A DNA stretch of 64,000 bases from Mobula hypostoma (taxonomy: Eukaryota). The notes under the pieces are model-generated. The model saw only the letters and a list, made by a program, of their open reading frames with translations, ran no database searches and had not been told where the DNA came from. The stretch is taken from positions 3,658,001 through 3,722,000 of the forward strand of contig NC_086108.1 in the NCBI RefSeq assembly GCF_963921235.1. The letters run 5' to 3'. Made by a program: the position numbers and the translations under genes. This document shows, piece after piece, positions 1 to 64,000 of the stretch; the stretch's first letter is position 1; each line of letters opens with the position of its first letter.

Positions 1-275
1 AGAGGTCATGGGTTAAGGGTGAAAGGTGAAAAATTTTTAGGGAACATGAGGGGAAGCTTCTTCCCTCAGAAGGTCATGAGAGTGTGGAACAAGCTGCCAG
101 CTGAAGTGGCGGATGTGAGCTCGAGTGCAATGCTTAGGAGAAGTTTGGACGGGTATATGGATGGTAGGGGTATGGACCCGGTGCAGGTCGACAGAAGTAG
201 GCAGTTTAAATTGCTCAGCATGGAGTAAATGAGCCAGAGGGCCAGTTCCTGTGATGTACTTTTCTCTGACTCTGT
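1..275 (+). mobile_element. CR1-type LINE 3' end fragment
   Basis: Translates as ...FFPQKVMRVWNKLPAEV...LDGYM, the typical CR1 ORF2 C-terminus, followed by 3'UTR-like sequence. Confidence 0.8.
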
Positions 276-289
276 GATTCTTGATGGAT

Positions 290-2456
290 ACGGCATGTTT
301 GTAACATCATTATGGAATCCTGGTTAACCCCTTCCATACTGGACACAGCGATTCAGATTGATGGGTTCACTGTACACCGTCAGGATAGGACTGTTGAGTC
401 CCTAAAAGCAGAGGTGGAGGTGTCTGCCTCGAGATCAACTCCTCTTGGTGCACAAATATATCAGTGTTATCCCGATTCTGCTCGGCAGAGCTGGAATATC
501 TTGCAATTAAGTGCCGTCCATTTTACCTGCCGCGGGAGATTTCAGCGATCAGTTTGGTAGCGGTGTACATTCTACCTCAGACCAATGACAAACAGGCTTT
601 AGATGATCTAAGTAATTGGGATCAACATGCATGAAACAGCACACACTAACACCTTCACCAGCATTTTGGGAGATTTTAACCAGGTCAGTCTGAAAAAAAT
701 CACTAAGCAATTGTCATCAACAGGTCACTTGCAATACCGGAGGAAACAACACACTGGACCATTGTTACACGACCATCAAGAGTGCCTACTGTACTATTCC
801 ATGCCCTCACTTCGGGAAGTCTGATCACCTGGCTGTACTTATACTCCCTGAGTATAGGCAGAGACTGAAGACTGCAGCACCAGTAGTGAGGACAAAGAAG
901 ATATGGACAAGGGAAGCACAGGAGCCTACAGGCTTTGAATCAGTGGAATGGACTGTATTCAGGGATTCATCTTCGAACCTGGTTGAGTATGCTGTTGTTA
1001 CCGACTTCATTAAAACCTGTGTGGATGAGTGTGTGCCTACAAAGGCTTACTGTACATTCCCAAACCAAAAGCCGTGGATGAACCAGGAGGTACGTCATCT
1101 GCTGAAGGCCAGATCTGTGGCATTCAAGTCTGGCGACCCAGGCCTGTACCAGAAAACCAGGTATGATTTGCGGAGGGCTATTTCAAGTATGAAGAGACAA
1201 TTTCAAACGAGGTTGGAGGCAACGTCAGATGTACCACAACTCTGGCGGGATTTGCAAGACAAAGTGACACCCAATAGCATGAATGGCAGCGATGTTTCAC
1301 TACCAGATGAACTCGACACCTTCTATGCCCACTTTGAAAGGGAGAATATAACTACAGCCTCTGTACCTCCCTCTGCAATTTGATCCTCGACTTTCTAATC
1401 AGAAGACCACAATCTGTGTGGATTGGTGATAACACCTCCACCTCGCTGACGATCAACACTGGCACACCTCAGGGGTGTGTGCTTAGCCCACTGCTCTACT
1501 CTCTATATACATGACTGTGTGGCTAGGTATAGTTCAGATACCATCTATAAATTTGCTGACGATACAACCATTGTTGGTAGAATCTCAGGTGGTGACGGGA
1601 GGGCGTACAGGAGTGAGATATGCCAACTAGTGGAATGGTGCTGTAGCAACAACCTGGCACTCAACGTCAGTAAGACGAAAGAGCTGATTGTGGACTTCAG
1701 GAAGCGTAAGATGAAGGAACACATACCAATCCTCATAGAGGGATCAGAAGTGGAGAGACTGAGCAGATTCAAGTTCCTGGCTGTCAAGATCTCTGAGGAT
1801 CTAACCAGGTCCCAACACATTGATATAATTATACAGAAGGCAAGCCAGTGGCTATATTTCATTAGGAGTTGAAAAGAATTGATTTGATTGATTTGTCAGT
1901 TGAAACAGTCAAAAACTTCTATAGATGCACCATGGAGAGCATTCTGACAGGCTGCATCAGTGGGGGGGGGGTGGGGGGTGGGGGTTGGGATGGGGACTAC
2001 CGCACTGGACCAAAAGAAGAAGCAGGTATTTGTAAAATTAGTCAGCTCCACCTTGGGTACTAGCGTCCACAGTATCCAAGACAGCTTCATGGAGCGACGT
2101 TTCAGTAAAGTGATGCTCATTATTAAGAACCCCGCTCACCCAGGACATGCCCTCTTCTCATTGTTACCATCAGGGAGGAGGTACAGGATCCTGAAGACAC
2201 ACACTCGGCGATTCAGGAACAGCTTCTTCCCCTCTGCCATCCGATTCCAAAATGGTCATTGAATCCATGAACACTACCTCACTTTTTTTAATATATACTA
2301 TTACTGTTTTTGCACTATTTTAATCTATTCTATATATATATATACTTACTATAATTGATTTACTTATTCTTTTTCTTTCTATATTATCATTGAACTGGTA
2401 CTGCTAAGATAACAGATTTTATGAGTTATTCTGGTGATAATAAACCTGATTCTGGT
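290..2456 (+). mobile_element. Rex1/Babar-type LINE relic (APE endonuclease + RT, frameshifted, internal deletion near 1370)
   Basis: ORF pieces ESWL...DGFTVHRQDRT, ILGDFNQ, FPNQKPWMN, KFADDTTIVG, CTMESILTGCI, HPGHALFSLLPSGRRYR; 3' end AATAAACCTGATTCTG. Confidence 0.9.
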
Positions 2457-2809
2457 TAAAGTCCCATCCCATCCCAGACACTGTTCGATCTCCTGCCATC
2501 TGGTAGGAGACACAGAAACATCAACAACAATATTCTGTTCTATTCTATTGGGAAAAGGATACTGGCTCTCTACTCTATTTATGTCTCCCATCGTTTTCTA
2601 CATTTCTACCAGGTCTCCCCTCTGGCTCTGCTGGTCCAGTGATCTGCTTGCTCAGCAGAAAGAAACCTCCAGGCTGCAGAGACACAGGGACAGGCCTTTC
2701 AGTCCATTGTCTACTCACTGACCGCCAAGTATCCATTCGCACCGCTCCCAGTTTCGTCTCCCCACATTCCACCAATCTCCAACACACTGAGGGTAATGGA
2801 TGCTATCAT

Positions 2810-3120
2810 AGGTGGCACGCTGGCATCGCAGCTGGCATACACAATTACAATGCTGTAAGATTGGGGTTCGATTCCTGACGCTGTTTTAAGGAGTTTGTAC
2901 GTTCTCCCCATGACTATGTGGGTTTCCTCCGGGTGCTCCAGTTTCCTCCCACGTTCTAAAGATGTACAGGCTAGGGTTAGAAAGTTACGGGCTTGCTATG
3001 TTGGTGCCAGAAGAACAGTGACACTTACCAATATGTTGGGTATTGACACAAATGACACATTTCACTGTGTGTCTGGATGTTTCTGTGTGCATGCAATAAG
3101 TAAAAAGCTAACCTTGAATC
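2810..3120 (+). mobile_element. tRNA-derived V-SINE-like element (HE1-like)
   Basis: B-box-like GGTTCGATTCC at ~2866 followed by the V-domain-like GGGTTTCCTCCGGGTGCTCCAGTTTCCTCCCAC; similar copy at 22265. Confidence 0.75.
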
Positions 3121-3159
3121 TTTAGGCTTGCCCTTGAATGAAAAGTCCGACAAACAGCC

Positions 3160-3435
3160 AGTCCATCAAAAGTAAAGCCCTCCCCACCAACGAGCACGTT
3201 TACAAGAGTGTTGTCGCAGGAAAGGGACATCAGCTAGGTCATGCTCTCTTCTCGCTGCTGCCGTCAGGAAGAAGGTACAGGAGCCTCATGACTCGCAGCA
3301 CAGGCTCAGGAGCAGTTACTATCTCTCAGCCGTCAGGCGTTTGAACCAAAGGGGATAACTTCACTCAACTTCACTTGCCCCATCACTGAAATATTCCCAC
3401 GACCACTGGTCTCACTTTCAACGATTCTTCATCAC
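3160..3435 (+). mobile_element. Rex1/Babar LINE 3' fragment
   Basis: GHALFSLLPSGRRYRSL motif. Confidence 0.8.
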
Positions 3436-4308
3436 AGATACATTAACCTATAAAAAGTCTTCACCACCCCCTTTGGAAGTTTGCATGTTTTATTGTATTA
3501 CAACATTGAGTCACAGGGAATTTAATTTGGCATTTTTTGACGTTGATCAACAGAAAAAGACTCTTTCATGTCAAAGTGAAAACAGGTCTCTACAAAGTGA
3601 TATAAATGAATGACAAATATGACACACAAAATAATTGATTGCATAAGTATTGACCCCCTTCAAGTCAGTATTTAGTAGATGCTCCTTTGGCAGCAATTAC
3701 GGCCTTGAATCTGTGTGGTCAGGTCTCTATCAGCTTTGTACAACTGGACACTGCAATTTTCCCCCATTCTTCTTTACAAAACTGCTCAAGCTCTGTCAGA
3801 TTGCATGGGGATCATGAGTGAACAGTCCTTTTTTAAGTCCAGCCACAAGTTCTCAATTGGATTGAGGTCTGGACTCTGACTTGGCCACTCCTGGATATTA
3901 ACTTTAGTGTTTTTAAGCCATTCCTGAGTAGCTTTGGCTTTATGCTTGGGGTCATTGTTTTGCTGGAAAGCAAATCTTCTTCCAAGTCACAGTTCTCTTG
4001 CAGATTGCATCAGGTTTTCCTCCAGAATTTCCCTGTGTTTTGCTGCATTTATTTTACCCTCTACCTTCACAAGCCTTCCAGGGTCTGCTGCAGTGAAGCA
4101 TCCCCACAGCATGATGCAGCCACCACCATGCTTCACGGTAGGGACGGTGTGTTTTTGATGATGTGCGGTGTTTGGCTTACACCAAATATAGTGTTTAGTC
4201 TAATGGCCATAAAGCACAATTCTTGTTTCATCAGACCATCGAACTTTCTTCCAGCTGAATTCGTAGTCTCCCACATGCCTTCTGGCAAACTCTAGCTGAG
4301 ATTTCATA

Positions 4309-7047
4309 GAAACATAGAAAACCTACAGCGCAATACAGGCCCTTCAGCCCACAAAGCTCTGCTGAACATGTCCTCACCTTAGAAATTATCGAGGGTTACC
4401 CATAGCCCTCTAGTTTTCAAAGCTCCATGTACCTATCCAGGAGTCTCGTAAAAGACCCTATCATATCCGCCTCCAACACAGTCGCCGGCAGCCCATTCCA
4501 CACACTCATCACCCTCTGTGTTAAAAAAAAAATTACCCCTGATATCTCCTCTGTACCTACTTCCAAGCACCTTAAAACTGTGCCCTCTCGTGCTAGCCAT
4601 TTCAGCCCTGGGAAAAAGCCTCTGACTATCGACACGATCAATGCCTCTCATCATCTTATACACCTCTATCACTCCAAGGAGAAAAGGCAGAGTTCACTCA
4701 ACCTATTCTCATAAGGCATGCCCCCCAATCCAGGCAACATCCTTGTAAATCTGCTCTACACCCTTTCTATGGTTTCTACACCCTTCCTGTAGCGACCAGA
4801 ACTGAGCACAGTATTCCAAGTGGGGTCTGACCAGGGTCCTATATAGCTGCAACATTACTTCTCAGCTCCTAAACTTAATCCCATGATTGATGAAGGCCAA
4901 TGCACCATATGCCTTCTTAACCACAGAAGCTTTGAGTGTCCTATGGACGCGGACCCCAAGATCCCTCTGATCCTCCACACTGCCAAGAGTCTTACCGTTA
5001 ATGCTATATTCTGCCATCATACTTGACCTACCAAAATGAACCACCTCACACTTACGTGGGTTGAACTCCATCTGCCACTTCTCAGCCCAGTTTTGGATCC
5101 TATCAATGTCCCGTTGTAACCTCTGCCAGCCCTCCACACTATCCACAACATCCCCAACCTTTGTGTTATCAGCAAATTTACTAACCCATCCCTACACTTC
5201 CTCATCCAGGTCATTTATAAAAATCACAAAGAGTAGGGGTCCCAGAACAGATCCCTGAGGCACACCACTGGTCACCAACCTCCATGCAGAATATGACCCA
5301 TCTACAACCACTCTTTGTCTTCTGTGGGCAAGTCAGTTCTAGATCCACAAAGCAATCTCCCCTTGGATCCCATGCCTCCTTACTTTCTCAATAAGCCTTG
5401 CATGGGGTACCTTATCAAATGCCTTGCTGAAATCCATATACACTACATCTACTGCGCTACCTCCATCAATGTGTTTAGTCACATCCTCAAAAAATTCAGT
5501 CAGGCTCTTAAGACACAACCTGCCATTGACAAAGCCATGCTGACTATTCCTAATCATATTATGCCTCTCCAAATGTTCGTAAATCCTGCCTCTCAGGATC
5601 TTTCCCATCAATTTACCAACCACTGAAGACTCACTGGTCTATAATTTCCTGAGCTACCTCTACTCCTGTTCTTGAATAAGGGAACAACATCCACAACTCT
5701 CCAATCTTCCGGAACTTCTCCCGTCCTCATTGATGATGCAAAGATTATTGCCAGAGGCTCAGCAATCTCCTCCCTCACCTCCCACAGTGGCCTGGGGTAC
5801 ATCCCATCCAGTCCTGGTGACTTATCAAACTTCATTCTTTCCAAAAGCTCCAGCGCATCCTCTTCCTTAATATCTACATGCTCAAGCTTTTCAGTCCATT
5901 GTAAGTCATCCCTACAGTCACCAAGATCCTTTTCCATACTGAATACTGAAGCAAAGTATTCATTAACTACCTCTGCTATTTCCTCTGGTTCCATACACAC
6001 TTTTCCACTGTCACACTTGATTGGTCCTATTCTCTCACGTCTCATCCTCCTGCTCTTCACATACTTGTAGAATGCCTTGGGGTTTTCTTTAATCCTGTCT
6101 GCTAAGGCCTTCTCATGGCCCATTCTGGTTCTCCTAATTTCATTCTTAAACTCCTTCCTGCTAGCCTTATAATCTTCTTGATCTGTATCATTACCTAGTT
6201 TTTTGAACTTTTCTTAAGCTTTTCTTTTCTTCTTGACTAGATTTACAACAGCCTTTGTATACCATGGTTCCTGTACCCTACCAACCTTTCCCTGTCTCAT
6301 TGGAATGTACCTACTCAGAACCTCATGCAAATATCCCCTGAACGTTTGCCACATTTCTTCCATACATTTCCCTGAGAACATCTGTTCCCAACTTATGCTT
6401 CCAAGTTCCTGCCTGATAACTTCATATTTCCCCTTACTCCAATTAAACGTTTCCCTAACTTCTCTGTTTCTATCCCTCTCCAATGCTCTGGTAAAGGAGA
6501 TAGAATTGTGATCACTATCTCCAAAATGTTCTCCCACTGACACATCTGACACCTGACCAGGTTCATTTCCCAATACCAGATCAAGTAGCCTCTCCTCTTG
6601 TAGGCTTATCTACATATTGTGTCAAGGAACCTGCCTGGACACACCTAACAAACTCCACCCCATCTAAACCCCTTGCTCTAGGGAGATGCCAATCAATATT
6701 GGGGAAATTAAAATCTCCCACCAAGACAACAAGGTTATTATTAAACCTTTCCAGAATCTGTCTCCCTACCTGCTCTTCAATGTCCCTGTTACTATTGGGA
6801 GGTCTATAAGAAAATACCCAGTAGAGTTATTGACCCCTTCCTGTTTCTAATTTCCACCCACAGAGACTCTGTAGACAATCCCTCCATGACTTCCTCCTTT
6901 TCTGCAGCCGTGACACTATCTCTGATCAACAGTGCCACGCCCCCACCTCTTTTGCCTCCCTCCCTGTTATTCCTGCCCCTGAGCCATCCAAGTCTCTGTA
7001 ATGACCACAACATCATAGCTCCAAGTACTGATCCATGCTTTAAGCTA
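4309..7047 (-). mobile_element. CR1 LINE, 5'-truncated ORF2 (EN+RT), inserted in Tc1
   Basis: QHGFVNGR, VDVVYMDFSKAFDKVPH, WAEKWQMEFNP motifs; 3' tail (TTTCTATG)n; 8-bp TSD ATTTCATA at 4301-4308 and 7048-7055. Confidence 0.95.
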
Positions 7048-7322
7048 ATTTCATATGAGTTTTTTTCAACAGTAGCTTTCCCTTTGCCCTTCTCCCTTAA
7101 AGCAGTGACTGGTGAAACACCCAGGCAACAGTTGTTTTATGGACAGTCTCTTTCATCTCGGCCACTGAAGCTTGTAACTCCTCCAGAGTTTCATAGGTTT
7201 CTTGGTGGCCTCCCTCACTAGTCCCCATCTTGGACGGTCACTCAGCTTTTGAGGCCGGCCTGCTCTAGGCAGATTTATAGCTGTGCCACATTCTTTCCAT
7301 TGCTTGATGATTGATTGAACTG

Positions 7323-10050
7323 AATTGAATTGACTTTATTTCTTTCATCCTTCACATACATGAGGAGTAAAAGTCTTTCTGTTACGTCTCTGTCTAAATG
7401 TGTAATGTGCGATCATAGTAATTTATAATAATTTATAATAAATAGAACAGACAATGTAACATAGAAATACACTCAAATCAATATGAGTTAATCAGTCTGA
7501 TGGCCTGGTGGAAGAAGCTGTCCCAGAGCCTGTTTGTCCTGGCTTTGTCCTGTTTGTCCAAGACTGAAAGAAGCTGCAGAAGATCGTGAACACGGCGCAG
7601 CACATCACACAAACCAATCTTCCATCCGTGGACTCACTTTACACCGCATGCCGTTGGAGCAGTGCTGTCAGGATAATCAAGGACACGACCCATCCAGCCA
7701 ACATACTTTTCGTCCCTCTTCCCTCCGGGAGAAGGCTGAGGAGTTTGAAGACTCATATGGCCAGATTTGGGAACAGCTTCTTTCCAACTGTGATTAGACT
7801 GCTGAACGGATCCTGACCCGGATCTGGGCCGTACCCTCCAGATATCCGGACCTACCTCTCTGTTTTTTTGCACTACCTTACTTCTCATTTTTCTATTTTC
7901 TATTTATGATTTATAATTTAAAATTTTAATATTTATTAATTTTAACTATTTTTAATATTTAATAGTTGTAATCCAGGGAGTGTGAAATGCAGAATCAAAT
8001 ATTGCTGTGATGATTGTACGTTCTAGTACTAATTGTTTGGCGACAATAAAGTATAAAGTACAAGTATTTTATGCTGCGGTACCATACCCGGATGGTAGCA
8101 GCTGGAATAGGTTCTGGTTGGGGTGACTTCGGACCCTTTTTACACACCTGTCCTTGTAAATGTCCTGAATCATGAGAAGTTCACAACTACAGATGCGCTG
8201 GGCTGTCTGCACCACTCTCTGCAGAGTCCTGTGATTGAGGGAAGTACAGTTCCCATACCAGGCAGTGATGCAGCCAGTCAGGATGCTCTCAATTGTGCCC
8301 CTGTAGAAAGTTCTCAGGATTTAGGGGCCCATACCAAACTTCTTCACCATCTAAGGTGAAAAAGGCACTGTTGTGTTTTTCTCACCACACAGCTGGTGTG
8401 TACAGACCACGTGAGATCCTCGGTGATGTGGATGCCAAGGAACTTAAAGCTGTTTACCCTCTCAACCCCAGATCCATTGATATCAACGGGGTTAGCCTGT
8501 CTCCATTCCTCTTGTAATCCACAACCAGCTCTTTTGTTTTTGCAACATTGAGGGAGAGGTTGTTTTCTTGACACCACTGTGTCAGGGTGATGACTTCTTC
8601 CCTGTAGGCCACCTCATTACTGTTTGAGATTAGGCCAATCAATGTAGTGTCGTCGGCAAATTTAATTAGCAGATTAGAGCTGTGGGTGGCGACACAGTCA
8701 TAGGTATGCAGGGAGTAAAGGAGGGGATTTAGTACACAGCCCTGAGGGGCTCCTGTATTGAGAGTCAGAGGGGTGGAGGTGAGGGAGCCCACTCTTACCA
8801 CCTGCCGGCAATCTGACAGGAAGTCCAGGACCTAGCTGCACAAGACAGGGGGATGGCCAAGGTCTCTGAGCTTCCTGTCGAGCCTGGATGGAATTTTGGT
8901 GTTGAATGCTGAACTGTAGTCCAAGAACAGCATTCTCACAGAAGCATCCTTCTTCTCCAGATGTGTAAGGACGATATGTAGAGCAGTGACCAATGTGTCG
9001 TCTGTCGATCGATTGTGTCGGTAGGTGAATTGTCCGGAGTCCAGTGTAGGTGGTAGCAAGCTGCAGATATAATCCTTGACCAGCCTCTCAAAGCTTTTGC
9101 TTATTATTGAGATGAGTGTGACAGGACGCCAGTCATTTAGACATGTTACCTTGGTCTTTTTTGGTACAGGGACAATGGTGGATAATTAGAAATAGGAGGG
9201 CACTCTACACTGGGAGAGGCAGAGATTAAAAATGTCAGTAAACACACCTGCCAGTTGTGTTGTGCACATCCTGAGGACCTGCACTGGGACCCTCAGAGTT
9301 AGCGACATCGAACCAAGCGTGAAAGCGGATTGAGCTCATCTGGGAGAGAGGCCGCAATGTTGCTGGCACCACGACGTTTGCCTTTGAAGTCTGCGATGGT
9401 ATGCAGGCCTTGCCAGGAGTCGCGTGCGCTATTCGTTGTGAATCTTGACTCAGTCTCGTCCCCGTATTGCTGTTTCGCAGCCCTGATAGCTTTGCGCAGG
9501 TCGGAGCTGCTTTTCTTGAGCTCTGCTGCCTGCCGGCAGCGCAAGCTCTGTGTCACGAGGTCATTGATCCAGGGTTTCTGGTTCGGGAAGGCCCTGACCG
9601 ACTTCTGGGGGACAACATCGTGATGCACTTCTGGATGAAGCACTTGTCTCCAGCCGTGAACTTGGAGACATCCTCATTATGGAAGACATTTTAGTGACGT
9701 CATTGGAGCAGTCTAGCAGCATGGCCGAATGGTCAGAACAACAGTGGACAGTTTTAACTATGGCTGCCTTTTGTTTCAGCTTCTGCTTGTACGTCGGCAA
9801 AAGCAGGATCGAAGAGTGATCTGATTTTCCAAAAGCTGGGTGAAGCAGAGCTTTGCAGGCGTTGCAAAAGGGAGTGTAACAGTGGTCAAGTGCCTTATCT
9901 CTACAAGTGCTCATCTGGATGTGCTGACAAAACTTCGGAGAGACTTTCGTCAGTGGCGCTCAGTTAAAGTCACCGGCGATGATGAAGGCAGCCTGTGGGT
10001 GTGCCGTCTCCAGTGTGTTGATGGTCTCGTACAATTCCTTGAGAACCAGG
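7323..10050 (-). mobile_element. Rex1/Babar LINE inserted in Tc1
   Basis: FGKSDH, FPNQKPWIN, MLFLDYSSAFNT, GAPQGCVL, KFADDTTLIG motifs on minus strand; Tc1 sequence resumes at 10051. Confidence 0.9.
7560..8066 (+). mobile_element. Rex1/Babar LINE 3' fragment nested in the opposite-strand Rex1
   Basis: IIKDTTHPANILFVPLPSGRRLRS motif; tail AATAAAGTATAAAGTACAAGTA; host element continues at ~8067. Confidence 0.85.
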
Positions 10051-10947
10051 ACTGTACTCCAAGAAATATTCAGTGGCTTGGAAATTTTCTTGTATCCATC
10101 TGCTGACTTGTGCTTTTCAATTACCTTTTTGCAGAGTTGCTTGGAGTGTTATTCAGTTTTCATGGTGTAGTTTTTGCCAGGATACTGACTCACCAGCTGT
10201 TGGACCTTCCAGATACAGGTATATTTTTATTACAATCAATTGAAACATTCTGACTGCACACAGTAATCTCCATTTAACTGATTATGAGACTTCTAAAACT
10301 AATTGGCTGCACCAGTGATGATTTGATGTGTCATATTAAAGGGGGTGAATACTTGTGCAATCAATTATTTTGTGTTTTATATTTGCAATTAATTTAGATT
10401 CCTTTATAAAAATCTGTTTTCATTTTGACACGAGTCTTTTTCTGATCAGTGTCAAGAAAGCCAAATTAAATCCACTGTGATTCAATGTTGTAAAACAATA
10501 AAACGTGAAAACTTCCAAGGGGTTGAATACTTTTTTATAGACACTGTACACAAATTCATACACATGTGTGCGCAGACACAGACAGACAGACAGAGTTTAT
10601 AAAAATTGTGAGGGTTTCTCATAGGTTAATGGACACTCAGAAGTTTGATAGCAGAAGAGAAGAAGCTGTTCCTGACATGTTGGGTACCTTGAGAGCTCCA
10701 AAGAACACCCAACTCCGTGGTAAATCCCTCCCAATTTCATTTTGCTGAGAGCATTCTATGTAATATAACTGTGCTCAGTGCAGCAAGAATAAATGGTGCA
10801 GTTTGCCTCGTGCTGTGGGTCTGTTGTTGTGAAGATTGTCACAGCGGGGTTAGGTACCAAAATCAATTTCAATCAGTGCTCAATACCTCAAGACTGCAGC
10901 CCAGTGTCTGGTGCTCTGGTGCTTCCCAGTCAGAAACTCTCATACTA

Positions 10948-10949
<2 letters not shown>

Positions 10950-10984
<35 letters not shown>
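10950..10984. repeat. (GT)n microsatellite
   Basis: Direct observation. Confidence 0.95.
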
Positions 10985-10986
<2 letters not shown>

Positions 10987-11321
10987 ATGTCTATCTGTGT
11001 GGATCATGATGTAATCCCTCCTCTATTCCAATACGGGGGGATTTTAATTAAGAGCATTTGGGAAAGAACTCCATTTTCCTAATGAAGATGTTCCAAAGGT
11101 AAATTAATTATAATGGCAAGTTCACTTTAATCCCCCATGTATCATAATTAAGAAAAGGGCTGTTGTTTTCAGCCTGACTGCAATGTAATGAAGTGGTAAG
11201 TTGGTGTCTCCCCCCAGCCTCAGCCCATCCCCAAATGCGAGTGTTTAGCAAGGCACATTGAAGATTTTCTTTCCCGGTTTTGGAAGTTAGTTACTGCCAA
11301 TTGCACCCTGACATTTAGCCC

Positions 11322-13510
11322 ATAAGACCATAAGATATAGGAGCAGAAGTAGGCCATTCAGCCCATCGAGTCTGCTCCGCCATTCCATCATGGGCTGATC
11401 CAATTCTTCCAGTCATCCTCACTCCCCTGGCTTCACCCCATGCCCTTTGATGCCCTGGCTAATCAAGAACCTATCTATCTCTGCCTTAAATACACCCAGT
11501 GACTTGGCCTCCACAGCCACTCGTGGCAAGAAATTCCACAGATTTACCACCCTCTGACCGAAGTAATTCCTCCGCATCTCTGTTCTAAATGGACGTCTTC
11601 AATCCTGAAGCGTGCCCTCTTGTCCTAGACTCCCCCACCACGGGAAATAACTTTGCCATATCTAATCTGTTCAGGCCTTTTAACATTTGGAGTGTTTCTA
11701 TGAGATCTCCCCTCATTCTCATGAGCTCCAGGGAATACAGCCCAAGAGCTGCCAGATATTCCTCATACGATAACCCTTCCATTCCTGGAATCATTCTCGT
11801 GAATCTTCTCTGAACCCTCTCCAATGTCAGTATATCTTTTCTAAAATAAGGAGCCCAAAACTGCACACAGTACTCCAAGTGTGGTTTCACGAGTGCCTCA
11901 TAGAGCCTCAACATCACATCCCTGCTCTTATATTCTATACCTCTCAAAATGAATGCCAACATTGCATTCGCCTTCATCACAACCGACTCAACCTGGAGGT
12001 TAACCTTTAGGGTATCCTGCACAAGGACTCCCAAGTCCCTTTGCATCTCTGCATTTTGAATTCTCTCCCCATCGAAATAATAGTCTGCCCGTTTATTTCT
12101 TCCCCCAAAGTGCATGACCGTACACTTTCCAACATTGTATTTCAGTTGCTACTTCTCTGCCCATTCCACTAAACTATCTAAGTCTCTCTGCAGGCTCTCT
12201 GTTTCCTCAACACTACCCGCTCCTTCACCTATCTTTGTATCATTGGGAAATTTAGCCACAAATCTATTAATACCATCATCCAAATCATTGACATACATCG
12301 TAAAAAGCAACGGTCCCAACACCGACCCCTGTGGAACTCCACTGGTAACTGGCAGCTGGCCAGGATAGGATCCCATTATTCCCACTCTCTGTTTTCAGCT
12401 GATCAGCCAATGCTCCACCCATGCAGTAACTTCCCTGTAATTCCATGGGCTCTGATCTTGCTAAGCAGGCTCATGTGTGGCACCTTGTCAAAGGCCTTCT
12501 GAAAATACAAGTACACCACATCTACTACATCTCCTTTGTCTACCCGGCTTGTAATTTCCTCAATAAATTGCAGTAGGTTAGTCAGGCAAGATTTTCCTTC
12601 CAGGAAACCATGTTGTCTTTGGCCTATCTTGTCATGTGCTTCCAGGTACTCCATAATCTCATCCATAACAATTGATTCCAACAACTTCCCAACTACTGAT
12701 GTCAGGCTAACAGGTCTATAGTTTCCTTTCTACTCTTCCCCGACACTCTTGAATGTCTGGTATACTGCAGTCATCTTCCACTGTGAAGACTGATGCAAAA
12801 TACACATTCAGTTCCTCTGCCATCTCTGCATCTCTCATTACAATATCTCCAGTGTTATTTTGCATTGGTCCTACATCTACCCTTGACTCTCTTTTGTCCT
12901 TTATACACTTAAAAAAAACTTTTAGTATCTTCTTTGATATTAGTCGCCAGCTTCCTTTCATAATTCATCCTTTCCTTCCTAATGACCTTCTTAGTTTCCT
13001 TCTGCAAGTTTTTAAAAGCTTCCCAATCCTCTATCTTCCCACTAGCTCTGGATTCCTTGTATGTCCTCTCTTTTGCTTTTATTTGGCTCTGACTTCACTT
13101 GTCAGCCATGGTAGTGTCCTTCTTCCCTTGAAAATCTTCTTATTTGGAATGTATCTGTCTTGCACTTCCTTCATTTTTCACAGAAACTCCAGCCATTGCT
13201 GCTCTGCTGTCCTTCCTGCAAATGTCCCTTTCCGGTCAACTTTGGCCAGTTCCCCTCTAATGCCATTGTAATTTCCCTTATTCCACTGAAATACCGACAC
13301 ATTGGATTTTTTTTCCCTCTCAAATTTCAATGTGCACTTGATCATATTGTGATCACTGTTCCCTAAGGGTTCCTTAACCTTAAACTCTCTTATCACCTCT
13401 GGATCATTGCACAACATCCAATCCAGCACAGCCGATCCCCTAATGGGCTCAACAACAAACTGCTCTAAAAAAACATCCCTTAGACATTCTACAAATTCTC
13501 TCTCTTGAGG
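11322..13510 (-). mobile_element. CR1 LINE (second subfamily), 5'-truncated with internal deletion near 12740
   Basis: [40 protein letters not shown] motifs; 3' tail (TCTTATGG)n. Confidence 0.92.
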
Positions 13511-13511
13511 T

Positions 13512-13910
13512 GTAGGGCAGCGATGAAGGTCCTCCATCTCTGGTGGTGTTCAGGGCTTCATTCATCATGTCAGTAGCTTCCTCTCGGTTTTCACTACCGT
13601 CAGTCACACAAATCCCGGGTGGAGACTCAGGAATACTGTCACACTCAGATGTAGAGTTCTCTTCATTGCTGTTTCCGTAGCAGTTTTGTTTGACCAGTCA
13701 GGGTTGATAGCTCTGAGCTGAACCCCCGAAACTGGAGGACCTGTGGACAACTCTTAGTCTGGCCTCTACCCTTTGACCTGTTTGGCATGGGTGACCCTAC
13801 CAAGAGCCAAAGCATAAGGACCTGACGCCAACCAACATAGCTCCCTGGATCATTGAGGCACACAAACCTCCAAGCACCACGACAAGATAATGGCCTTCTT
13901 GGAGGGGTTT
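13512..13910 (-). mobile_element. RTE-type LINE 5'UTR-like repeat
   Basis: Homologous to the plus-strand copy at 27355-27600 (shared ...TTGGTAGGGTC...CATGCCAAA...GGTCAAAGGGTAGAGGCCAGAC); RTE assignment from remembered Expander/RTE 5' ends. Confidence 0.5.
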
Positions 13911-13917
13911 TAACATA

Positions 13918-14022
13918 GAGCAACACACAAGAATGCTGGAGGAACTCAGCAGGTCAGGAAACATCTCTGGAATTGAATAAACAGTCGAAGTTTCAGGCCA
14001 AGACCTTTCTTCAGACCTGAGG
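13918..14022 (-). mobile_element. Short PLE terminal unit with degenerate hammerhead motif
   Basis: ATGCTGGAGGAACTCAGCAGG tail; reverse complement reads CTGAAGA-AAGGTCTTGGCCT-GAAACTTC-GACTG. Confidence 0.75.
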
Positions 14023-14349
14023 AGCTACCTTTCAGTAGGAGAAGGGAGGACATTGCCCAGTACACCACAGACAGGGATTTTCCCTGCGTCAGGGGGAAGG
14101 CAGACAAATGGACAGAGTGCTTTGCCATTGTCACTATAGGCTAAACTGTATGCACCACAGGGACCCATTTCTTTCATAAACAACCCAAGGTGGTGACTGT
14201 CTCCAGAGGAAGACAATGAGAGTGAAAATTAATGCTGTTAACACCCAGTGACAATCATATTACTGTCCTTCTGAGCTGAGTCTGCAGACCTCACCGTGTA
14301 GAAGAAATTATACACTCAGTCCAAGTGTCTCAGCATTGTGCCATCCTGC

Positions 14350-15290
14350 CGGACCTGTCCCTCAGTCTACAGCTCAGCCAGTTACCTGTGCTGTTACTGA
14401 TCTACCTGTCCCTCAGTCTTCTGGTCTACCTGTCTGTCAGTCTACTGCTCAGCCAGTTACCTGTGCTGTCTTCCGGTCTACCTGTCCCTCAGTCTACTGC
14501 TCAGCCATTTATCTGTCCAGTCTACCAGATACTTTTTCCTCAATCTACAATTCAGCAAGTTACCTGTCCAGTCTACCGGTCTACCTGTATCTTAGTCTAC
14601 AGCTCAGCCAGTTATCTGTCAGGTCTACTGGTCTACCTGTCCCTCAATCTATGGCTCAGCCTGTTATGTATGGGGTCTACCGATCCCTCAGCCAGTTGTC
14701 TGTCCTGTCTAATGGTCTACCTGTCCGTCAGTCTACAGCTCAGCCAATTACCTGGCCGGTCTACTGGTCTAGCTGTCTCTCAGCCTACAGCTCACCCAGT
14801 TTCCTTTCCAGTCTAGTCTACCTGTCCCTCAGTCTACTGGTCTACCTATCCCTGAGTAGCTGGCTGAGCTATATTCTGAGGGACAGGTAGACCGGTAGAC
14901 TGAGGGACAGGTGGACCGGTAGTCCGGACAGGTAACTGGCTGAGCTCTAGTCTGAGGGACAGGTAGATCAGTAGACCAGACAGATAACTGGCTGAACTGA
15001 AGACTGAGAAACAAGTAGACAGGACAGACAGCTGGGTGAGCTGTAGACTGGGGACAGGTAGACCGGTAGACAGACAAACATTGGCTGAGCTGTACATTAA
15101 AAGACAGGTAGATCCGTACACCGGACAGGTAACTGGCTGAGCTGTAGATTGAGGAAAGAGTATCCAGTAGACCTGTCAGATAAATGGCTGAGCTGTAGAC
15201 TGAGGGACAGGTAAACCAGTGACCGGACAGGTAACTGACTGAGCTGTAGACTGAGGGATAGGTCGAATGGTAAACCGGACAGGGATAAAT
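14350..15290. repeat. Degenerate minisatellite arranged as a large inverted (fold-back) repeat
   Basis: Left arm units ACCTGTCCCTCAGTCTACAGCTCAGCCAGTT; right arm units AACTGGCTGAGCTGTAGACTGAGGGACAGGT; orientation switches near 14855. Confidence 0.85.
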
Positions 15291-15319
15291 AGCTAAATGG
15301 GTAGGGCTTCTGACAATGA

Positions 15320-15780
15320 GAGATAAGATAAATAGATAAACAGATAGATAAAATAGCTGGATAGATAGATAGATAAACATATAGACAGACAATAGGTAGA
15401 CAGATGGATAGATAGATAGTTGAATAGATTAACAGATAGATAGATAGATAGACTGATAGATAGACATTTAAACAGATATATGAGGTTCCCACCGGTTTTT
15501 ATGCCATGGTCACTATCATCAGCTGTGAACCCCAGGTTGGGAATCCCTGAGACAGATAAACAGATATATAGACAAACAGGTAGGTAGACTGATAGACAGA
15601 TAGAAAATTAAATCGATAGATAGACAGACAAATAGGTAGATAGACAGGCGGATATGTAGACAGATAAACCAATTGATAGATGGAGATAGATAGTTAAATA
15701 GGTAAACAGACAGACAGGTGGACAGACAAATATTAAGACAGAGGTAGACATGTGCAGACGGAGAGAGGTTGACAGAGTGG
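15320..15780. repeat. (GATA/GACA)n low-complexity region
   Basis: Direct observation. Confidence 0.85.
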
Positions 15781-15974
15781 TAATTAGGGCAGGTCCTGAA
15801 ACTGATGGACAGTCTCAGAAGGATGAACAAATGTACAGGTAACTGGATATTTGGAGAGGATGGAATACGACGGGGACAAATTTAAAACTACTGTTTCAAG
15901 ATGTGTTAAAGCACCACATTCGGTGAAGGTGCTTTGAAGATGCTGTCACGACACCACAGGCACTGAGATAACCT

Positions 15975-16260
15975 CAGTCACACACTCCCCGATACTGAGG
16001 GAGTGTCACACTGTCTGGGAAATGTATATACAGTACTCGTGGAGTGGAGTGGAGTGTTAACCCACAGTCACACACTCCCCGATACTGAGGGAGTGTCACA
16101 TTGTCTGGGAAATGTACATACTCGGGGAGTGGAGTGGAGTGTTAACCCACAGTCACACACTCCCCGACAATGAGGGAGTGTCACACTGTCTGGGAAATGT
16201 ATATACAGTACTCGTGGAGTGGAGTGGAGTGGAGTGTTAACCCGCAGTCACACATTCCCT
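15975..16260. repeat. ~85-95 bp tandem repeat, 3 copies plus a partial
   Basis: CAGTCACACACTCCCCGATACTGAGGGAGTGTCACACTGTCTGGGAAATG...(GGAGT)n units starting near 15976, 16065, 16150, 16245. Confidence 0.9.
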
Positions 16261-16825
16261 GATTGAATGTATGCCTTCAAGCTCAATAGGCCTTATCTTA
16301 TGGTGTTATGTCAAGGACCCCTCCATACCAGACATTCTCCCTTTTCTCCCATCCCATCACACACTGCCTATCTATCCCACTGTTGTCAGACTCCTGAATA
16401 GACTTCCTGTACAATAGGCATGAACTCTGGATCTCCTAATCTACCTTAGACCTTGAACGGGTTTATGATCCATTCAGAAATCTGATGACATGGTGCAGGT
16501 TGCAGTGATGAAGCTGTTGCTGAAATGTTGAGTGTGGGTCTTCAGGCTTCTGGAGCTCCTCTCTGCTGGTAGCTCTGAGGGCACGTCCTGGGTGATGGGA
16601 GTCCTCGCCGATGGGTGCCTCCTTCTTGAGGCATCACCTCTTAAAGCTAGAGCCTGTGATGGAGCTGGCAGAGTTTACAACCCCTCTGCAGGTTTTCCCA
16701 TCCTGTGCCACTGGGTTCAACTAGTTTGAATGCTCCCCACACTCCTTCAGTGGAAATTTCTAGGAACGGGGCTTGTTTTGCCATTGTTATCTTGTTGTTT
16801 GTGGGCTTTCAGGTGCCTGCACCTC

Positions 16826-16902
16826 AGGAGTTCCCAACCTGGGGTCCATGAATCCCTTGGTTAGTGATTGGGGTGTTTGGTATAAAAGGGTTGGGAACCC
16901 TG
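16826..16902. mobile_element. ~80-bp hAT(Charlie)-like MITE
   Basis: Termini CAGGAGTTCCCAACC / GGTTGGGAACCCTG; related copies at ~15482-15549, 28343-28424, 42689-42752. Confidence 0.65.
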
Positions 16903-17139
16903 CTGTACCTCCTCCCAGATGATAGTATGATGGATTCCAACAAGTGAATGTGAGAAAGTGGACTTTTATTTAATTAACTGGGATAGTCGGAATTTTTTAC
17001 CGGTCTGAGTGGGATATAGGACAGAAGAGATCACTTGCCAAAGTCACACTTATTTACTTCCTTGTAAAGAGATCTGATGAAGGGTCTCAGCCTGAAATAT
17101 TGACTGTTCATTCTGCACCCCGCCCCCATAGATGTTGTC

Positions 17140-17712
17140 TGAGGCTCCTTAAGGTTGTTATAGCTGGGGCTGGTAGTGGGGACAAGCTCCTGCAACCTAC
17201 TAAATGCTCCCAATGGTGTGTGACTTAAATAGCCTCTGACAACCAAGTCCAGCTGCTGCCCTTCACGTGTGGCTTAACTACTAAGCCTGGTGGAATTGTT
17301 TCTACTGACAGGAGAAGGAGCAAAAGAAAGTTACTGGTACCTTACAACCAGTCACTTCAGGCGGATGGGTCTCATTAGCCATGGTTGGCAGCTCATCTAG
17401 GAGAAGGAAAACTCTGACCTCAAATCTCTGCTGCCCTGCGGCTGTATCCACTCATGGAGAAGACCAGGAGTAAACTCCTGATGGAAAAAATCCGGAGCTG
17501 AAGTCCCTAAGGCAGTCCTATATTGCTCAACGCTGCCTGGCAACTTCTGCCGCTGGTGCCAAACTTATCGGCCACTGCAGTTCCTTTGGGCTCATCAGAT
17601 ACATGGAGAGGGGGGCCTGTTACCTGGGCAACAGCTGGCTCTCCATATCGTACTTGCATATCTAGACTGCTAGGATTCAACATCCATAGTGGACCATGAC
17701 TAGCGGAGGCCT
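17140..17712 (+). mobile_element. Probable RTE-type LINE 5' region, inserted inside a short PLE terminal unit
   Basis: GGCAGCTCATCTAGGAGAAGGAAAACTCTG resembles RTE 5'UTRs (from memory); PLE unit is split (hammerhead ~17072-17106, tail CTGACCTGCTGAGTTCCTCCAG ~17727-17748). Confidence 0.45.
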
Positions 17713-17769
17713 CATTCAGCTGCCGCCTGACCTGCTGAGTTCCTCCAGTCCTCTATTGTAGTTTTGTTT

Positions 17770-17965
17770 ATTGGGAGATACAGCAGGGTAGCAGGTCCTT
17801 CTGCCGACTAAGCTCACGCCACTCAAACACACCCATGTGACCAATTCACTGCCAACCTGTACACCTTGGAATGTGTGAGCAGACAGGGGCACCCTAAGGA
17901 ATCCCGTGTGGGAACGTGCAAACTCCTCGCAGGCAGAGGCAGGAGTTGAATCCCAGTTGCTGCCG
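17770..17965 (-). mobile_element. Decayed V-SINE-like element
   Basis: Reverse-complement similarity to the SINEs at 2810 and 22265; further minus copies at ~27765-27990, 28960-29185, 48310-48420. Confidence 0.55.
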
Positions 17966-18004
17966 CGGTACTAGAGTCTATCTACGTGAGATGCTGCGTG
18001 AGAT

Positions 18005-18440
18005 GTAGGACAGCAGCATCCATTATCAGAGATCCCCACCACCCAGGCCATGGTGTTTTCTCGCTGCCGCCATCAGGTAGCAGGTACAAGAGCATCAGGA
18101 CTCGCGCCAGCAGGTTCGGGAACAGTTACTACCCCTAACCATCAGGTTCTTGAACAAAAGGAAATAACGACACTCACCTATTGAGATGTTTCCCACAATC
18201 AATGATCTCACTTTAAGGACTCTTTATCTCATTATCTCATCTTCTTGTTATTTATTGCTATTTATTTATATTTGCATTTGCGCAGTTTGTTGCACTCTGG
18301 TTGATCTTTCATTGATCCTGTTACAGTTACTGTTCTTTTTTTCTTCTGCTGGGTATGCCCACAAGAAAATGAATCTCAGTATTGTATATAGTGACATACA
18401 CAGTCTGTACTTTGAGAATATATTTACTTTGAACTTTGAG
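18005..18440 (+). mobile_element. Rex1/Babar LINE 3' fragment
   Basis: IIRDPHHPGH...LPPSGSRYKS; closely similar to 63460-63950; tail TTTACTTTGAACTTTG. Confidence 0.85.
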
Positions 18441-18503
18441 TTACACTAACTGGCTATGCTACCATAGTACCACTTTTGTGTGTGTTGTAAAGAGAAGGGG
18501 AAT

Positions 18504-18753
18504 AAACATAGAAACATAGAAAACCTACAACACAATACAGGCCCTCTGGCCCACAAAGCTGTGCTGAACATGTCCCTACCTTAGAAATTACTAGGCTTAC
18601 CCATAGCCCTCTATTTTTCTAAGCTCCATGTACCTGTCCAGGAGTCTCTTAAAAGACCCTATCGTATCCACCTTCACCACTGTCACCAGCAGCCCATTCC
18701 ACGCACTCACCATTCTCTGCGTAAAAAACTTACCCCTGACATCTCCTCTGTAC
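18504..18753 (-). mobile_element. CR1 LINE 3' terminal fragment
   Basis: Highly similar to 18915-19160 and 4309-4556. Confidence 0.9.
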
Positions 18754-18914
18754 CCAATCATCCTGTGACTTGGCTATGAATAAATAGGGCATTTGCTGGG
18801 TGGCAAGGCATGAACGGCCAGAAGGGCCTATTCTACACTGTATCTCACTAAATGATAAATAAATAAATAGATAGATAGATAAACAGAACCTCCTTATCCA
18901 CCCCTCACACACAC

Positions 18915-21900
18915 AGAAACATAGAAAGCCTACAGCACAATACAGGCCCTTTGGCCCACAAAGCTGTGCCGAACATGCCCCCACCTTAGAAATTACTAGG
19001 CTTACCTATAGCCCTCTATTTTACTAAGCTCCATGTACCTATCCAAAAGTCTGTTAAAAGACCCTATCGTACCCGCCTCCACCACCATCACCGGCAGCCC
19101 ATTCCACACACTCACCACTCCCTGAGTAAAAAAACTTACCCCTGACATCTCCTCTGTACCTACTCCCCAGCACCTTAAACCTGTGTCCTCTTGTGGCAGC
19201 CGTTTCAGCCTTGGGATAAAGCCTCTGACTATCCACAAGATCAATGCCTCTCCTCATCTTATACACCTCTATCAGGTCACCTCTCATCCTCTGTTGCTCC
19301 AAGGAGAAAAGGCCGAGTTCACTGAACCTGTTTTCATAAGGCATGCTCCCCAATCCAGGCAACGTCCTTGTAAATCTCCTCTGCACCCTTTCTATGGCTT
19401 CCACATCCTTCCTGTAGTGAGGCGACCAGAACTGAGCACAGTACTCCAAGTGGGGTCTGACCAGGGCTATATAGCTGCAATATTACCTCTCTGCTTCTAA
19501 ATTCAATTCCATGACTGATGAAGGCCAATACACCGTATGTCTTCTTAACCACAGAGTTAACCTGCACAGCAGCTTTGAGTGTCCTATGGACTCAGACCCC
19601 AAGATCCCTCTGATCCTCCACACTGCCAAGAGTCTTACCATTAATACTGCCATCATATTTGACCTACCAAAATGAACCACTTCACACTTATCTGGGTTGA
19701 ACTCCATCTGCCACTTCTCAGCCCAGTTTTGCATCCTATAGATGTCCCACTGTAACCTCTGCCAGCCCTCCACACTATCCACAACACCTCCAACCTTTGT
19801 GTCATCAGCAAATTTACTAACCCATCTCTCCACTTCCTCATCCAGGTCATTTATAAAATTCACGAAGAGTAAGGGTCCCAGAACAGACCCCTGAGGCACG
19901 CCACTGGTGACCAACCTCCATGCAGAATATGACCCATCTACAACCACTCTTTGTCTTCTGTGGGCAAGCCAGTTCTGGATCCACAAAGCAATGTCCCTTG
20001 GATCCCATGCCTCCTTACTTTCTCAATAAGCCTTATCAAATGCCTTGCTGAAATCCATATACACTACATCTACTGCTCTTCCTTCATCAATGTGTTTAGT
20101 CACATCCTCAAAAAATTCAATCAGGCTCGTAAGGCACGGCCTGCCCTTGACAAAGCCATGTTGACTATTCTTAATCATATTATACCTCTCCAAATGTTCA
20201 TAAATCCTGCCTCTCAGGATCTTCTCCAACAGCTTACCAACCACTGAAGTAAGACTCACTGGTCTATAATTTCCTGGGCTATTCCTACTCCCTTTCTTGA
20301 ATAAAGGAACAACATCCATAGCCCTCCAATCCTCCAGAACCTCTCCCATTCCCACTGATGATGCAAAGATCATTTCCAGAGGCTCAGCAATCTCCTCCCT
20401 CGCCTCCCACAGTAGCCTGGGGTACATCCCGTCCAGTCCCGGTGACTTATCCAACTTGATGCTTTCCAAAAGCTCCAGCACATCCTCTTCCTTAATATCT
20501 ACATGCTCAAGCTTTTCAGTCCACTGCAAGTCATCACTACAATCACCAAGATCCTTTTCCATAGTGAATACTGAAGCAAAGTATTCATTAAGTACCTCTG
20601 CTATTTCCTTCGGTTCCATACACACTTTCCTGCTGTCACATTTGATATTCTTTCACATCTTATCCTCTTGCTCTTCACATACTCGTAGAATGCTTTGGGG
20701 TTTTCCTTAATCCTGCCCACCAAGGCCTTCTCATGGCCCCATCTGGCTCTCCTAATTTCCTTCTTAAGTTCCTTCCTGTTAGCCTTATAATCTTCTAGAT
20801 CTCTAACATTACCTAGCTCTCTGAACCTTTTGTAAACTTTTCTTTTCTTCTTGACTAGATTTATTACAGCCTTTGTACACCACAGGTCTTGTACCCTATC
20901 ATAACTTCCCTGTCTCATTGGAACGTACCTCTGCAGAACTCCACACAAATATCCCGTGAACATTTGCCACATTTCTTCTGGACTTTTCCCTGAGAACATC
21001 TGTTCCCAATTTAAGTTTCCAATTTCCTGCCTGATAGCCTCATAATTCCCCTTACTCCAATTAAACACTTTTCTAACTTGTCTGTTCCTATCTCTCTCCA
21101 ATGCTATTGTAAAGGAAGTAGAATTATGATCACTATCTCCAAAATGCTCTCCCACTGAGAGATCTGACACCTGACCAGGTTCATTTCCCAATACCAAATC
21201 AAGTACAGTCTCTCCTCTTGTAGGCTTATCTACATATTATGTCAGGAAACCCTCCTGAACACACCTAACAAACTCCACCCCATCTAAACCCCTTGGTCTA
21301 GAGAAATGCCAATCAATATTTGGGAAATTAAAATCTCCCATCACGACAACTCTGTTATTATTACACCTTTCCAGGATCTCTTTCCCTATCTGCTTCTCGA
21401 TATCCCTGTTACTATTGGGCGGCCTATAAAAAACACTCAGCAAAGTTATTGACCCCTTCTTGTTCTTAACCTCCACCCACAGAGACTCTGTAGACAATCC
21501 CTCCGTGAATGTCCACCTTTTCTGCAGCCGTGACACTATCCCTGATCAACAGTGCCACACCCCCACCTCTTTTGCCTCCCTCCCTGTCCTTTCTGAAACA
21601 TCTAAAACCCAGCACTTGAAGTAACCATTCCTGCCCCTGAGCCATCCAAGTCTCTGTAATGTCCACCACATCATAGCTCCAAGTACTGATCCACGCTCTA
21701 AGCTCATCCACTTTGTTCACAATATTCCTTGCGTTAAAATAGACACATCTCAAACCTTCAGTCTGAGCGTGTCCCTTCTCTATCACCTGCCTATCCTCTC
21801 TCACACACTGTCTCCAAGCTTTCTCTATTTGTGAGCCAACCGCCTCTTCCTCCGTCTCTTCAGTTTGGTTCCCACCCCCCAGCAATTCTAGTTTAAATTC

Positions 21901-22020
21901 CCTCCAATAGCCTTAGCAAACCTCCCCGCCAGGATATTGGTTCCCCTGGGATTCAAGTGCAACCCGTCCTTTTTGTACAGGTCACACCTGCCCCAATAGA
22001 GGTCCCAATGATCCAGAAAT
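18915..22020 (-). mobile_element. CR1 LINE, near-complete ORF2 plus the end of an ORF1 SGNH-esterase-like domain; frameshifted
   Basis: YFNARNIVNKVDEL, ITETWM, YRPPNS, MGDFNFP (APE); [27 protein letters not shown] (RT); DLYKKDGLHLNPRGTNILA (ORF1 esterase end). Confidence 0.95.
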
Positions 22021-22264
22021 GTACAAACTCTGGGAGCTGTGGTGATGCAGGCAAATCCAGTTTCCTTTCCATTGGATTTGGGATATTTTTCCCACATTTT
22101 TGAGGTACTGCACTCTACAATCCCAAAACTCCTTTGGGAAAATACAGCACCTTTGACAATTTATGGAACTCCCTGTGACCCTTGACTGACCAGTTGAAGG
22201 GGAGTAATCGAGATGCCATTAGGAACCTAAAATCTTTGTCAAGACCATGCTGAAAACCCAGGAT

Positions 22265-22592
22265 TTAGGGCGCCACATAGTGTAGCAGATAGCATAACAC
22301 CTTGCAGCGCCAACGATCGAGGTTCAAATCCCGCCAAGGTCTGTAAGGATGTAACGTTTGTGCATTCACCCTGTGACCATGGGGGTTTCCTCCGGATGGT
22401 CCTGTTTCCTCCCACAGTCCAAAGACGTACGGGTTAGGGTTAGTAAGCTGTGGGCGTACTGTTTTGGTCTGGAATTGTGACAACACTTGTGGGCAGCCCC
22501 CAGCGCATTCTTGGACAGTATTGATAGTTGATGCAATCAACACATTTCACCGTTTGTTTTGATGTACGTGTGACAAATAAAGGTAATCTTCA
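22265..22592 (+). mobile_element. V-SINE-like element
   Basis: GGTTCAAATCC B-box; GGGTTTCCTCCGGATGGTCCTGTTTCCTCCCACAGTCCAAAGACGTAC. Confidence 0.75.
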
Positions 22593-22689
22593 TTTTTGTC
22601 TATAATGGCAGATTTAATGTGCCACCTTCCTTTCTCCCACCCAGCCAAACTTGTCAAATATCTCCTACTGTGCCCGAACCAGGAGAAAC

Positions 22690-23800
22690 TACACGGGCCT
22701 CACCGGTCTCTTACTTGCTATTTACTGCCTGTTACACCGCTTGGTGTTTAGGACAGCAATGAAAGTCCTTGATCTTTGTCTGTCCGTGGCTATCTTTTCT
22801 ATTTTGTCCCAGGTGTGGTTCAGGGTCCTCATTTCTGTCTCTACCGTACAGCGGCAAATTGTCTGTGGTTTCCCACATTTCCTCCGCCCTCCAGGGGTTC
22901 AATGAAGTGCTGTCTTGATGATGGAGCTGGCCTCTCTTCTCATCACGTGCCCAACCCATCTCCAACATTTCCTCATGATGATGGAGCTGGCCTCTCTTCT
23001 CATCACGTGCCCAACCCATCTCCAACATTTCCTCATGATGATGGAGCTGGCCTCTCTTCTCATCACGTGCCCAACCCATCTCCAACATTTCCTCATGATG
23101 ATGGAGCTGGCCTCTCTTCTCATCACGTGCCGAACCCTTCTCCAACATTTCCTCATGATGATGGAGCTGGCCTCTCTTCTCATCACGTGCCGAACCCATC
23201 TCCAACATTTCCTCATGATGATGGAGCTGGCCTCTCTTCTCATCACGTGCCCAACCCTTCTCCAACATTTCCTCATGATGATGGAGCTGGCCTCTCTTCT
23301 CATCACGTGCCGAACCCTTCTCCAACATTTCCTCTTGATGATGGAGCTGGCCTCTCTTCTCATCACGTGCCGAACCCTTCTCCAACATTTCCTCTTGATG
23401 ATGGAGCTGGCCTCTCTTCTCATCACGTGCCGAACCCTTCTCCAACATTTCCTCTTGATGATGGAGCTGGCCTCTCTTCTCATCACGTGCCCAACCCATC
23501 TCCAACATTTCCTCATGATGATGGAGCTGGCCTCTCTTCTCATCACGTGCCGAACCCTTCTCCAACATTTCCTCATGATGATGGAGCTGGCCTCTCTTCT
23601 CATCACGTGCCGAACCCATCTCCAACGTTTCCTCATGATGATGGAGCTGGCCTCTCTTCTCATCATGTGCCCAACCCTTCTCCAACATTTCCTCATGATG
23701 ATGGAGCTGGCCTCTCTTCTCATCACGTGCCCAACCCTTCTCCAACATTTCCTCATGATGGTTGTGACCATGTCCTCTTGGAGACACTGAAGAAGTGGTT
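22690..23800 (-). mobile_element. RTE LINE 3' fragment hosting a 60-bp tandem expansion
   Basis: Minus strand WRWVGHVMRREASSIIKTALH*TPGGRRKCGKPQT matches the RTE ORF C-terminal motif (W.GHV.R...W.P.G.R..GRP). Confidence 0.85.
22921..23760. repeat. 60-bp minisatellite, 14 near-identical copies
   Basis: ATGGAGCTGGCCTCTCTTCTCATCACGTGCCCAACCCATCTCCAACATTTCCTCATGATG repeated line for line. Confidence 0.98.
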
Positions 23801-24194
23801 GGAGATCTCAGCTCAGAGTATAATGGACAATGGCAATAGGATAAGATCATACTCCCCTTCCTGACCATTCTATCATCCAATTATCTTCTGTCTCAGCACA
23901 GTCTCAAGCACCAATCCCTTGACCTCCTTTAATTTTGAACATCTCTCAGTTTTCTTGGGTGGCGGGGTGAAGATACATCTTTGGTGTAAGGTATTTGTTC
24001 CCTCCGCTAGCCTGCAGGTCGCCTTTGGGTGAGGTGTAGCACCTGCTTAGCACCCCCCCCCCATCAGAGTCACGTGAAGCCATGGGAGCAGGTGATAGAT
24101 GGTCGTGCGAGCAGCCGGTGCAGATCACAAGTCCTGGTTATGCGACTGCTGATGCCGGGCAGAGAAAGGATTTTGTGCTTTCCTGGCATGTATG

Positions 24195-24660
24195 ACCCTT
24201 CTCGGGCTTCCTGCCGGGTACAGGTATCAACTATAACCAACTCTGCCACTTTCATCAGGGATTATGCCTAAGCATGTCTAGTCCGGTGGTATTTATGCCC
24301 CCGTTGTCCATCCCTCCTGATTGGTTAGTCCTCATCCAATTAGCTTTCCACTGTCCCACCTTGTTTTTAATCGAATTCCCGTTCTTACTTAGAGCGAGAT
24401 CTTCATCTTTGTTGAAATTCTTTTCCTCGAGTTTCAATGGCTTCCTTCCCCAAGCGATCCCAAAGGCCATTGGCACGGCACAGTAGTTTTGTGCTATCCA
24501 AGCCAATCCTATGGCCATTGCAAATGCAATGATCTGCTACCGCCGATTTCTCCTGGTAACCCAGATGAATACATCTCCTGTGCTCCTTGACACAGGTTTG
24601 CACTGTGCGTCACATCAAGCTGATACACACTGCTTCGCAATCACAAGGAATCCAGCCCAT
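24195..24660 (-). mobile_element. Penelope-like element 3' fragment (GIY-YIG C-terminal part, Poseidon-like)
   Basis: QTCVKEHRRCIHLGYQEKSAVADHCICNGHRIGLD...LGKEAIE, then NKDEDLALSKNG. Confidence 0.8.
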
Positions 24661-26459
24661 AGCCAATTTCTAGAAACTGGAGAGCGGAGACGTGTCCTGC
24701 GGTTGGAGATTTACCCGTGGATAGAGTGTATCCATGGCTGAGAGGGAGGAAAGAGAGGTATTGACAGCGGCTGGGGTCACTGCCTGGAAAAAGACAATGG
24801 CAAACCACCACAGCAGAAAAAGTTGCCGGCCATGGTCCTGGAAGGATCATGATTGCCCACATTATAGGACATGGCACAGCATGGTGATGATGAAGAACCG
24901 AGTGACCGCATCTCCATGAACCTGTTGGGTAAGAATTCCAAAGATTCTCCACCTTCTGAAAGAAGGAATTTCTCCCCAACTCAGTTGTGAATGAGAGTAC
25001 TCAAACCTTAAACTCTTTCACTCAAGATAGCGTCCAGCTGCGCTCGCTGTCGACATAGTAGGTAAGACTGAGCTGTTTTCTAGGTCATAGGGACGGTTTG
25101 GGGGACAGAGAGGGCAGTTACGGGTTAGGTTAGGATTTAGGGACAGGGTTTTTTGGAGGAGTTAAGGGTCAGGCCTCCGCTCCGCGTTCAACGTCCGGTG
25201 AAGCAGACGTAGGACGAACCAGGTCCGTGGACGTCGGAATGTCCAGGGTCGTTGGGCCCCCCGGATCTGATGTCCGTACAAGCAGGAGCACAAACAGCCG
25301 ACAAGCCCGGAGTCCGAAGTCTGGATTTCCGGGTCCTGTCATCTGTTAATCCAGAGGATCCCGCTTAAAGATCGATCTGAAGTCCGATAGCTGATATCTA
25401 GAAACTGGAGAGTGGAGACCCATTGTGGGATTGAAGGACTATCCGTGTATGGATTGTATCTGTGGGTGAGTGGGAGGAAAGTGCCTTGTTCAGCTGTTGT
25501 GTTGTTCTGCTGAACACTGTGGGCAACTTATGTTGGCACTGGAACGCAAGGCCACCCTTGCGGGCTGCCCCCAATATATCCCGTGGTGTGTTGGGTGTTA
25601 ACGCATCGAATTTCACTGAATGTTTCAGTATGAATTGGAATCGGGACACTTCACGCAGCAGAAATATATATCGTGTCAAGCCCCTTAATGACCTTGTATG
25701 GTCCACAACCCTAGCGGTGCCGTGGACACAGTTGTGGACTCCTAGTGCTGGAATCTCGAGTTCGATTCTGACCTCCCGTGCTTGTCCGCGTGGAGCTCGC
25801 ATCCACTGGTAAATTTTAAGGTTTGGCAGGTCATAGACTCATAGAGCACTAAAGCACAGAGACAGGCACTTTGCCAAACTAATATTCTTCCGTGTCTATC
25901 TACATCCATCGGACCATATCCCTCCCATTCATGTATGAAAGTCATTGGGTATATTTAAGGCAGAAGTTCATAGATTCTTTATTAGTCAGGGCATGCAGGG
26001 ATGCGAGGAGAAGGCAGCAGACTGGGGCTGAGAGGGAAAATGGCGTAAAAGACTCGACTGGCCAAATGGCCAAATTCTGCCCCTATATCTTATAGCCTCA
26101 CAGTCTTATCCAGACTTCAAACGCAAATGTCAATTGAACCTGCAATCACCGCTTCCACTGGCCGCTCCTTCCACTCTCACCCACCCTCTGAGCGAAGAAG
26201 CTTCTCCTCATCTTCTCCTTAAATATTTCACCTTTCACCCTTAACCTATGTCTCACTCGGGCTTTGCGGGAAAAAAACTGCTTGCATTCGTCCTGTCTAT
26301 AGAGGCACAAATTTGGGAATAATAAATTTACCTTGAACTTTGAACTCTGAATGTGCTGGGATGGTCATAAATGGGTCAGCGGAGACTTTGTGGGCCAAAT
26401 GGCCTTTTTCTACTCTGTAACCCCGTGATTCTATCCCATCTTTTCTAATGTCTATAATC

Positions 26460-27060
26460 TCCAGTCCCTTAATATCTTTTCCTGGGACAAACTAGAAACC
26501 AATCCGGTAAATTCTCCACCGCAAGTGTATCCTGTCTGAGGAGGTCGGGTTTTCTATTCCAGGTGCCGCCTCACCACAGAAAAAAGAAACCACATCCCAG
26601 CGCCCCGCTTTAGAGAAGCCGCGGGAAGCCAGGGCTGCGCTCAAGGCTCTCGGCAAAAGGGCGGGCGCCATATGACCAAGAGGCGCGGTGGTCCTCAACT
26701 CGCAAAGCTCTAACACGACCCCTTAATTGTCTATTGTTCCTCTGGCCGCACTCTGGTGTGCGCCTCGTGCGCTTAATCCGCGCTTTCCCGATGTGGTTGG
26801 CTGGCACTGCAGCCTCGGCCGGGATAAATCCTGCAGCCATCTGCTTGCTCGGTGGCATTCGCGACCCTCTCCCACCGCCGCTTTTGTTGCCCCCCGACCA
26901 CGGCTGAGACCAGAGGGCAACGCAAATAAAGCCACCACCCCTCCCACCCCCTCAAACACCTTCCAGCGCTGAGTGACACCTTCCCGCTTCTGGTCCTACA
27001 CTCCAAGATCCGATCTCTTCAGGTTTATAACTTAAGGTAAGATTTATTAGCCTTTAGATA
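26460..27060. promoter_or_regulatory. CpG-island-like unique sequence, candidate enhancer/promoter
   Basis: GC- and CpG-rich, non-repetitive; CATATG E-box (~26669); TAATTGTCTATTGTT homeodomain+SOX-like composite (~26724-26738). Confidence 0.45.
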
Positions 27061-27354
27061 AAGCATATTACGGACTGTAATTGACTTTTAAAAATCTGGC
27101 GACGGTTATTTAATAGTGATCCTGGTTTAAAGGTTTAACGCGGCAGCTAAAATAATGGCCTAAAGTTCTTAAATGTTAATACTGCGCAGTTTTATATTGT
27201 AAGCTGGACATATCCGACCGAACAGATCCAGGATTCGGGGACGGGGAATTTAAGGCGAGTTTTAAAAATCGGGATATACTGTTGTACAGTTTTCATCCCT
27301 TCAGTGCTAAAGCTTTTATGACAATCAATGCATCAAACCCGCTAAGACAACCAC

Positions 27355-27600
27355 AAACTCGTCATGGTTCGGAGGCTTGCGTCCCTCAGTGACCCGGAGA
27401 ACTATGCTGGCTGGAGTCGGGACTTCACGCTTTGGTTCTTGGTAGGGTCTCTCATGCCAAAAGGGTCAAAGGGTAGAGGCCAGACGCAAAGTGGCCCGGG
27501 GGTTCAGCTCAGGGCTAACAGCCCCGACTGGAAACAGCAACGAAGAATCTTTCTTCATCTGAGAAGCCAAGGACCGAGATGGAAGATCTTCACTGTTGCC
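27355..27600 (+). mobile_element. RTE-type 5'UTR-like repeat (homolog of 13512-13910)
   Basis: Direct similarity between the two copies in opposite orientation. Confidence 0.5.
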
Positions 27601-28342
27601 CGAAACGCCGGCGGCGTAACGGGCCGTAAGTAATGGAGTAAATAAGAACCGATTTTCAGGTGAGAATCGACTCCTTTGGGCTTTAATTTTGCAATAATTC
27701 AATGAATTTTGGGAGGAATGTTTTTTTTAATTATTTATTGATTTATTTGTTTGTTATGATCTATCAAGCTGCATTGCCCAATAACCCCCCCCCCCAATCC
27801 CCCGATTTCATCCTAGTCTAATCACGGACCAATTTACAGAGACCAATTAACCCACCATCCGGTAGGTCTTTGGACCGTGGGAGGAAACCGGAGCATCCGG
27901 AGGAAAGGGACGCGGTCACGCGGAGAGCGTACGGACAGCGGGGGAAGTTGAACCCGAATTGCCGGCGCTAGCCACTACACCACCGCGCTTCCCTACCCGT
28001 CCCCCTCCCTCCCCTCATTACAACCATTTACATTGCTAACTTTTGAGCGAATCTCTTCTAGTTGTCGGTTACTAGTTAGGGAGCGGCTCTAGTTCATAAT
28101 TATTGTTTCGCTGGATTTTTTTTTCGTCAATAACTGGCTTCTAGTCACTACTGGATCACCCGAAGAGAGATAGGGAGCGACTTGATCAGCGTATATCGAT
28201 GTTGCAAAAATATTTCCTGCAACTTCTCTCTTTCGAGCCATTCATTTCAGTCGCCCGTGTTCTCGGAGACTTTCCGTAGGCCGAACTCCCTCCACCCCGT
28301 AACAACTAGACCACCCGAGTCGGATAAGATGTTCTCCTAGGA

Positions 28343-28424
28343 CAGGGTTTCCCAACCAGGGTTCCGCGGAACGCTCGGTTAATGGTAAGGGTCCATGGCA
28401 TTAGAAGAAGTTTGAGAACCCCTG
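28343..28424. mobile_element. hAT(Charlie)-like MITE with imperfect 8-bp TSD
   Basis: CAGGGTTTCCCAA...TTGAGAACCCCTG flanked by TCCTAGGA / TCCTAAGG. Confidence 0.7.
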
Positions 28425-29344
28425 TCCTAAGGGGTCGTCTATTGGTGGGTCCTCGCGTGACTGTAGAGGCCGATCCCGGATCCACATATTCTGGCGAAGT
28501 GTGGGCAACTGTAAATGGTGGCCGTGATTAGCTGTTGGGGTCTTCTGGTTGTCAAAGCAGCAACCAAAATCAATAAACATGAGAGTTTAAAGTGTACCAA
28601 ACAAATACATCACAAGTTGTTACATATCCCTTTGCAAATCATCTTGGGAATGGGATTTAGCGTCAAGAAACTCCCGTGCAGAGCGGACGACGAGAGTTCA
28701 TGAACGTCCAGTCTCCCGTGGGTATCTTTTGCTGTTTAATATTGGCTTTACCTGCTTTTAATTGAAATGTCAATGGTCCAGTAATATACCCCACGGTCAC
28801 CGGGACATGCATGAAGGCATCGCCACCTGAGAAAAACTCAACAGGTCACAAACTATCCACTGATAGAGCGAGCGTGTTCAAAGCTGGGATTCGTTTTCAA
28901 TGGTCCTTCGATACCTGCCGCCAGCATTAATGACCAAATGGTTATTGATTGATTGAGATAGAGCGCGGAATGCTCTCGGAGCTGTGCCGTCCCCGATTTA
29001 ACCCTGGCCTAATCACAGGAATTTAAAATGAACCTACCAACCGGTACGTCTTTGCAACGAGAACACCCGGAGGAAACCCAGGCGGTCACGGGGAGCACGT
29101 ACAAACTCCTTACAGACGGCAGTGCGAATTGAGCCCGGGTGGCTGGTACTGTACAACGTTGTGCTGGCCACTACGCTACCACGTCACGAACTTTTTCATT
29201 TATTGAACTCGATCTGGCATTGACGATAACAGTTCCTTTATTAATTCCATAGTTAGTTTAATAAAAGCTAACTCTCTTCCTGCTGCAAACTTGGAATGTG
29301 AGAGAAATACGGGATAATTTAATGGAACTCAATGACTGCGTTAA

Positions 29345-29830
29345 TAGCTACATCTGCACGTTAATGGAAATAACTAGTCAGCCAATCTTATGGCAGCAAC
29401 TCGATGCATACAGACACGGTCAATTTGTTGTTCAGACTAGACATCAGAATGGGGGAAGAAATGTGATCTAAGTGACTTTGACCGTGAAATAATTGTTGGT
29501 GCCAGACAGGGTGGTTTGAGTATCTCAGAATCTGCTGATCTCCTGGGGTTTAGAGGTTACAATGGTACAAAAAGATGAAGTGTTCAGTGAATGGCAGTTC
29601 AGTCGGTAACGGTGGGGTGTGGGAGGATAGGGCCAGACTGGTTCAAGCTGATAGAAAGGCAGCGATAACTCAGAGAACCAGGCGTTACAACAACGGTGTT
29701 CCGAAGAGTACATCGGAACACACAACACGCCGAACCTTGAAGGATGGGCTACAGCAGCAAAGGCCACGAACACGCACCCAGTCACCACTTTGTTAGGTAC
29801 CGGAGGTACCTACTGAAACGGCTACTGAGT
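29345..29830 (+). mobile_element. Internally deleted Tc1-like element (different family)
   Basis: Encodes decayed ...KCDLSDFDREIIVGARQGGLSISESADLLGF (Tc1 N-terminal HTH); ends with inverted CACTTTGTTAGGTAC...GTACCTACTGAAAC. Confidence 0.75.
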
Positions 29831-29909
29831 ACAGGCTCACGATGTGGCGCCAACCTGTTAACCCACTCACAGATCAATCTAACCTATCCCTTTTACACAA
29901 CCCTTAATT

Positions 29910-30498
29910 ACGCCCTGTCCGCCAGAGAAAGCGGGATCTCCCAGTGGCCACACATTTTAATCCCACGTCCCATTCCCATTCTGACATGTCTATCCACGGC
30001 CTCCTTTACTGTAAAGATGAAGCCACACTCAGGTTGGAGGAACAACACCTTATATTCCGTCTGGGTAGCCTCCAACCTGATGGCATGAACATCGACTTCT
30101 CTAACTTCCGCTAATGCCCCACCTCCCCCTCGTACCCCATCTGTTACTTATTTTTATACACACATTCTTTCTCTCACTCTCCTTTTTCTCCCTCTGTCCC
30201 TCTGAATGTACCCCTTGCCCATCCTCTGGGTCCCCCCTCCCCCCCGTTGTCTTTCTTCCCGGACCTCCTGTCCCATGATCCTCTCGTATTCCTTTTGCCA
30301 ATCACCTGTCCAGCTCTTAGCTCCATCCCCCCCCCTCCTGTCTTCTCCTATCATTTGGATCTCCCCCTCCCCCTCCCGCTTTCAAATCTCTTACTAGCTT
30401 TTCCTTCAGTTAGTCCTGACAAAGGGTCTCGGCCTGAAACGTCGACTGTACCTCTTCCTATAGATGCTGCGTTCACCAGCAACTTTTATGTGTGTTGC
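29910..30498 (+). mobile_element. Penelope-like element 3' end (GIY-YIG tail + 3'UTR + hammerhead unit)
   Basis: Frameshifted DLPVATHFN...HSHSDMSIHGLLYC.DEATLRLEEQHLIFRLGSLQPDGMNIDFSNF, same family as 59364-61050; hammerhead motif at 30411-30448. Confidence 0.9.
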
Positions 30499-31039
30499 CT
30501 CAATTTTTCTGCCATCCAAGAGTTTCTGAATTATCTCTGATGTATCTGCTCTACCGCCACTTCTGGCAGTGCGTTTCACGCACTCCCCACTCTGTGTAAA
30601 TAATGTTAAAAAGCAACTTCACCTCTGACATCCCCCGATACATTCCTCCAAGCACAATAAAATTATGCCAGTTCCACCCTAGTAAAATGTGTCTCTGACT
30701 GTCTGCTCGGCAACAATTAGAAGAAGCCACAACTTCTCCATTTCCGGAGAATTATGAAAACAATTTTTTCCCTGCAATTCTATGAAACATTTAAATCGAA
30801 GTAATATTCTGAATGCCGTGTGAAATAAGCCGCAGATTTTTACCTAAGAGAAGTCACCATGGCAGAGTTTAGTCACGGTGTGCTGTCTTTGAAGAGACAG
30901 GTGAGAGGTTGTTAGCGTGATGGAGGGGGCTTGGATAGAGAACACAGGGAGCTTTTCTCCTTCAGAGGAAGGTCGAGAGATGGCCACAGAGTAATCGGAA
31001 GAGACACTCAGAATGTGGAAATCTATTCTCCACCAGCGA

Positions 31040-31625
31040 ATGGTGTGGATGTTGTTCCAAAGTGGATGTGGAGAAGATGTTTCTTATGGTGGGGCAGTCT
31101 AGGACCAGAGGGCACAGATAGTGTGGATGTGGAAAAGGTGTTTCCTGTAGTGGGAGAGTCTAGGACCAACCAGAGGACACAGATAGAGTGGATGTGGAGA
31201 GGACGTTTCCTACCGTGGGGGAGTCTAGGACCAGAGGACACAGTCTCGGAAAACAAGAACGTCCTTTCGAAAGGACGTTTAGATGAGGAGGAATTTCTTT
31301 AGCCAGATGGTGGTGAATCAGTGAAATTCATTGCCACAGACGGCTGTGGAGGCCAAGACATTAGGTACATTTATGTCCTGACGAAGGGTCTCGGCCTGAA
31401 ACGTCGACTGCGCCTCTTCCTATAGATGCTGCTTGGCCTGCTGCGTTCACCAGCAACTTTGATGTAGGTACATTTAAAGCGGAGCTTGATAGGTTCTTGA
31501 TTAATCAGGGTGCTAAGGGTTACAGAGGGAAGGAGAATAGACTTGAGAGGGATAATAAATCAGCCATGTTGGAATGGCGAAGCAGACTCGATGGGCTGAA
31601 TGACCTAATTTTGCTCCTATGTCTC
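31040..31625 (+). mobile_element. CR1 3' fragment with a locally triplicated segment, interrupted by a 91-bp hammerhead insert
   Basis: GTGGATGTGGA...TCTAGGACCA occurs three times; FPVVGESRT motif. Confidence 0.8.
31374..31410 (+). ncRNA. Minimal type I hammerhead ribozyme motif (PLE-type)
   Basis: GTC-CTGACGA-AGGGTCTCGGCCT-GAAAC-GTC-GAC: intact CUGANGA and GAAA core, AGG/CCT stem II, GUC triplet, GTC/GAC stem I. Confidence 0.75.
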
Positions 31626-32434
31626 AAGGGGAGGCTGAACACAGATATGAGGGAGGCGAAAAGCGGTATCTACATTAATACCGGAAACGCAAGAACATCT
31701 GAAGATGCTGGAAACCCATCAGTCCTGATGAAGGGTCTCGGCCCAAAAAGTCGACTGTTTAATAGATGCTGCCTGGACTGCAGAGTTCCTCCTCCATTTT
31801 GTGTATGTTGCTATTTAGATTGGAGAGAGGCCAGCACGAACGAGCTGGGCCGAATAGCCCGTTTCCGCGCCGCATGTTCCAGGTAATGTCGAGGAGCGGA
31901 CTCTCGTAGCATGTAAGAAGTTTCTGGAATCAGCAAAGGTACAGAGTGCTAGGATTAGTGTGGATGGGTTATTTGATGCTCAGCATAGGCATGATGGGAT
32001 GAACGGCCTGTTTCGCTGGTCTATCACTTTGTAAAGTAAACCGGGTTAACCCCTTATGCCAGGCGGAATGAATGAGCCGAGGCTCGGAGGAGGTCAATAA
32101 TGTGCGCATGTTCGGTGTCGTTGCTGTTTTTCATGCCTGATTCATAGAAGCGGTAAGCGGGGGGAGTACGGGGAATAAATTGCCCCTGTCTGGGGTAGCT
32201 AAACACCGTTCTATGCTTGATAAGATTCCTGATTTCAGCCGCTCATTTGCAAAGCGCTGATTATCGAAAGGTCCTCGTACCTATTCCTGACCCTACGAGG
32301 TCTCTCCCCCTATAACCTTTAACCTTCCCCTCCTATCTACGCCTCCCAACTTTACTCCGAAAGTGTGTTACACTATTCATTCCAGTACTGGGCTAATTTC
32401 CCCACCCTCGTTGCTGCCAAGCCGTTAGAGGGAG

Positions 32435-32590
32435 TGAGGTAGTATTCATGGGATCAATGTCCATTCGGAAATCGGATGGCAGAGAGGAAGAAAATGTAAC
32501 TGAATCGTTGAGTGTGTGTCTTCAGGCTCCTGTACCTCCTCCCTGACGGTAGCAATGAGAAGAGGGCATGCTCTGGGTTGTGGGTGATGG
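32435..32590 (-). mobile_element. Rex1/Babar 3' fragment
   Basis: HALFSLLPSGRRYRSLKTHTQRF. Confidence 0.85.
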
Positions 32591-32735
32591 CGATCGAACT
32601 ATTCCACCCCCCTCCCACAAGTACATTTCCCACCGTGCTTACAAGCAGTGCGGTAGTCACAAGAGGACTAGATCGGACAGGCTGGGGTTCTTGTCTTTGG
32701 AGCAGGGAGGGTTAGACTGAAGAAATGCGGAATCC

Positions 32736-32962
32736 AAACACGAGGAAGTCTGCAGATGCTGGAAATCCGGAGCAACACAGACAAACTGCTGGACGAACTC
32801 AGCAGGCCAGGCAGCATCTAGGAAAAGAGTAAACCGCCGACATTTCGGGCGAGACCCTTCAGCAGGGACTCAGGAAGGGTCTCCTCCCCAAACGTCGACA
32901 GTCACTCTTTTTCCATGGGTGCTGCCTGACCTGCTGAGTTCCTCCAGCATTTTGTGTGTGTG
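32736..32962. mobile_element. Inverted pair of PLE terminal units
   Basis: Minus-strand unit 32736-32868 abuts plus-strand unit 32870-32962, each with a degenerate hammerhead. Confidence 0.75.
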
Positions 32963-33439
32963 GTGCCCGAGAAATCAGGAACTGGGCATGAGATGCTTTT
33001 TTCACTCATTGTATGGAGGTAAATGCGGAACTCAATACCGGCCTGTAACGTTCCACATGTTAACAGAGTCAAGAGCCCTGGTCCCAATGCTGGACTGGGG
33101 ATGCCAACGCGACGGGCCGAATGGCTTCTTTCCCAGCCATAATTATTCTCTGATGGTAAACTAACGCAGGGCTAAAACTGTGCACAGAATCGGTGACTTG
33201 GAGCGTGTTTCCTCGTGCAAGGAGTCTAGATTACGGGAAGCCGGTTTCGCACGATGAACTGGCCTTTGCAGATTTTCTCTCGTTTGTGGTTCGCTTGGCC
33301 GAGACGAAGTTGCCAGTGAGAAAGCGGCGGGGAGCTGCCTCCTTGAACGGGGTACACCCACAGCGCTGTTGGGGAATGGGGCTTCCACAATTGTGACCCA
33401 GATATATCTTTCAAAGTCAAAACAAATCTTTTATTTTGC

Positions 33440-34030
33440 TGAGGGGAGATCTGACAAAGGTTAGTAAGATTATGAGAGGCATAGATAGAGTAGACGGAAT
33501 ATCTGTTTCCAGGGTTGAAATATCTAATATGACTTACATTGAAAGTGTGGGGTGGGGGGGGCGTGTGGGAGTAGGTTCAAGGGGGACGTGAGGGGGAAGT
33601 TTTTTACTTAGACTTGTGAATGCCTGGAATGCGCCTCTTGTTACGGTGCTGGAGGCAAATACTCTACATTAGAGGCTGTAGGAGACGTTTACATGGGCAC
33701 ACATGAATGTAAAGAAGATAGAGGGATATGGACATTGTGTAGTGATAGTCATAGTCATACTTTATTGATCCCGGGGGAAATTGGTTTTCGTTACAGTTGC
33801 ACCATAAATAATAAATAGTAATAGAACCATAAATAGTTAAATAGTAATATGTAATTTATGCCAGTAAATTATGCCAGGAAATAAGTCCAGGACCAGCCTA
33901 TCGGCTCAGGGTGTCTGACCCTCCAAGGGAGGAGTTGTGAAGTTTGATGGCCACAGGCAGGAATGACTTCCTATGACGCTCCGTGCTGCATCTCGGAGGA
34001 ATGAGTCGTAGGTAGGAGGGATTAGATTTT
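33440..34030 (+). mobile_element. CR1 3' fragment interrupted by a minus-strand Rex1 3' fragment (~33745-34006)
   Basis: GDLTKVSKIMRGIDRVD on plus strand; PRCSTERHRKSFLPVAIKL on minus strand. Confidence 0.75.
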
Positions 34031-34254
34031 TGTGTTTTTTTAATTTGCTTTTTATCTGGTTCGCCATGACACCGTGGGTTGAAGTTCTGTCCCTGTACTA
34101 TACTTCCTATGTTCTGTGTAAAACTCACCATATACAACCCTGAGATCTATTTTCTTGCAGGCATTCACATTAAACCGAAGAAGTACATCAGAAAACGACA
34201 CACAAAGACTGACAAACAACCAATGTGCAACAGAAGACAAGTTGTGTAAATTAA

Positions 34255-35230
34255 TAATAACATGAAAAGCAGCAGAAAGAAATATGCTGAATTAAAAGAG
34301 GAAATTGAAAGACTTTGGAACATGTACAGGATATACCTTGTCCCAATAGTAATATCTACAGCTGGTATCATCCCAGTCACCACACAATAGCTTTAAACAA
34401 TTAGTCCTACCCAGCAACGTTCAGGTAAATCACCAGAAAGCCACAGAATCGGGTTTATTATCACCGGCATATGACGTGAAATTTGTTAACTTAGCAGCAG
34501 CAGTTCAATGCAATACGTGATCTAGCAGAGAAAATAATAATAATAAATCAAATAATTATTAATAATAAGTAAATCGATTACAGTATGCATATATTGAATA
34601 AAAATTTTTAAAAACAGAAATTCTGTATATTTTAAAAAGTGAGGCAGTGTCCAAAGCTTCAATATCCATTTAACAATCGGGTGACAGAGGGAAAGAAGCT
34701 GTTCCTGAATCGCTGAGTGTGTGCCTTCAGGCTTCTGTACCTCCTATTTGATAGTAACAGTGGGAAAAGGGCAGCCCTGGGTGCTGGAGGTCCTTAATAA
34801 TGGACACTGCCTTTCTGAGACACCGCTCCCTAAAGATGTCCTGGGTACTTTGTAGGCTAGTACCCAAGATGGAGCTGACTAAATTTACAACCCTCTGCAG
34901 TTTCTTTCGGTCCTGTGCAGTAGCCCCTCCAAACCAGACAGTGATGCAGCCTGTCAGAATGCTCTCCACAGTACAACTATAGAAGTTTTTGTGTGTATTT
35001 GTTGACATGCCAAATCTCTTCAAACTCCTAATAAAGTATAGAACTATCTTGCCTTCTTCATAACTACTGTACATCGATATGTAAGGACCAGGTTAGATGC
35101 TCAGAGATCTTAACACCCAGGAACTTGAATACTAAACACCACCAGAATAGCCTGAAAGCTCCGAGCAATTGACAAATGAGTGTGCTTGGGCACGCCCGTA
35201 TCTCAGGTTTTACCAGACTGAGCTGCAAAC
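34255..35230 (+). mobile_element. R4/Dong-type (RLE) LINE 3' fragment split by a Rex1 insertion
   Basis: KYAELKEEIERLWNMYRIYLVPIVISTAGIIP ... QKAT (34285-34445) resuming as ILNT at ~35129. Confidence 0.7.
34446..35128 (-). mobile_element. Rex1/Babar LINE 3' part
   Basis: FYSCTVESILTGCITVWFGGATAQDRKKLQRVV. Confidence 0.9.
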
Positions 35231-35944
35231 AAAAAGGTCGTTAGATAATACTGAGAATGAGTGGCAGAGTCCTTGAAAACGAGTCTATAGGTTGTGGAAA
35301 CAGTTCAGAGTTGAGGTGAGTGAAGTTGTCTCGCTGGTTCAGGAGAGGTAGATTAAGGGACCAAAATCAACCCAAAGTCACCGCAGCGAGTTTGCCGCAA
35401 TTCTTGAAAACACTGTCTGGGAATGTTTTTCCCCCTTATGGTCCACTATCTCTCCTATCCTTTTCCGGTCCCTAACCTTTTCCTCCTATCTGTATTCACC
35501 TATCACCTTCCAGCTAGCCTTCTCTCCCCAAAACCCCAACCTTTTTATTCTGGAATTTTCCCCATCCTTTCGTAGGTTCTCGGTCTGAAATATCATTTCT
35601 ATAAACACTGCCTGATCTGTTGAGTTCCTCCAGCATTTTGTGAGTGTTGCCAGTTCAACGTCCATCCCGCGAGAGACCTCGGATTAACTTCCCACCGAAA
35701 AGGCAACCGTCTCCGACAAAATGCTGGAACCCCTCAGCACCGCAACGGCGGCCGGGTCCACAGTTTCACAGTCAAACTAAATTTTGTATCTAAGAAGATA
35801 CATTTTCTCGCAGGCATTCACAGGAAAATAAAGAAATACCATGGATTTTACGCTTATGTCATGTCATCTCTGATAGTTAAACACATGTAGGTCTAAAAGC
35901 ATGAAAGGCTCCCAGAAAGAAACTGAGTTTAATAAATCGCGTCA

Positions 35945-36290
35945 GAAATCAGAATCAGGTTTAATATATCATGATATTTGCTAACTTTGCGGCAGCAGTA
36001 CAACACAATACAAAATAACAGGGGAAAAAACAAAATAACTGTAAGCATGTGTATATATTAAATAGTTAAATTAAATAAGTTGTGCTGAAAAGAGGAGGAA
36101 AAAAAGTAGTGAAGTTGTGTTCATGGGTTCAATGTCCATTCAGAAATCGGAAGGCAGGGGGGAAGAAGCTGTTCCTGAATCGCTGAGTGTGTGTCTTCAG
36201 GCTTCTGTACCTCCTTCCTGATGGTAGCAATGGGAAGAGGGCATGTCCTGGGTGATTGGGGGTCATTAATGATGGATGCCGCTCACTGAA
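35945..36290 (-). mobile_element. Rex1/Babar 3' fragment
   Basis: HPGHALFPLLPSGRRYRSLKTHTQRFRNSFFP; similar fragments at ~36840-37245, 46310-46860, 49250-49525, 49590-50030. Confidence 0.85.
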
Positions 36291-39086
36291 GATTCTTGCG
36301 ACACACGATTCGTTCAGAATCAGAATCTCGATAAGGTTTCTGATCAATAACCTTTCTAATTTTATATGTCGTAAATTTTGTTCTTTTGCGATAGCATTAC
36401 AGTGCAAAGACATAAAATAACGAGAGTTACAAAACAAATGCGTAACAGTTCAGAAATCTTACGATGGAGAATTGATTGTGTTCAACCTTTCGCGACCGCG
36501 CAGAAAATGTAATTGTCGGAATGTGGAATCTTACAGCCCCAGATCTAATACCCGAAGGCGAGCGGGGTTGAGTTCAAAGGAGATGTGCGGGGTAAGGAGT
36601 TTTTCTTCACACCGAGAGTGGCGGGGACGATCACAGCGTCCGAATCACCGGTTGGTGTGCGCACTTTCCTGGAATGCGCTGCCAGAGCTGGTGATGGACG
36701 CGAACATGACGGGCGTTCGGATACGCACACGAGTGTAACGGGAACGAGGCACAGGGACACTCTGCAGGCAGGTTCAGTTAGACCTCTAAGTAACCCGGCA
36801 CAACATTGTGGGTAGTAAGGTGCAATACACAACATATAATATACATTGTAAGAAATATATTAAAAAATAAACAATGTAAAAAGAGAGATGGTGTTCATTA
36901 TCTATTCAGAAATGGGCTGGCGGAGGAGAAGTTGTTCCTGAAACCCTGAGTGTGTGTAGCAATGGGAAGAGGGCATGTCGTGTGGGTGGGGGCCCTGAAT
37001 GATGGATGCCGCCTTTTAAAGCCGGCGGGGAGGCCTGTGCCCGTGGCGGTGCTGGCTGAGTACACAGCCCTCTCTCCGCAACCCTTTTCCGTTCGTGTGC
37101 GGGGGCGCCTCCGTACCAGACGGCACTGCAACCTGTCAGAATGCTCACCTGCAGAAAGTTGCTAGAGTCTTTGGTAACACACCAAATCTCCTCAAATTCC
37201 AGATGAAATATAGCCCCCGGCGTGCCTTTTTCATCGTTACATCTAAGCTCAATGTCGTAAATCAGGCCAAAAGCGACCGCATCTGTAAAGAAAAAAAATG
37301 TAGAGAAGAAATACTTATATAAAGTTATATAAAATATATAACTTTATATAATATATGTAGAAAATAAATATTTAAATAAAGTAAGCTTTCTCCTCAGTAA
37401 CCCCGTGAGTGTTTCCAGGAATGAATAGTTTTAGCCTGCCATTGTGTACAATCCGGGAAGATTCTTCCAGGATCGGGCATTGAGGTGGGAGAGCGTTCAG
37501 GGGGGAACAATACTTGCTCACACCACTCACTCTTTCAAGATGGGTGGCAGACAGGGGGGGGGATAAACGGGGAGGGGGATGAGGAACAGGGAGACGGTAA
37601 GACAGAGGGAAAGGGGAGAGAGAGAGAGAGAGGGACAGAGGGAGAGACAGATGGGGGGGGAGGTAGAGAGAGAGAGAGAGAGCAGTTGGTTGAATACTCC
37701 CAGCCACTGTCACGTCCCATGCGCGGTGATTGGACACAGTCCGCGAGTCAAGCTGCGAGAAAACACGAAAGCCGCACTCTCCCCGCTCACTTCCCATAGG
37801 CGCGTCTCTAACAAGGTTAAGACATGTTTTATTTGAAGCTTAAGGTTCTCCTATATCCATTTAACATATTTGACTCCCACCCCTCGCTAATTATACCGAT
37901 TTTACAGATCTGAGGGCTTGTCGAAGCCGGTTAGAAAGTACTCTGCAAATTCTAAACTCCCCTGTTATGATTCGTTTCCAGGCCCGTGCGAGACCTTCGG
38001 CCAGCGGACGTCTGCATCTTCCGAGTTATTTAAGCGTACTTCTCTGCAAACGCGGGTAAGCTCTAAATATCATTTGAACATTCAGCTTTTTTTTTCCCTA
38101 GTGGCGTCCGTCAAAGCAATAATACCACGGAAACTTTCTTTATCGTTACCACGCTTGTATGTCCGGAGGGATGCTGGTTTCACTAATAAGAATCACTTCT
38201 GCGCCCAAAGGGCAATTGTGAACTTTGCAAAAGTTAGAACAAAAGATACGACAGCAGAACGTGGCGCGATTAAAATAAAATTCGATAAATACCCACTTGA
38301 ATTCCCCGCGCTAGGACCAGGTAGGCAAGCGGCGAAAATGTCCAAGATCTGTGAAAACTATAATTTTAACTGGCTTATAAAAGATTTGACAATTCCAATG
38401 CCGTAATGTGACACTGGAAAATCCTCTCTTTTTTTACGAGTTTAACGTAAATTAATTCTAAGCATTATTTTCCAACTATTTACCCTTAAGCCTCGTAAGT
38501 AAACCCGAAATCACCCTCACCTCGCTGGTATATTTTTACCTTCAGTTTTTATTGGTAGAAAACTTTATTGATGCCTTAATTTTAGTTTAAACTTTGGACG
38601 CTTGTGGAAGAGAAATGTGAATATTTTAAACACTAATTTGTGTGCGTCTGCGTGTTTTCACCGGGCCTCTCTCTCTCGCTCTATCTCAGCGGCCGGAGAA
38701 CGAAAGCTTTACCATCTGAATCGAAATTTTACAATTTCCACAATATCCTTATAACGAAAATTAAATTACCCTCTGCATGGAATTAATCTCCCGTAATATA
38801 CATGTGATATTGTAAATAGAATATTATAAACACATAGCATCGAAACCACTAGTAACCGCAGATGTATCCGTATTAATAAGTGTCCTGTTGAAGGGCCTCG
38901 GCCCGAATCGGCGACTGCTTATTCATTTCCATAGATGCTGCCTGGCCCGCAGGTTTTCTCGTGTATGTGAGTAACAGTAGATGTTTGCTTTTTGAATTTT
39001 TTAAATTGGACTGACTCGACTGAAATTTGTTAGGCGCCGTTGTCACCATCCAGAATTCCTTAGAAAATTAATTTAAGTCGTTGTGA

Positions 39087-41627
39087 CACAAACACAAGAG
39101 ATTCTGCAGATGCTGGAAATCCAGAGTAACACAGACAAAATGCTGGAGGAACTCAGCAGGTCAGACAGTGTCGATGGTCAGAGTAACACACACAAAATGC
39201 TGGAGGAACTCAGCAGGTCAGACAGTGTCGATGGTCAGAGTAACACACACGAAATGCTGGAGGAACTCAGCAGGTCAGACAGTGTCGATGGTCAGAGTAA
39301 CACACACAAAATGCTGGAGGAACTCAGCAGGTCAGACAGTGTCGATGGTCAGAGTAACACACACGAAATGCTGGAGGAACTCAGCGGGTCAGAGAGTGTC
39401 GATGGTCAGAGTAACACACAGACAAAATGCTGGAGGAACTCAGCAAGTCAGACAGTGTCGATGGTCAGAGTAACACACACAAAATGCTGGAGGAACTCAG
39501 CAAGTCAGACAGTGTCTGAGGTCAGAGTAACACACACAAAATGCTGGAGGAACTCAGCAGGTCAGACAGCGTCGATGGTCAGAGTAACACACACAAAATG
39601 CTGGAGGAACTCAGCAGGTCAGACAGTGTCGATGGCCAGAGTAACACACAGACAAAATGCTGGAGGAACTCAGCAGGTCAGACAGTGTCGATGGTCAGAG
39701 TAACACACACAAAATGCTGGAGGAACTCAGCAGGTCAGACAGTGTCGATGGTCAGAGTAACACACACAAAATGCTGGAGGAACTCAGTGGGACAGACAGT
39801 GTCGATGGTCAGAGTAACACACAGACAAAATGCTGGAGGAACTCAGCAGGTCAGACAGTGTCGATGGCCAGAGTAACACACAGACAAAATGCTGGAGGAA
39901 CTCAGCAGGTCAGACAGTGTCGATGGTCAGAGTAACACACACAAAATGCTGGAGGAACTCAGCAGGTCAGACAGTGTCGATGGTCAGAGTAACACAGACA
40001 AAATGCTGGAGGAACTCAGCAGGTCAGATAGTGTCGATGGTCAGAGTAACACAGACAAAATGCTGGAGGAACTCAGTGGGTCAGATTGTGTCGATGGTCA
40101 GAGTAACACAGACAAAATGCTGGAGGAACTCAGCAGGTCAGAGAGTGTCGATGGTCAGAGTAACACACACGAAATGCTGGAGGAACTCAGCAGGTCAGAC
40201 AGTGTCGATGGTCAGAGTAACACACACGAAATGCTGGAGGAACTCAGCCAGTCAGACAGTGTCGATGGTCAGAGTAACACACAGACAAAATGCTGGAGGA
40301 ACTCAGCAGGTCAGACAGTGTCGATGGTCAGAGTAACACACACAAAATGCTGGAGGAACTCAGCCAGTCAGACAGTGTCGATGGTCAGAGTAACACACAC
40401 AAAATGCTGGAGGAACTCAGCAGGTCAGACAGTGTTGATGGTCAGAGTAACACACACAAAATGCTGGAGGAACTCAGCAGGTCAGACAGTGTCGATGGTC
40501 AGAGTAACACACACAAAATGCTGGAGGAACTCAGTGGGACAGACAGTGTCGATGGTCAGAGTAACACACAGACAAAATGCTGGAGGAACTCAGCAGGTCA
40601 GACAGTGTCGATGGTCAGAGTAACACAGACAAAATGCTGGAGGAACTCAGCAGGTCAGAGAGTGTCGATGGTCAGAGTAACACACACGAAATGCTGGAGG
40701 AACTCAGCCAGTCAGACAGTGTCGATGGTCAGAGTAACACACACAAAATGCTGGAGGAACTCAGCCAGTCAGACAGTGTCTGAGGTCAGAGTAACACACA
40801 CAAAATGCTGGAGGAACTCAGCAGGTCAGACAGCGTCGATGGTCAGAGTAACACACACAAAATGCTGAAGGAACTCAGCGGGTCAGACAGTGTCGATGGT
40901 CAGAGTAACACACACAAAATGCTGGAGGAACTCAGCAGGTCAGACAGTGTCGATGGTCAGAGTAACACACACAAAATGCTGGAGGAACTCGGCAGGTCAG
41001 ACAGTGTCGACGGTCAGAGTAACACACACAAAATGCTGGAGGAACTCAGCAGGTCAGACAGTGTCTGAGGTCAGAGTAACACACACAAAATGCTGGAGGA
41101 ACTCAGCAGGTCAGACAGTGTCTGAGGTCAGAGTAACACACACAAAATGCTGGAGGAACTCAGCCGGTCAGACAGTGTCTGAGGTCAGAGTAACACACAC
41201 AAAATGCTGGAGGAACTCAGCAGGTCAGACAGTGTCGACGGTCAGAGTAACACACACAAAATGCTGGAGGAACTCAGCAGGTCAGACAGTGTCTGAGGTC
41301 AGAGTAACACACACAAAATGCTGGAGGAACTCAGCCGGTCAGACAGATCAATGGTCAGAGTAACACACTCAAAATGCTGGAGGAACTCAGCAGGTCAGAC
41401 TGTCGATGGTCGGAGTAACACACACAAAATGCTGGAGGAACTCAGCAGGTCAGACAGTGTCGATGGTCAGAGTAACACACACAAAATGCTGGAGGAACTC
41501 AGCAGGTCAGACAGTGTCGATGGTCGGAGTAACACACACAAAATGCTGGAGGAACTCAGCAGGTCAGACAGTGTCGATAGAAAAGAGTAAACAGTCGACG
41601 TTTCGGGCCGAACCCCTTCACTGGGAC
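39087..41627 (-). mobile_element. PLE terminal unit containing the 57/59-bp minisatellite
   Basis: Starts AAACACAAGAGATTCTGCAGATGCTGGAAATCC and ends AAAGAGTAAACAGTCGACGTTTCGGGCCGAACCCCTTCACTGGGAC, the same ends as the unexpanded unit at 32736-32868. Confidence 0.85.
39122..41578. repeat. 57/59-bp minisatellite, about 43 copies
   Basis: Unit CAGAGTAACACACACAAAATGCTGGAGGAACTCAGCAGGTCAGACAGTGTCGATGGT; copy number estimated from length divided by unit. Confidence 0.97.
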
Positions 41628-41951
41628 ATCTTTAATAATGTATGTTTTGACTTACTGAAGGTACGAAAACAGGCTTGCTATCTACATGCGCGTGTTAAAT
41701 CCCACGTACATGTCGATATGTTTAATTTTGTGAGCATATTTTCGTTAATTTATACACGATCCTCTGCAAATCCACACACCGCCAATTTCGTTACTAAAAG
41801 AATGTGTTAAATTGCCGCACAAACCAGTCACTAAATTTACACACCTTCCATGGGATTGCCACACACGTCGTTATCTTTAACAATATGTGTTTTGGGTTGG
41901 AACAACCGTTTCACAACGATATTACACATTGAAGTGTGGCCCCGCGGCCAG

Positions 41952-42001
41952 CACACACACAGACACACACAGACACACACACACACACACACACACAGAC
42001 A

Positions 42002-42040
<39 letters not shown>

Positions 42041-42129
42041 ACACACACAGACACACACACAGACACACACACAGACACACACATACACACACATACACAC
42101 ACACACACACACACAGACACACACACACA

Positions 42130-42166
<37 letters not shown>

Positions 42167-42405
42167 ACACATACACACACAGACACACATACACACACAC
42201 ACATACACACACACACACACAGACACACACACACACACACAGACACACACACACAGACACACACACAGACACACACACAGACACACACACACACAGACAC
42301 ACACACACACACAGACACACACACAGACATACACATACACACACACACAGACACACACACACAGACACACACACACACAGACACACACACAGACACACAC
42401 ATACA

Positions 42406-42446
<41 letters not shown>

Positions 42447-42465
42447 ACACACACGCGCGCGCGCG
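41952..42465. repeat. Compound (CA)n microsatellite ending in (CG)n
   Basis: Direct observation. Confidence 0.97.
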
Positions 42466-44175
42466 TCATAAATATTTATTCTCGGGTATTTTTGAGTATT
42501 GAAGGTTTAGATAGCGAAGGTTCAAGACACCAAACACATATACAGTTACACCAAAAATACATTATAGACCCCCCCCCCCGCCCCCGCCAAGTCCCTGAGT
42601 GCGTTCCCCAAATTGAGGGTGCAGTTACCGGCAGTCCAAAGACAAAGCAAACACACACGCACGCAATCCAGCTTGTGAAAGTTTAGAGCAGGGGTTCCCA
42701 AACGTTCTTGTGCCATGGACCCCTATCATGAACCGAGGGGTTAGGAACCCCCGGTTTACCCTTCATTTATACACACCCCTCCCCTGCAGGTCCCACCACA
42801 ATGCCAATGTCGTTATACCTGTACATTTTAAATTGCCGGAGAAGATGTTAGAAAAAGTCACTGAATCTACACACCCTCGCTGGGAATTTCCACACGCGTC
42901 ACGGCCTTTATCGATGTACACACCGGGTTACCGGAGCTTTCGAACAGCCGTTGCGCCGCGATATTGCACACTGATCCCGCTCACACACACGCGCCAGTAA
43001 CTTTATTAACGTGCATTTTGTGTTACTGAAGGTTTAGTTGGGCACCTACGCATCCCCACCCTCCGCAAAAGCCACACAATGCCAATAGCATTATTAATTT
43101 TAGATTGTTAGCAGTTCAGAAGATATTTGCTAAATGCGCTGACTTTACATACATTGCGAGAAAATCCCACTCTTTATCAACGTGTATTCTGGGTTATTAG
43201 GAGAAGTTTCACCGCGACGTTACACACCAGCGCTACACACGTCGTTTTTCCCTTATTCGAATGCTCCTATGTCTTAAGGTCTTTTTCTATCACCGAAGGT
43301 CCAGTTTGCAATTTGCACAAAATGTTTGATTGCAAATCCCACACAGTGTCAATATCTTTATTAGCGTGTAAATTGGATTTCTGAAGCTTTAGAATGTAAC
43401 ATTTAACCTACGGTCTCCGCGGTTTCCCTGTCTCCATTAGCGACTGTATGAAATACATTATTGTAACTGTTTGTTGTAAGATGGTAACTTAGTGATAGAC
43501 TCTCGCGGGGGGTGGGGGGGAGGTATTAAAACCAGCAAAACTCTTGAAACGGCTTTTTTAACGCTGCGAGATCAGGACCGGGGCATTTCACCGGCGCGGG
43601 CAAACAAAGGGGAGACGAGAAGGCGCGTGAAAGTGCGGCATTGAATTATTCTTGGAAGAAAGTAAATGTTCCCACGTCCCCAATGGCTAAAACAAATCCC
43701 GTCAATCTTTTTTCCCCCAAGGGACAGATATTTATGAAACAAACCATATAAAGCAGAGATTTCAATCAGGGGTCCACGGTCCCCTCGATTAATTCTCAGG
43801 ATCCTGATGCACGATACAGTGTCCTGAGAGGGTCTCGGTCCGAAACGTCGACTATTTCTTCCTTTCCACAGGCACTGCCTGATCTGCTGAGTTCCTCCAG
43901 CATTTTGAGTGTGTTGGTCTGGATTTCCAGCATCTGCAGAATTTCTTGTGTACGTACAGAGAAACGTTCTCTTCTGTATAATTGTGCGTTACTGTTAATA
44001 ACTACAGAACTCGTTTACAATAAAACGCTTTGTTACAGAGTGCTTTTCCTCAAAACTAAGATTATTTTAAAGTACAGTCGATTGCAATCTTGCTGAAGGG
44101 TCTCGGCCCGAACATCGACTGTACTTTTTTTTCCATAGATGCTGCCTGGCCTGCTGAATTCCTCCAGCATTGTGT

Positions 44176-44212
<37 letters not shown>

Positions 44213-44324
44213 CGTTCTTGCTTTCCAGAATCTCTTGTGTTAACAATATCAATTGAAGTACGTCGTAGCTTTAAAAGAAAATGCTATTGTTTATTTATTT
44301 GTTTGTGTGTCGTTAGCAAAGATT

Positions 44325-44620
44325 CCCAGTGCGGTGTTAATATGTTCCGCGGGGGTTGTCAATGATAAGACAATAGCAGTAATTGAAGAGGAGTGGGCTC
44401 TTGATTTACCCGGCAGCCAAGTAAACAGGCCGGCCATTAACTCGAATTTCGATGTTGATAACATCTCTCTCGTTAAATGGGCGAACTGAGGTGTTGACCA
44501 TTGGCCTGATTATTAATTAGCGCGATCCCCCCTAATTGCGTTTTCTTTCTCCGGTGAGAGGGACGGGATATTTCATTACAGATTATCCTCTAACCTAAAA
44601 TATAGGCCTCCAGGAAAATG
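44325..44620. promoter_or_regulatory. Candidate conserved non-coding enhancer
   Basis: Unique CpG-containing sequence with GTAAACA (FOX), GATAAG (GATA), ACAAT (SOX) and several TAATT/ATTAAT motifs. Confidence 0.35.
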
Positions 44621-45019
44621 ATAAACACAAGAGATTCTGCAAATGCAGAATATAAAGTTGTGCGGTATTAAAATGAAACCGACGAAGGATTCTGCTTTTG
44701 GGGTTGTTTGGAGTGAACGCGCACAGGGATCGTAATCACAAATTAAATAGATACGTAGATGTGGATAATGAATCGCACCCGACTAAGAAGTTTTACTGAA
44801 TAAAGACGAGCTAGTGGCAACTTTTTTAGAGGGGAAATAATTATCTTTTAAAATATATTTTGCTCTCTTCCAATTCTCATTTAATTTGGTCACACTCACA
44901 CATACATGGGTTTTTCTTGTTTCGTGGATGTCTGCGGAGTAAGAATTTCAGTGTAAACGTTCTCTGATATTAAATTGAACCATTGATGTAGACAGACATA
45001 CATGGTATGTTCTATGTTG

Positions 45020-45335
45020 CAGGCGATCATTGGTCTCATGACCAAGATTGTTATTGGCTATATATAACCCTTGTGGGTGGCGTGTATGTGTATTTTTCCC
45101 TCACTCTCGGGTCTTCTACCAGAGGTCTGGGAGCTTCAGGATTTGGCGTAGTCTCTTTGCTGTTCCTAGTACTGTAGTGTGCTTTTCTGAACGAGATCTC
45201 AGATGTTGTTCCCAGGATTTGTTGGAGCCGCTCTCCCAGTCCAGGCGTCACAGCTCCAAGTGCTCCTATCACCATTCGGATTACTCTGGTTTTAACCTTC
45301 CACATCCTTTCTATCTGCTCCTTCAAGCCCCGGTA
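45020..45335 (-). mobile_element. R4/Dong (Rex6-like) LINE 3' fragment
   Basis: QIERMWKVKTRVIRMVIGALGAVTPGLGERLQQILGTTSEISF, the C-terminus of an RLE domain. Confidence 0.8.
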
Positions 45336-46393
45336 TTATAAATCTGTATATATATAAAATACCTTTTTCTTTGCAACACTGATTTGTTCTACCATTGGCT
45401 CTGCCGTCCAAACCGTAAGCTCTACGGTCAAGGCGGGCGAAACTCTTAATACGGCCTTTAATTAAGTAACCAAGTTGTTTAATTCTAAACTCATTTTTTG
45501 TGTTTGGTTCAAACTCCAAACTCTAATGACAAACAGGAGATAATCTGTAGATGCTGACGATCCAAAACAACACACACTGGGGACTCTAATTGCTCTTTAA
45601 TGAAACGCTTTAATAAAGTGTTTAATAGCTCTTTAATCAAACGCTTTAATAAAACGTAAAACTCGAATGCTGCCTTTCTGAATGCGGCTGGGTGAGGGAT
45701 CTCACCGGCGCGGGTGTTTCTTGCTGTAATTTGTGGATGTTTTAAATGTATCGCACCGTACTGGTGCCGCAAAGCAACTCATTTTACAATGTCCCTGACT
45801 ATAAACCTGATTCTGATTCATGTTTAGTACATGAAGTTTTTAATCAATTGAAAAGTTTCTAAAAATAATTAATGAACTATAATATACTGACATTATCGTC
45901 AAGGCTTTGTGTATTCCATAGGACTCCCAAAGGAATCGAAATCTGTTGTAATTAAGTACGTGTTTGGCACAGCATTGTGGGCCAAAGGGTCTGTATTGTG
46001 CTGTAGGTTTTCTATGTTTCTAAATAAATTGACCCGCTGAGCGTTTCTAGCAGTTTTTATTTCAGGATACTTGTATCTGGAGTTCCTATATTTCGTTCCT
46101 TGAGAACTATGTTACTTGAAAGTTTAGAGAAAGTTGTATTTATTTTTTATTAAGGAGTAAGCAAGCTTCACTCATCCCAACTCTGAACTGATCCACAACC
46201 TACGGACTCACTTTCAAGGACTCGAGAACTCGTGTTCTCGGTATTTATTACTTAACTACTTTGTCCCTCTCTTTGTACATTTGCACAGTTTGCACAATGG
46301 TTGTTTGCCTGTCAGATTCAAGATCAGGGTTAATGTCACCGGCATATGTCACGACATTTGTTACCTTGGCGGCAGCAGTACAGTAAATTACTG

Positions 46394-46437
<44 letters not shown>

Positions 46438-46450
46438 GCGTATATTAAAT

Positions 46451-46528
46451 CAACACACATCAAAGTTGCTGGTGAACGCAGCAGGCCAGGCAGCATCTCT
46501 AGGAAGAGGTACAGTCGACGTACAGACA
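46451..46528 (-). mobile_element. 78-bp PLE terminal insert with 12-bp TSD
   Basis: CGTATATTAAAT at 46439-46450 and 46529-46540; inside a Rex1 3'UTR. Confidence 0.8.
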
Positions 46529-49500
46529 CGTATATTAAATAGTTACATTAAATCCGTAGAGCAAAAAAACAGAAATAATAAAAAAGTAGTGTGGTAGAGT
46601 TCATGGGTTCAATGTCCATTCAGAAATCGGATGGCAGAGGGGAAGAAGCTGTTCCTGAATCATTGATCAGGCTCCTGTACCTCCTCCCTGATGGTAGCAA
46701 TGAGAAGAGGGCATGGCCAGGGTGATGGGGGTCCTTAATGATGGATGCCGCCTTTCTGAGACACCGCTGCTTGAAGATGTCCTGGATACTACGGAGGCCA
46801 GTGCCCGTGATGGAGCGGACTGAGTTTACAACTCTCTGCAGCTTACTTCGATCCGGTTCAATGGCCAGCACCCCCCCCCCCACCCCAAACCAGACGGTGG
46901 CGCAGCTTTTGTGTGTTTTTCATTTATTCCATCGTATTTATTTGCTGTAATGTGAATGCCTGCAGAAATTAATCTCAGGGTTGTATAATAGCGACATGTG
47001 CATACTTTGATAATAAATTGATCTGGAAGCGCAAGACTTTCGTTCACAGGAAGGCCCATTTGTGGGTTTGATTTCTGCAATGAAGTCAGTTTTCCAGCGC
47101 TCGGCCAGGTGAAAAACAGAGCGAGGTGCTGTCCATGCAGACAGGAAATTGCAAGTAACACTTTGTCTGTCGCTTGTCGCCACTTTAAAGTGTGTTTGCG
47201 TGATGCCGAGTTAGTTTTACCGAGTCTAGCACGTATAGAGAGCCAATTTCACTTTGTTGATTGCACGGAATAGGAGGGTAGACACTTCAAATGCAAACAG
47301 ACACCTTTTTTTTGTAAATAGAGAACGGGATCGTTGTGAAATATAAGGACATAACTCGCGCGAAAGTGGGCAGCGTCGAGACCACTCTGCTCGAAACGGC
47401 AACTAAACGCGTTTTGTCAGAGTCTTCGCTGTTCTTGGTGAGTAAGTGCGGATCTCGGCGGCACTAGGCAATGCCGATCAGCGAGGAGGAGCGGGGCATT
47501 TCACCCTGGAGTCCTGAGGTCAGCAATTTGATTCCCAGGCATCTATTGTTCGCCTGAACTGCGAAACGTGATAAATATGTGGACCGGAGCGCACAGACTC
47601 AGAATAGAGGGGCGTCTCTTTAGAAAAGAGATGAGGAGGGATTTCTTTAGCCAGAGGGGTAAATTCATTGCCATGGACGGCAGTGGAGGCGAGTCATTTG
47701 GTATATTTAAAGCGGAGGTTAATAGTCAGGGCGTCAAAGGTCACGGGGGAAAAGGCAGGAAAGTTGAGGTTGAGAGGGGAATTCAGGCATCACGGAACGG
47801 TGGAGCGGATTCGACGGGCCGAACGGTCTAATTCTGTTCTTATGTCTTGCGGCTGTGAGGAGATTCAGTGGAGTGGGGTCGGGAAACATCACGGGGCGAA
47901 GGTGAAGCGAGGGAGGAAGGGAGTCGCTGAGCGAAGGTGAGAGGAGATCTCTCCTGATCCGCGATGCTGGCGGGGCAGGCAGATTCAAACCTCACCCCGT
48001 CAAAAGGGGAAAGCAGCTGAGGAACACCTAGTCTCCTTTATCTTTGGAGACTGCTGAGGAGCGATGCAGTGGCAGTTTAAAGAAGGGACCTGCTAAACTG
48101 AACGTACAGAATGTCTCCAGTTAGATTAGCAAGAGGCTGCTCACAGAAAGGAAGCTCGGGAGAAGCTTCCTGCAAGGGAAGGCAGGTCACGGCGTAAACG
48201 GATCGGTGGGACTTCTTTAAAAGTAATTTTGATGATCTATTTTTGAAGTGATTTTCAAATCATCCGGTGAATGGAACTTGTGGGCGGTAAGATTTATTTT
48301 ATTTTAGTTTATTTAGCGCGGAATAGATCCTTCGAGCCGCGCCGTTCACCAACCCCCCTATTCAACCCTAGCCCAACCATGGGGCAATTTACAATGTCCA
48401 GTTACCCTACCAACCAGTTAGATTCTTGACTGGTCAGGGAATGAAGGGATGTGGGGAGAAGGCAGGAGATTGGGGCCGAGAAGAAAATTGGATTAGCCAT
48501 GATGAAATGGCGGAGGAGAATCGATGGGCCAAATGGCCTAATTCTGCTCTTATATCTTATAGTCATATATATTTATACTTCCTGTAATACATTTTTCTCT
48601 CTGTTATCATGCATTGGATCGTGCTGCTGCCGCAAAGTTAACATCTCACGACATGTCCCGGTGACATTTAAGCTGATTCAATTACCTCTCGGCTGGGTGG
48701 TTCAGCACCCCCTCCCGGTTACCCTGTTTCTTCCATCCTCAGTGCCCAAGAATTTCTCCGCCTCTGTCACAATTAGTCGGCGCCCGAACTTCCACAGCTC
48801 CTCTGGGCGGAGAATCGGAAGATCCATCGCCCTTACAACGTGAAACATTACGGGATAGTCCTTGCCGTTCAGCTTATAATATTTAACCAACTCCGAGATC
48901 AATCCGACCCCTCTAAGAGTTTCTGAATTGTCCCTACCACCTACCAGTGTGCTCTATGCTCCCACCAGTCTCCGGTTAAAGAGCTACCTTTGACAGCTCC
49001 CGATACTTTCCTCCAATCACTTCAAAGTTATGCCCCTTGTCTGAGCCATTTCCACTCTGGGAAAAGGTCTCTGACTGTCCATCCATCTGCGTCTCTTATC
49101 ATCTTGTACATCTCTATCAAGTCTTCTTAGAATAAAGATTCCTTCATTTCTGATTCAGACATTATAACTGTTATATGAATGTCCGTGACCTTACAGGTAG
49201 CATAGTGCTGACCTGGGTTCAATTCCCGCTGCTGCCTTTAAGGAGTTTACTCAAATATATATATATATATATGTAAATAATAGTTAAATAAGTAATGCAA
49301 AAATAGAAATAAAAAAGTAGTGAGGTAGTGTTCATGGGTTCAATGTTCATTCAGAAACCTGGTGGCAGAGGGGAAGAAGCTGTTCCTGAATCATTGAGTG
49401 TGTGTCTTCAGGCTCCTGTACCTCCTCCCTGATGGTAGTAATGAGAAGAGGGCATGTCCTGGGTGGTGGGGGTCCTTAATGATGGATGCTGCCTTTTCGA

Positions 49501-51349
49501 GGCATCGCTCCTTGAAGATGTCAAGGGTGGTGGAGTAGGTGTGCTGGGTGAATGGCCTGTGTTCCTTTCCATTCTCCCCACATTTGTAAATTGAAAATTA
49601 ATTGGTAAATGTGTTAGTTGTTGTCACGGATACGGAGGTACAGTGGACAAGTACGTTTTGCATGGCGTTCCTACAGATGATTTCATCACATCAGTGCATT
49701 GAGGCAGAACAAGGGGGACAATAGCAGAGTGCAGAGTAAAGTGTCGCAGTCACAGGGAAAGGGCAGAACAGGCAGACAGTAATGTACAAGGGGCAAGAGA
49801 AGGCAGGTAGATTATGAGGGCAAGAGTCCAATTTGTCATAGTAGAGGACCATCAAGGAGTCTGATAATACTGGGGCAAAAGCTGTCCTGGGGCCTGGTGA
49901 TACTGATTTCAGGCATTTGTATCTTCTACTCAATGGGAGAGGAGAAAGAGAGAATGTCCAGGGTGGGTGAGGTCTTTGATTATGTTGGCTGCTTTACTGA
50001 GGCAGGGAGAAGTCCTGCTTCCTTGTAGGCGGTGGGTGTGATGGAGAGTGACGAGGGGGTTGACCAGGGAAATAAGATGGGGTGGTGGTGTGGATCTGGA
50101 TGAGGCATTGAACTGGACAGAAGGATGGTGTGGACGAGAGGAAGATGTGGATGAGACGATGGTGTGGATGGTCCTGCTTTGTTAGGACAATGAAATGGAC
50201 GGACAATGGTGTGGAAAGTGGGATGGTGCGACAGTGTGGACAGAGGGATGGAGCGGAGAGGCAGATGAAGCTGAGAAATGTGAAATGTTAGTTTCTTGGG
50301 AAGAGTTAGAGGTGATAGAAACTAGGGGCTGTAATTCTGAAAGGGCAAAATGACTCAGTTTGTTGAAATTGATCGAAAAGGCTAGAAAATGGTTCTGAAA
50401 ATCAGAAGGGTTTTCCAGCTTTGGAACTGAGAGCAAGAGGAGGGGTGTGGTGGTGGGAGACTGAGGTGGAAAGACAAGGGAATGTAGAAGCTGCAGATCT
50501 GGAGCAATGCACGGCCGATCAGGCAACGTCTGCCGAGGGAAATGGACGGTTGATGTTACCAGCCAAAACCCTTCATCTGGTCTGAAAGAGAGAGGGGGAG
50601 TAAAGAAGGTACTCTACTGGAAATGTCGACTATCCATTTCCATCCACAGATGCTGCCCGACCCACAGGCTTCCTCCAGAATCTAATGGCGAACACTGCTG
50701 GGTTACGCATTAGATCACTTTTGGGCTCCATGGCTTAGAAAAGATACAAAGAGTTTTGAGAGGGTGTGGAAGAGATTTACCACAATGATGGGCTGGGGTG
50801 GTGAAAGTACACTTGAGAGAGAGAGAGGGGTGAATGTATGCATGCCAGACAGAGAGAGAAAAGTTTGAGGGCACAGAAGTACTTATACCAGACAGAGACA
50901 GAAAGAGGGAGAAAGAGAGAGAGGAGGGGTGAAAGTACACGTGTGAGAGAGAGAGAGAGAGAGAGGCACAAGGCAAAACAAAGTACTGCAGGAGCTCAAC
51001 CCCACTGTCCATGTCACCCCACAGACACTGTTCCACCCACTGGTTGCAGAATCTGTAATCACTTGTCCTCTGGGAATGAAAGACATTAGTTCAGACTTGT
51101 ATCAGGCAGGGAGCCAAGAGCGACACACAAAAAATGCAGGAGGAACTTAACATATTAGCAGAATTAGGCCATTCAGCCCATCGAGTCTGCTCCGCCATTC
51201 CATTATGACTGATTTATTATCCCTTTTAACCCCATTCTCCCACCTTCTCCCTGTAACCTTTGACATCCTGACTAATCTAGAACCTGTCACCTCTGCTGAA
51301 TGGGGAGGTTCGGCTGGTGGCAGATGGAGTGGGGTTACAGAGAGCATGT

Positions 51350-52562
51350 CACACGCACAGACATACAGTCACATTCACACACACTCACTCACACACACAC
51401 GCTCACACACACATACACTCACACACATACTCACTCACTCTCACACACACACACACTCACACACACTCTCACACAGACACACACACACACTCACTCCCTC
51501 ACTCTCACACACACTCACACACACTCTCGCACACACACTCTCTCACACACACACGCTCACACACACTCACTCACACACACACACTCACACACACTCATTC
51601 ACTCTCACACACACACACTCACACATACTCACACACACTCTCACACAGACACTTTCACACACATTCACTCACACTCTCACACAGACACTCTCACACACAC
51701 ACTCACACACACACACAAACTCTCACACACTCACACACACACTCTCACACACACTCCCACACACACTCACACACACTCACTCACACTCTTACACAGACAC
51801 TCTCACACACACAGTCACTCACTCTCACACACACACACACACTCACACACACTCTCACACAGACACTCACACACACACACTCACTCACTCCCTCACTCTC
51901 ACACACACTCTCACACACACACTCTTACACACTCACACACACACACTCACACACACTCACTCACTCACACACTCACACACACACACATTCTCACACACAC
52001 TCACTCACACTCTCACACACACACACACTCACACACACTCTCACACACACTCTCTCTCTCACACACACACACACTCACACACACTCACTCACACACACAC
52101 TCTCTCACTCACACACACACACTCACACACACTCACTCACTCTCACACACACACACTCACACACACTCACACACACACTCACACACACTCTCACACACAC
52201 ACACTCACACACACTCACTCACACTCTCACACAGACACTCTCACACACACAGTCACTCACACACACACACACACTCACACACACTCTCACACAGACACTC
52301 ACACACACACTCACTCACTCCCTCACTCTCACACACACACTCTCACACACACACACTCACACACACACTCTCACACACTCACACACACTCACTCACACAC
52401 ACTCACTCACTCTCACACACACCCACACACACACACACACACACTCACACACACTCACTCACTCACACACTCACACACACACACTCTCACACACACTCAC
52501 ACACACACTCCCACACACACTCATTTACTCACTCTCACACACACACACACACACACAAACAC
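51350..52562. repeat. Compound (CA)n/(CACT)n/(CT)n low-complexity array
   Basis: Direct observation; ends in a PLE-unit tail ACATAAGATGCTGGAGGAACTCAGC. Confidence 0.97.
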
Positions 52563-52604
52563 ATAAGATGCTGGAGGAACTCAGCAAATCAGGCAGAAAA
52601 GGTT

Positions 52605-53350
52605 AAAAGCTTTAGGACAGAGATCAGGAGGAATTTCTTTCGCCAGAGGGTGGTGAATCCGTGGAATTCATTGCCACAGACGGATGTGGTGGCCAGGTTA
52701 GTGGGTATATTTAAAGCAGCGGTTGATAGGTTCTTGATTAGTCACAGTATCAAAGGTTACGGTCAAAGGTTACAGGGAGAAGGCAGGAGATTGGCACTGA
52801 GGAGGAAATGGATCAGCCATGATGAAATGGCAGAGCAGACTCGATGGGCTGAATGGCCTAAATCTGCTCCTGTGCCTCATGGTCTTATGGAGGGGGATAA
52901 AAAGTTGATGCTTTGGGGTTTAAAAGCCATAAGGTTTATAAACCAGGGCTTGGAGGGTGGGTGGTCGGGACCTCATCACGGAAGGGGAGATCTGATAGAG
53001 GTTTATAAGATTATGAGAGGCATAGATCGAGTGGACAGAGAGTATCTGTTTCCCAGGGTTGAAATGTCTAATACCAGAGGCCATGCATTGAAGGTGAGGG
53101 GGGGTAGGTTCAAGGGGGATGAGAGGGGTAAGTGTTTTTACTCAGAGTGTAGTGGATGCCCTGTCTAGTATGGTGGTAAAGGTTAAAATATTAGAGGGTT
53201 TTAAGAGGTGTTTAGGTGTAGGGAAGATGGGGAGATATGGACTTGGTGTAGGAGAGATTAGTGTTTGAGTGTTTTTGATTTGCTTTCTATTTGATTAGCA
53301 CAACATTGTGGGCCAAATGGCCTGTTCCTGTGCTGTACTCTTCTGTGTTC
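52605..53350 (+). mobile_element. Two CR1 3' fragments
   Basis: FRTEIRRNFFRQRVVNPWNSLP and GDLIEVYKIMRGIDRVDREYLFP. Confidence 0.85.
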
Positions 53351-53401
53351 TATTTTTCCGCATTTCTGCTGTGCTCGAAGGAATGAAACCTAGTCCCCTT
53401 C

Positions 53402-55915
53402 GGCAGCCAGGGTTCCCTCATCTGCTTCCGGCATTCTGAGGCAGCCAGGGTTCCCTCATCCACCTCCGGCATTCTGAGGCAGCCAGGGTTCCCTCATCCA
53501 CCTCCGGCATTCTGAGGCAACCAGGGTTCCCTCATCCCCCTCCGGCGTTCTGAGGCAGCCAGGGTTCCCTCACCGGCCTCCGGCGTTCTGAGGCAGCCAG
53601 AGTTCCCTCATCCACCTCCGGCGTTCTGAGGCAGCCAGGGTTCCCTCATCCACCTCCGGCGTTCTGAGGCAGCCAGGGTTCCCTCATCCACCTCCGGCGT
53701 TCTGAGGCAGCCAGAGTTCCCTCATCCCCCTCCGGCGTTCTGAGGCAGCCAGGGTTCGCTCATCCCCCTCCGGCGTTCTGAAGCAGCCAGGGTTCCCTCA
53801 CCGGCCTCCGGCGTTCTGAGGCAGCCAGGGTTCCCTCACCGGCATCCGGCGTTCTGAGGCAGCCAGGGTTCCCTCATCCACCTCCGGCGTTCTGAGGCAG
53901 CCAGGGTTCCCTCAACCACCTCCGGCATTCTGAGGCAGCCAGGGTTCCCTCATCCACCTCCGGCGTTCTGAGGCAGCCAGGGTTCCCTCATCCCCCTCCG
54001 GCGTTCTGAGGCAGCCAGGGTTCCCTCATCCACCTCCGGCGTTCTGAGGCAGCCAGGGTTCCCTCATCCACCTCCGGCATTCTGAGACAGCCGGGCTTCC
54101 CTCATCCCCCTCCGGCGTTCTGAGGCAGCCAGGGTTCCCTCATCCCCCTCCGGCGTTCTGAGGCAGCCAGGGTTCCCTCACCGGCCTCCGGCGTTCTGAG
54201 GCAGCCGGGGTTCCCTCATCCCCCTCCGGCGTTCTGAGGCAGCCAGGGTTCCCTCAACCCCCTCCGGCGTTCTGAGGCAGCCAGGGTTCCCTCATCCCCC
54301 TCCGGCATTCTGAGGCAGCCAGGGTTCCCTCATCCACCTCCGGCGTTCTGAGGCAGCCAGGGTTCCCTCACCGGCCTCCGGCATTCTGAGGCAGCCAGGG
54401 TTCCCTCATCCCCCTCTGGCGTTCTGAGGCAGCCAGGGTTCCCTCATCCCCCTCCGGCGTTCTGAGGCAGCCGGGGTTCCCTCACCGGCCTCCGGCGTTC
54501 TGAGGCAGCCAGAGTTCCCTCATCCCCCTCCAGCGTTCTGAGGCAGCCAGGGTTCCCTCATCCCACTCCGGCGTTCTGAGACAGCCGGGGTTCCCTCATC
54601 CCCCTCCGGCGTTCTGAGGCAGCCGGGGTTCCCTCATCCCCCTCCGGCGTTCTGAGGCAGCCAGGGTTCCCTCATCCACCTCCGGCGTTCTGAGGCAGCC
54701 AGGGTTCCCTCATCCACCTCCGGCGTTCTGAGACAGCCGGGGTTCCCTCATCCCCCCCCGGCGTTTTGAGGCAGCCAGGGTTCCCTCACCGGCCTCCAGC
54801 GTTCTGAGGCAGCCAGGGTTCCCTCACCGGCATCCGGCGTTCTGAGGCAGCCAGGGTTCCCTCATCCTCCTCCGGCGTTCTGAGGCAGCCAGGGTTGCCT
54901 CATCCACCTCCGGCGTTCTGAGGCAGCCAGGGTTCCCTCACCGGCCTCCGGCGTTCTGAGGCAGCCAGGGTTCCCTCATCCCCCTCCGGCGTTCTGAGGC
55001 AGCCAGGGTTCCCTCACCGGCCTCCGGCATTCTGAGGCAGCCAGGGTTCCCTCATCCCCCTCCGGCGTTCTGAGGCAGCCGGGATTCCCTCATCCCCCTC
55101 CGGTGTTCTGAGGCAGCCAGGGTTCCCTCATCCCCCTCCGGCGTTCTGAGGCAGCCAGGGTTCCCTCATCCACCTCCGGCGTTCTGAGGCAGCCAGGGTT
55201 CCCTCACCGGCCTCCGGTGTTCTGAGGCAGCCAGGGTTCCCTCATCCCCCTCCGGCGTTCTGAGGCAGCCAGGGTTCCCTCATCCACCTCCGGCGTTCTG
55301 AGGCAGCCAGGGTTCCCTCATCCACCTCCGGCGTTCTGAGACAGCCAGGGTTCCCTCATCCCCCTCCGGCGTTCTGAGGCAGCCAGGGTTCCCTCACCGG
55401 CCTCCGGCGTTCTGAGGCAGCCAGGGTTCCCTCATCCCCCTCCGGCGTTCTGAGGCAGCCAGGGTTCCCTCACCGGCCTCCGGCGTTCTGAGGCAGCCAG
55501 GGTTCCCTCATCCCCCTCCGGCGTTCTGAGGCAGCCGGGGTTCCCTCATCCCCCTCCGGTGTTCTGAGGCAGCCAGGGTTCCCTCATCCCCCTCCGGCGT
55601 TCTGAGGCAGCCAGGGTTCCCTCATCCCCCTCCGGCGTTCTGAGGCAGCCAGGGTTCCCTCATCCACCTCCGGCGTTCTGAGGCAGCCAGGGTTCCCTCA
55701 TCCACCTCCGGCGTTCTGAGGCAGCCAGGGTCCCCTCACCGGCCTCCGGCGTTCTGAGGCAGCCAGGGTTCCCTCATCCCCCTCCGGCGTTCTGAGGCAG
55801 CCGGGGTTCCCTCACCGGCCTCCGGCGTTCTGAGGCAGCCAGGGTTCCCTCACCGGCCTCCGGCGTTCTGAGGCAGCCAGGATTCCCTCACCGGCCTCCG
55901 GCGTTCTGAGGCAGC
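53402..55915. repeat. 38-bp GC-rich minisatellite, about 66 copies
   Basis: Unit GGCAGCCAGGGTTCCCTCA(TCCA/TCCC/CCGG)CCTCCGGCGTTCTGA; period 38 measured from 53402 to 53440. Confidence 0.97.
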
Positions 55916-56821
55916 GCTACATTCTTGAGGTGCCCGGCTCTCTGATGCAATATTAAACCAGTTGTTTGTACGCTGGGGTCATGGTTAACAATATAAGGAA
56001 ACACAGAGTGAGGAGTGGCGAGTTGCTGTGGGGTTTGTGGGTGGGGTGCAGATATCTCCAATGCCTTTGTGGCAATATTTAACCCTAAATTAACATCGGC
56101 CAATCAGACTACTGTTCCATCCCACATAGTTCTCGGTTTTTCTGTCTAAGAGTTTCTTAAATACCCCGAATATATCTGCCTCTACCACCCCACCCCCCAG
56201 CAACAAATTCCATGCACAAGCCACTCTGTGTATAAAAAGCAACTACTCTGACTTCCCTCTCCCCCTCTACATCCTTCCCAACACCTTAAAATGATACCCT
56301 AAAACCCAGATCCCACACAATTCCTTCCTCAACTGATGCTGCCGAGTTCTTCCAGCGACTGTGGGAGGTATTGTGGGGGGCAAAATGGACTGTGAGTGGT
56401 AATGCGGCGGGGGGGGGCAAAATGGACTGAATGGCCTGCCCGTCTTGCTGTATGCTCTTTCCACACTCGTGGATGTTTTGGGGGTGTGTGAGGCAGACAG
56501 CGGGCAAATCTTAATGTTGTTCAAGGGCGTTTTGAAGTCAAATTTGGCTGCAAATTCCAAAACATTCTGAGCTAACAGCAAAACCCCTGGGGGAGCTCGG
56601 TGGGTCTCTGGAAACAGAGCAATTTAGACTGTCTTGCTTTTGTTATTCTTTCTTTCGCTGTAAGGCATATCTTTCATAAAACATAGAGTGTAACACAGTT
56701 CCGTTCCTTCGGCCCATGGTGTGCTGACCCAAGATCATTTGAACACTCCCTTCTTACACAGCCCTCCATTTCTCTATCATCCATGTGCCTAGCTAAAAGT
56801 TTCTCAAATGTCCCTAATGTG

Positions 56822-58990
56822 CAGTGCCCATAAAAAGTATTCACAACCCCCCCCCCTGCATGTTTTCATGTTTTATTGTTTTACAACATTGAATCACAGT
56901 GGATTTAATTTGGCTTATTTTGACACCGATCAAGAGAAAAAGACTTCTTTGTGTCAAAGTGAAAACAGTTTCTACAAATAGGTCTAAATTTATTACAATT
57001 ATTAAACACACAGTAACTGATTACACCCCCTCCAAGTCAGTATTTAGTAGATGTACCTTAGGCAGCAATTACAGCCTTGAGTCTATGTGGATAGGTCTCT
57101 ATCAACTTTGCACATCTGGACACTGCAATTTTTCCTTATTCTTCTTTACAAAACTGCTCAAGCTCTGTCAGATTGCATGGGGATCGTGAGTGAACAACCC
57201 TTTTCAAGTCCAGCCACAAATTCACAGTTAGGTTGAGGTTTAGACTCAGACATGGCCACTCCTGGACATTAACTTTTCTGTTTTTAAGCCATTCCTTTGC
57301 AGCTTTGGCATTATGTTTGGGGCCATTATCTTGCTGGAAAACAAATCTTCTTCCAAGTTGCAGCTCTCTTGCAGACCGAATCAGGTTTTCCTACAGAATT
57401 TCCCTGTATTTTGCTGTATTCATTTTACCCTCTACCTTCACAAGCCTTCCAGGGCCTGCTGCAGTGAAACAGCCTCACAGCAAGAGCCGAGAGCTAATAT
57501 TTCATATTAATATAGGTCCCTGGTCAGACCGTACTTGGAGTACTGTACTCAATTCTGGTCACCTCACTACAGGAAGGATGTGGATACTATAGAGAAAGTG
57601 CAGAGGAGATATACAAGGACATTGCCTGGATTGAGGAGCGTGCCTTATGAGAATAGGTTGAGTGAACTTGGCCTTTTCTCCTTGGAGCGACGGAGGATGA
57701 GAGGTGACCTGACAGAGGTGTATAAGATGATGAGAGACATTGATCGTGTGGATAGTCAGAGGCTTTTTCCCAGGACAGAAATGAGTAACATGAGAGGGAA
57801 TAGTTTTAAGGTGCTTGGAAGTAGGTACCGGGGGATGTCAGGGGTAAGTTTTTCACACAGAGAGTGGTGGGTGTGTGGGATGCACTGCCAGTGACAGTGG
57901 TAGACGTGGATACAATAGGGTCTTTTATGAGACTCCTGGATAGGAACATGGAGCTTAGAAAAACAGAGGGCTATGCAGTGGGGAAATTCTAGGCAGCTTC
58001 TAGAGTAGGTTACATGGTCGGCACAACATTGTGGGCCGAAAGGCCTGTAATGTGCTGTAGATCTCTACGTTTTATGATGCAGCCATCACCATGCTTCACA
58101 GTAGCAATGGTCTGTGTTTGATGATGTGTAGTGTTTAGCTTACGCCAAACATAGCATTTAGTCTGATGGCCAAAAAACTCAATTTTGGTTTCATCAGACC
58201 TTTTTCCAGCTGACTTCAGTGTTTCCTATATGCCTTTTGTTAAACTCAAGCTGAGATTTCATGTGAGTTTTTTCCAACAGTGGCTTTCTCTTTGCCACCC
58301 TCCCATAAAACCGCACCTGGTGAAGAACCCGGGCAACAGTTGTTGTATGCACAGTCTCTCCCATCTCAGCCACTAAAACCTGTAACTCCTCCAGAGTTGT
58401 CATAGGTCTCTTGGTGGCCTCCCTCACTAGTCCCCTTTTTGCACGGTCACTCAGTTTTTGAGGACAGCCTGCTCTCAGGGAGACTTACAGCTGTGTCATA
58501 TTCTTTCCATTTCTTGATGAGTGAGTTATCTGTACTCCAAGGATTATTTAGTGACTTGGAAACTTTTTTGTATTCATCTCCTGACTTGTGCTTTTCAATG
58601 ACCTTTTGTGGAGTTGCTTTGAGTGTTCTTTTGTCTTCTTGGTGTAGTTTTTGGCAGGATACTGACTCACCAACAGTTGGACCTTCCAGATACAGATGTA
58701 TTTTTACTACAATCAATTGAAACATCTTGACTGCACACGGTGATCTCCTTTTAACTAATTACGTGACTTCTGAAACCAATTAGCTGCACCAGTGATGATT
58801 TGGTGTGTCATCTTAAAAGGGGTGAATACTTATGCAATCAATTATTTTGCATTTTATATTTAGATCACTTTGTAGAGACCTGTTTTCATTTTGACATGAG
58901 AGTCTTTTTCTGTTGATCACTGTCAGAAAAGCCAAATTAAATTCACTGTGATTCAATGTTGTAAAACAACAAAACATGAAAACTTCCGGG
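56822..58990 (-). mobile_element. Tc1 transposon copy 2 (decayed), inserted in a CR1 fragment
   Basis: Left TIR CAGTGCCCATAAAAAGTATTCAC; transposase pieces KVIEKHKSGDEYKKVSKSL, REATKRPMTTLEELQ, GRVAKRKPLL. Confidence 0.9.
57482..58073 (+). mobile_element. CR1 3' part inserted in Tc1 copy 2
   Basis: EYCTQFWSPHYRKDV...GDLTEVYKMM; Tc1 sequence CACAGC|ATGATGCAGC is split here. Confidence 0.92.
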
Positions 58991-59363
58991 CAGGGGACTG
59001 TGACTGTCTCTACCACCACCCCTGGCAGGGTATTCCACACACCCACCACTCTCAGTGAGAGAAAAAATCTTGCATATGACATCACCCCCCCCCCCATACT
59101 TTTCCTCCAAACACCTGAAAATTATGTGCCCTGGTATTAGCTATTTCTGCCCTGGGGGAGAAAGTTTCTGGCTATCCTCTTGATCAATGCTTCTTATCTT
59201 ATACACCTCTATCAAATCACTTCTTATCCACCCTCACTCCAAGGAGAAGTCAAACCATTCATTGTCAATGAACTATATACATGTATACTGCCAAATGAAA
59301 CTTTTCTCCGGACCTATCCTCATTAGACATGCTTTCTAATCCAGGCTACATTCTGGTAAATCT

Positions 59364-61050
59364 TAAACACAAAATAATCTGCAGATGCTGTAAAAGATCA
59401 AAGCAACACTTTCAGTACGCTGGATGAATTCAGCAGGTCGGGCAGCATCAGTCAGAAACGATGAGTCGACGTTTCCGGCCGGAGCCCTTCGTCAGGACTG
59501 AAGAATGAAAGATGGGGAAGGATTTGAAGAATGCTTGTAGCTTCAGTTGAAAGACCAGTAATTTGAAAGACAAAAGGGTGGGGGAGAGGAAGCATTGAGG
59601 TCATAGCCCTGAAAACAATGGGTAGTAGAAGGAGGCGGAACCATGAGGGAGGTGGTAGGCAGCTGGGGGAGGGGGCAGAGTGAAATAGGGATAGAGGAAG
59701 GGAGGGGGAGGGAATTGCCAGAAGTTGGAGAATTCTATGTTCATTCCAAGGGGCTGGAGACTACCTAGACAGTATGTGAGGTGTTGCTCCTCCAACCTGA
59801 GTTTAGCCTCATCATGGCAGTAGAGGAGGCCATGTATGGACATATCTGAATGGGAATGGGAAGCAGAGTTGAAGTGGGTGGCTACCGGGAGATCCTGTCT
59901 GTTGTGGCGGACGGAGCAGAGGTGCTCGACGAAGCCGTTCCCCAATCTGCGTCGGGTTTCACCGATGTAGAGGAGGCCGCACCGGGAGTACCGGATGCAA
60001 TAGATGACCCCAACAGACTCACAAGTGAAGTGTTGCCTCACCTGGAAGGACTGTTTGGGGCCCTGAATGGTGGCAAGAGAGGAGGTGTAGCACTTGCGCT
60101 TACAGGGATAAGTGCCAGGTGGGAGTTCAGTGGGGATGGACTTGCGGATAAGGGAGTGGCGGAGGGACCGATCCCTGCGGAAAGCAGAGAGGGGTGGAGA
60201 GGGAAAGATGTGCTTAGTGGTGGGGTCCTGTTGAAGGTGGTGGAAGTTGCGGAGGATAATGTGCTGGATCCGGAGGCTGGTGGGGTGGTAGGTAAGGACA
60301 AGGGGAACTCTGTCCCTGTTGTGGTGGCGGGAGGATGGGGTGAGGGCCGAAGTGCGGGAAATGGAGGAGATGCGGGTGAGGGCATCATTGATGACGGTAG
60401 AAGGGAAACCACGATCCTTAAAGAAAGACGACATTTGAGATGTCCTGGAAAGGAAAACCTCACCTTGGGAGCAGATGCGGCGGAAACAGAGGAACTGGGA
60501 ATAGGGAATGGCATTTTTGCATGTGGCGGAGTGGGAAGAGGTATAGTTGAGGTAGTTATGAGAGTCAGTGGGCTTGTAGAAGATGTCAGTGGGCAGTCTG
60601 TCTCCAGAGATGGAGACTGAGACATCGAGAAAGGGGAGAGAAGTGTCCGAGATAGACCAAGTGAATTTGAGGGCTGGGTGGAAGTTAGAAGTAAAGTTGA
60701 TGAAATTGACAAACTCAGCATGGGTGCAGGAAGCAGCACAAATGTAGTTGTCAATGTACCGAAGGAAAAGTTGGGGAGCAGTACCAGAATAGGTTTGGAG
60801 CACAGACTGTTCCACATAAGCAACGAAGAGGCAGGCGTAGCTGGGTCCCATGCGAGTTCCCATAGCTAAACCCTTAGTCTGAAGAAAGTAGGAAGAGCCA
60901 AAAGAGAAGTTATTAAGTGTGAGAACCAGTTCCGCCAACCGGAGGAGGGTAGTGGTGGTGGGGAACTGGTGAGGTCTATTATTCGGAAGTAACAGAGGGC
61001 TTTGAGGCCTTCTTGATGGGGAATGGAGGTGTATAAGGATTGGACATCTC
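59364..61050 (-). mobile_element. Penelope-like retroelement (RT + GIY-YIG, Neptune-like), 5'-truncated, 13-bp TSD
   Basis: DVQSLYTSIP, GLAMGTRMGPSYACLF, FLRYIDN (second catalytic Asp lost), VIYCIRYSRCGLLYIGET; TSD TTCTGGTAAATCT at 59351-59363 and 61051-61063. Confidence 0.95.
59464..59500 (-). ncRNA. Minimal type I hammerhead ribozyme motif in the PLE 3' terminal repeat
   Basis: Reverse complement CAGTC-CTGACGA-AG-GGC-TCCG-GCC-G-GAAAC-GTC-GACT: intact core, AGTC/GACT stem I. Confidence 0.75.
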
Positions 61051-62104
61051 TTCTGGTAAATCTCCTCTGCACCCTTTCCAGAGTTTCCACATCCTTCCTG
61101 TAATGAGGTGACCAGAACTGAGCAGAATATTCCAAGTGTAGTCTTAGTACAGTCCATACTCCCAGTGTACTGGCGTATGCCTGAAATTGGTTTGCGAGTG
61201 CCAAGGTAGAATGGAGAACTTTGTTTGCATGCAATCCAAACAGACCATTCCACTGAGACAGTACGAGGGAATGTACGTTGCGTGCCTGTGATCTTGCTGC
61301 AAGCACATTTTTCAGTGTACCTACACCTCTCCATGCCTGAGTGCGCGTAGCAGTAAATGCAATCTGAGACTCTAAATATTTGACCCTTTGAACCCAGAGA
61401 ATCAAAATCAGGTTTATTGTCACTGACAACTGTCATGAAATTCATTGTTTTGTGACAGCAGTATGGTGAAATACATAAAACAATTAATTACAACAAGATA
61501 GAGATGTGTGAGAGAGTTATGGAAAAGTATGGCACAGAAACAGGCCCTTCAGCCCATCTAAACTGCCTACTGCCATTGACCCATCAGAAGTGTGGATTGG
61601 GACATGGATGGGAGGCTGTGGTCCCAGAGCAGGTCGGCGGGAGGAGGCAGTTTAAATGGCTCAGCACAGACTACATGGGCCTATGTTTTTCTATGACTCT
61701 GACTCCACTATTTTTGCACTGCTTTTTTTAAAATATGTATTTCTCACTGCAATTTGTAGTTTTAAAAATGTATGACAATATACTGCTGCCGCAAAATTAC
61801 AGGTCTCACGACATATACCAGTGATATTAAACCTGATTCTGATTCTAGGCGCTGCGCATGGATAATGAAGCGAAATTTGCACAAAACAGATGTTTAAAAT
61901 CTTAAACTCAAAAAATAACGTTGGAAGTACTTTGCGGGTCAGACAGTGTCAGATTAGAAACTAAAAACCATTGTATACATTTCTGTTACTTTTGTTTACA
62001 TAATATCAATGGGGAAATGTATCTATCTATATTCTTTGTATTTAAAATACTTGCCAATAAGATGGAAAATGTTTTTTAAAATGTAGTATGTTATTTTCGA
62101 ACAT

Positions 62105-62525
62105 GAGACAATCTGTAGATGCAGGAAATCCAAAACACCACACACAAAAAAGAGTAAACAGTCAACGTTTAAGGCCGAGACCCTTCATCAGGACTGGAAA
62201 ACAAGGAGGAAGACACCAGAATAAAAAGGTGGGGAGAGGGGGACAGCTGGAAGGTGATGGCTGAAGCCAGGTGGGTGGGAAAGGTAAAGGTCTGGAGAAG
62301 AAGGAATCTAATAGGAGAGGAGAGTGGACCGTAGGAGAAAGGGAAGGAGGAGGGGATCCAGGGGAAGTGATAGGCAGGAGAGAAGTAAAAGATCAGAGTG
62401 GGGAATAGGGGAAGTGGGAAGGAGGAAGGGAAAGAGACCAGGTGACAGGTGATGGGTGAAACCAGGTAGGTACTCTTTTCCATAGATACTGCCTGACCTG
62501 CTGAGTTCCTCCAGCATTTTGTGAA
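62105..62525 (-). mobile_element. PLE 3'UTR + terminal unit with an inverted terminal piece
   Basis: Hammerhead-like motif at 62159-62197 (minus); plus-strand tail at 62470-62523. Confidence 0.8.
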
Positions 62526-62644
62526 GATGTTATTTTGTAGTTTTTTGTTCAACAGCAAGAAACCTGGACTGAAGTTTAGATACAGAGGAGATTAGTGTTA
62601 TCCAAGAACAGCTATTCCAATAGAACAGACATGGAAATGATATT

Positions 62645-63225
62645 TAGAACATAAAACCATAAGACAAAGGAGCAGAATTAGGCCATTTGGCCCATCAAGT
62701 CTTCTCTGTCATTTCATCATGCCTGATCCATTTCCCTCTCAGCTCCAATCTTTTGCCTTTTCATGCCCTGACTAATCAAGAATCCATCAACTTCTGCCTT
62801 AAAAATACCCAGTGACTTGGCCTCCACAGCTGCCTATGGTGACAAATTCCACACATTTACCACCCTCTGGCTCAAGAAATTCCTCCTCATCTTGGCTCTA
62901 AAAGAACATCCCTCTATTCTGAGGCCGTGTCCTCTGATCTTAGACTTGCCCACTTGCTCTTGATATCCACTCTATCAAGGGCTCTCACCTTTCAATAGAT
63001 TTCAATGAGGCCACCTCTCACTCTCCTGAGCAGAGGCCCAGAGCCATCAGACACTCTTCATATCACAAGCCGTTCAATCCTGGATTAATTTTTGTGATCC
63101 TCCCTTGATCCTGCTCCAGTTTCAGCGCGTCCTTTCCAAGATAAGAAGCACTAACCTGTTCACAATACAAGTGAGACCTCACCAGTGAAGTCCCAACATT
63201 ACATCCTTGCTTTTATATTCTAAAA
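62645..63225 (-). mobile_element. CR1 3' part, same subfamily as 11322-13510
   Basis: Colinear similarity with 11322-11940. Confidence 0.85.
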
Positions 63226-63459
63226 TTACTCTCATTTTATTGTAATTTGAGTATTTGCAGAGTTTTTCTCCAGGTTTTAATCCATATTTATGCAAGGGAA
63301 ATGGCCCAATCAGGAATCGAACTCAGGTCACTGGGTTGAAAGTCTGGCTGAGAGGACTGAGAGTGAACCCCATTGCAGAAACCGTGGTGCAGACAAAAGT
63401 TGATATGCAGCAGATTCAAAAGCATGCTTTACTTTTTTTTAGCCAAGATGGTAGTGGAT

Positions 63460-63951
63460 TTGGCCCAGTACGACACAGGTAAAGCCCTCCCAACTATTGA
63501 GCACCTCTACATGAAACACTGTCAGAGGAAAGCAGCATCCATCATCAGAGATCCCCACCACCCAGGCCATGCTCTCTTCTTGTTGCTGCCATCAGGTAAA
63601 ACATACAAGAGCCTCAGGACTCTCGCCACCAGGTTCAAGAACAGTTCCTACCCCTTACCATCAGGCTCTTGAACAAAAGGGGATAACTACACTCACTTCC
63701 CCATCATTGAGATGTTCCTGCAACCAATGATCTCACTTTAAGGATTCTTTATCTCATTATCTCATGGTCTCATTATCTATTGCTTTTTTTTATATTTGGA
63801 TTTGCACAGTTTGTTGTCTTCTGCACTCTGGTTGATCTTTCATTGATCCTGTTATAGTTACTATTCTGAGTATGCCCGCAAGAAAATGATTCTCAAGGTT
63901 GTATATGGCGACATAAATGTACTTTGATAATAAAATTTACTTTGAACTTTG
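63460..63951 (+). mobile_element. Rex1/Babar 3' fragment
   Basis: IIRDPHHPGHALFLLLPSGKTYKSL; tail AATAAAATTTACTTTGAACTTTG. Confidence 0.88.
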
Positions 63952-64000
63952 TGACGGGCAAAAACAGGCAACCAGTCCAACTCAAAAATGCAGAAATGCA

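What the first reader, a model, noticed from the sequence alone, without database searches (positions are those of the whole stretch)
13918..62525. Dense family of short Penelope-derived units carrying a minimal hammerhead ribozyme
The motif CAGTC-CTGA(T/C)GA-AGGGTCTCGGCC(C/T)-GAAAC-GTC-GACTG folds as a type I hammerhead: stem I CAGTC/GACTG, core CUGANGA and GAAA, short stem II, and a GUC triplet reached through the palindrome ACGT, which could allow dimeric stem III pairing. Copies lie near 13985(-), 17072(+), 30411(+), 31374(+), 31720(+), 32835(-), 32870(+), 38882(+), 41592(-), 43821(+), 44090(+), 50550(-), 59464(-) and 62159(-). Cores are intact at 31374 and 59464. Two copies sit directly downstream of PLE GIY-YIG ORFs, which ties the motif to PLE terminal repeats. 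Minimal hammerheads in PLEs are established. The inference is that most copies here are ORF-less 80-200 bp units at about one per 5 kb, i.e. a retrozyme- or SINE-like non-autonomous system.
Basis: partly seen in the sequence, partly recalled or inferred. Interest (0 to 1): 0.75.

Follow-up and report, generated by a model that had tools for sequence, protein, structure and literature searches.

The report
Penelope stubs starting at ribozyme edge
These short repeats are mostly decayed end pieces of a known Penelope-type jumping gene in what is likely a ray genome, and half of them start within a few bases of the front edge of its small hammerhead motif, likely because the copying enzyme ran off the start of the element's own RNA rather than because they form a separate SINE or retrozyme family.

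Summary
All 14 listed copies are real, and I found 8 more pieces: 22 pieces, 19 insertions in 64 kb. The motif has the layout of the known minimal type I hammerhead of Penelope-like elements (PLEs). It lies 200-300 nt after the GIY-YIG ORF of a Neptune-type PLE whose closest named relatives come from rays. 17 of 19 insertions lack ORF sequence. They are not a retrozyme: there are no tandem units, no end at the cut site, and 0 of 10 scored copies keeps a complete fold. They are not one SINE lineage: two short copies group with an ORF-bearing copy (100/100), and there are no Pol III boxes. They show published PLE insertion marks: two 3' ends, inverted 5' arms and 10-18-nt target duplications. 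The one unusual point is that 11 of 22 5' ends fall in 12 nt at the 5' edge of helix I (0 of 200,000 random draws). Likely mechanism (untested): reverse transcription starts in the tail of the RNA's first terminal repeat and runs off the RNA's 5' end. The scan reported this pattern before in this genome and in seven windows of other genomes. Cleavage and transcription were not tested.

The parts
59365..61050 (-). Longest PLE remnant: RT 3' half, thumb and GIY-YIG (to about 59715), pyrimidine-rich 3' UTR, hammerhead motif 59463-59500 (G-G at the base of helix II), far tail
29908..30499 (+). 5'-truncated PLE: GIY-YIG C-terminus 29908-30111, 300-nt UTR, motif 30411-30448 (G8 changed to A), ends at the near 3' site; subfamily 2
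62098..62525 (-). Inverted composite: arm with 280-nt UTR, motif 62159-62196 and far tail (-), joined to an inverted tail arm 62472-62525 (+); exact 10-nt target duplication round the whole unit
35437..35651 (+). Copy with about 130 nt of UTR (69% like the 62k UTR) and a decayed core
31374..31464 (+). Cleanest short unit: 91 nt, starts T-GTC at -4, core letters intact, exact 12-nt target duplication (31362-31373 / 31465-31476) inside a host repeat whose two halves are continuous
31687..31812 (+). Short unit 31720-31812 preceded by an inverted copy of the about 33-nt far tail (31687-31718)
32735..32965 (.). Head-to-head pair joined at the helix I edge: (-) arm with far tail, (+) arm without; borderline 12-nt duplication
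50469..50686 (.). Older head-to-head pair: (-) arm with about 25 nt of UTR and far tail, (+) arm starting at +5
38881..38968 (+). Short unit, starts T-GTC, core broken
39088..41627 (-). One unit starting T-GTC whose tail expanded into a 57-nt x 43 minisatellite (39122-41578) without the ribozyme motif; ends with far tail
43820..43950 (+). Short unit with far tail, starts T-GTC, 2-nt core deletion, borderline target duplication
44069..44235 (+). Short unit from -5 preceded by a 14-nt inverted piece of itself; tail broken by a TG run
13917..14019 (-). Short unit; 5' end at about -5 (uncertain)
17073..17150 (+). Short unit; 5' end at about -1 (uncertain), tail cut short
46448..46521 (-). Subfamily 2 piece starting at +23 (5 nt before the predicted cut), 18-nt duplication with 2 mismatches
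17721..17748 (+). Tail-only fragment
45527..45577 (-). Tail-only fragment (E 0.028)
51105..51149 (-). Tail-only fragment
52559..52596 (-). Tail-only fragment

Best explanation
The units are separately inserted end pieces of a Neptune-type Penelope-like retrotransposon whose 5' ends cluster at the front edge of its hammerhead motif, likely because the element's own enzyme starts copying in the tail of the RNA's first terminal repeat and runs off the RNA's 5' end. Shown from sequence: the motif ends the PLE 3' UTR; copies stop at one of two 3' sites about 35 nt apart; some carry target duplications or inverted arms; short and long copies come from the same subfamilies. Inferred: a partial-tandem master is transcribed from an initiator-like site in the 5' arm of helix I (A at -4). 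The RT-GIY-YIG protein nicks AT-rich DNA and primes internally at a tail site, as shown for Anolis Poseidon. Priming in the downstream repeat gives ordinary long, randomly truncated copies. Priming in the first repeat gives 90-135-nt run-off stubs, sometimes with one untemplated base (the T of T-GTC). Two primings on opposite strands give the head-to-head pairs. Ribozyme cleavage is likely not what sets either end, and the stubs likely decay neutrally.
For: PLE identity: RT, thumb, a CxxxxCxxC linker and VIY..YIG; best hits 67-81% identical in Hypanus, Mobula and Rhincodon. The CX2-5CxxC linker is called Neptune-type in PMC8557442. 5' cluster: 11 of 22 hand-called ends in -6..+5 of C3 against 0.5-0.8 expected; scan test 0 of 200,000; P(9 or more) 2e-7 after dropping the two uncertain ends. 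Upstream of the 6 plain short copies there is no match to long-copy UTRs (scores 18-22, null 95% 27) and pyrimidine fraction is 0.36-0.68 against 0.72-0.96 in long copies. Two 3' sites: in genome contigs, loose ends behind 30498 (335 contigs, mixed flanks) and a continuing tail behind 30506 (157), matching the 30-40-nt tail and two RT start sites of PMC11167929. In 3 of 3 two-armed pairs one arm has the far tail and the other not; a fourth composite has the tail alone inverted. Duplications: 3 of 14 insertions tested at P 0.005 or below, 2 more at 0.04-0.06. Short copies 31378 and 46521 are 94-95% like ORF-bearing 30416, branch 100/100. BBCABW initiator match with A+1 at -4 in 3 of 4 long copies and at -8 in the fourth; background 8 in 834 nt (consensus from the abstract of PMC5287114). 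Four short copies start T-GTC where long copies have A; in 31378 the target duplication shows that the T is not target DNA.
Against: No RNA 5' end was observed; contigs cannot show one. The initiator match is not independent evidence: the same letters are fixed by helix I pairing and also read as a splice acceptor. In D. virilis Penelope the start lies 46 nt before a 75-nt intron whose end maps to helix I, so about 120 nt upstream and not at the helix. No partial-tandem master is in the window. In genome contigs the commonest loose end before helix I continues into a pyrimidine tract (921, 587, 154 and 62 contigs in 4 of 4 runs, agreement only 0.38-0.41), and a T-GTC start is not among the six best-supported loose ends of any run, so the window may overstate the stub share. 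The ends were called by hand from one window. A preference for adding dA is recalled; the one paper checked did not confirm it.
Confidence: 0.5

Rival explanations
1. Same PLE stubs, but the hot spot comes from structure: once the hammerhead is copied, the two helix I arms in the new cDNA pair or fold back, which favours early second-strand priming, strand switching or integration at that point of a long RNA.
For: Three inverted junctions (32865/32869, 50605, 44089) sit at the same edge. The motif folds as a closed hairpin. Ends scatter from -5 to +5 rather than hitting one base.
Against: A polymerase stalling at a hairpin would be expected to stop on entering it (+33), and 0 of 22 ends lie at +28..+36 (the expectation is general knowledge). 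It does not explain T-GTC in 4 copies.
Confidence: 0.2
2. A true SINE-like system: some short copies, or solo terminal repeats, are themselves transcribed from the helix I edge and are mobilised in trans by the Neptune protein, separately in each subfamily.
For: Fixed 5' and 3' ends, own target duplication (31378), four T-GTC starts across two subfamilies. Non-autonomous PLEs are known in Chlamydomonas, and solo 'monomers' are reported in vertebrates.
Against: Short copies are not a clade (6 changes against 5.7 shuffled; 403 of 500 shuffles as low), but 13 of 14 inner branches are unresolved. No Pol III box at a shared position among 17 pieces and no tRNA. By summed contig depth the motif exceeds the endonuclease end only about 2.5-fold; this is a crude figure and not a copy number.
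Confidence: 0.15
3. The RNA copied is spliced: the pyrimidine tract plus CAG inside helix I is a 3' splice site, as in D. virilis Penelope, and the stubs are copies of exon 2 with a few bases of exon 1.
For: 4 of 4 long copies have a pyrimidine tract and CAG just before the core. The D. virilis intron ends at helix I. An exon ending in TG would give TG-TCC. One Hypanus gene model leaves the PLE frame at the ORF's stop codon, as a donor there would cause.
Against: In 31378 only 2 nt would come from exon 1, and the four copies share nothing further upstream. None of the 15 joints shown (193 not shown) has GT..AG ends, and the four that land at the motif keep the AG. The one gene model that holds the unit reads through the site.
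Confidence: 0.08
4. A retrozyme: tandem units self-cleave as dimers, circularise, and are copied from circles.
For: Palindromic ACGU suits a dimer. Rare head-to-tail joints exist in genome contigs. Tandem hammerhead repeats were reported in the one chondrichthyan genome sampled by Li et al..
Against: 0 head-to-tail unit arrays with the motif among 44 tandem rows. The two close same-strand pairs (347 and 265 nt apart) are separate insertions, each with a broken partner. Go-back joints have depth 15-92 against millions (short contigs undercount them). No circular permutation and no end at the cut site.
Confidence: 0.04

Closest known systems
Minimal type I hammerheads (min-HHR) of metazoan PLE terminal repeats (Cervera and De la Pena 2014, PMC4209133; parts 1-2 of 4 read)
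   Same: No loop 3, palindromic 15.2/16.2, an extra base after A9, location in the pLTR; thousands of single motifs ascribed to truncated PLEs; opposite-strand pairs 100-700 bp apart.
   Different: Main text does not mention sharks or chondrichthyans. Helix II here is 4 bp and often closed by G-U. No clustering of 5' ends is described in the parts read.
EN+ Penelope-like elements, Neptune type, insertion anatomy (Craig et al. 2021, PMC8557442; 12 of 29 passages)
   Same: C-terminal GIY-YIG with a Cys linker, heavy 5' truncation, inverted 5'-adjacent copy, 30-40-nt tail at one end, hammerhead near the 3' end.
   Different: The passages describe variable truncation, not a hot spot at helix I. 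No partial tandem or full-length copy is in this window.
Anolis Poseidon PAc mechanism (Frangieh et al. 2024, PMC11167929; parts 1-2 of 4)
   Same: Two RT start sites bounding the tail; both target strands cut and extended; AT-rich targets; hammerhead protein-assisted and dispensable in vitro; no reads ending at the cut site.
   Different: Another clade. Its ORF starts inside the hammerhead. 5' run-off stubs in the genome are not discussed in the parts read.
Non-LTR retrozymes and their monomers (Cervera and De la Pena 2020, PMC7229834, 12 of 26 passages; Li et al. 2026, bioRxiv 10.64898/2026.07.22.740005, parts 1-3 of 5)
   Same: Type I hammerhead, derived from a pLTR, solo monomers spread evenly on chromosomes.
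   Different: Retrozymes are defined by two or more tandem motif-bearing units and by linear and circular RNAs. None is seen here, and the units are bounded by PLE insertion ends.
Schistosome SINE-like hammerhead elements (review PMC6765202, 6 passages)
   Same: Short dispersed repeat carrying a type I hammerhead.
   Different: Those have a promoter in front of the ribozyme; here the unit starts at the ribozyme and no tRNA-like head or Pol III box was found.

Membership tests
min-HHR of PLEs | Core CUGANGA / GAAA / UH with helices I and II | tested here: met
   Layout; 80% of cells paired against 17-44% in slid controls; 4 of 10 copies keep all core letters
min-HHR of PLEs | Loopless palindromic helix III, extra base after A9 | tested here: met
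   Palindrome in 6 of 10 copies, extra A in 10 of 10
min-HHR of PLEs | G10.1-C11.1 pair | tested here: inconclusive
   G-C 3, G-U 4, A-U 1, G-G 2 of 10; position 11.1 is a CpG site
min-HHR of PLEs | Covariation across copies | tested here: inconclusive
   0 of 9 pairs change on both sides in 10 closely related copies
min-HHR of PLEs | Self-cleavage as dimer or with protein | not testable with these tools
   Energy folding does not return the double hammerhead as best dimer; no assay
Neptune-type EN+ PLE | One ORF, RT then GIY-YIG, with a CX2-5CxxC linker | tested here: met
   The window copy has lost 4 linker residues that ray relatives keep. Pfam hits are below cut-off (E 0.1 and 0.14)
Neptune-type EN+ PLE | Clade placement by RT tree | not tested
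   Assigned by the linker only
Neptune-type EN+ PLE | 5' truncation, inverted arm, optional 30-40-nt tail | tested here: met
Neptune-type EN+ PLE | Partial tandem forming pLTRs round a full ORF | tested here: inconclusive
   None in the window; no genome held
Non-LTR retrozyme | Two or more tandem motif-bearing units | tested here: not met
   rare go-back joints only
Non-LTR retrozyme | Unit-size linear and circular RNA | not testable with these tools
   Only contigs were available
SINE | Pol III internal promoter or tRNA-derived head | tested here: not met
   No shared A or B box in 17 pieces, box patterns recalled; no tRNA
SINE | Own lineage apart from the partner element | tested here: not met
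   Short plus long branch 100/100; label not clustered; tree mostly unresolved
SINE | Defined ends and target duplication | tested here: met

The most novel reading that the evidence does not exclude
The hammerhead's 5' arm doubles as the Pol II initiator of the ray Neptune element. A 90-135-nt solo end then holds the start site, the ribozyme and both RT start sites, and some stubs are self-renewing, Pol II-driven mini-elements (a Penelope SINE). The T of T-GTC would record RT run-off at the capped 5' end.
Probability: 0.15. Interest if true: 0.65.

Novelty: new member of a known kind. Interest (0 to 1): 0.3.

Why it matters
PLE transposition is poorly understood and has been rebuilt in vitro for one element. 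If the 5' cluster marks the RNA start, the many stubs in ray and shark genomes give a ready record of where a vertebrate Neptune transcript begins, where RT starts, and how inverted arms form. They would also suggest that hammerhead cleavage does not define what is inserted. For annotation, these repeats should be filed as PLE ends and not as a SINE or retrozyme. The ribozyme-PLE link and dispersed solo motifs are already in print.

Tried and rejected
No whole genome is held, so there is no genome-wide end map. Pattern scans found nothing in viral contigs, metagenome contigs or prokaryote genomes; a protein scan of viral contigs confirmed 0 of 33 candidates. Rfam gathering: 0. Pfam at E 0.01: 0 of 6 translations. 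No RNA holder was listed. Runs X15, X17 and X19 are only guessed to be RNA and are contigs; table 6 (shared starts or ends) was empty; this is no evidence either way. In X15 the depth relative to DNA run X1 drops from 0.08-0.11 over the endonuclease end to 0.01-0.03 over most of the UTR. I first read this as an intron and set that aside: loose ends there show other subfamilies' UTRs, and contig depth cannot rank parts. Four joints landing at 30412 in the RNA-guess runs are better read as replaced UTRs (one such record has 334 letters beyond the aligned part). A search for gene models spliced into the unit gave 1 hit among 7 candidates, reading through the site. 46521 first looked like a T-GTC start and was reassigned when its duplication proved longer. 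The 57-nt array is not a retrozyme: it lacks the motif. Lunse et al. 2016 (dimer cleavage) is not held and is known only through a review. Searches for a chondrichthyan description or a fixed 5' end gave none; Repbase, Dfam, subscription papers and the bioRxiv supplements of Li et al. were not seen and may list this family. PMC6155905 (9 passages) added nothing beyond the papers above.


Full report
Observation. A 38-nt pattern with up to 3 mismatches hits 4 times against none in 100 shuffles. A fuzzy core search and a profile built from 13 window copies recover 14 of 14 listed positions and add 8 pieces. I dropped six weak hits (E 0.035 to 9.4) and kept one at E 0.028. The reversed-window control gave two hits at E 0.75 and 6.5. 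Counting three head-to-head pairs once, there are 19 insertions in 64 kb. Rfam has no match at its gathering scores.

The ribozyme motif. The layout is helix I CAGUC/GACUG, CUGANGA, one extra A, a 4-bp helix II with a 4-nt loop, GAA, the palindrome ACGU standing for a loopless helix III, and C17. This matches the minimal hammerhead that Cervera and De la Pena defined in PLE terminal repeats and expected to work as a dimer. The copies are decayed. Of 10 that align without gaps, 4 keep all core letters and none keeps core, five-pair helix I, closed helix II and palindrome together. Copy 31378 is the best (helix I 3 of 5 pairs, G-U closing helix II). No pair changes on both sides (0 of 9 pairs, 10 copies), although 80% of cells pair against 17-44% when partners are slid. 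In genome contigs of the closest run, the CpG at the cut site shows 7-8% C-to-T and G-to-A changes, against under 1% at the neighbouring non-CpG positions listed, as neutral decay would give.

The parent element. [quoted passage not shown] Best hits are 67-81% identical and named from Hypanus, Mobula and Rhincodon, so the host is likely a myliobatiform ray. Relatives show the DKG motif and a CxxxxCxxC linker, which Craig et al. tie to Neptune. I built no RT tree, and Pfam scores are below cut-off. A second coding remnant lies at 29908-30111. In both, a 200-300-nt pyrimidine-rich UTR leads to the motif and then a tail. A zebra shark gene model reads through the same UTR into a similar motif. 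So 2 of 19 insertions hold coding sequence, 3 more hold UTR, and 14 hold neither.

3' ends and insertion marks. Copies stop either at a near site or about 35 nt further on. Contigs from the closest DNA run show both: 335 mixed loose ends behind 30498 and 157 continuing into the tail behind 30506. This is the PLE tail, which Frangieh et al. traced to two internal RT start sites. In 3 of 3 two-armed pairs one arm has the far tail and the other does not, and at 31687 the tail alone is inverted in front of the unit. Of 14 insertions tested, 3 have clear target duplications (31378, 12 nt exact; the 62098-62525 composite, 10 nt exact round both arms; 46521, 18 nt with 2 mismatches) and 2 are borderline. 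The flanks of 31378 are two continuous halves of a host repeat, so this 91-nt unit was inserted on its own. Inverted arms, tail and truncation are all described for EN+ PLEs.

5' ends. Relative to C3, my hand-called ends are about -1555, -508, -280, -128, -25, then eleven between -5 and +5, then +23, +37, +52, +55, +68, +88. The density on either side predicts 0.5-0.8 ends in 12 nt; a scan test gave 0 of 200,000; with 9 ends P is 2e-7 (the script used -1440 for the longest copy, which does not enter the test). Two of the eleven share one junction and two (14014, 17074) are uncertain. The sequence upstream of the 6 plain short copies does not match any long UTR. No end lies at the predicted cut (+28). 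Four copies start T-GTC where long copies have A, and in 31378 the duplication shows that the T is not target DNA. Against over-reading: across 4 of 4 runs the commonest loose end before helix I continues into a pyrimidine tract (921, 587, 154, 62 contigs; agreement 0.38-0.41, so a mixture), and T-GTC starts are not among each run's six best-supported loose ends. Contigs of young stubs overlap the reference too little to be laid (inference), so this neither confirms nor removes the peak. Summed contig depth at the motif is about 2.5 times that at the endonuclease end, against 16 cores to 2 coding remnants in the window; the tool warns that this depth is no copy number.

Retrozyme or SINE? No tandem array carries the motif. 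The 57-nt x 43 array is an expansion of one copy's tail. Head-to-tail joints in contigs have depth 15-92 against 4-11 million. Retrozymes are defined by tandem units and circular RNA, so membership fails. For a SINE, short copies 31378 and 46521 are 94-95% like ORF-bearing 30416 and share its 100/100 branch. The label 'short' needs 6 changes against 5.7 shuffled, though 13 of 14 inner branches are open. No Pol III box recurs in 17 pieces and there is no tRNA. Short units thus arise in at least two subfamilies, in one case demonstrably beside a long relative.

Mechanism. I commit to run-off (0.5). A partial-tandem master would be transcribed from the 5' arm of helix I. That arm matches the initiator BBCABW with A at -4 in 3 of 4 long copies and at -8 in the fourth (consensus from the abstract). 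The protein would prime inside the RNA at a tail site. Priming in the first repeat, 90-135 nt from the RNA start, would give stubs; priming in the last repeat would give long truncated copies; two primings on opposite strands would give inverted pairs. The insertion marks, ends and kinship are shown. Transcription start, priming in the first repeat and the untemplated T are inferred. The initiator match is weak evidence because helix I fixes the same letters, and in D. virilis the start lies about 120 nt before helix I. Rivals: a structure-driven switch at the hairpin (0.2), self-renewing mini-elements (0.15), spliced template (0.08), retrozyme (0.04). That the units are PLE ends and not a separate family I put at about 0.8.

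Novelty. Minimal hammerheads in PLEs, dispersed solo motifs, opposite-strand pairs and pLTR-derived monomers are published. I found no description of this ray family or of a 5' hot spot at helix I. Repbase, Dfam, Lunse et al. 2016 and the preprint's supplements were not seen. Other agents of this scan reached much the same reading in this genome and in seven windows of other genomes. Their notes are unchecked and are not independent support. Before that call I had noted the T-GTC starts and the insertion classes but had not yet run the formal test of the cluster, and their wording on the RNA start and on long-plus-short arms shaped how I framed it. Verdict: new member of a known kind, interest 0.3.

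Noticed in passing
window 39122-41578: 57-nt x 43 minisatellite (94% matches) born inside the tail of one PLE end copy; the motif and far tail still bracket it
   Followed up: partly
window 53402-55915: GC-rich 38-nt x 66 minisatellite, 93% matches
   Followed up: no
window 22916-23760: 60-nt x 14 tandem repeat, 97% matches, open in several frames
   Followed up: no
window 14395-15282: 52-nt tandem repeat present as two inverted blocks
   Followed up: no
P0001 (Hypanus gene model) and window 59715: The model leaves the PLE frame right at the ORF's last codon and goes on in unrelated residues, as a splice donor over the stop codon would cause; 1 of 16 shark and ray proteins looked at
   Followed up: partly
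P0121 (Mobula STARD3NL isoform X3): A host gene model carries the hammerhead-tail unit as coding sequence
   Followed up: partly
window 31410-31426 and equivalents: A second pyrimidine tract plus YAG about 20 nt after the predicted cut site recurs in most copies and looks like a splice acceptor; absent in 59495
   Followed up: no
run X19, place 31409: In another species half of the depth has A in place of U at helix I position 1.4, a possible source of covariation across species
   Followed up: no
window 17097-17100: The helix III palindrome reads ATAT in place of ACGT; still a palindrome, but decay of one CpG on both strands explains it
   Followed up: partly
window 4862-7136, 11585-13549, 19054-21912, 8454-9959: Decayed LINE-type reverse transcriptase remnants of more than one kind (CR1/L2-like by recalled resemblance) make up much of the window and host several stubs
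   Followed up: no

What the first reader, a model, noticed from the sequence alone, without database searches (positions are those of the whole stretch)
31362..31476. 91-bp hammerhead-only insertion with a perfect 12-bp TSD
Inside a CR1 3' region, TAGGTACATTTA is duplicated (31362-31373 and 31465-31476) around 91 bp. The insert consists only of an intact-core hammerhead (starting in stem I) and the PLE terminal tail. This directly shows that such a minimal unit was integrated as one event, and the perfect TSD suggests it is young. Whether it is a stand-alone mini-retroelement or an extreme 5' truncation cannot be decided from one copy.
Basis: partly seen in the sequence, partly recalled or inferred. 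Interest (0 to 1): 0.7.

Follow-up and report, generated by a model that had tools for sequence, protein, structure and literature searches.

The report
Penelope stub starting at hammerhead foot
This 91-base insert is a real but probably dead stub of a very common Penelope-type jumping gene, and about half of its relatives nearby begin at the same spot just in front of the element's small ribozyme motif, likely because the copying enzyme ran off the start of the element's RNA there; it is not shown to be a separate mini-element.

Summary
A 12/12 duplication flanks 91 bp inside a CR1-type LINE, and 4 of 4 paralogous LINE copies aligned have the motif once. The insert is the hammerhead end of a Neptune-type Penelope-like element (PLE); a 600-bp sister copy and an RT+GIY-YIG copy lie in the same window. 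Corrections: the ribozyme is the known dimer-dependent minimal type, cut here to a 3-bp helix I, so it is probably inactive. The insert lacks the optional 'tail' and stops about 7 nt short of the usual 3' end. A perfect 12-mer dates it poorly. 5' ends are not smooth: 9 of 18 window copies start within 11 nt at the foot of helix I and none at the cut site (P 3e-7; 1e-3 in the strictest subset; offsets partly set by eye). Best reading: internal priming about 90 nt downstream, then run-off at an RNA start there (inferred, about 0.55). An independent mini-retroelement is not shown. The scan noted this pattern before, in this and other genomes, and those notes shaped my wording. No genome was held, so no genome-wide count was made here.

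The parts
31362..31373 (+). left copy of target-site duplication (original LINE sequence)
31374..31374 (+). single T matching neither the sister's A nor the TSD; probably non-templated (inferred); same T-GTC start in 3 other copies
31375..31377 (+). remnant 5' strand of hammerhead helix I (3 bp with 31406-31408; 4-5 bp in four other copies)
31378..31385 (+). core CUGACGA plus the extra nucleotide before helix II typical of PLE minimal hammerheads
   Evidence: PMC4209133
31386..31397 (+). helix II, 4 bp with 4-nt loop; closing pair G-U instead of the usual G-C
31398..31405 (+). GAAA core, palindromic ACGU in place of helix III, C17; predicted cut between 31405 and 31406
   Evidence: PMC4209133
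31406..31464 (+). 3' strand of helix I and body of the PLE terminal repeat; ATG at 31426 shared with other copies; ends about 7 nt short of the common no-tail 3' end
31465..31476 (+). right copy of target-site duplication (first base also fits the element)
31061..31630 (+). host: 5'-truncated CR1-type LINE end (ORF2 C-terminus and 3' end), with an internal 61-65-bp tandem duplication
29910..30500 (+). sister PLE copy of the same subfamily, about 600 bp: GIY-YIG C-terminus, pyrimidine-rich UTR, hammerhead, no-tail end
46436..46540 (-). second TSD-flanked (14/15) stub of the same subfamily, 75 bp, starting 5 nt before the cut site and lacking the core
59360..60860 (-). longer PLE copy of another subfamily: RT C-terminal half, linker, GIY-YIG, UTR, hammerhead at 59495, tail

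Best explanation
The 91 bases are a single insertion of the hammerhead-bearing end of a Neptune-type Penelope-like element into an older LINE, likely made when the element's enzyme primed inside its RNA about 90 bases downstream of the ribozyme motif and likely ran off the RNA's start at the foot of helix I. Shown: TSD, empty site in paralogs, identity with the end of protein-coding PLE copies, clustering of 5' ends at helix I and not at the cut site, two classes of 3' end. From the literature: a PLE protein nicks both strands of AT-rich DNA, starts reverse transcription at two internal RNA sites 30-40 nt apart, and uses uncleaved RNA (PMC11167929); PLE transcription starts inside the upstream terminal repeat (PMC2377424). 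Inferred: the RNA starts at about the A four bases before CUGA, so the priming site also lies near the RNA's 5' end and copying from it gives a fixed stub of about 90-100 nt (about 135-140 with tail); the lone T is a non-templated base added one base short; staggered nicks gave the 11-12-bp TSD. The stub lacks the upstream sequence and most of helix I, so it is probably a dead end.
For: Insert matches the 3' end of the 600-bp copy that carries a GIY-YIG C-terminus. The window's PLE ORF has 81% identity to a ray protein and hits RT/GIY-YIG proteins; 35 of 44 homologs with a GIY motif carry the CX2-5CxxC linker. 9 of 18 copies start at offsets -6..+4 (C3 = +1), an interval with 7.5% of the exposure, P 2.5e-7; strictest subset (non-inverted, this copy removed) 4 of 11, P 1.4e-3, 0.027 after x20. 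0 of 20 rows start at +26..+32 around the cut. Edge copies lack the pyrimidine-rich UTR (40-nt pyrimidine share 0.40-0.62 against 0.72-0.85 in 4 long copies). 4 of 20 rows carry a 3' tail and one an inverted 5' tail; most others end about 40 nt earlier, like the two start sites of PMC11167929. An initiator-like YYANWYY (consensus recalled) has its A at -3 in 3 of 3 long copies with an intact hammerhead, each with an AT-rich box about 25-32 nt upstream (read off).
Against: No RNA start was measured. Offsets were set by eye with alignment support, the 11-nt window was chosen after seeing the data, n is 18, and only 2 of 18 copies have a recoverable TSD, so most 5' ends are homology limits of old copies. 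The initiator-like motif overlaps helix I and follows a pyrimidine tract, so it is partly forced (1% per base background); it also reads as a splice acceptor. A capped start would be expected to leave an extra G, but this copy and three others show T. Copy 31722 matches two bases upstream of the proposed start. No 5' loose-end peak at 31375 or 30413 was among the rows shown (24 of 6190 and 12 of 409 rows shown). The in vitro paper concerns a Poseidon, not a Neptune, element, and in D. virilis the start lies upstream of an intron that ends at helix I.
Confidence: 0.55

Rival explanations
1. Same PLE stub, but the preferred 5' end is a barrier: RT stalls or jumps to the target's other strand on leaving the folded or protein-bound hammerhead, and the RNA continues upstream.
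For: Explains the clustering equally well. Inversion centres also fall here (32866/32874, 44095). The target's last six bases match the sister's upstream six at 5 of 6 positions, so microhomology could have captured the cDNA. The PAc hammerhead folds with protein help (PMC11167929).
Against: The hammerhead fold is weak in monomer predictions (helix I pairing probability 0.07-0.23 in 3 of 5 copies, 0 in one, 0.92 in one). The extra T interrupts the microhomology. Initiator-like and AT-rich motifs sit at the expected spacing.
Confidence: 0.2
2. A stand-alone, SINE-like mini-retroelement: stubs are themselves transcribed from an internal promoter and re-mobilised by PLE protein.
For: Defined 5' end. 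Non-autonomous PLE derivatives and trans-mobilisation by pLTRs are described (PMC8557442, PMC3846280, bioRxiv 10.64898/2026.07.22.740005). The insert carries variants (31411-31412, 31433) that neither window sister shows where it covers them; those at 31412 and 31433 are common in the run of the same organism. Four copies share a T-GTC start.
Against: Edge-starting copies belong to at least two subfamilies and each resembles long copies; the insert is collinear with the 600-bp copy. A same-subfamily stub has a different 5' end (+24). The 3' end is also off the common position. Linkage of the variants to short copies was not testable.
Confidence: 0.12
3. Copy of a spliced RNA: homology stops at helix I because an intron ends there (pyrimidine tract + AG|TC) and the TG is the end of exon 1.
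For: Acceptor-like sequence precedes helix I in 3 of 3 long copies with an intact hammerhead; the D. virilis intron ends at helix I (PMC4209133). Four copies share TG before TCC.
Against: No shared exon-1 sequence upstream of TG in those four (best upstream scores 12-16, background level). I saw no convincing donor by eye in the UTR of the long copy (no splice predictor was run). PLEs are known to retain introns on transposition (PMC2377424).
Confidence: 0.06
4. Ordinary random 5' truncation; the start at helix I is coincidence.
For: PLE insertions are highly 5'-truncated (PMC8557442); single minimal hammerheads were already ascribed to truncated PLEs (PMC4209133); window ends range from +48 to about -1400.
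Against: Clustering P 2.5e-7 to 1.4e-3 across four versions of the table.
Confidence: 0.05
5. Monomer of a non-LTR retrozyme released by self-cleavage or rolling-circle copying.
For: Type I hammerhead, no ORF, PLE-related; retrozymes are reported for one chondrichthyan (bioRxiv 10.64898/2026.07.22.740005).
Against: Not tandem; neither end is at the cut site; a cleaved RNA could not template the core upstream of the cut; helix I is 3 bp.
Confidence: 0.02

Closest known systems
EN+ Penelope-like elements, Neptune/Nematis type, 5'-truncated insertions (PMC8557442 passages; PMC3846280 passages)
   Same: RT + C-terminal GIY-YIG parent, CX2-5CxxC linker in relatives, hammerhead in the terminal repeat, optional tail, inverted partners, short TSD
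   Different: Truncation is described as frequent, with no preferred end named in what I read; here 5' ends cluster at helix I
Minimal hammerheads (min-HHR) of metazoan PLEs (PMC4209133, results and discussion read)
   Same: Type I, no helix III, palindromic 15.2-16.2, extra nucleotide before helix II, mostly found as single motifs
   Different: Helix I cut to 3 bp by the insertion boundary; 10.1-11.1 is G-U
PAc Poseidon element of Anolis, in vitro mechanism (PMC11167929, main text and methods read)
   Same: Two classes of 3' end about 40 nt apart; ends not at the cut site; AT-rich target with an ATT motif in the TSD
   Different: Other clade; priming region GT-rich here, AC-rich there; what I read of the paper does not analyse genomic 5' ends
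Non-LTR retrozymes (bioRxiv 10.64898/2026.07.22.740005 main text; PMC7229834 search listing only)
   Same: Non-coding, type I hammerhead, PLE-derived
   Different: Defined by tandem units each with a hammerhead; this is a dispersed single stub

Membership tests
EN+ PLE (Neptune/Nematis type) | Sequence continuity with an RT + C-terminal GIY-YIG ORF | tested here: met
   Insert aligns to 30413 copy whose upstream encodes a GIY-YIG C-terminus, 80% identical to the ORF at 59604-60860
EN+ PLE (Neptune/Nematis type) | CX2-5CxxC linker between RT and EN | tested here: met
   Present in the best hit and 35 of 44 homologs; the window's own copy has lost the last Cys
EN+ PLE (Neptune/Nematis type) | RT phylogeny separating Neptune from Nematis | not tested
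   No tree built; Neptune is assumed from the vertebrate distribution in the 2026 preprint
EN+ PLE (Neptune/Nematis type) | Optional 30-40-nt tail and inverted truncated partners in the family | tested here: met
   4 of 20 rows with tail, one inverted tail, three inverted pairs; this insert has neither
min-HHR | CUGANGA and GAAA..UH core, no helix III, palindromic 15.2-16.2, extra nucleotide at 9/10.1 | tested here: met
min-HHR | Helix I of 4-5 bp and G10.1-C11.1 pair | tested here: not met
   3 bp and G-U in this copy; helix I is 4-5 bp in four other copies
min-HHR | Cleavage as dimer or with protein help | not testable with these tools
   needs an in vitro assay
Non-LTR retrozyme | Tandem units each bearing a hammerhead | tested here: not met
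   single copy; the 57-bp PLE-derived array in the window lacks the core
Non-LTR retrozyme | Circular or cleaved RNA | not testable with these tools
   only contigs were available
SINE-like non-autonomous PLE derivative | Defined 5' end | tested here: met
   9 of 18 copies within 11 nt, small sample
SINE-like non-autonomous PLE derivative | Own lineage with private diagnostic changes and own promoter | tested here: inconclusive
   three same-subfamily copies only; no genome held
CR1-type LINE (host) | ORF2 C-terminus related to an APE + RT element | tested here: met
   host peptide matches the end of the window's APE/RT element at 52% over 27 aa; the clade name CR1/HER1 is recalled, not tested by tree

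The most novel reading that the evidence does not exclude
PLEs in cartilaginous fish start their RNA exactly at the first base of hammerhead helix I, and their RT primes on the 5'-proximal copy of its internal start site so often that about half of all insertions are fixed-length run-off stubs; these stubs are a fossil map of the start site, explain the mass of solo minimal hammerheads in animal genomes, and some may have become self-propagating SINE-like elements.
Probability: 0.4. Interest if true: 0.65.

Novelty: new variant of a known kind. Interest (0 to 1): 0.42.

Why it matters
As a single insertion it is ordinary: one of about 18 PLE ends in 64 kb. The value lies in the boundary. The role of PLE hammerheads is stated as unclear (PMC8557442) and cleavage is dispensable in vitro (PMC11167929). 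A preferred 5' end at the foot of helix I, not at the cut, points to where the template begins or where RT stops, and can be tested directly with 5' RACE and the existing in vitro system. It would also explain why most minimal hammerheads in animal genomes occur alone.

Tried and rejected
No genome was held, so no genome-wide histogram or tree was possible. Rfam: 0 matches at gathering score in the window; 5 chance-level matches at E 0.17-5.5 around the insert. Pfam: 3 of 22 ORFs hit (LINE RT and APE); the PLE ORF had none and was identified by homolog search. Exact pattern scans: 0 in metagenome and 0 in viral contigs; a looser pattern gave 12 loci with the same motif layout but no DNA similarity to the window, not used. 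Sequencing runs: no RNA holder listed. Summed contig depth was higher over the hammerhead region than over the upstream UTR (4.7-5.0 M against 1.7-2.0 M), but it is not a copy number and other subfamilies share that region, so I did not use it. No empty-allele joint specific to this locus was among the rows shown (15 of 185, 15 of 2869); this shows nothing either way. Dating by an ortholog failed: in organism B a 432-nt contig appears to join 31196 to 32122 (inferred from pieces of equal length and depth), removing the site; in organisms C and D no listed piece bridges it. The shared ATG at 31426 had no match to the N-termini of the homologous proteins. MFE folding does not give the hammerhead fold for the monomer. 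Lunse et al. on dimer cleavage (PMC5785218) is not held and is known to me only through PMC6765202. The HER1/HE1 name for the host is recalled; one search gave a search listing only.

Full report
Observation. The 12-mer TAGGTACATTTA is duplicated exactly at 31362-31373 and 31465-31476 around 91 bp. Four paralogous LINE ends in the window (near 11.5, 47.7, 52.7 and 62.8 kb) align across the site and have the motif once, 4 of 4, so the duplication arose on insertion. The site lies in the last codons of the LINE's ORF2. The host peptide also matches the end of an APE + RT element at 19.0-21.9 kb; 'CR1' is a recalled label. The first base of the right repeat also fits the element, so the TSD is 11-12 bp.

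Identity. The insert has 14 further BLAST matches in the window, and a profile search adds more plus a 43-unit array. The closest are a copy 0.9 kb upstream (about 29910-30500) and a 75-bp stub at 46451-46525 with a 14/15 TSD. The upstream copy continues through a pyrimidine-rich UTR into a GIY-YIG C-terminus, 80% identical over 64 aa to an ORF at 59604-60860. That ORF's best hits are ray proteins (81% and 76% identity) and RT/GIY-YIG proteins, so the genome is probably a stingray-type ray (inference). 35 of 44 homologs with a GIY motif carry the CX2-5CxxC linker, which marks Neptune/Nematis PLEs (PMC8557442, passages). The insert is therefore the terminal-repeat end of an endonuclease-bearing PLE.

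Ribozyme. The motif is the minimal type I hammerhead of Cervera and De la Pena (PMC4209133, parts 1-2 of 4 read): core intact, extra nucleotide before helix II, palindromic ACGU in place of helix III. They found no cleavage for a monomer and low activity for dimers. Here the boundary leaves 3 bp of helix I against 4-5 in four other copies, the 10.1-11.1 pair is G-U, and the monomer fold has probability 8e-5. It is probably inactive (inference). The predicted cut is at 31405/31406, 32 nt inside the insert, so a cleaved RNA cannot have templated it.

3' end. Both sisters continue about 7 nt further. Contigs of the same organism show the same continuation at 31465 (274 contigs) and junctions to unrelated flanks at 30498-30499 (11 and 13 contigs in two runs). 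Four of 20 rows carry a further tail of about 40 nt and one has it inverted at the 5' side. This fits the two internal RT start sites shown for the anole element, where hammerhead mutants still insert and no reads end at the cut site (PMC11167929, parts 1-3 of 4). The insert is a no-tail copy primed slightly further in; target and element agree at 3 of the first 5 bases, which may have helped (inference).

5' ends. I tabulated 18 dispersed copies, leaving out the 57-bp array and counting two inverted pairs once. Offsets were set by eye and checked by local alignment. Nine start at -6..+4 relative to C3, four downstream, five upstream. That interval holds 7.5% of the exposure (P 2.5e-7). With both partners of inverted pairs and one doubtful copy moved out it is 8 of 20 (P 5e-6); non-inverted copies only, 6 of 12 (P 2.5e-5); and without this copy 4 of 11 (P 1.4e-3, 0.027 after allowing 20 windows). 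None of 20 starts at +26..+32 around the cut. Edge copies lack the pyrimidine-rich UTR. Limits: small n, interval chosen afterwards, only 2 of 18 ends fixed by a TSD, and no matching peak among the few loose-end rows shown.

Mechanism. PLE transcription starts in the upstream terminal repeat (PMC2377424, passages), so the hammerhead and the RT start sites also lie near the RNA's 5' end. If RT primes there it runs off after about 90-100 nt. In 3 of 3 long copies with an intact hammerhead an initiator-like motif (consensus recalled) has its A at -3, with an AT-rich box about 25-32 nt upstream (I looked for the box after reading note e1-9873525). This insert starts at -2 behind a T, read as a non-templated base. 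Against: the motif is partly forced by helix I and the pyrimidine tract, it also reads as a splice acceptor (the D. virilis intron ends at helix I, PMC4209133), and a cap would predict G. I give run-off 0.55, a structural barrier 0.2, a self-propagating SINE-like family 0.12, a spliced template 0.06, chance 0.05 and retrozyme monomer 0.02.

Age. A perfect 12-mer is weak evidence: expected 75% of the time at 2.4% divergence (the distance to organism B, 15 differences in 617) and 28% at 10%. Some support for recency comes from near-identical sisters (56 nt, 1 difference, depth 154 against 15 for unique flank) and from G at 31412 making up 58% of laid depth in organism A against 6% in B (a distorted measure). 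The orthologous site seems deleted in B.

Known and new. Truncated PLE ends, solo minimal hammerheads, tails and short TSDs are all in print (PMC4209133, PMC8557442, PMC3846280 passages). Non-autonomous PLE derivatives are too (bioRxiv 10.64898/2026.07.22.740005, parts 1-3 of 5; supplements not seen), but those are tandem. I found no paper naming a preferred 5' end at helix I in searches; the library lacks subscription papers, including Lunse et al., and Repbase/Dfam entries and supplements were not seen. The scan's own notes report the same pattern in this and other genomes. They are unchecked; I confirmed only the window-level clustering, not their genome-wide counts, and they moved me from 'preferred stop' to 'RNA start'. 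Verdict: real insertion, known class, with a testable boundary preference; new variant of a known kind, interest 0.42.

Noticed in passing
window 39122-41578 (-): 57-bp satellite, 43 copies, 94% matches, made from the PLE segment downstream of the hammerhead and grown directly from the copy at 41624; units lack the core, so it is not a retrozyme array.
   Followed up: partly
window 32736-32960, 50499-50683, 62100-62530: Three head-to-head inverted PLE pairs; in two, one arm has the tail and the other does not. In 32866/32874 the centre lies at the hammerhead core.
   Followed up: partly
window 31680-31810 (+): PLE stub with the tail inverted at its 5' side and a no-tail 3' end, 250 bp from the finding.
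   Followed up: partly
window 31426, 59447(-), 32816(-), 46495(-): An ATG about 49 nt after C3 is shared across subfamilies and opens a similar 13-16-codon or longer frame; no match to homologous protein N-termini.
   Followed up: partly
window 31061-31243: 61-65-bp tandem triplication inside the host LINE's ORF2.
   Followed up: no
window 31197-32121: Appears deleted in organism B, with a 2-base microhomology, removing the LINE end and two PLE stubs (inferred).
   Followed up: partly
window 59604-60860 (-): 419-codon open PLE frame (RT half to GIY-YIG) despite a changed RT motif (YIDN) and a lost linker Cys; fused upstream in frame to LINE-like sequence.
   Followed up: partly
window 53402-55915, 22916-23760, 14395-15282: Minisatellites: 38 bp x 66, 60 bp x 14 (97% matches, long open frames), and a 52-bp array in two opposite orientations.
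   Followed up: no
window 18600-21912 (-): Long CR1-type LINE with APE and RT fragments and a duplicated 3' end.
   Followed up: no
L001-L012: Contigs from metagenomes and one MAG carry the same minimal-hammerhead layout, probably eukaryotic PLE DNA.
   Followed up: no
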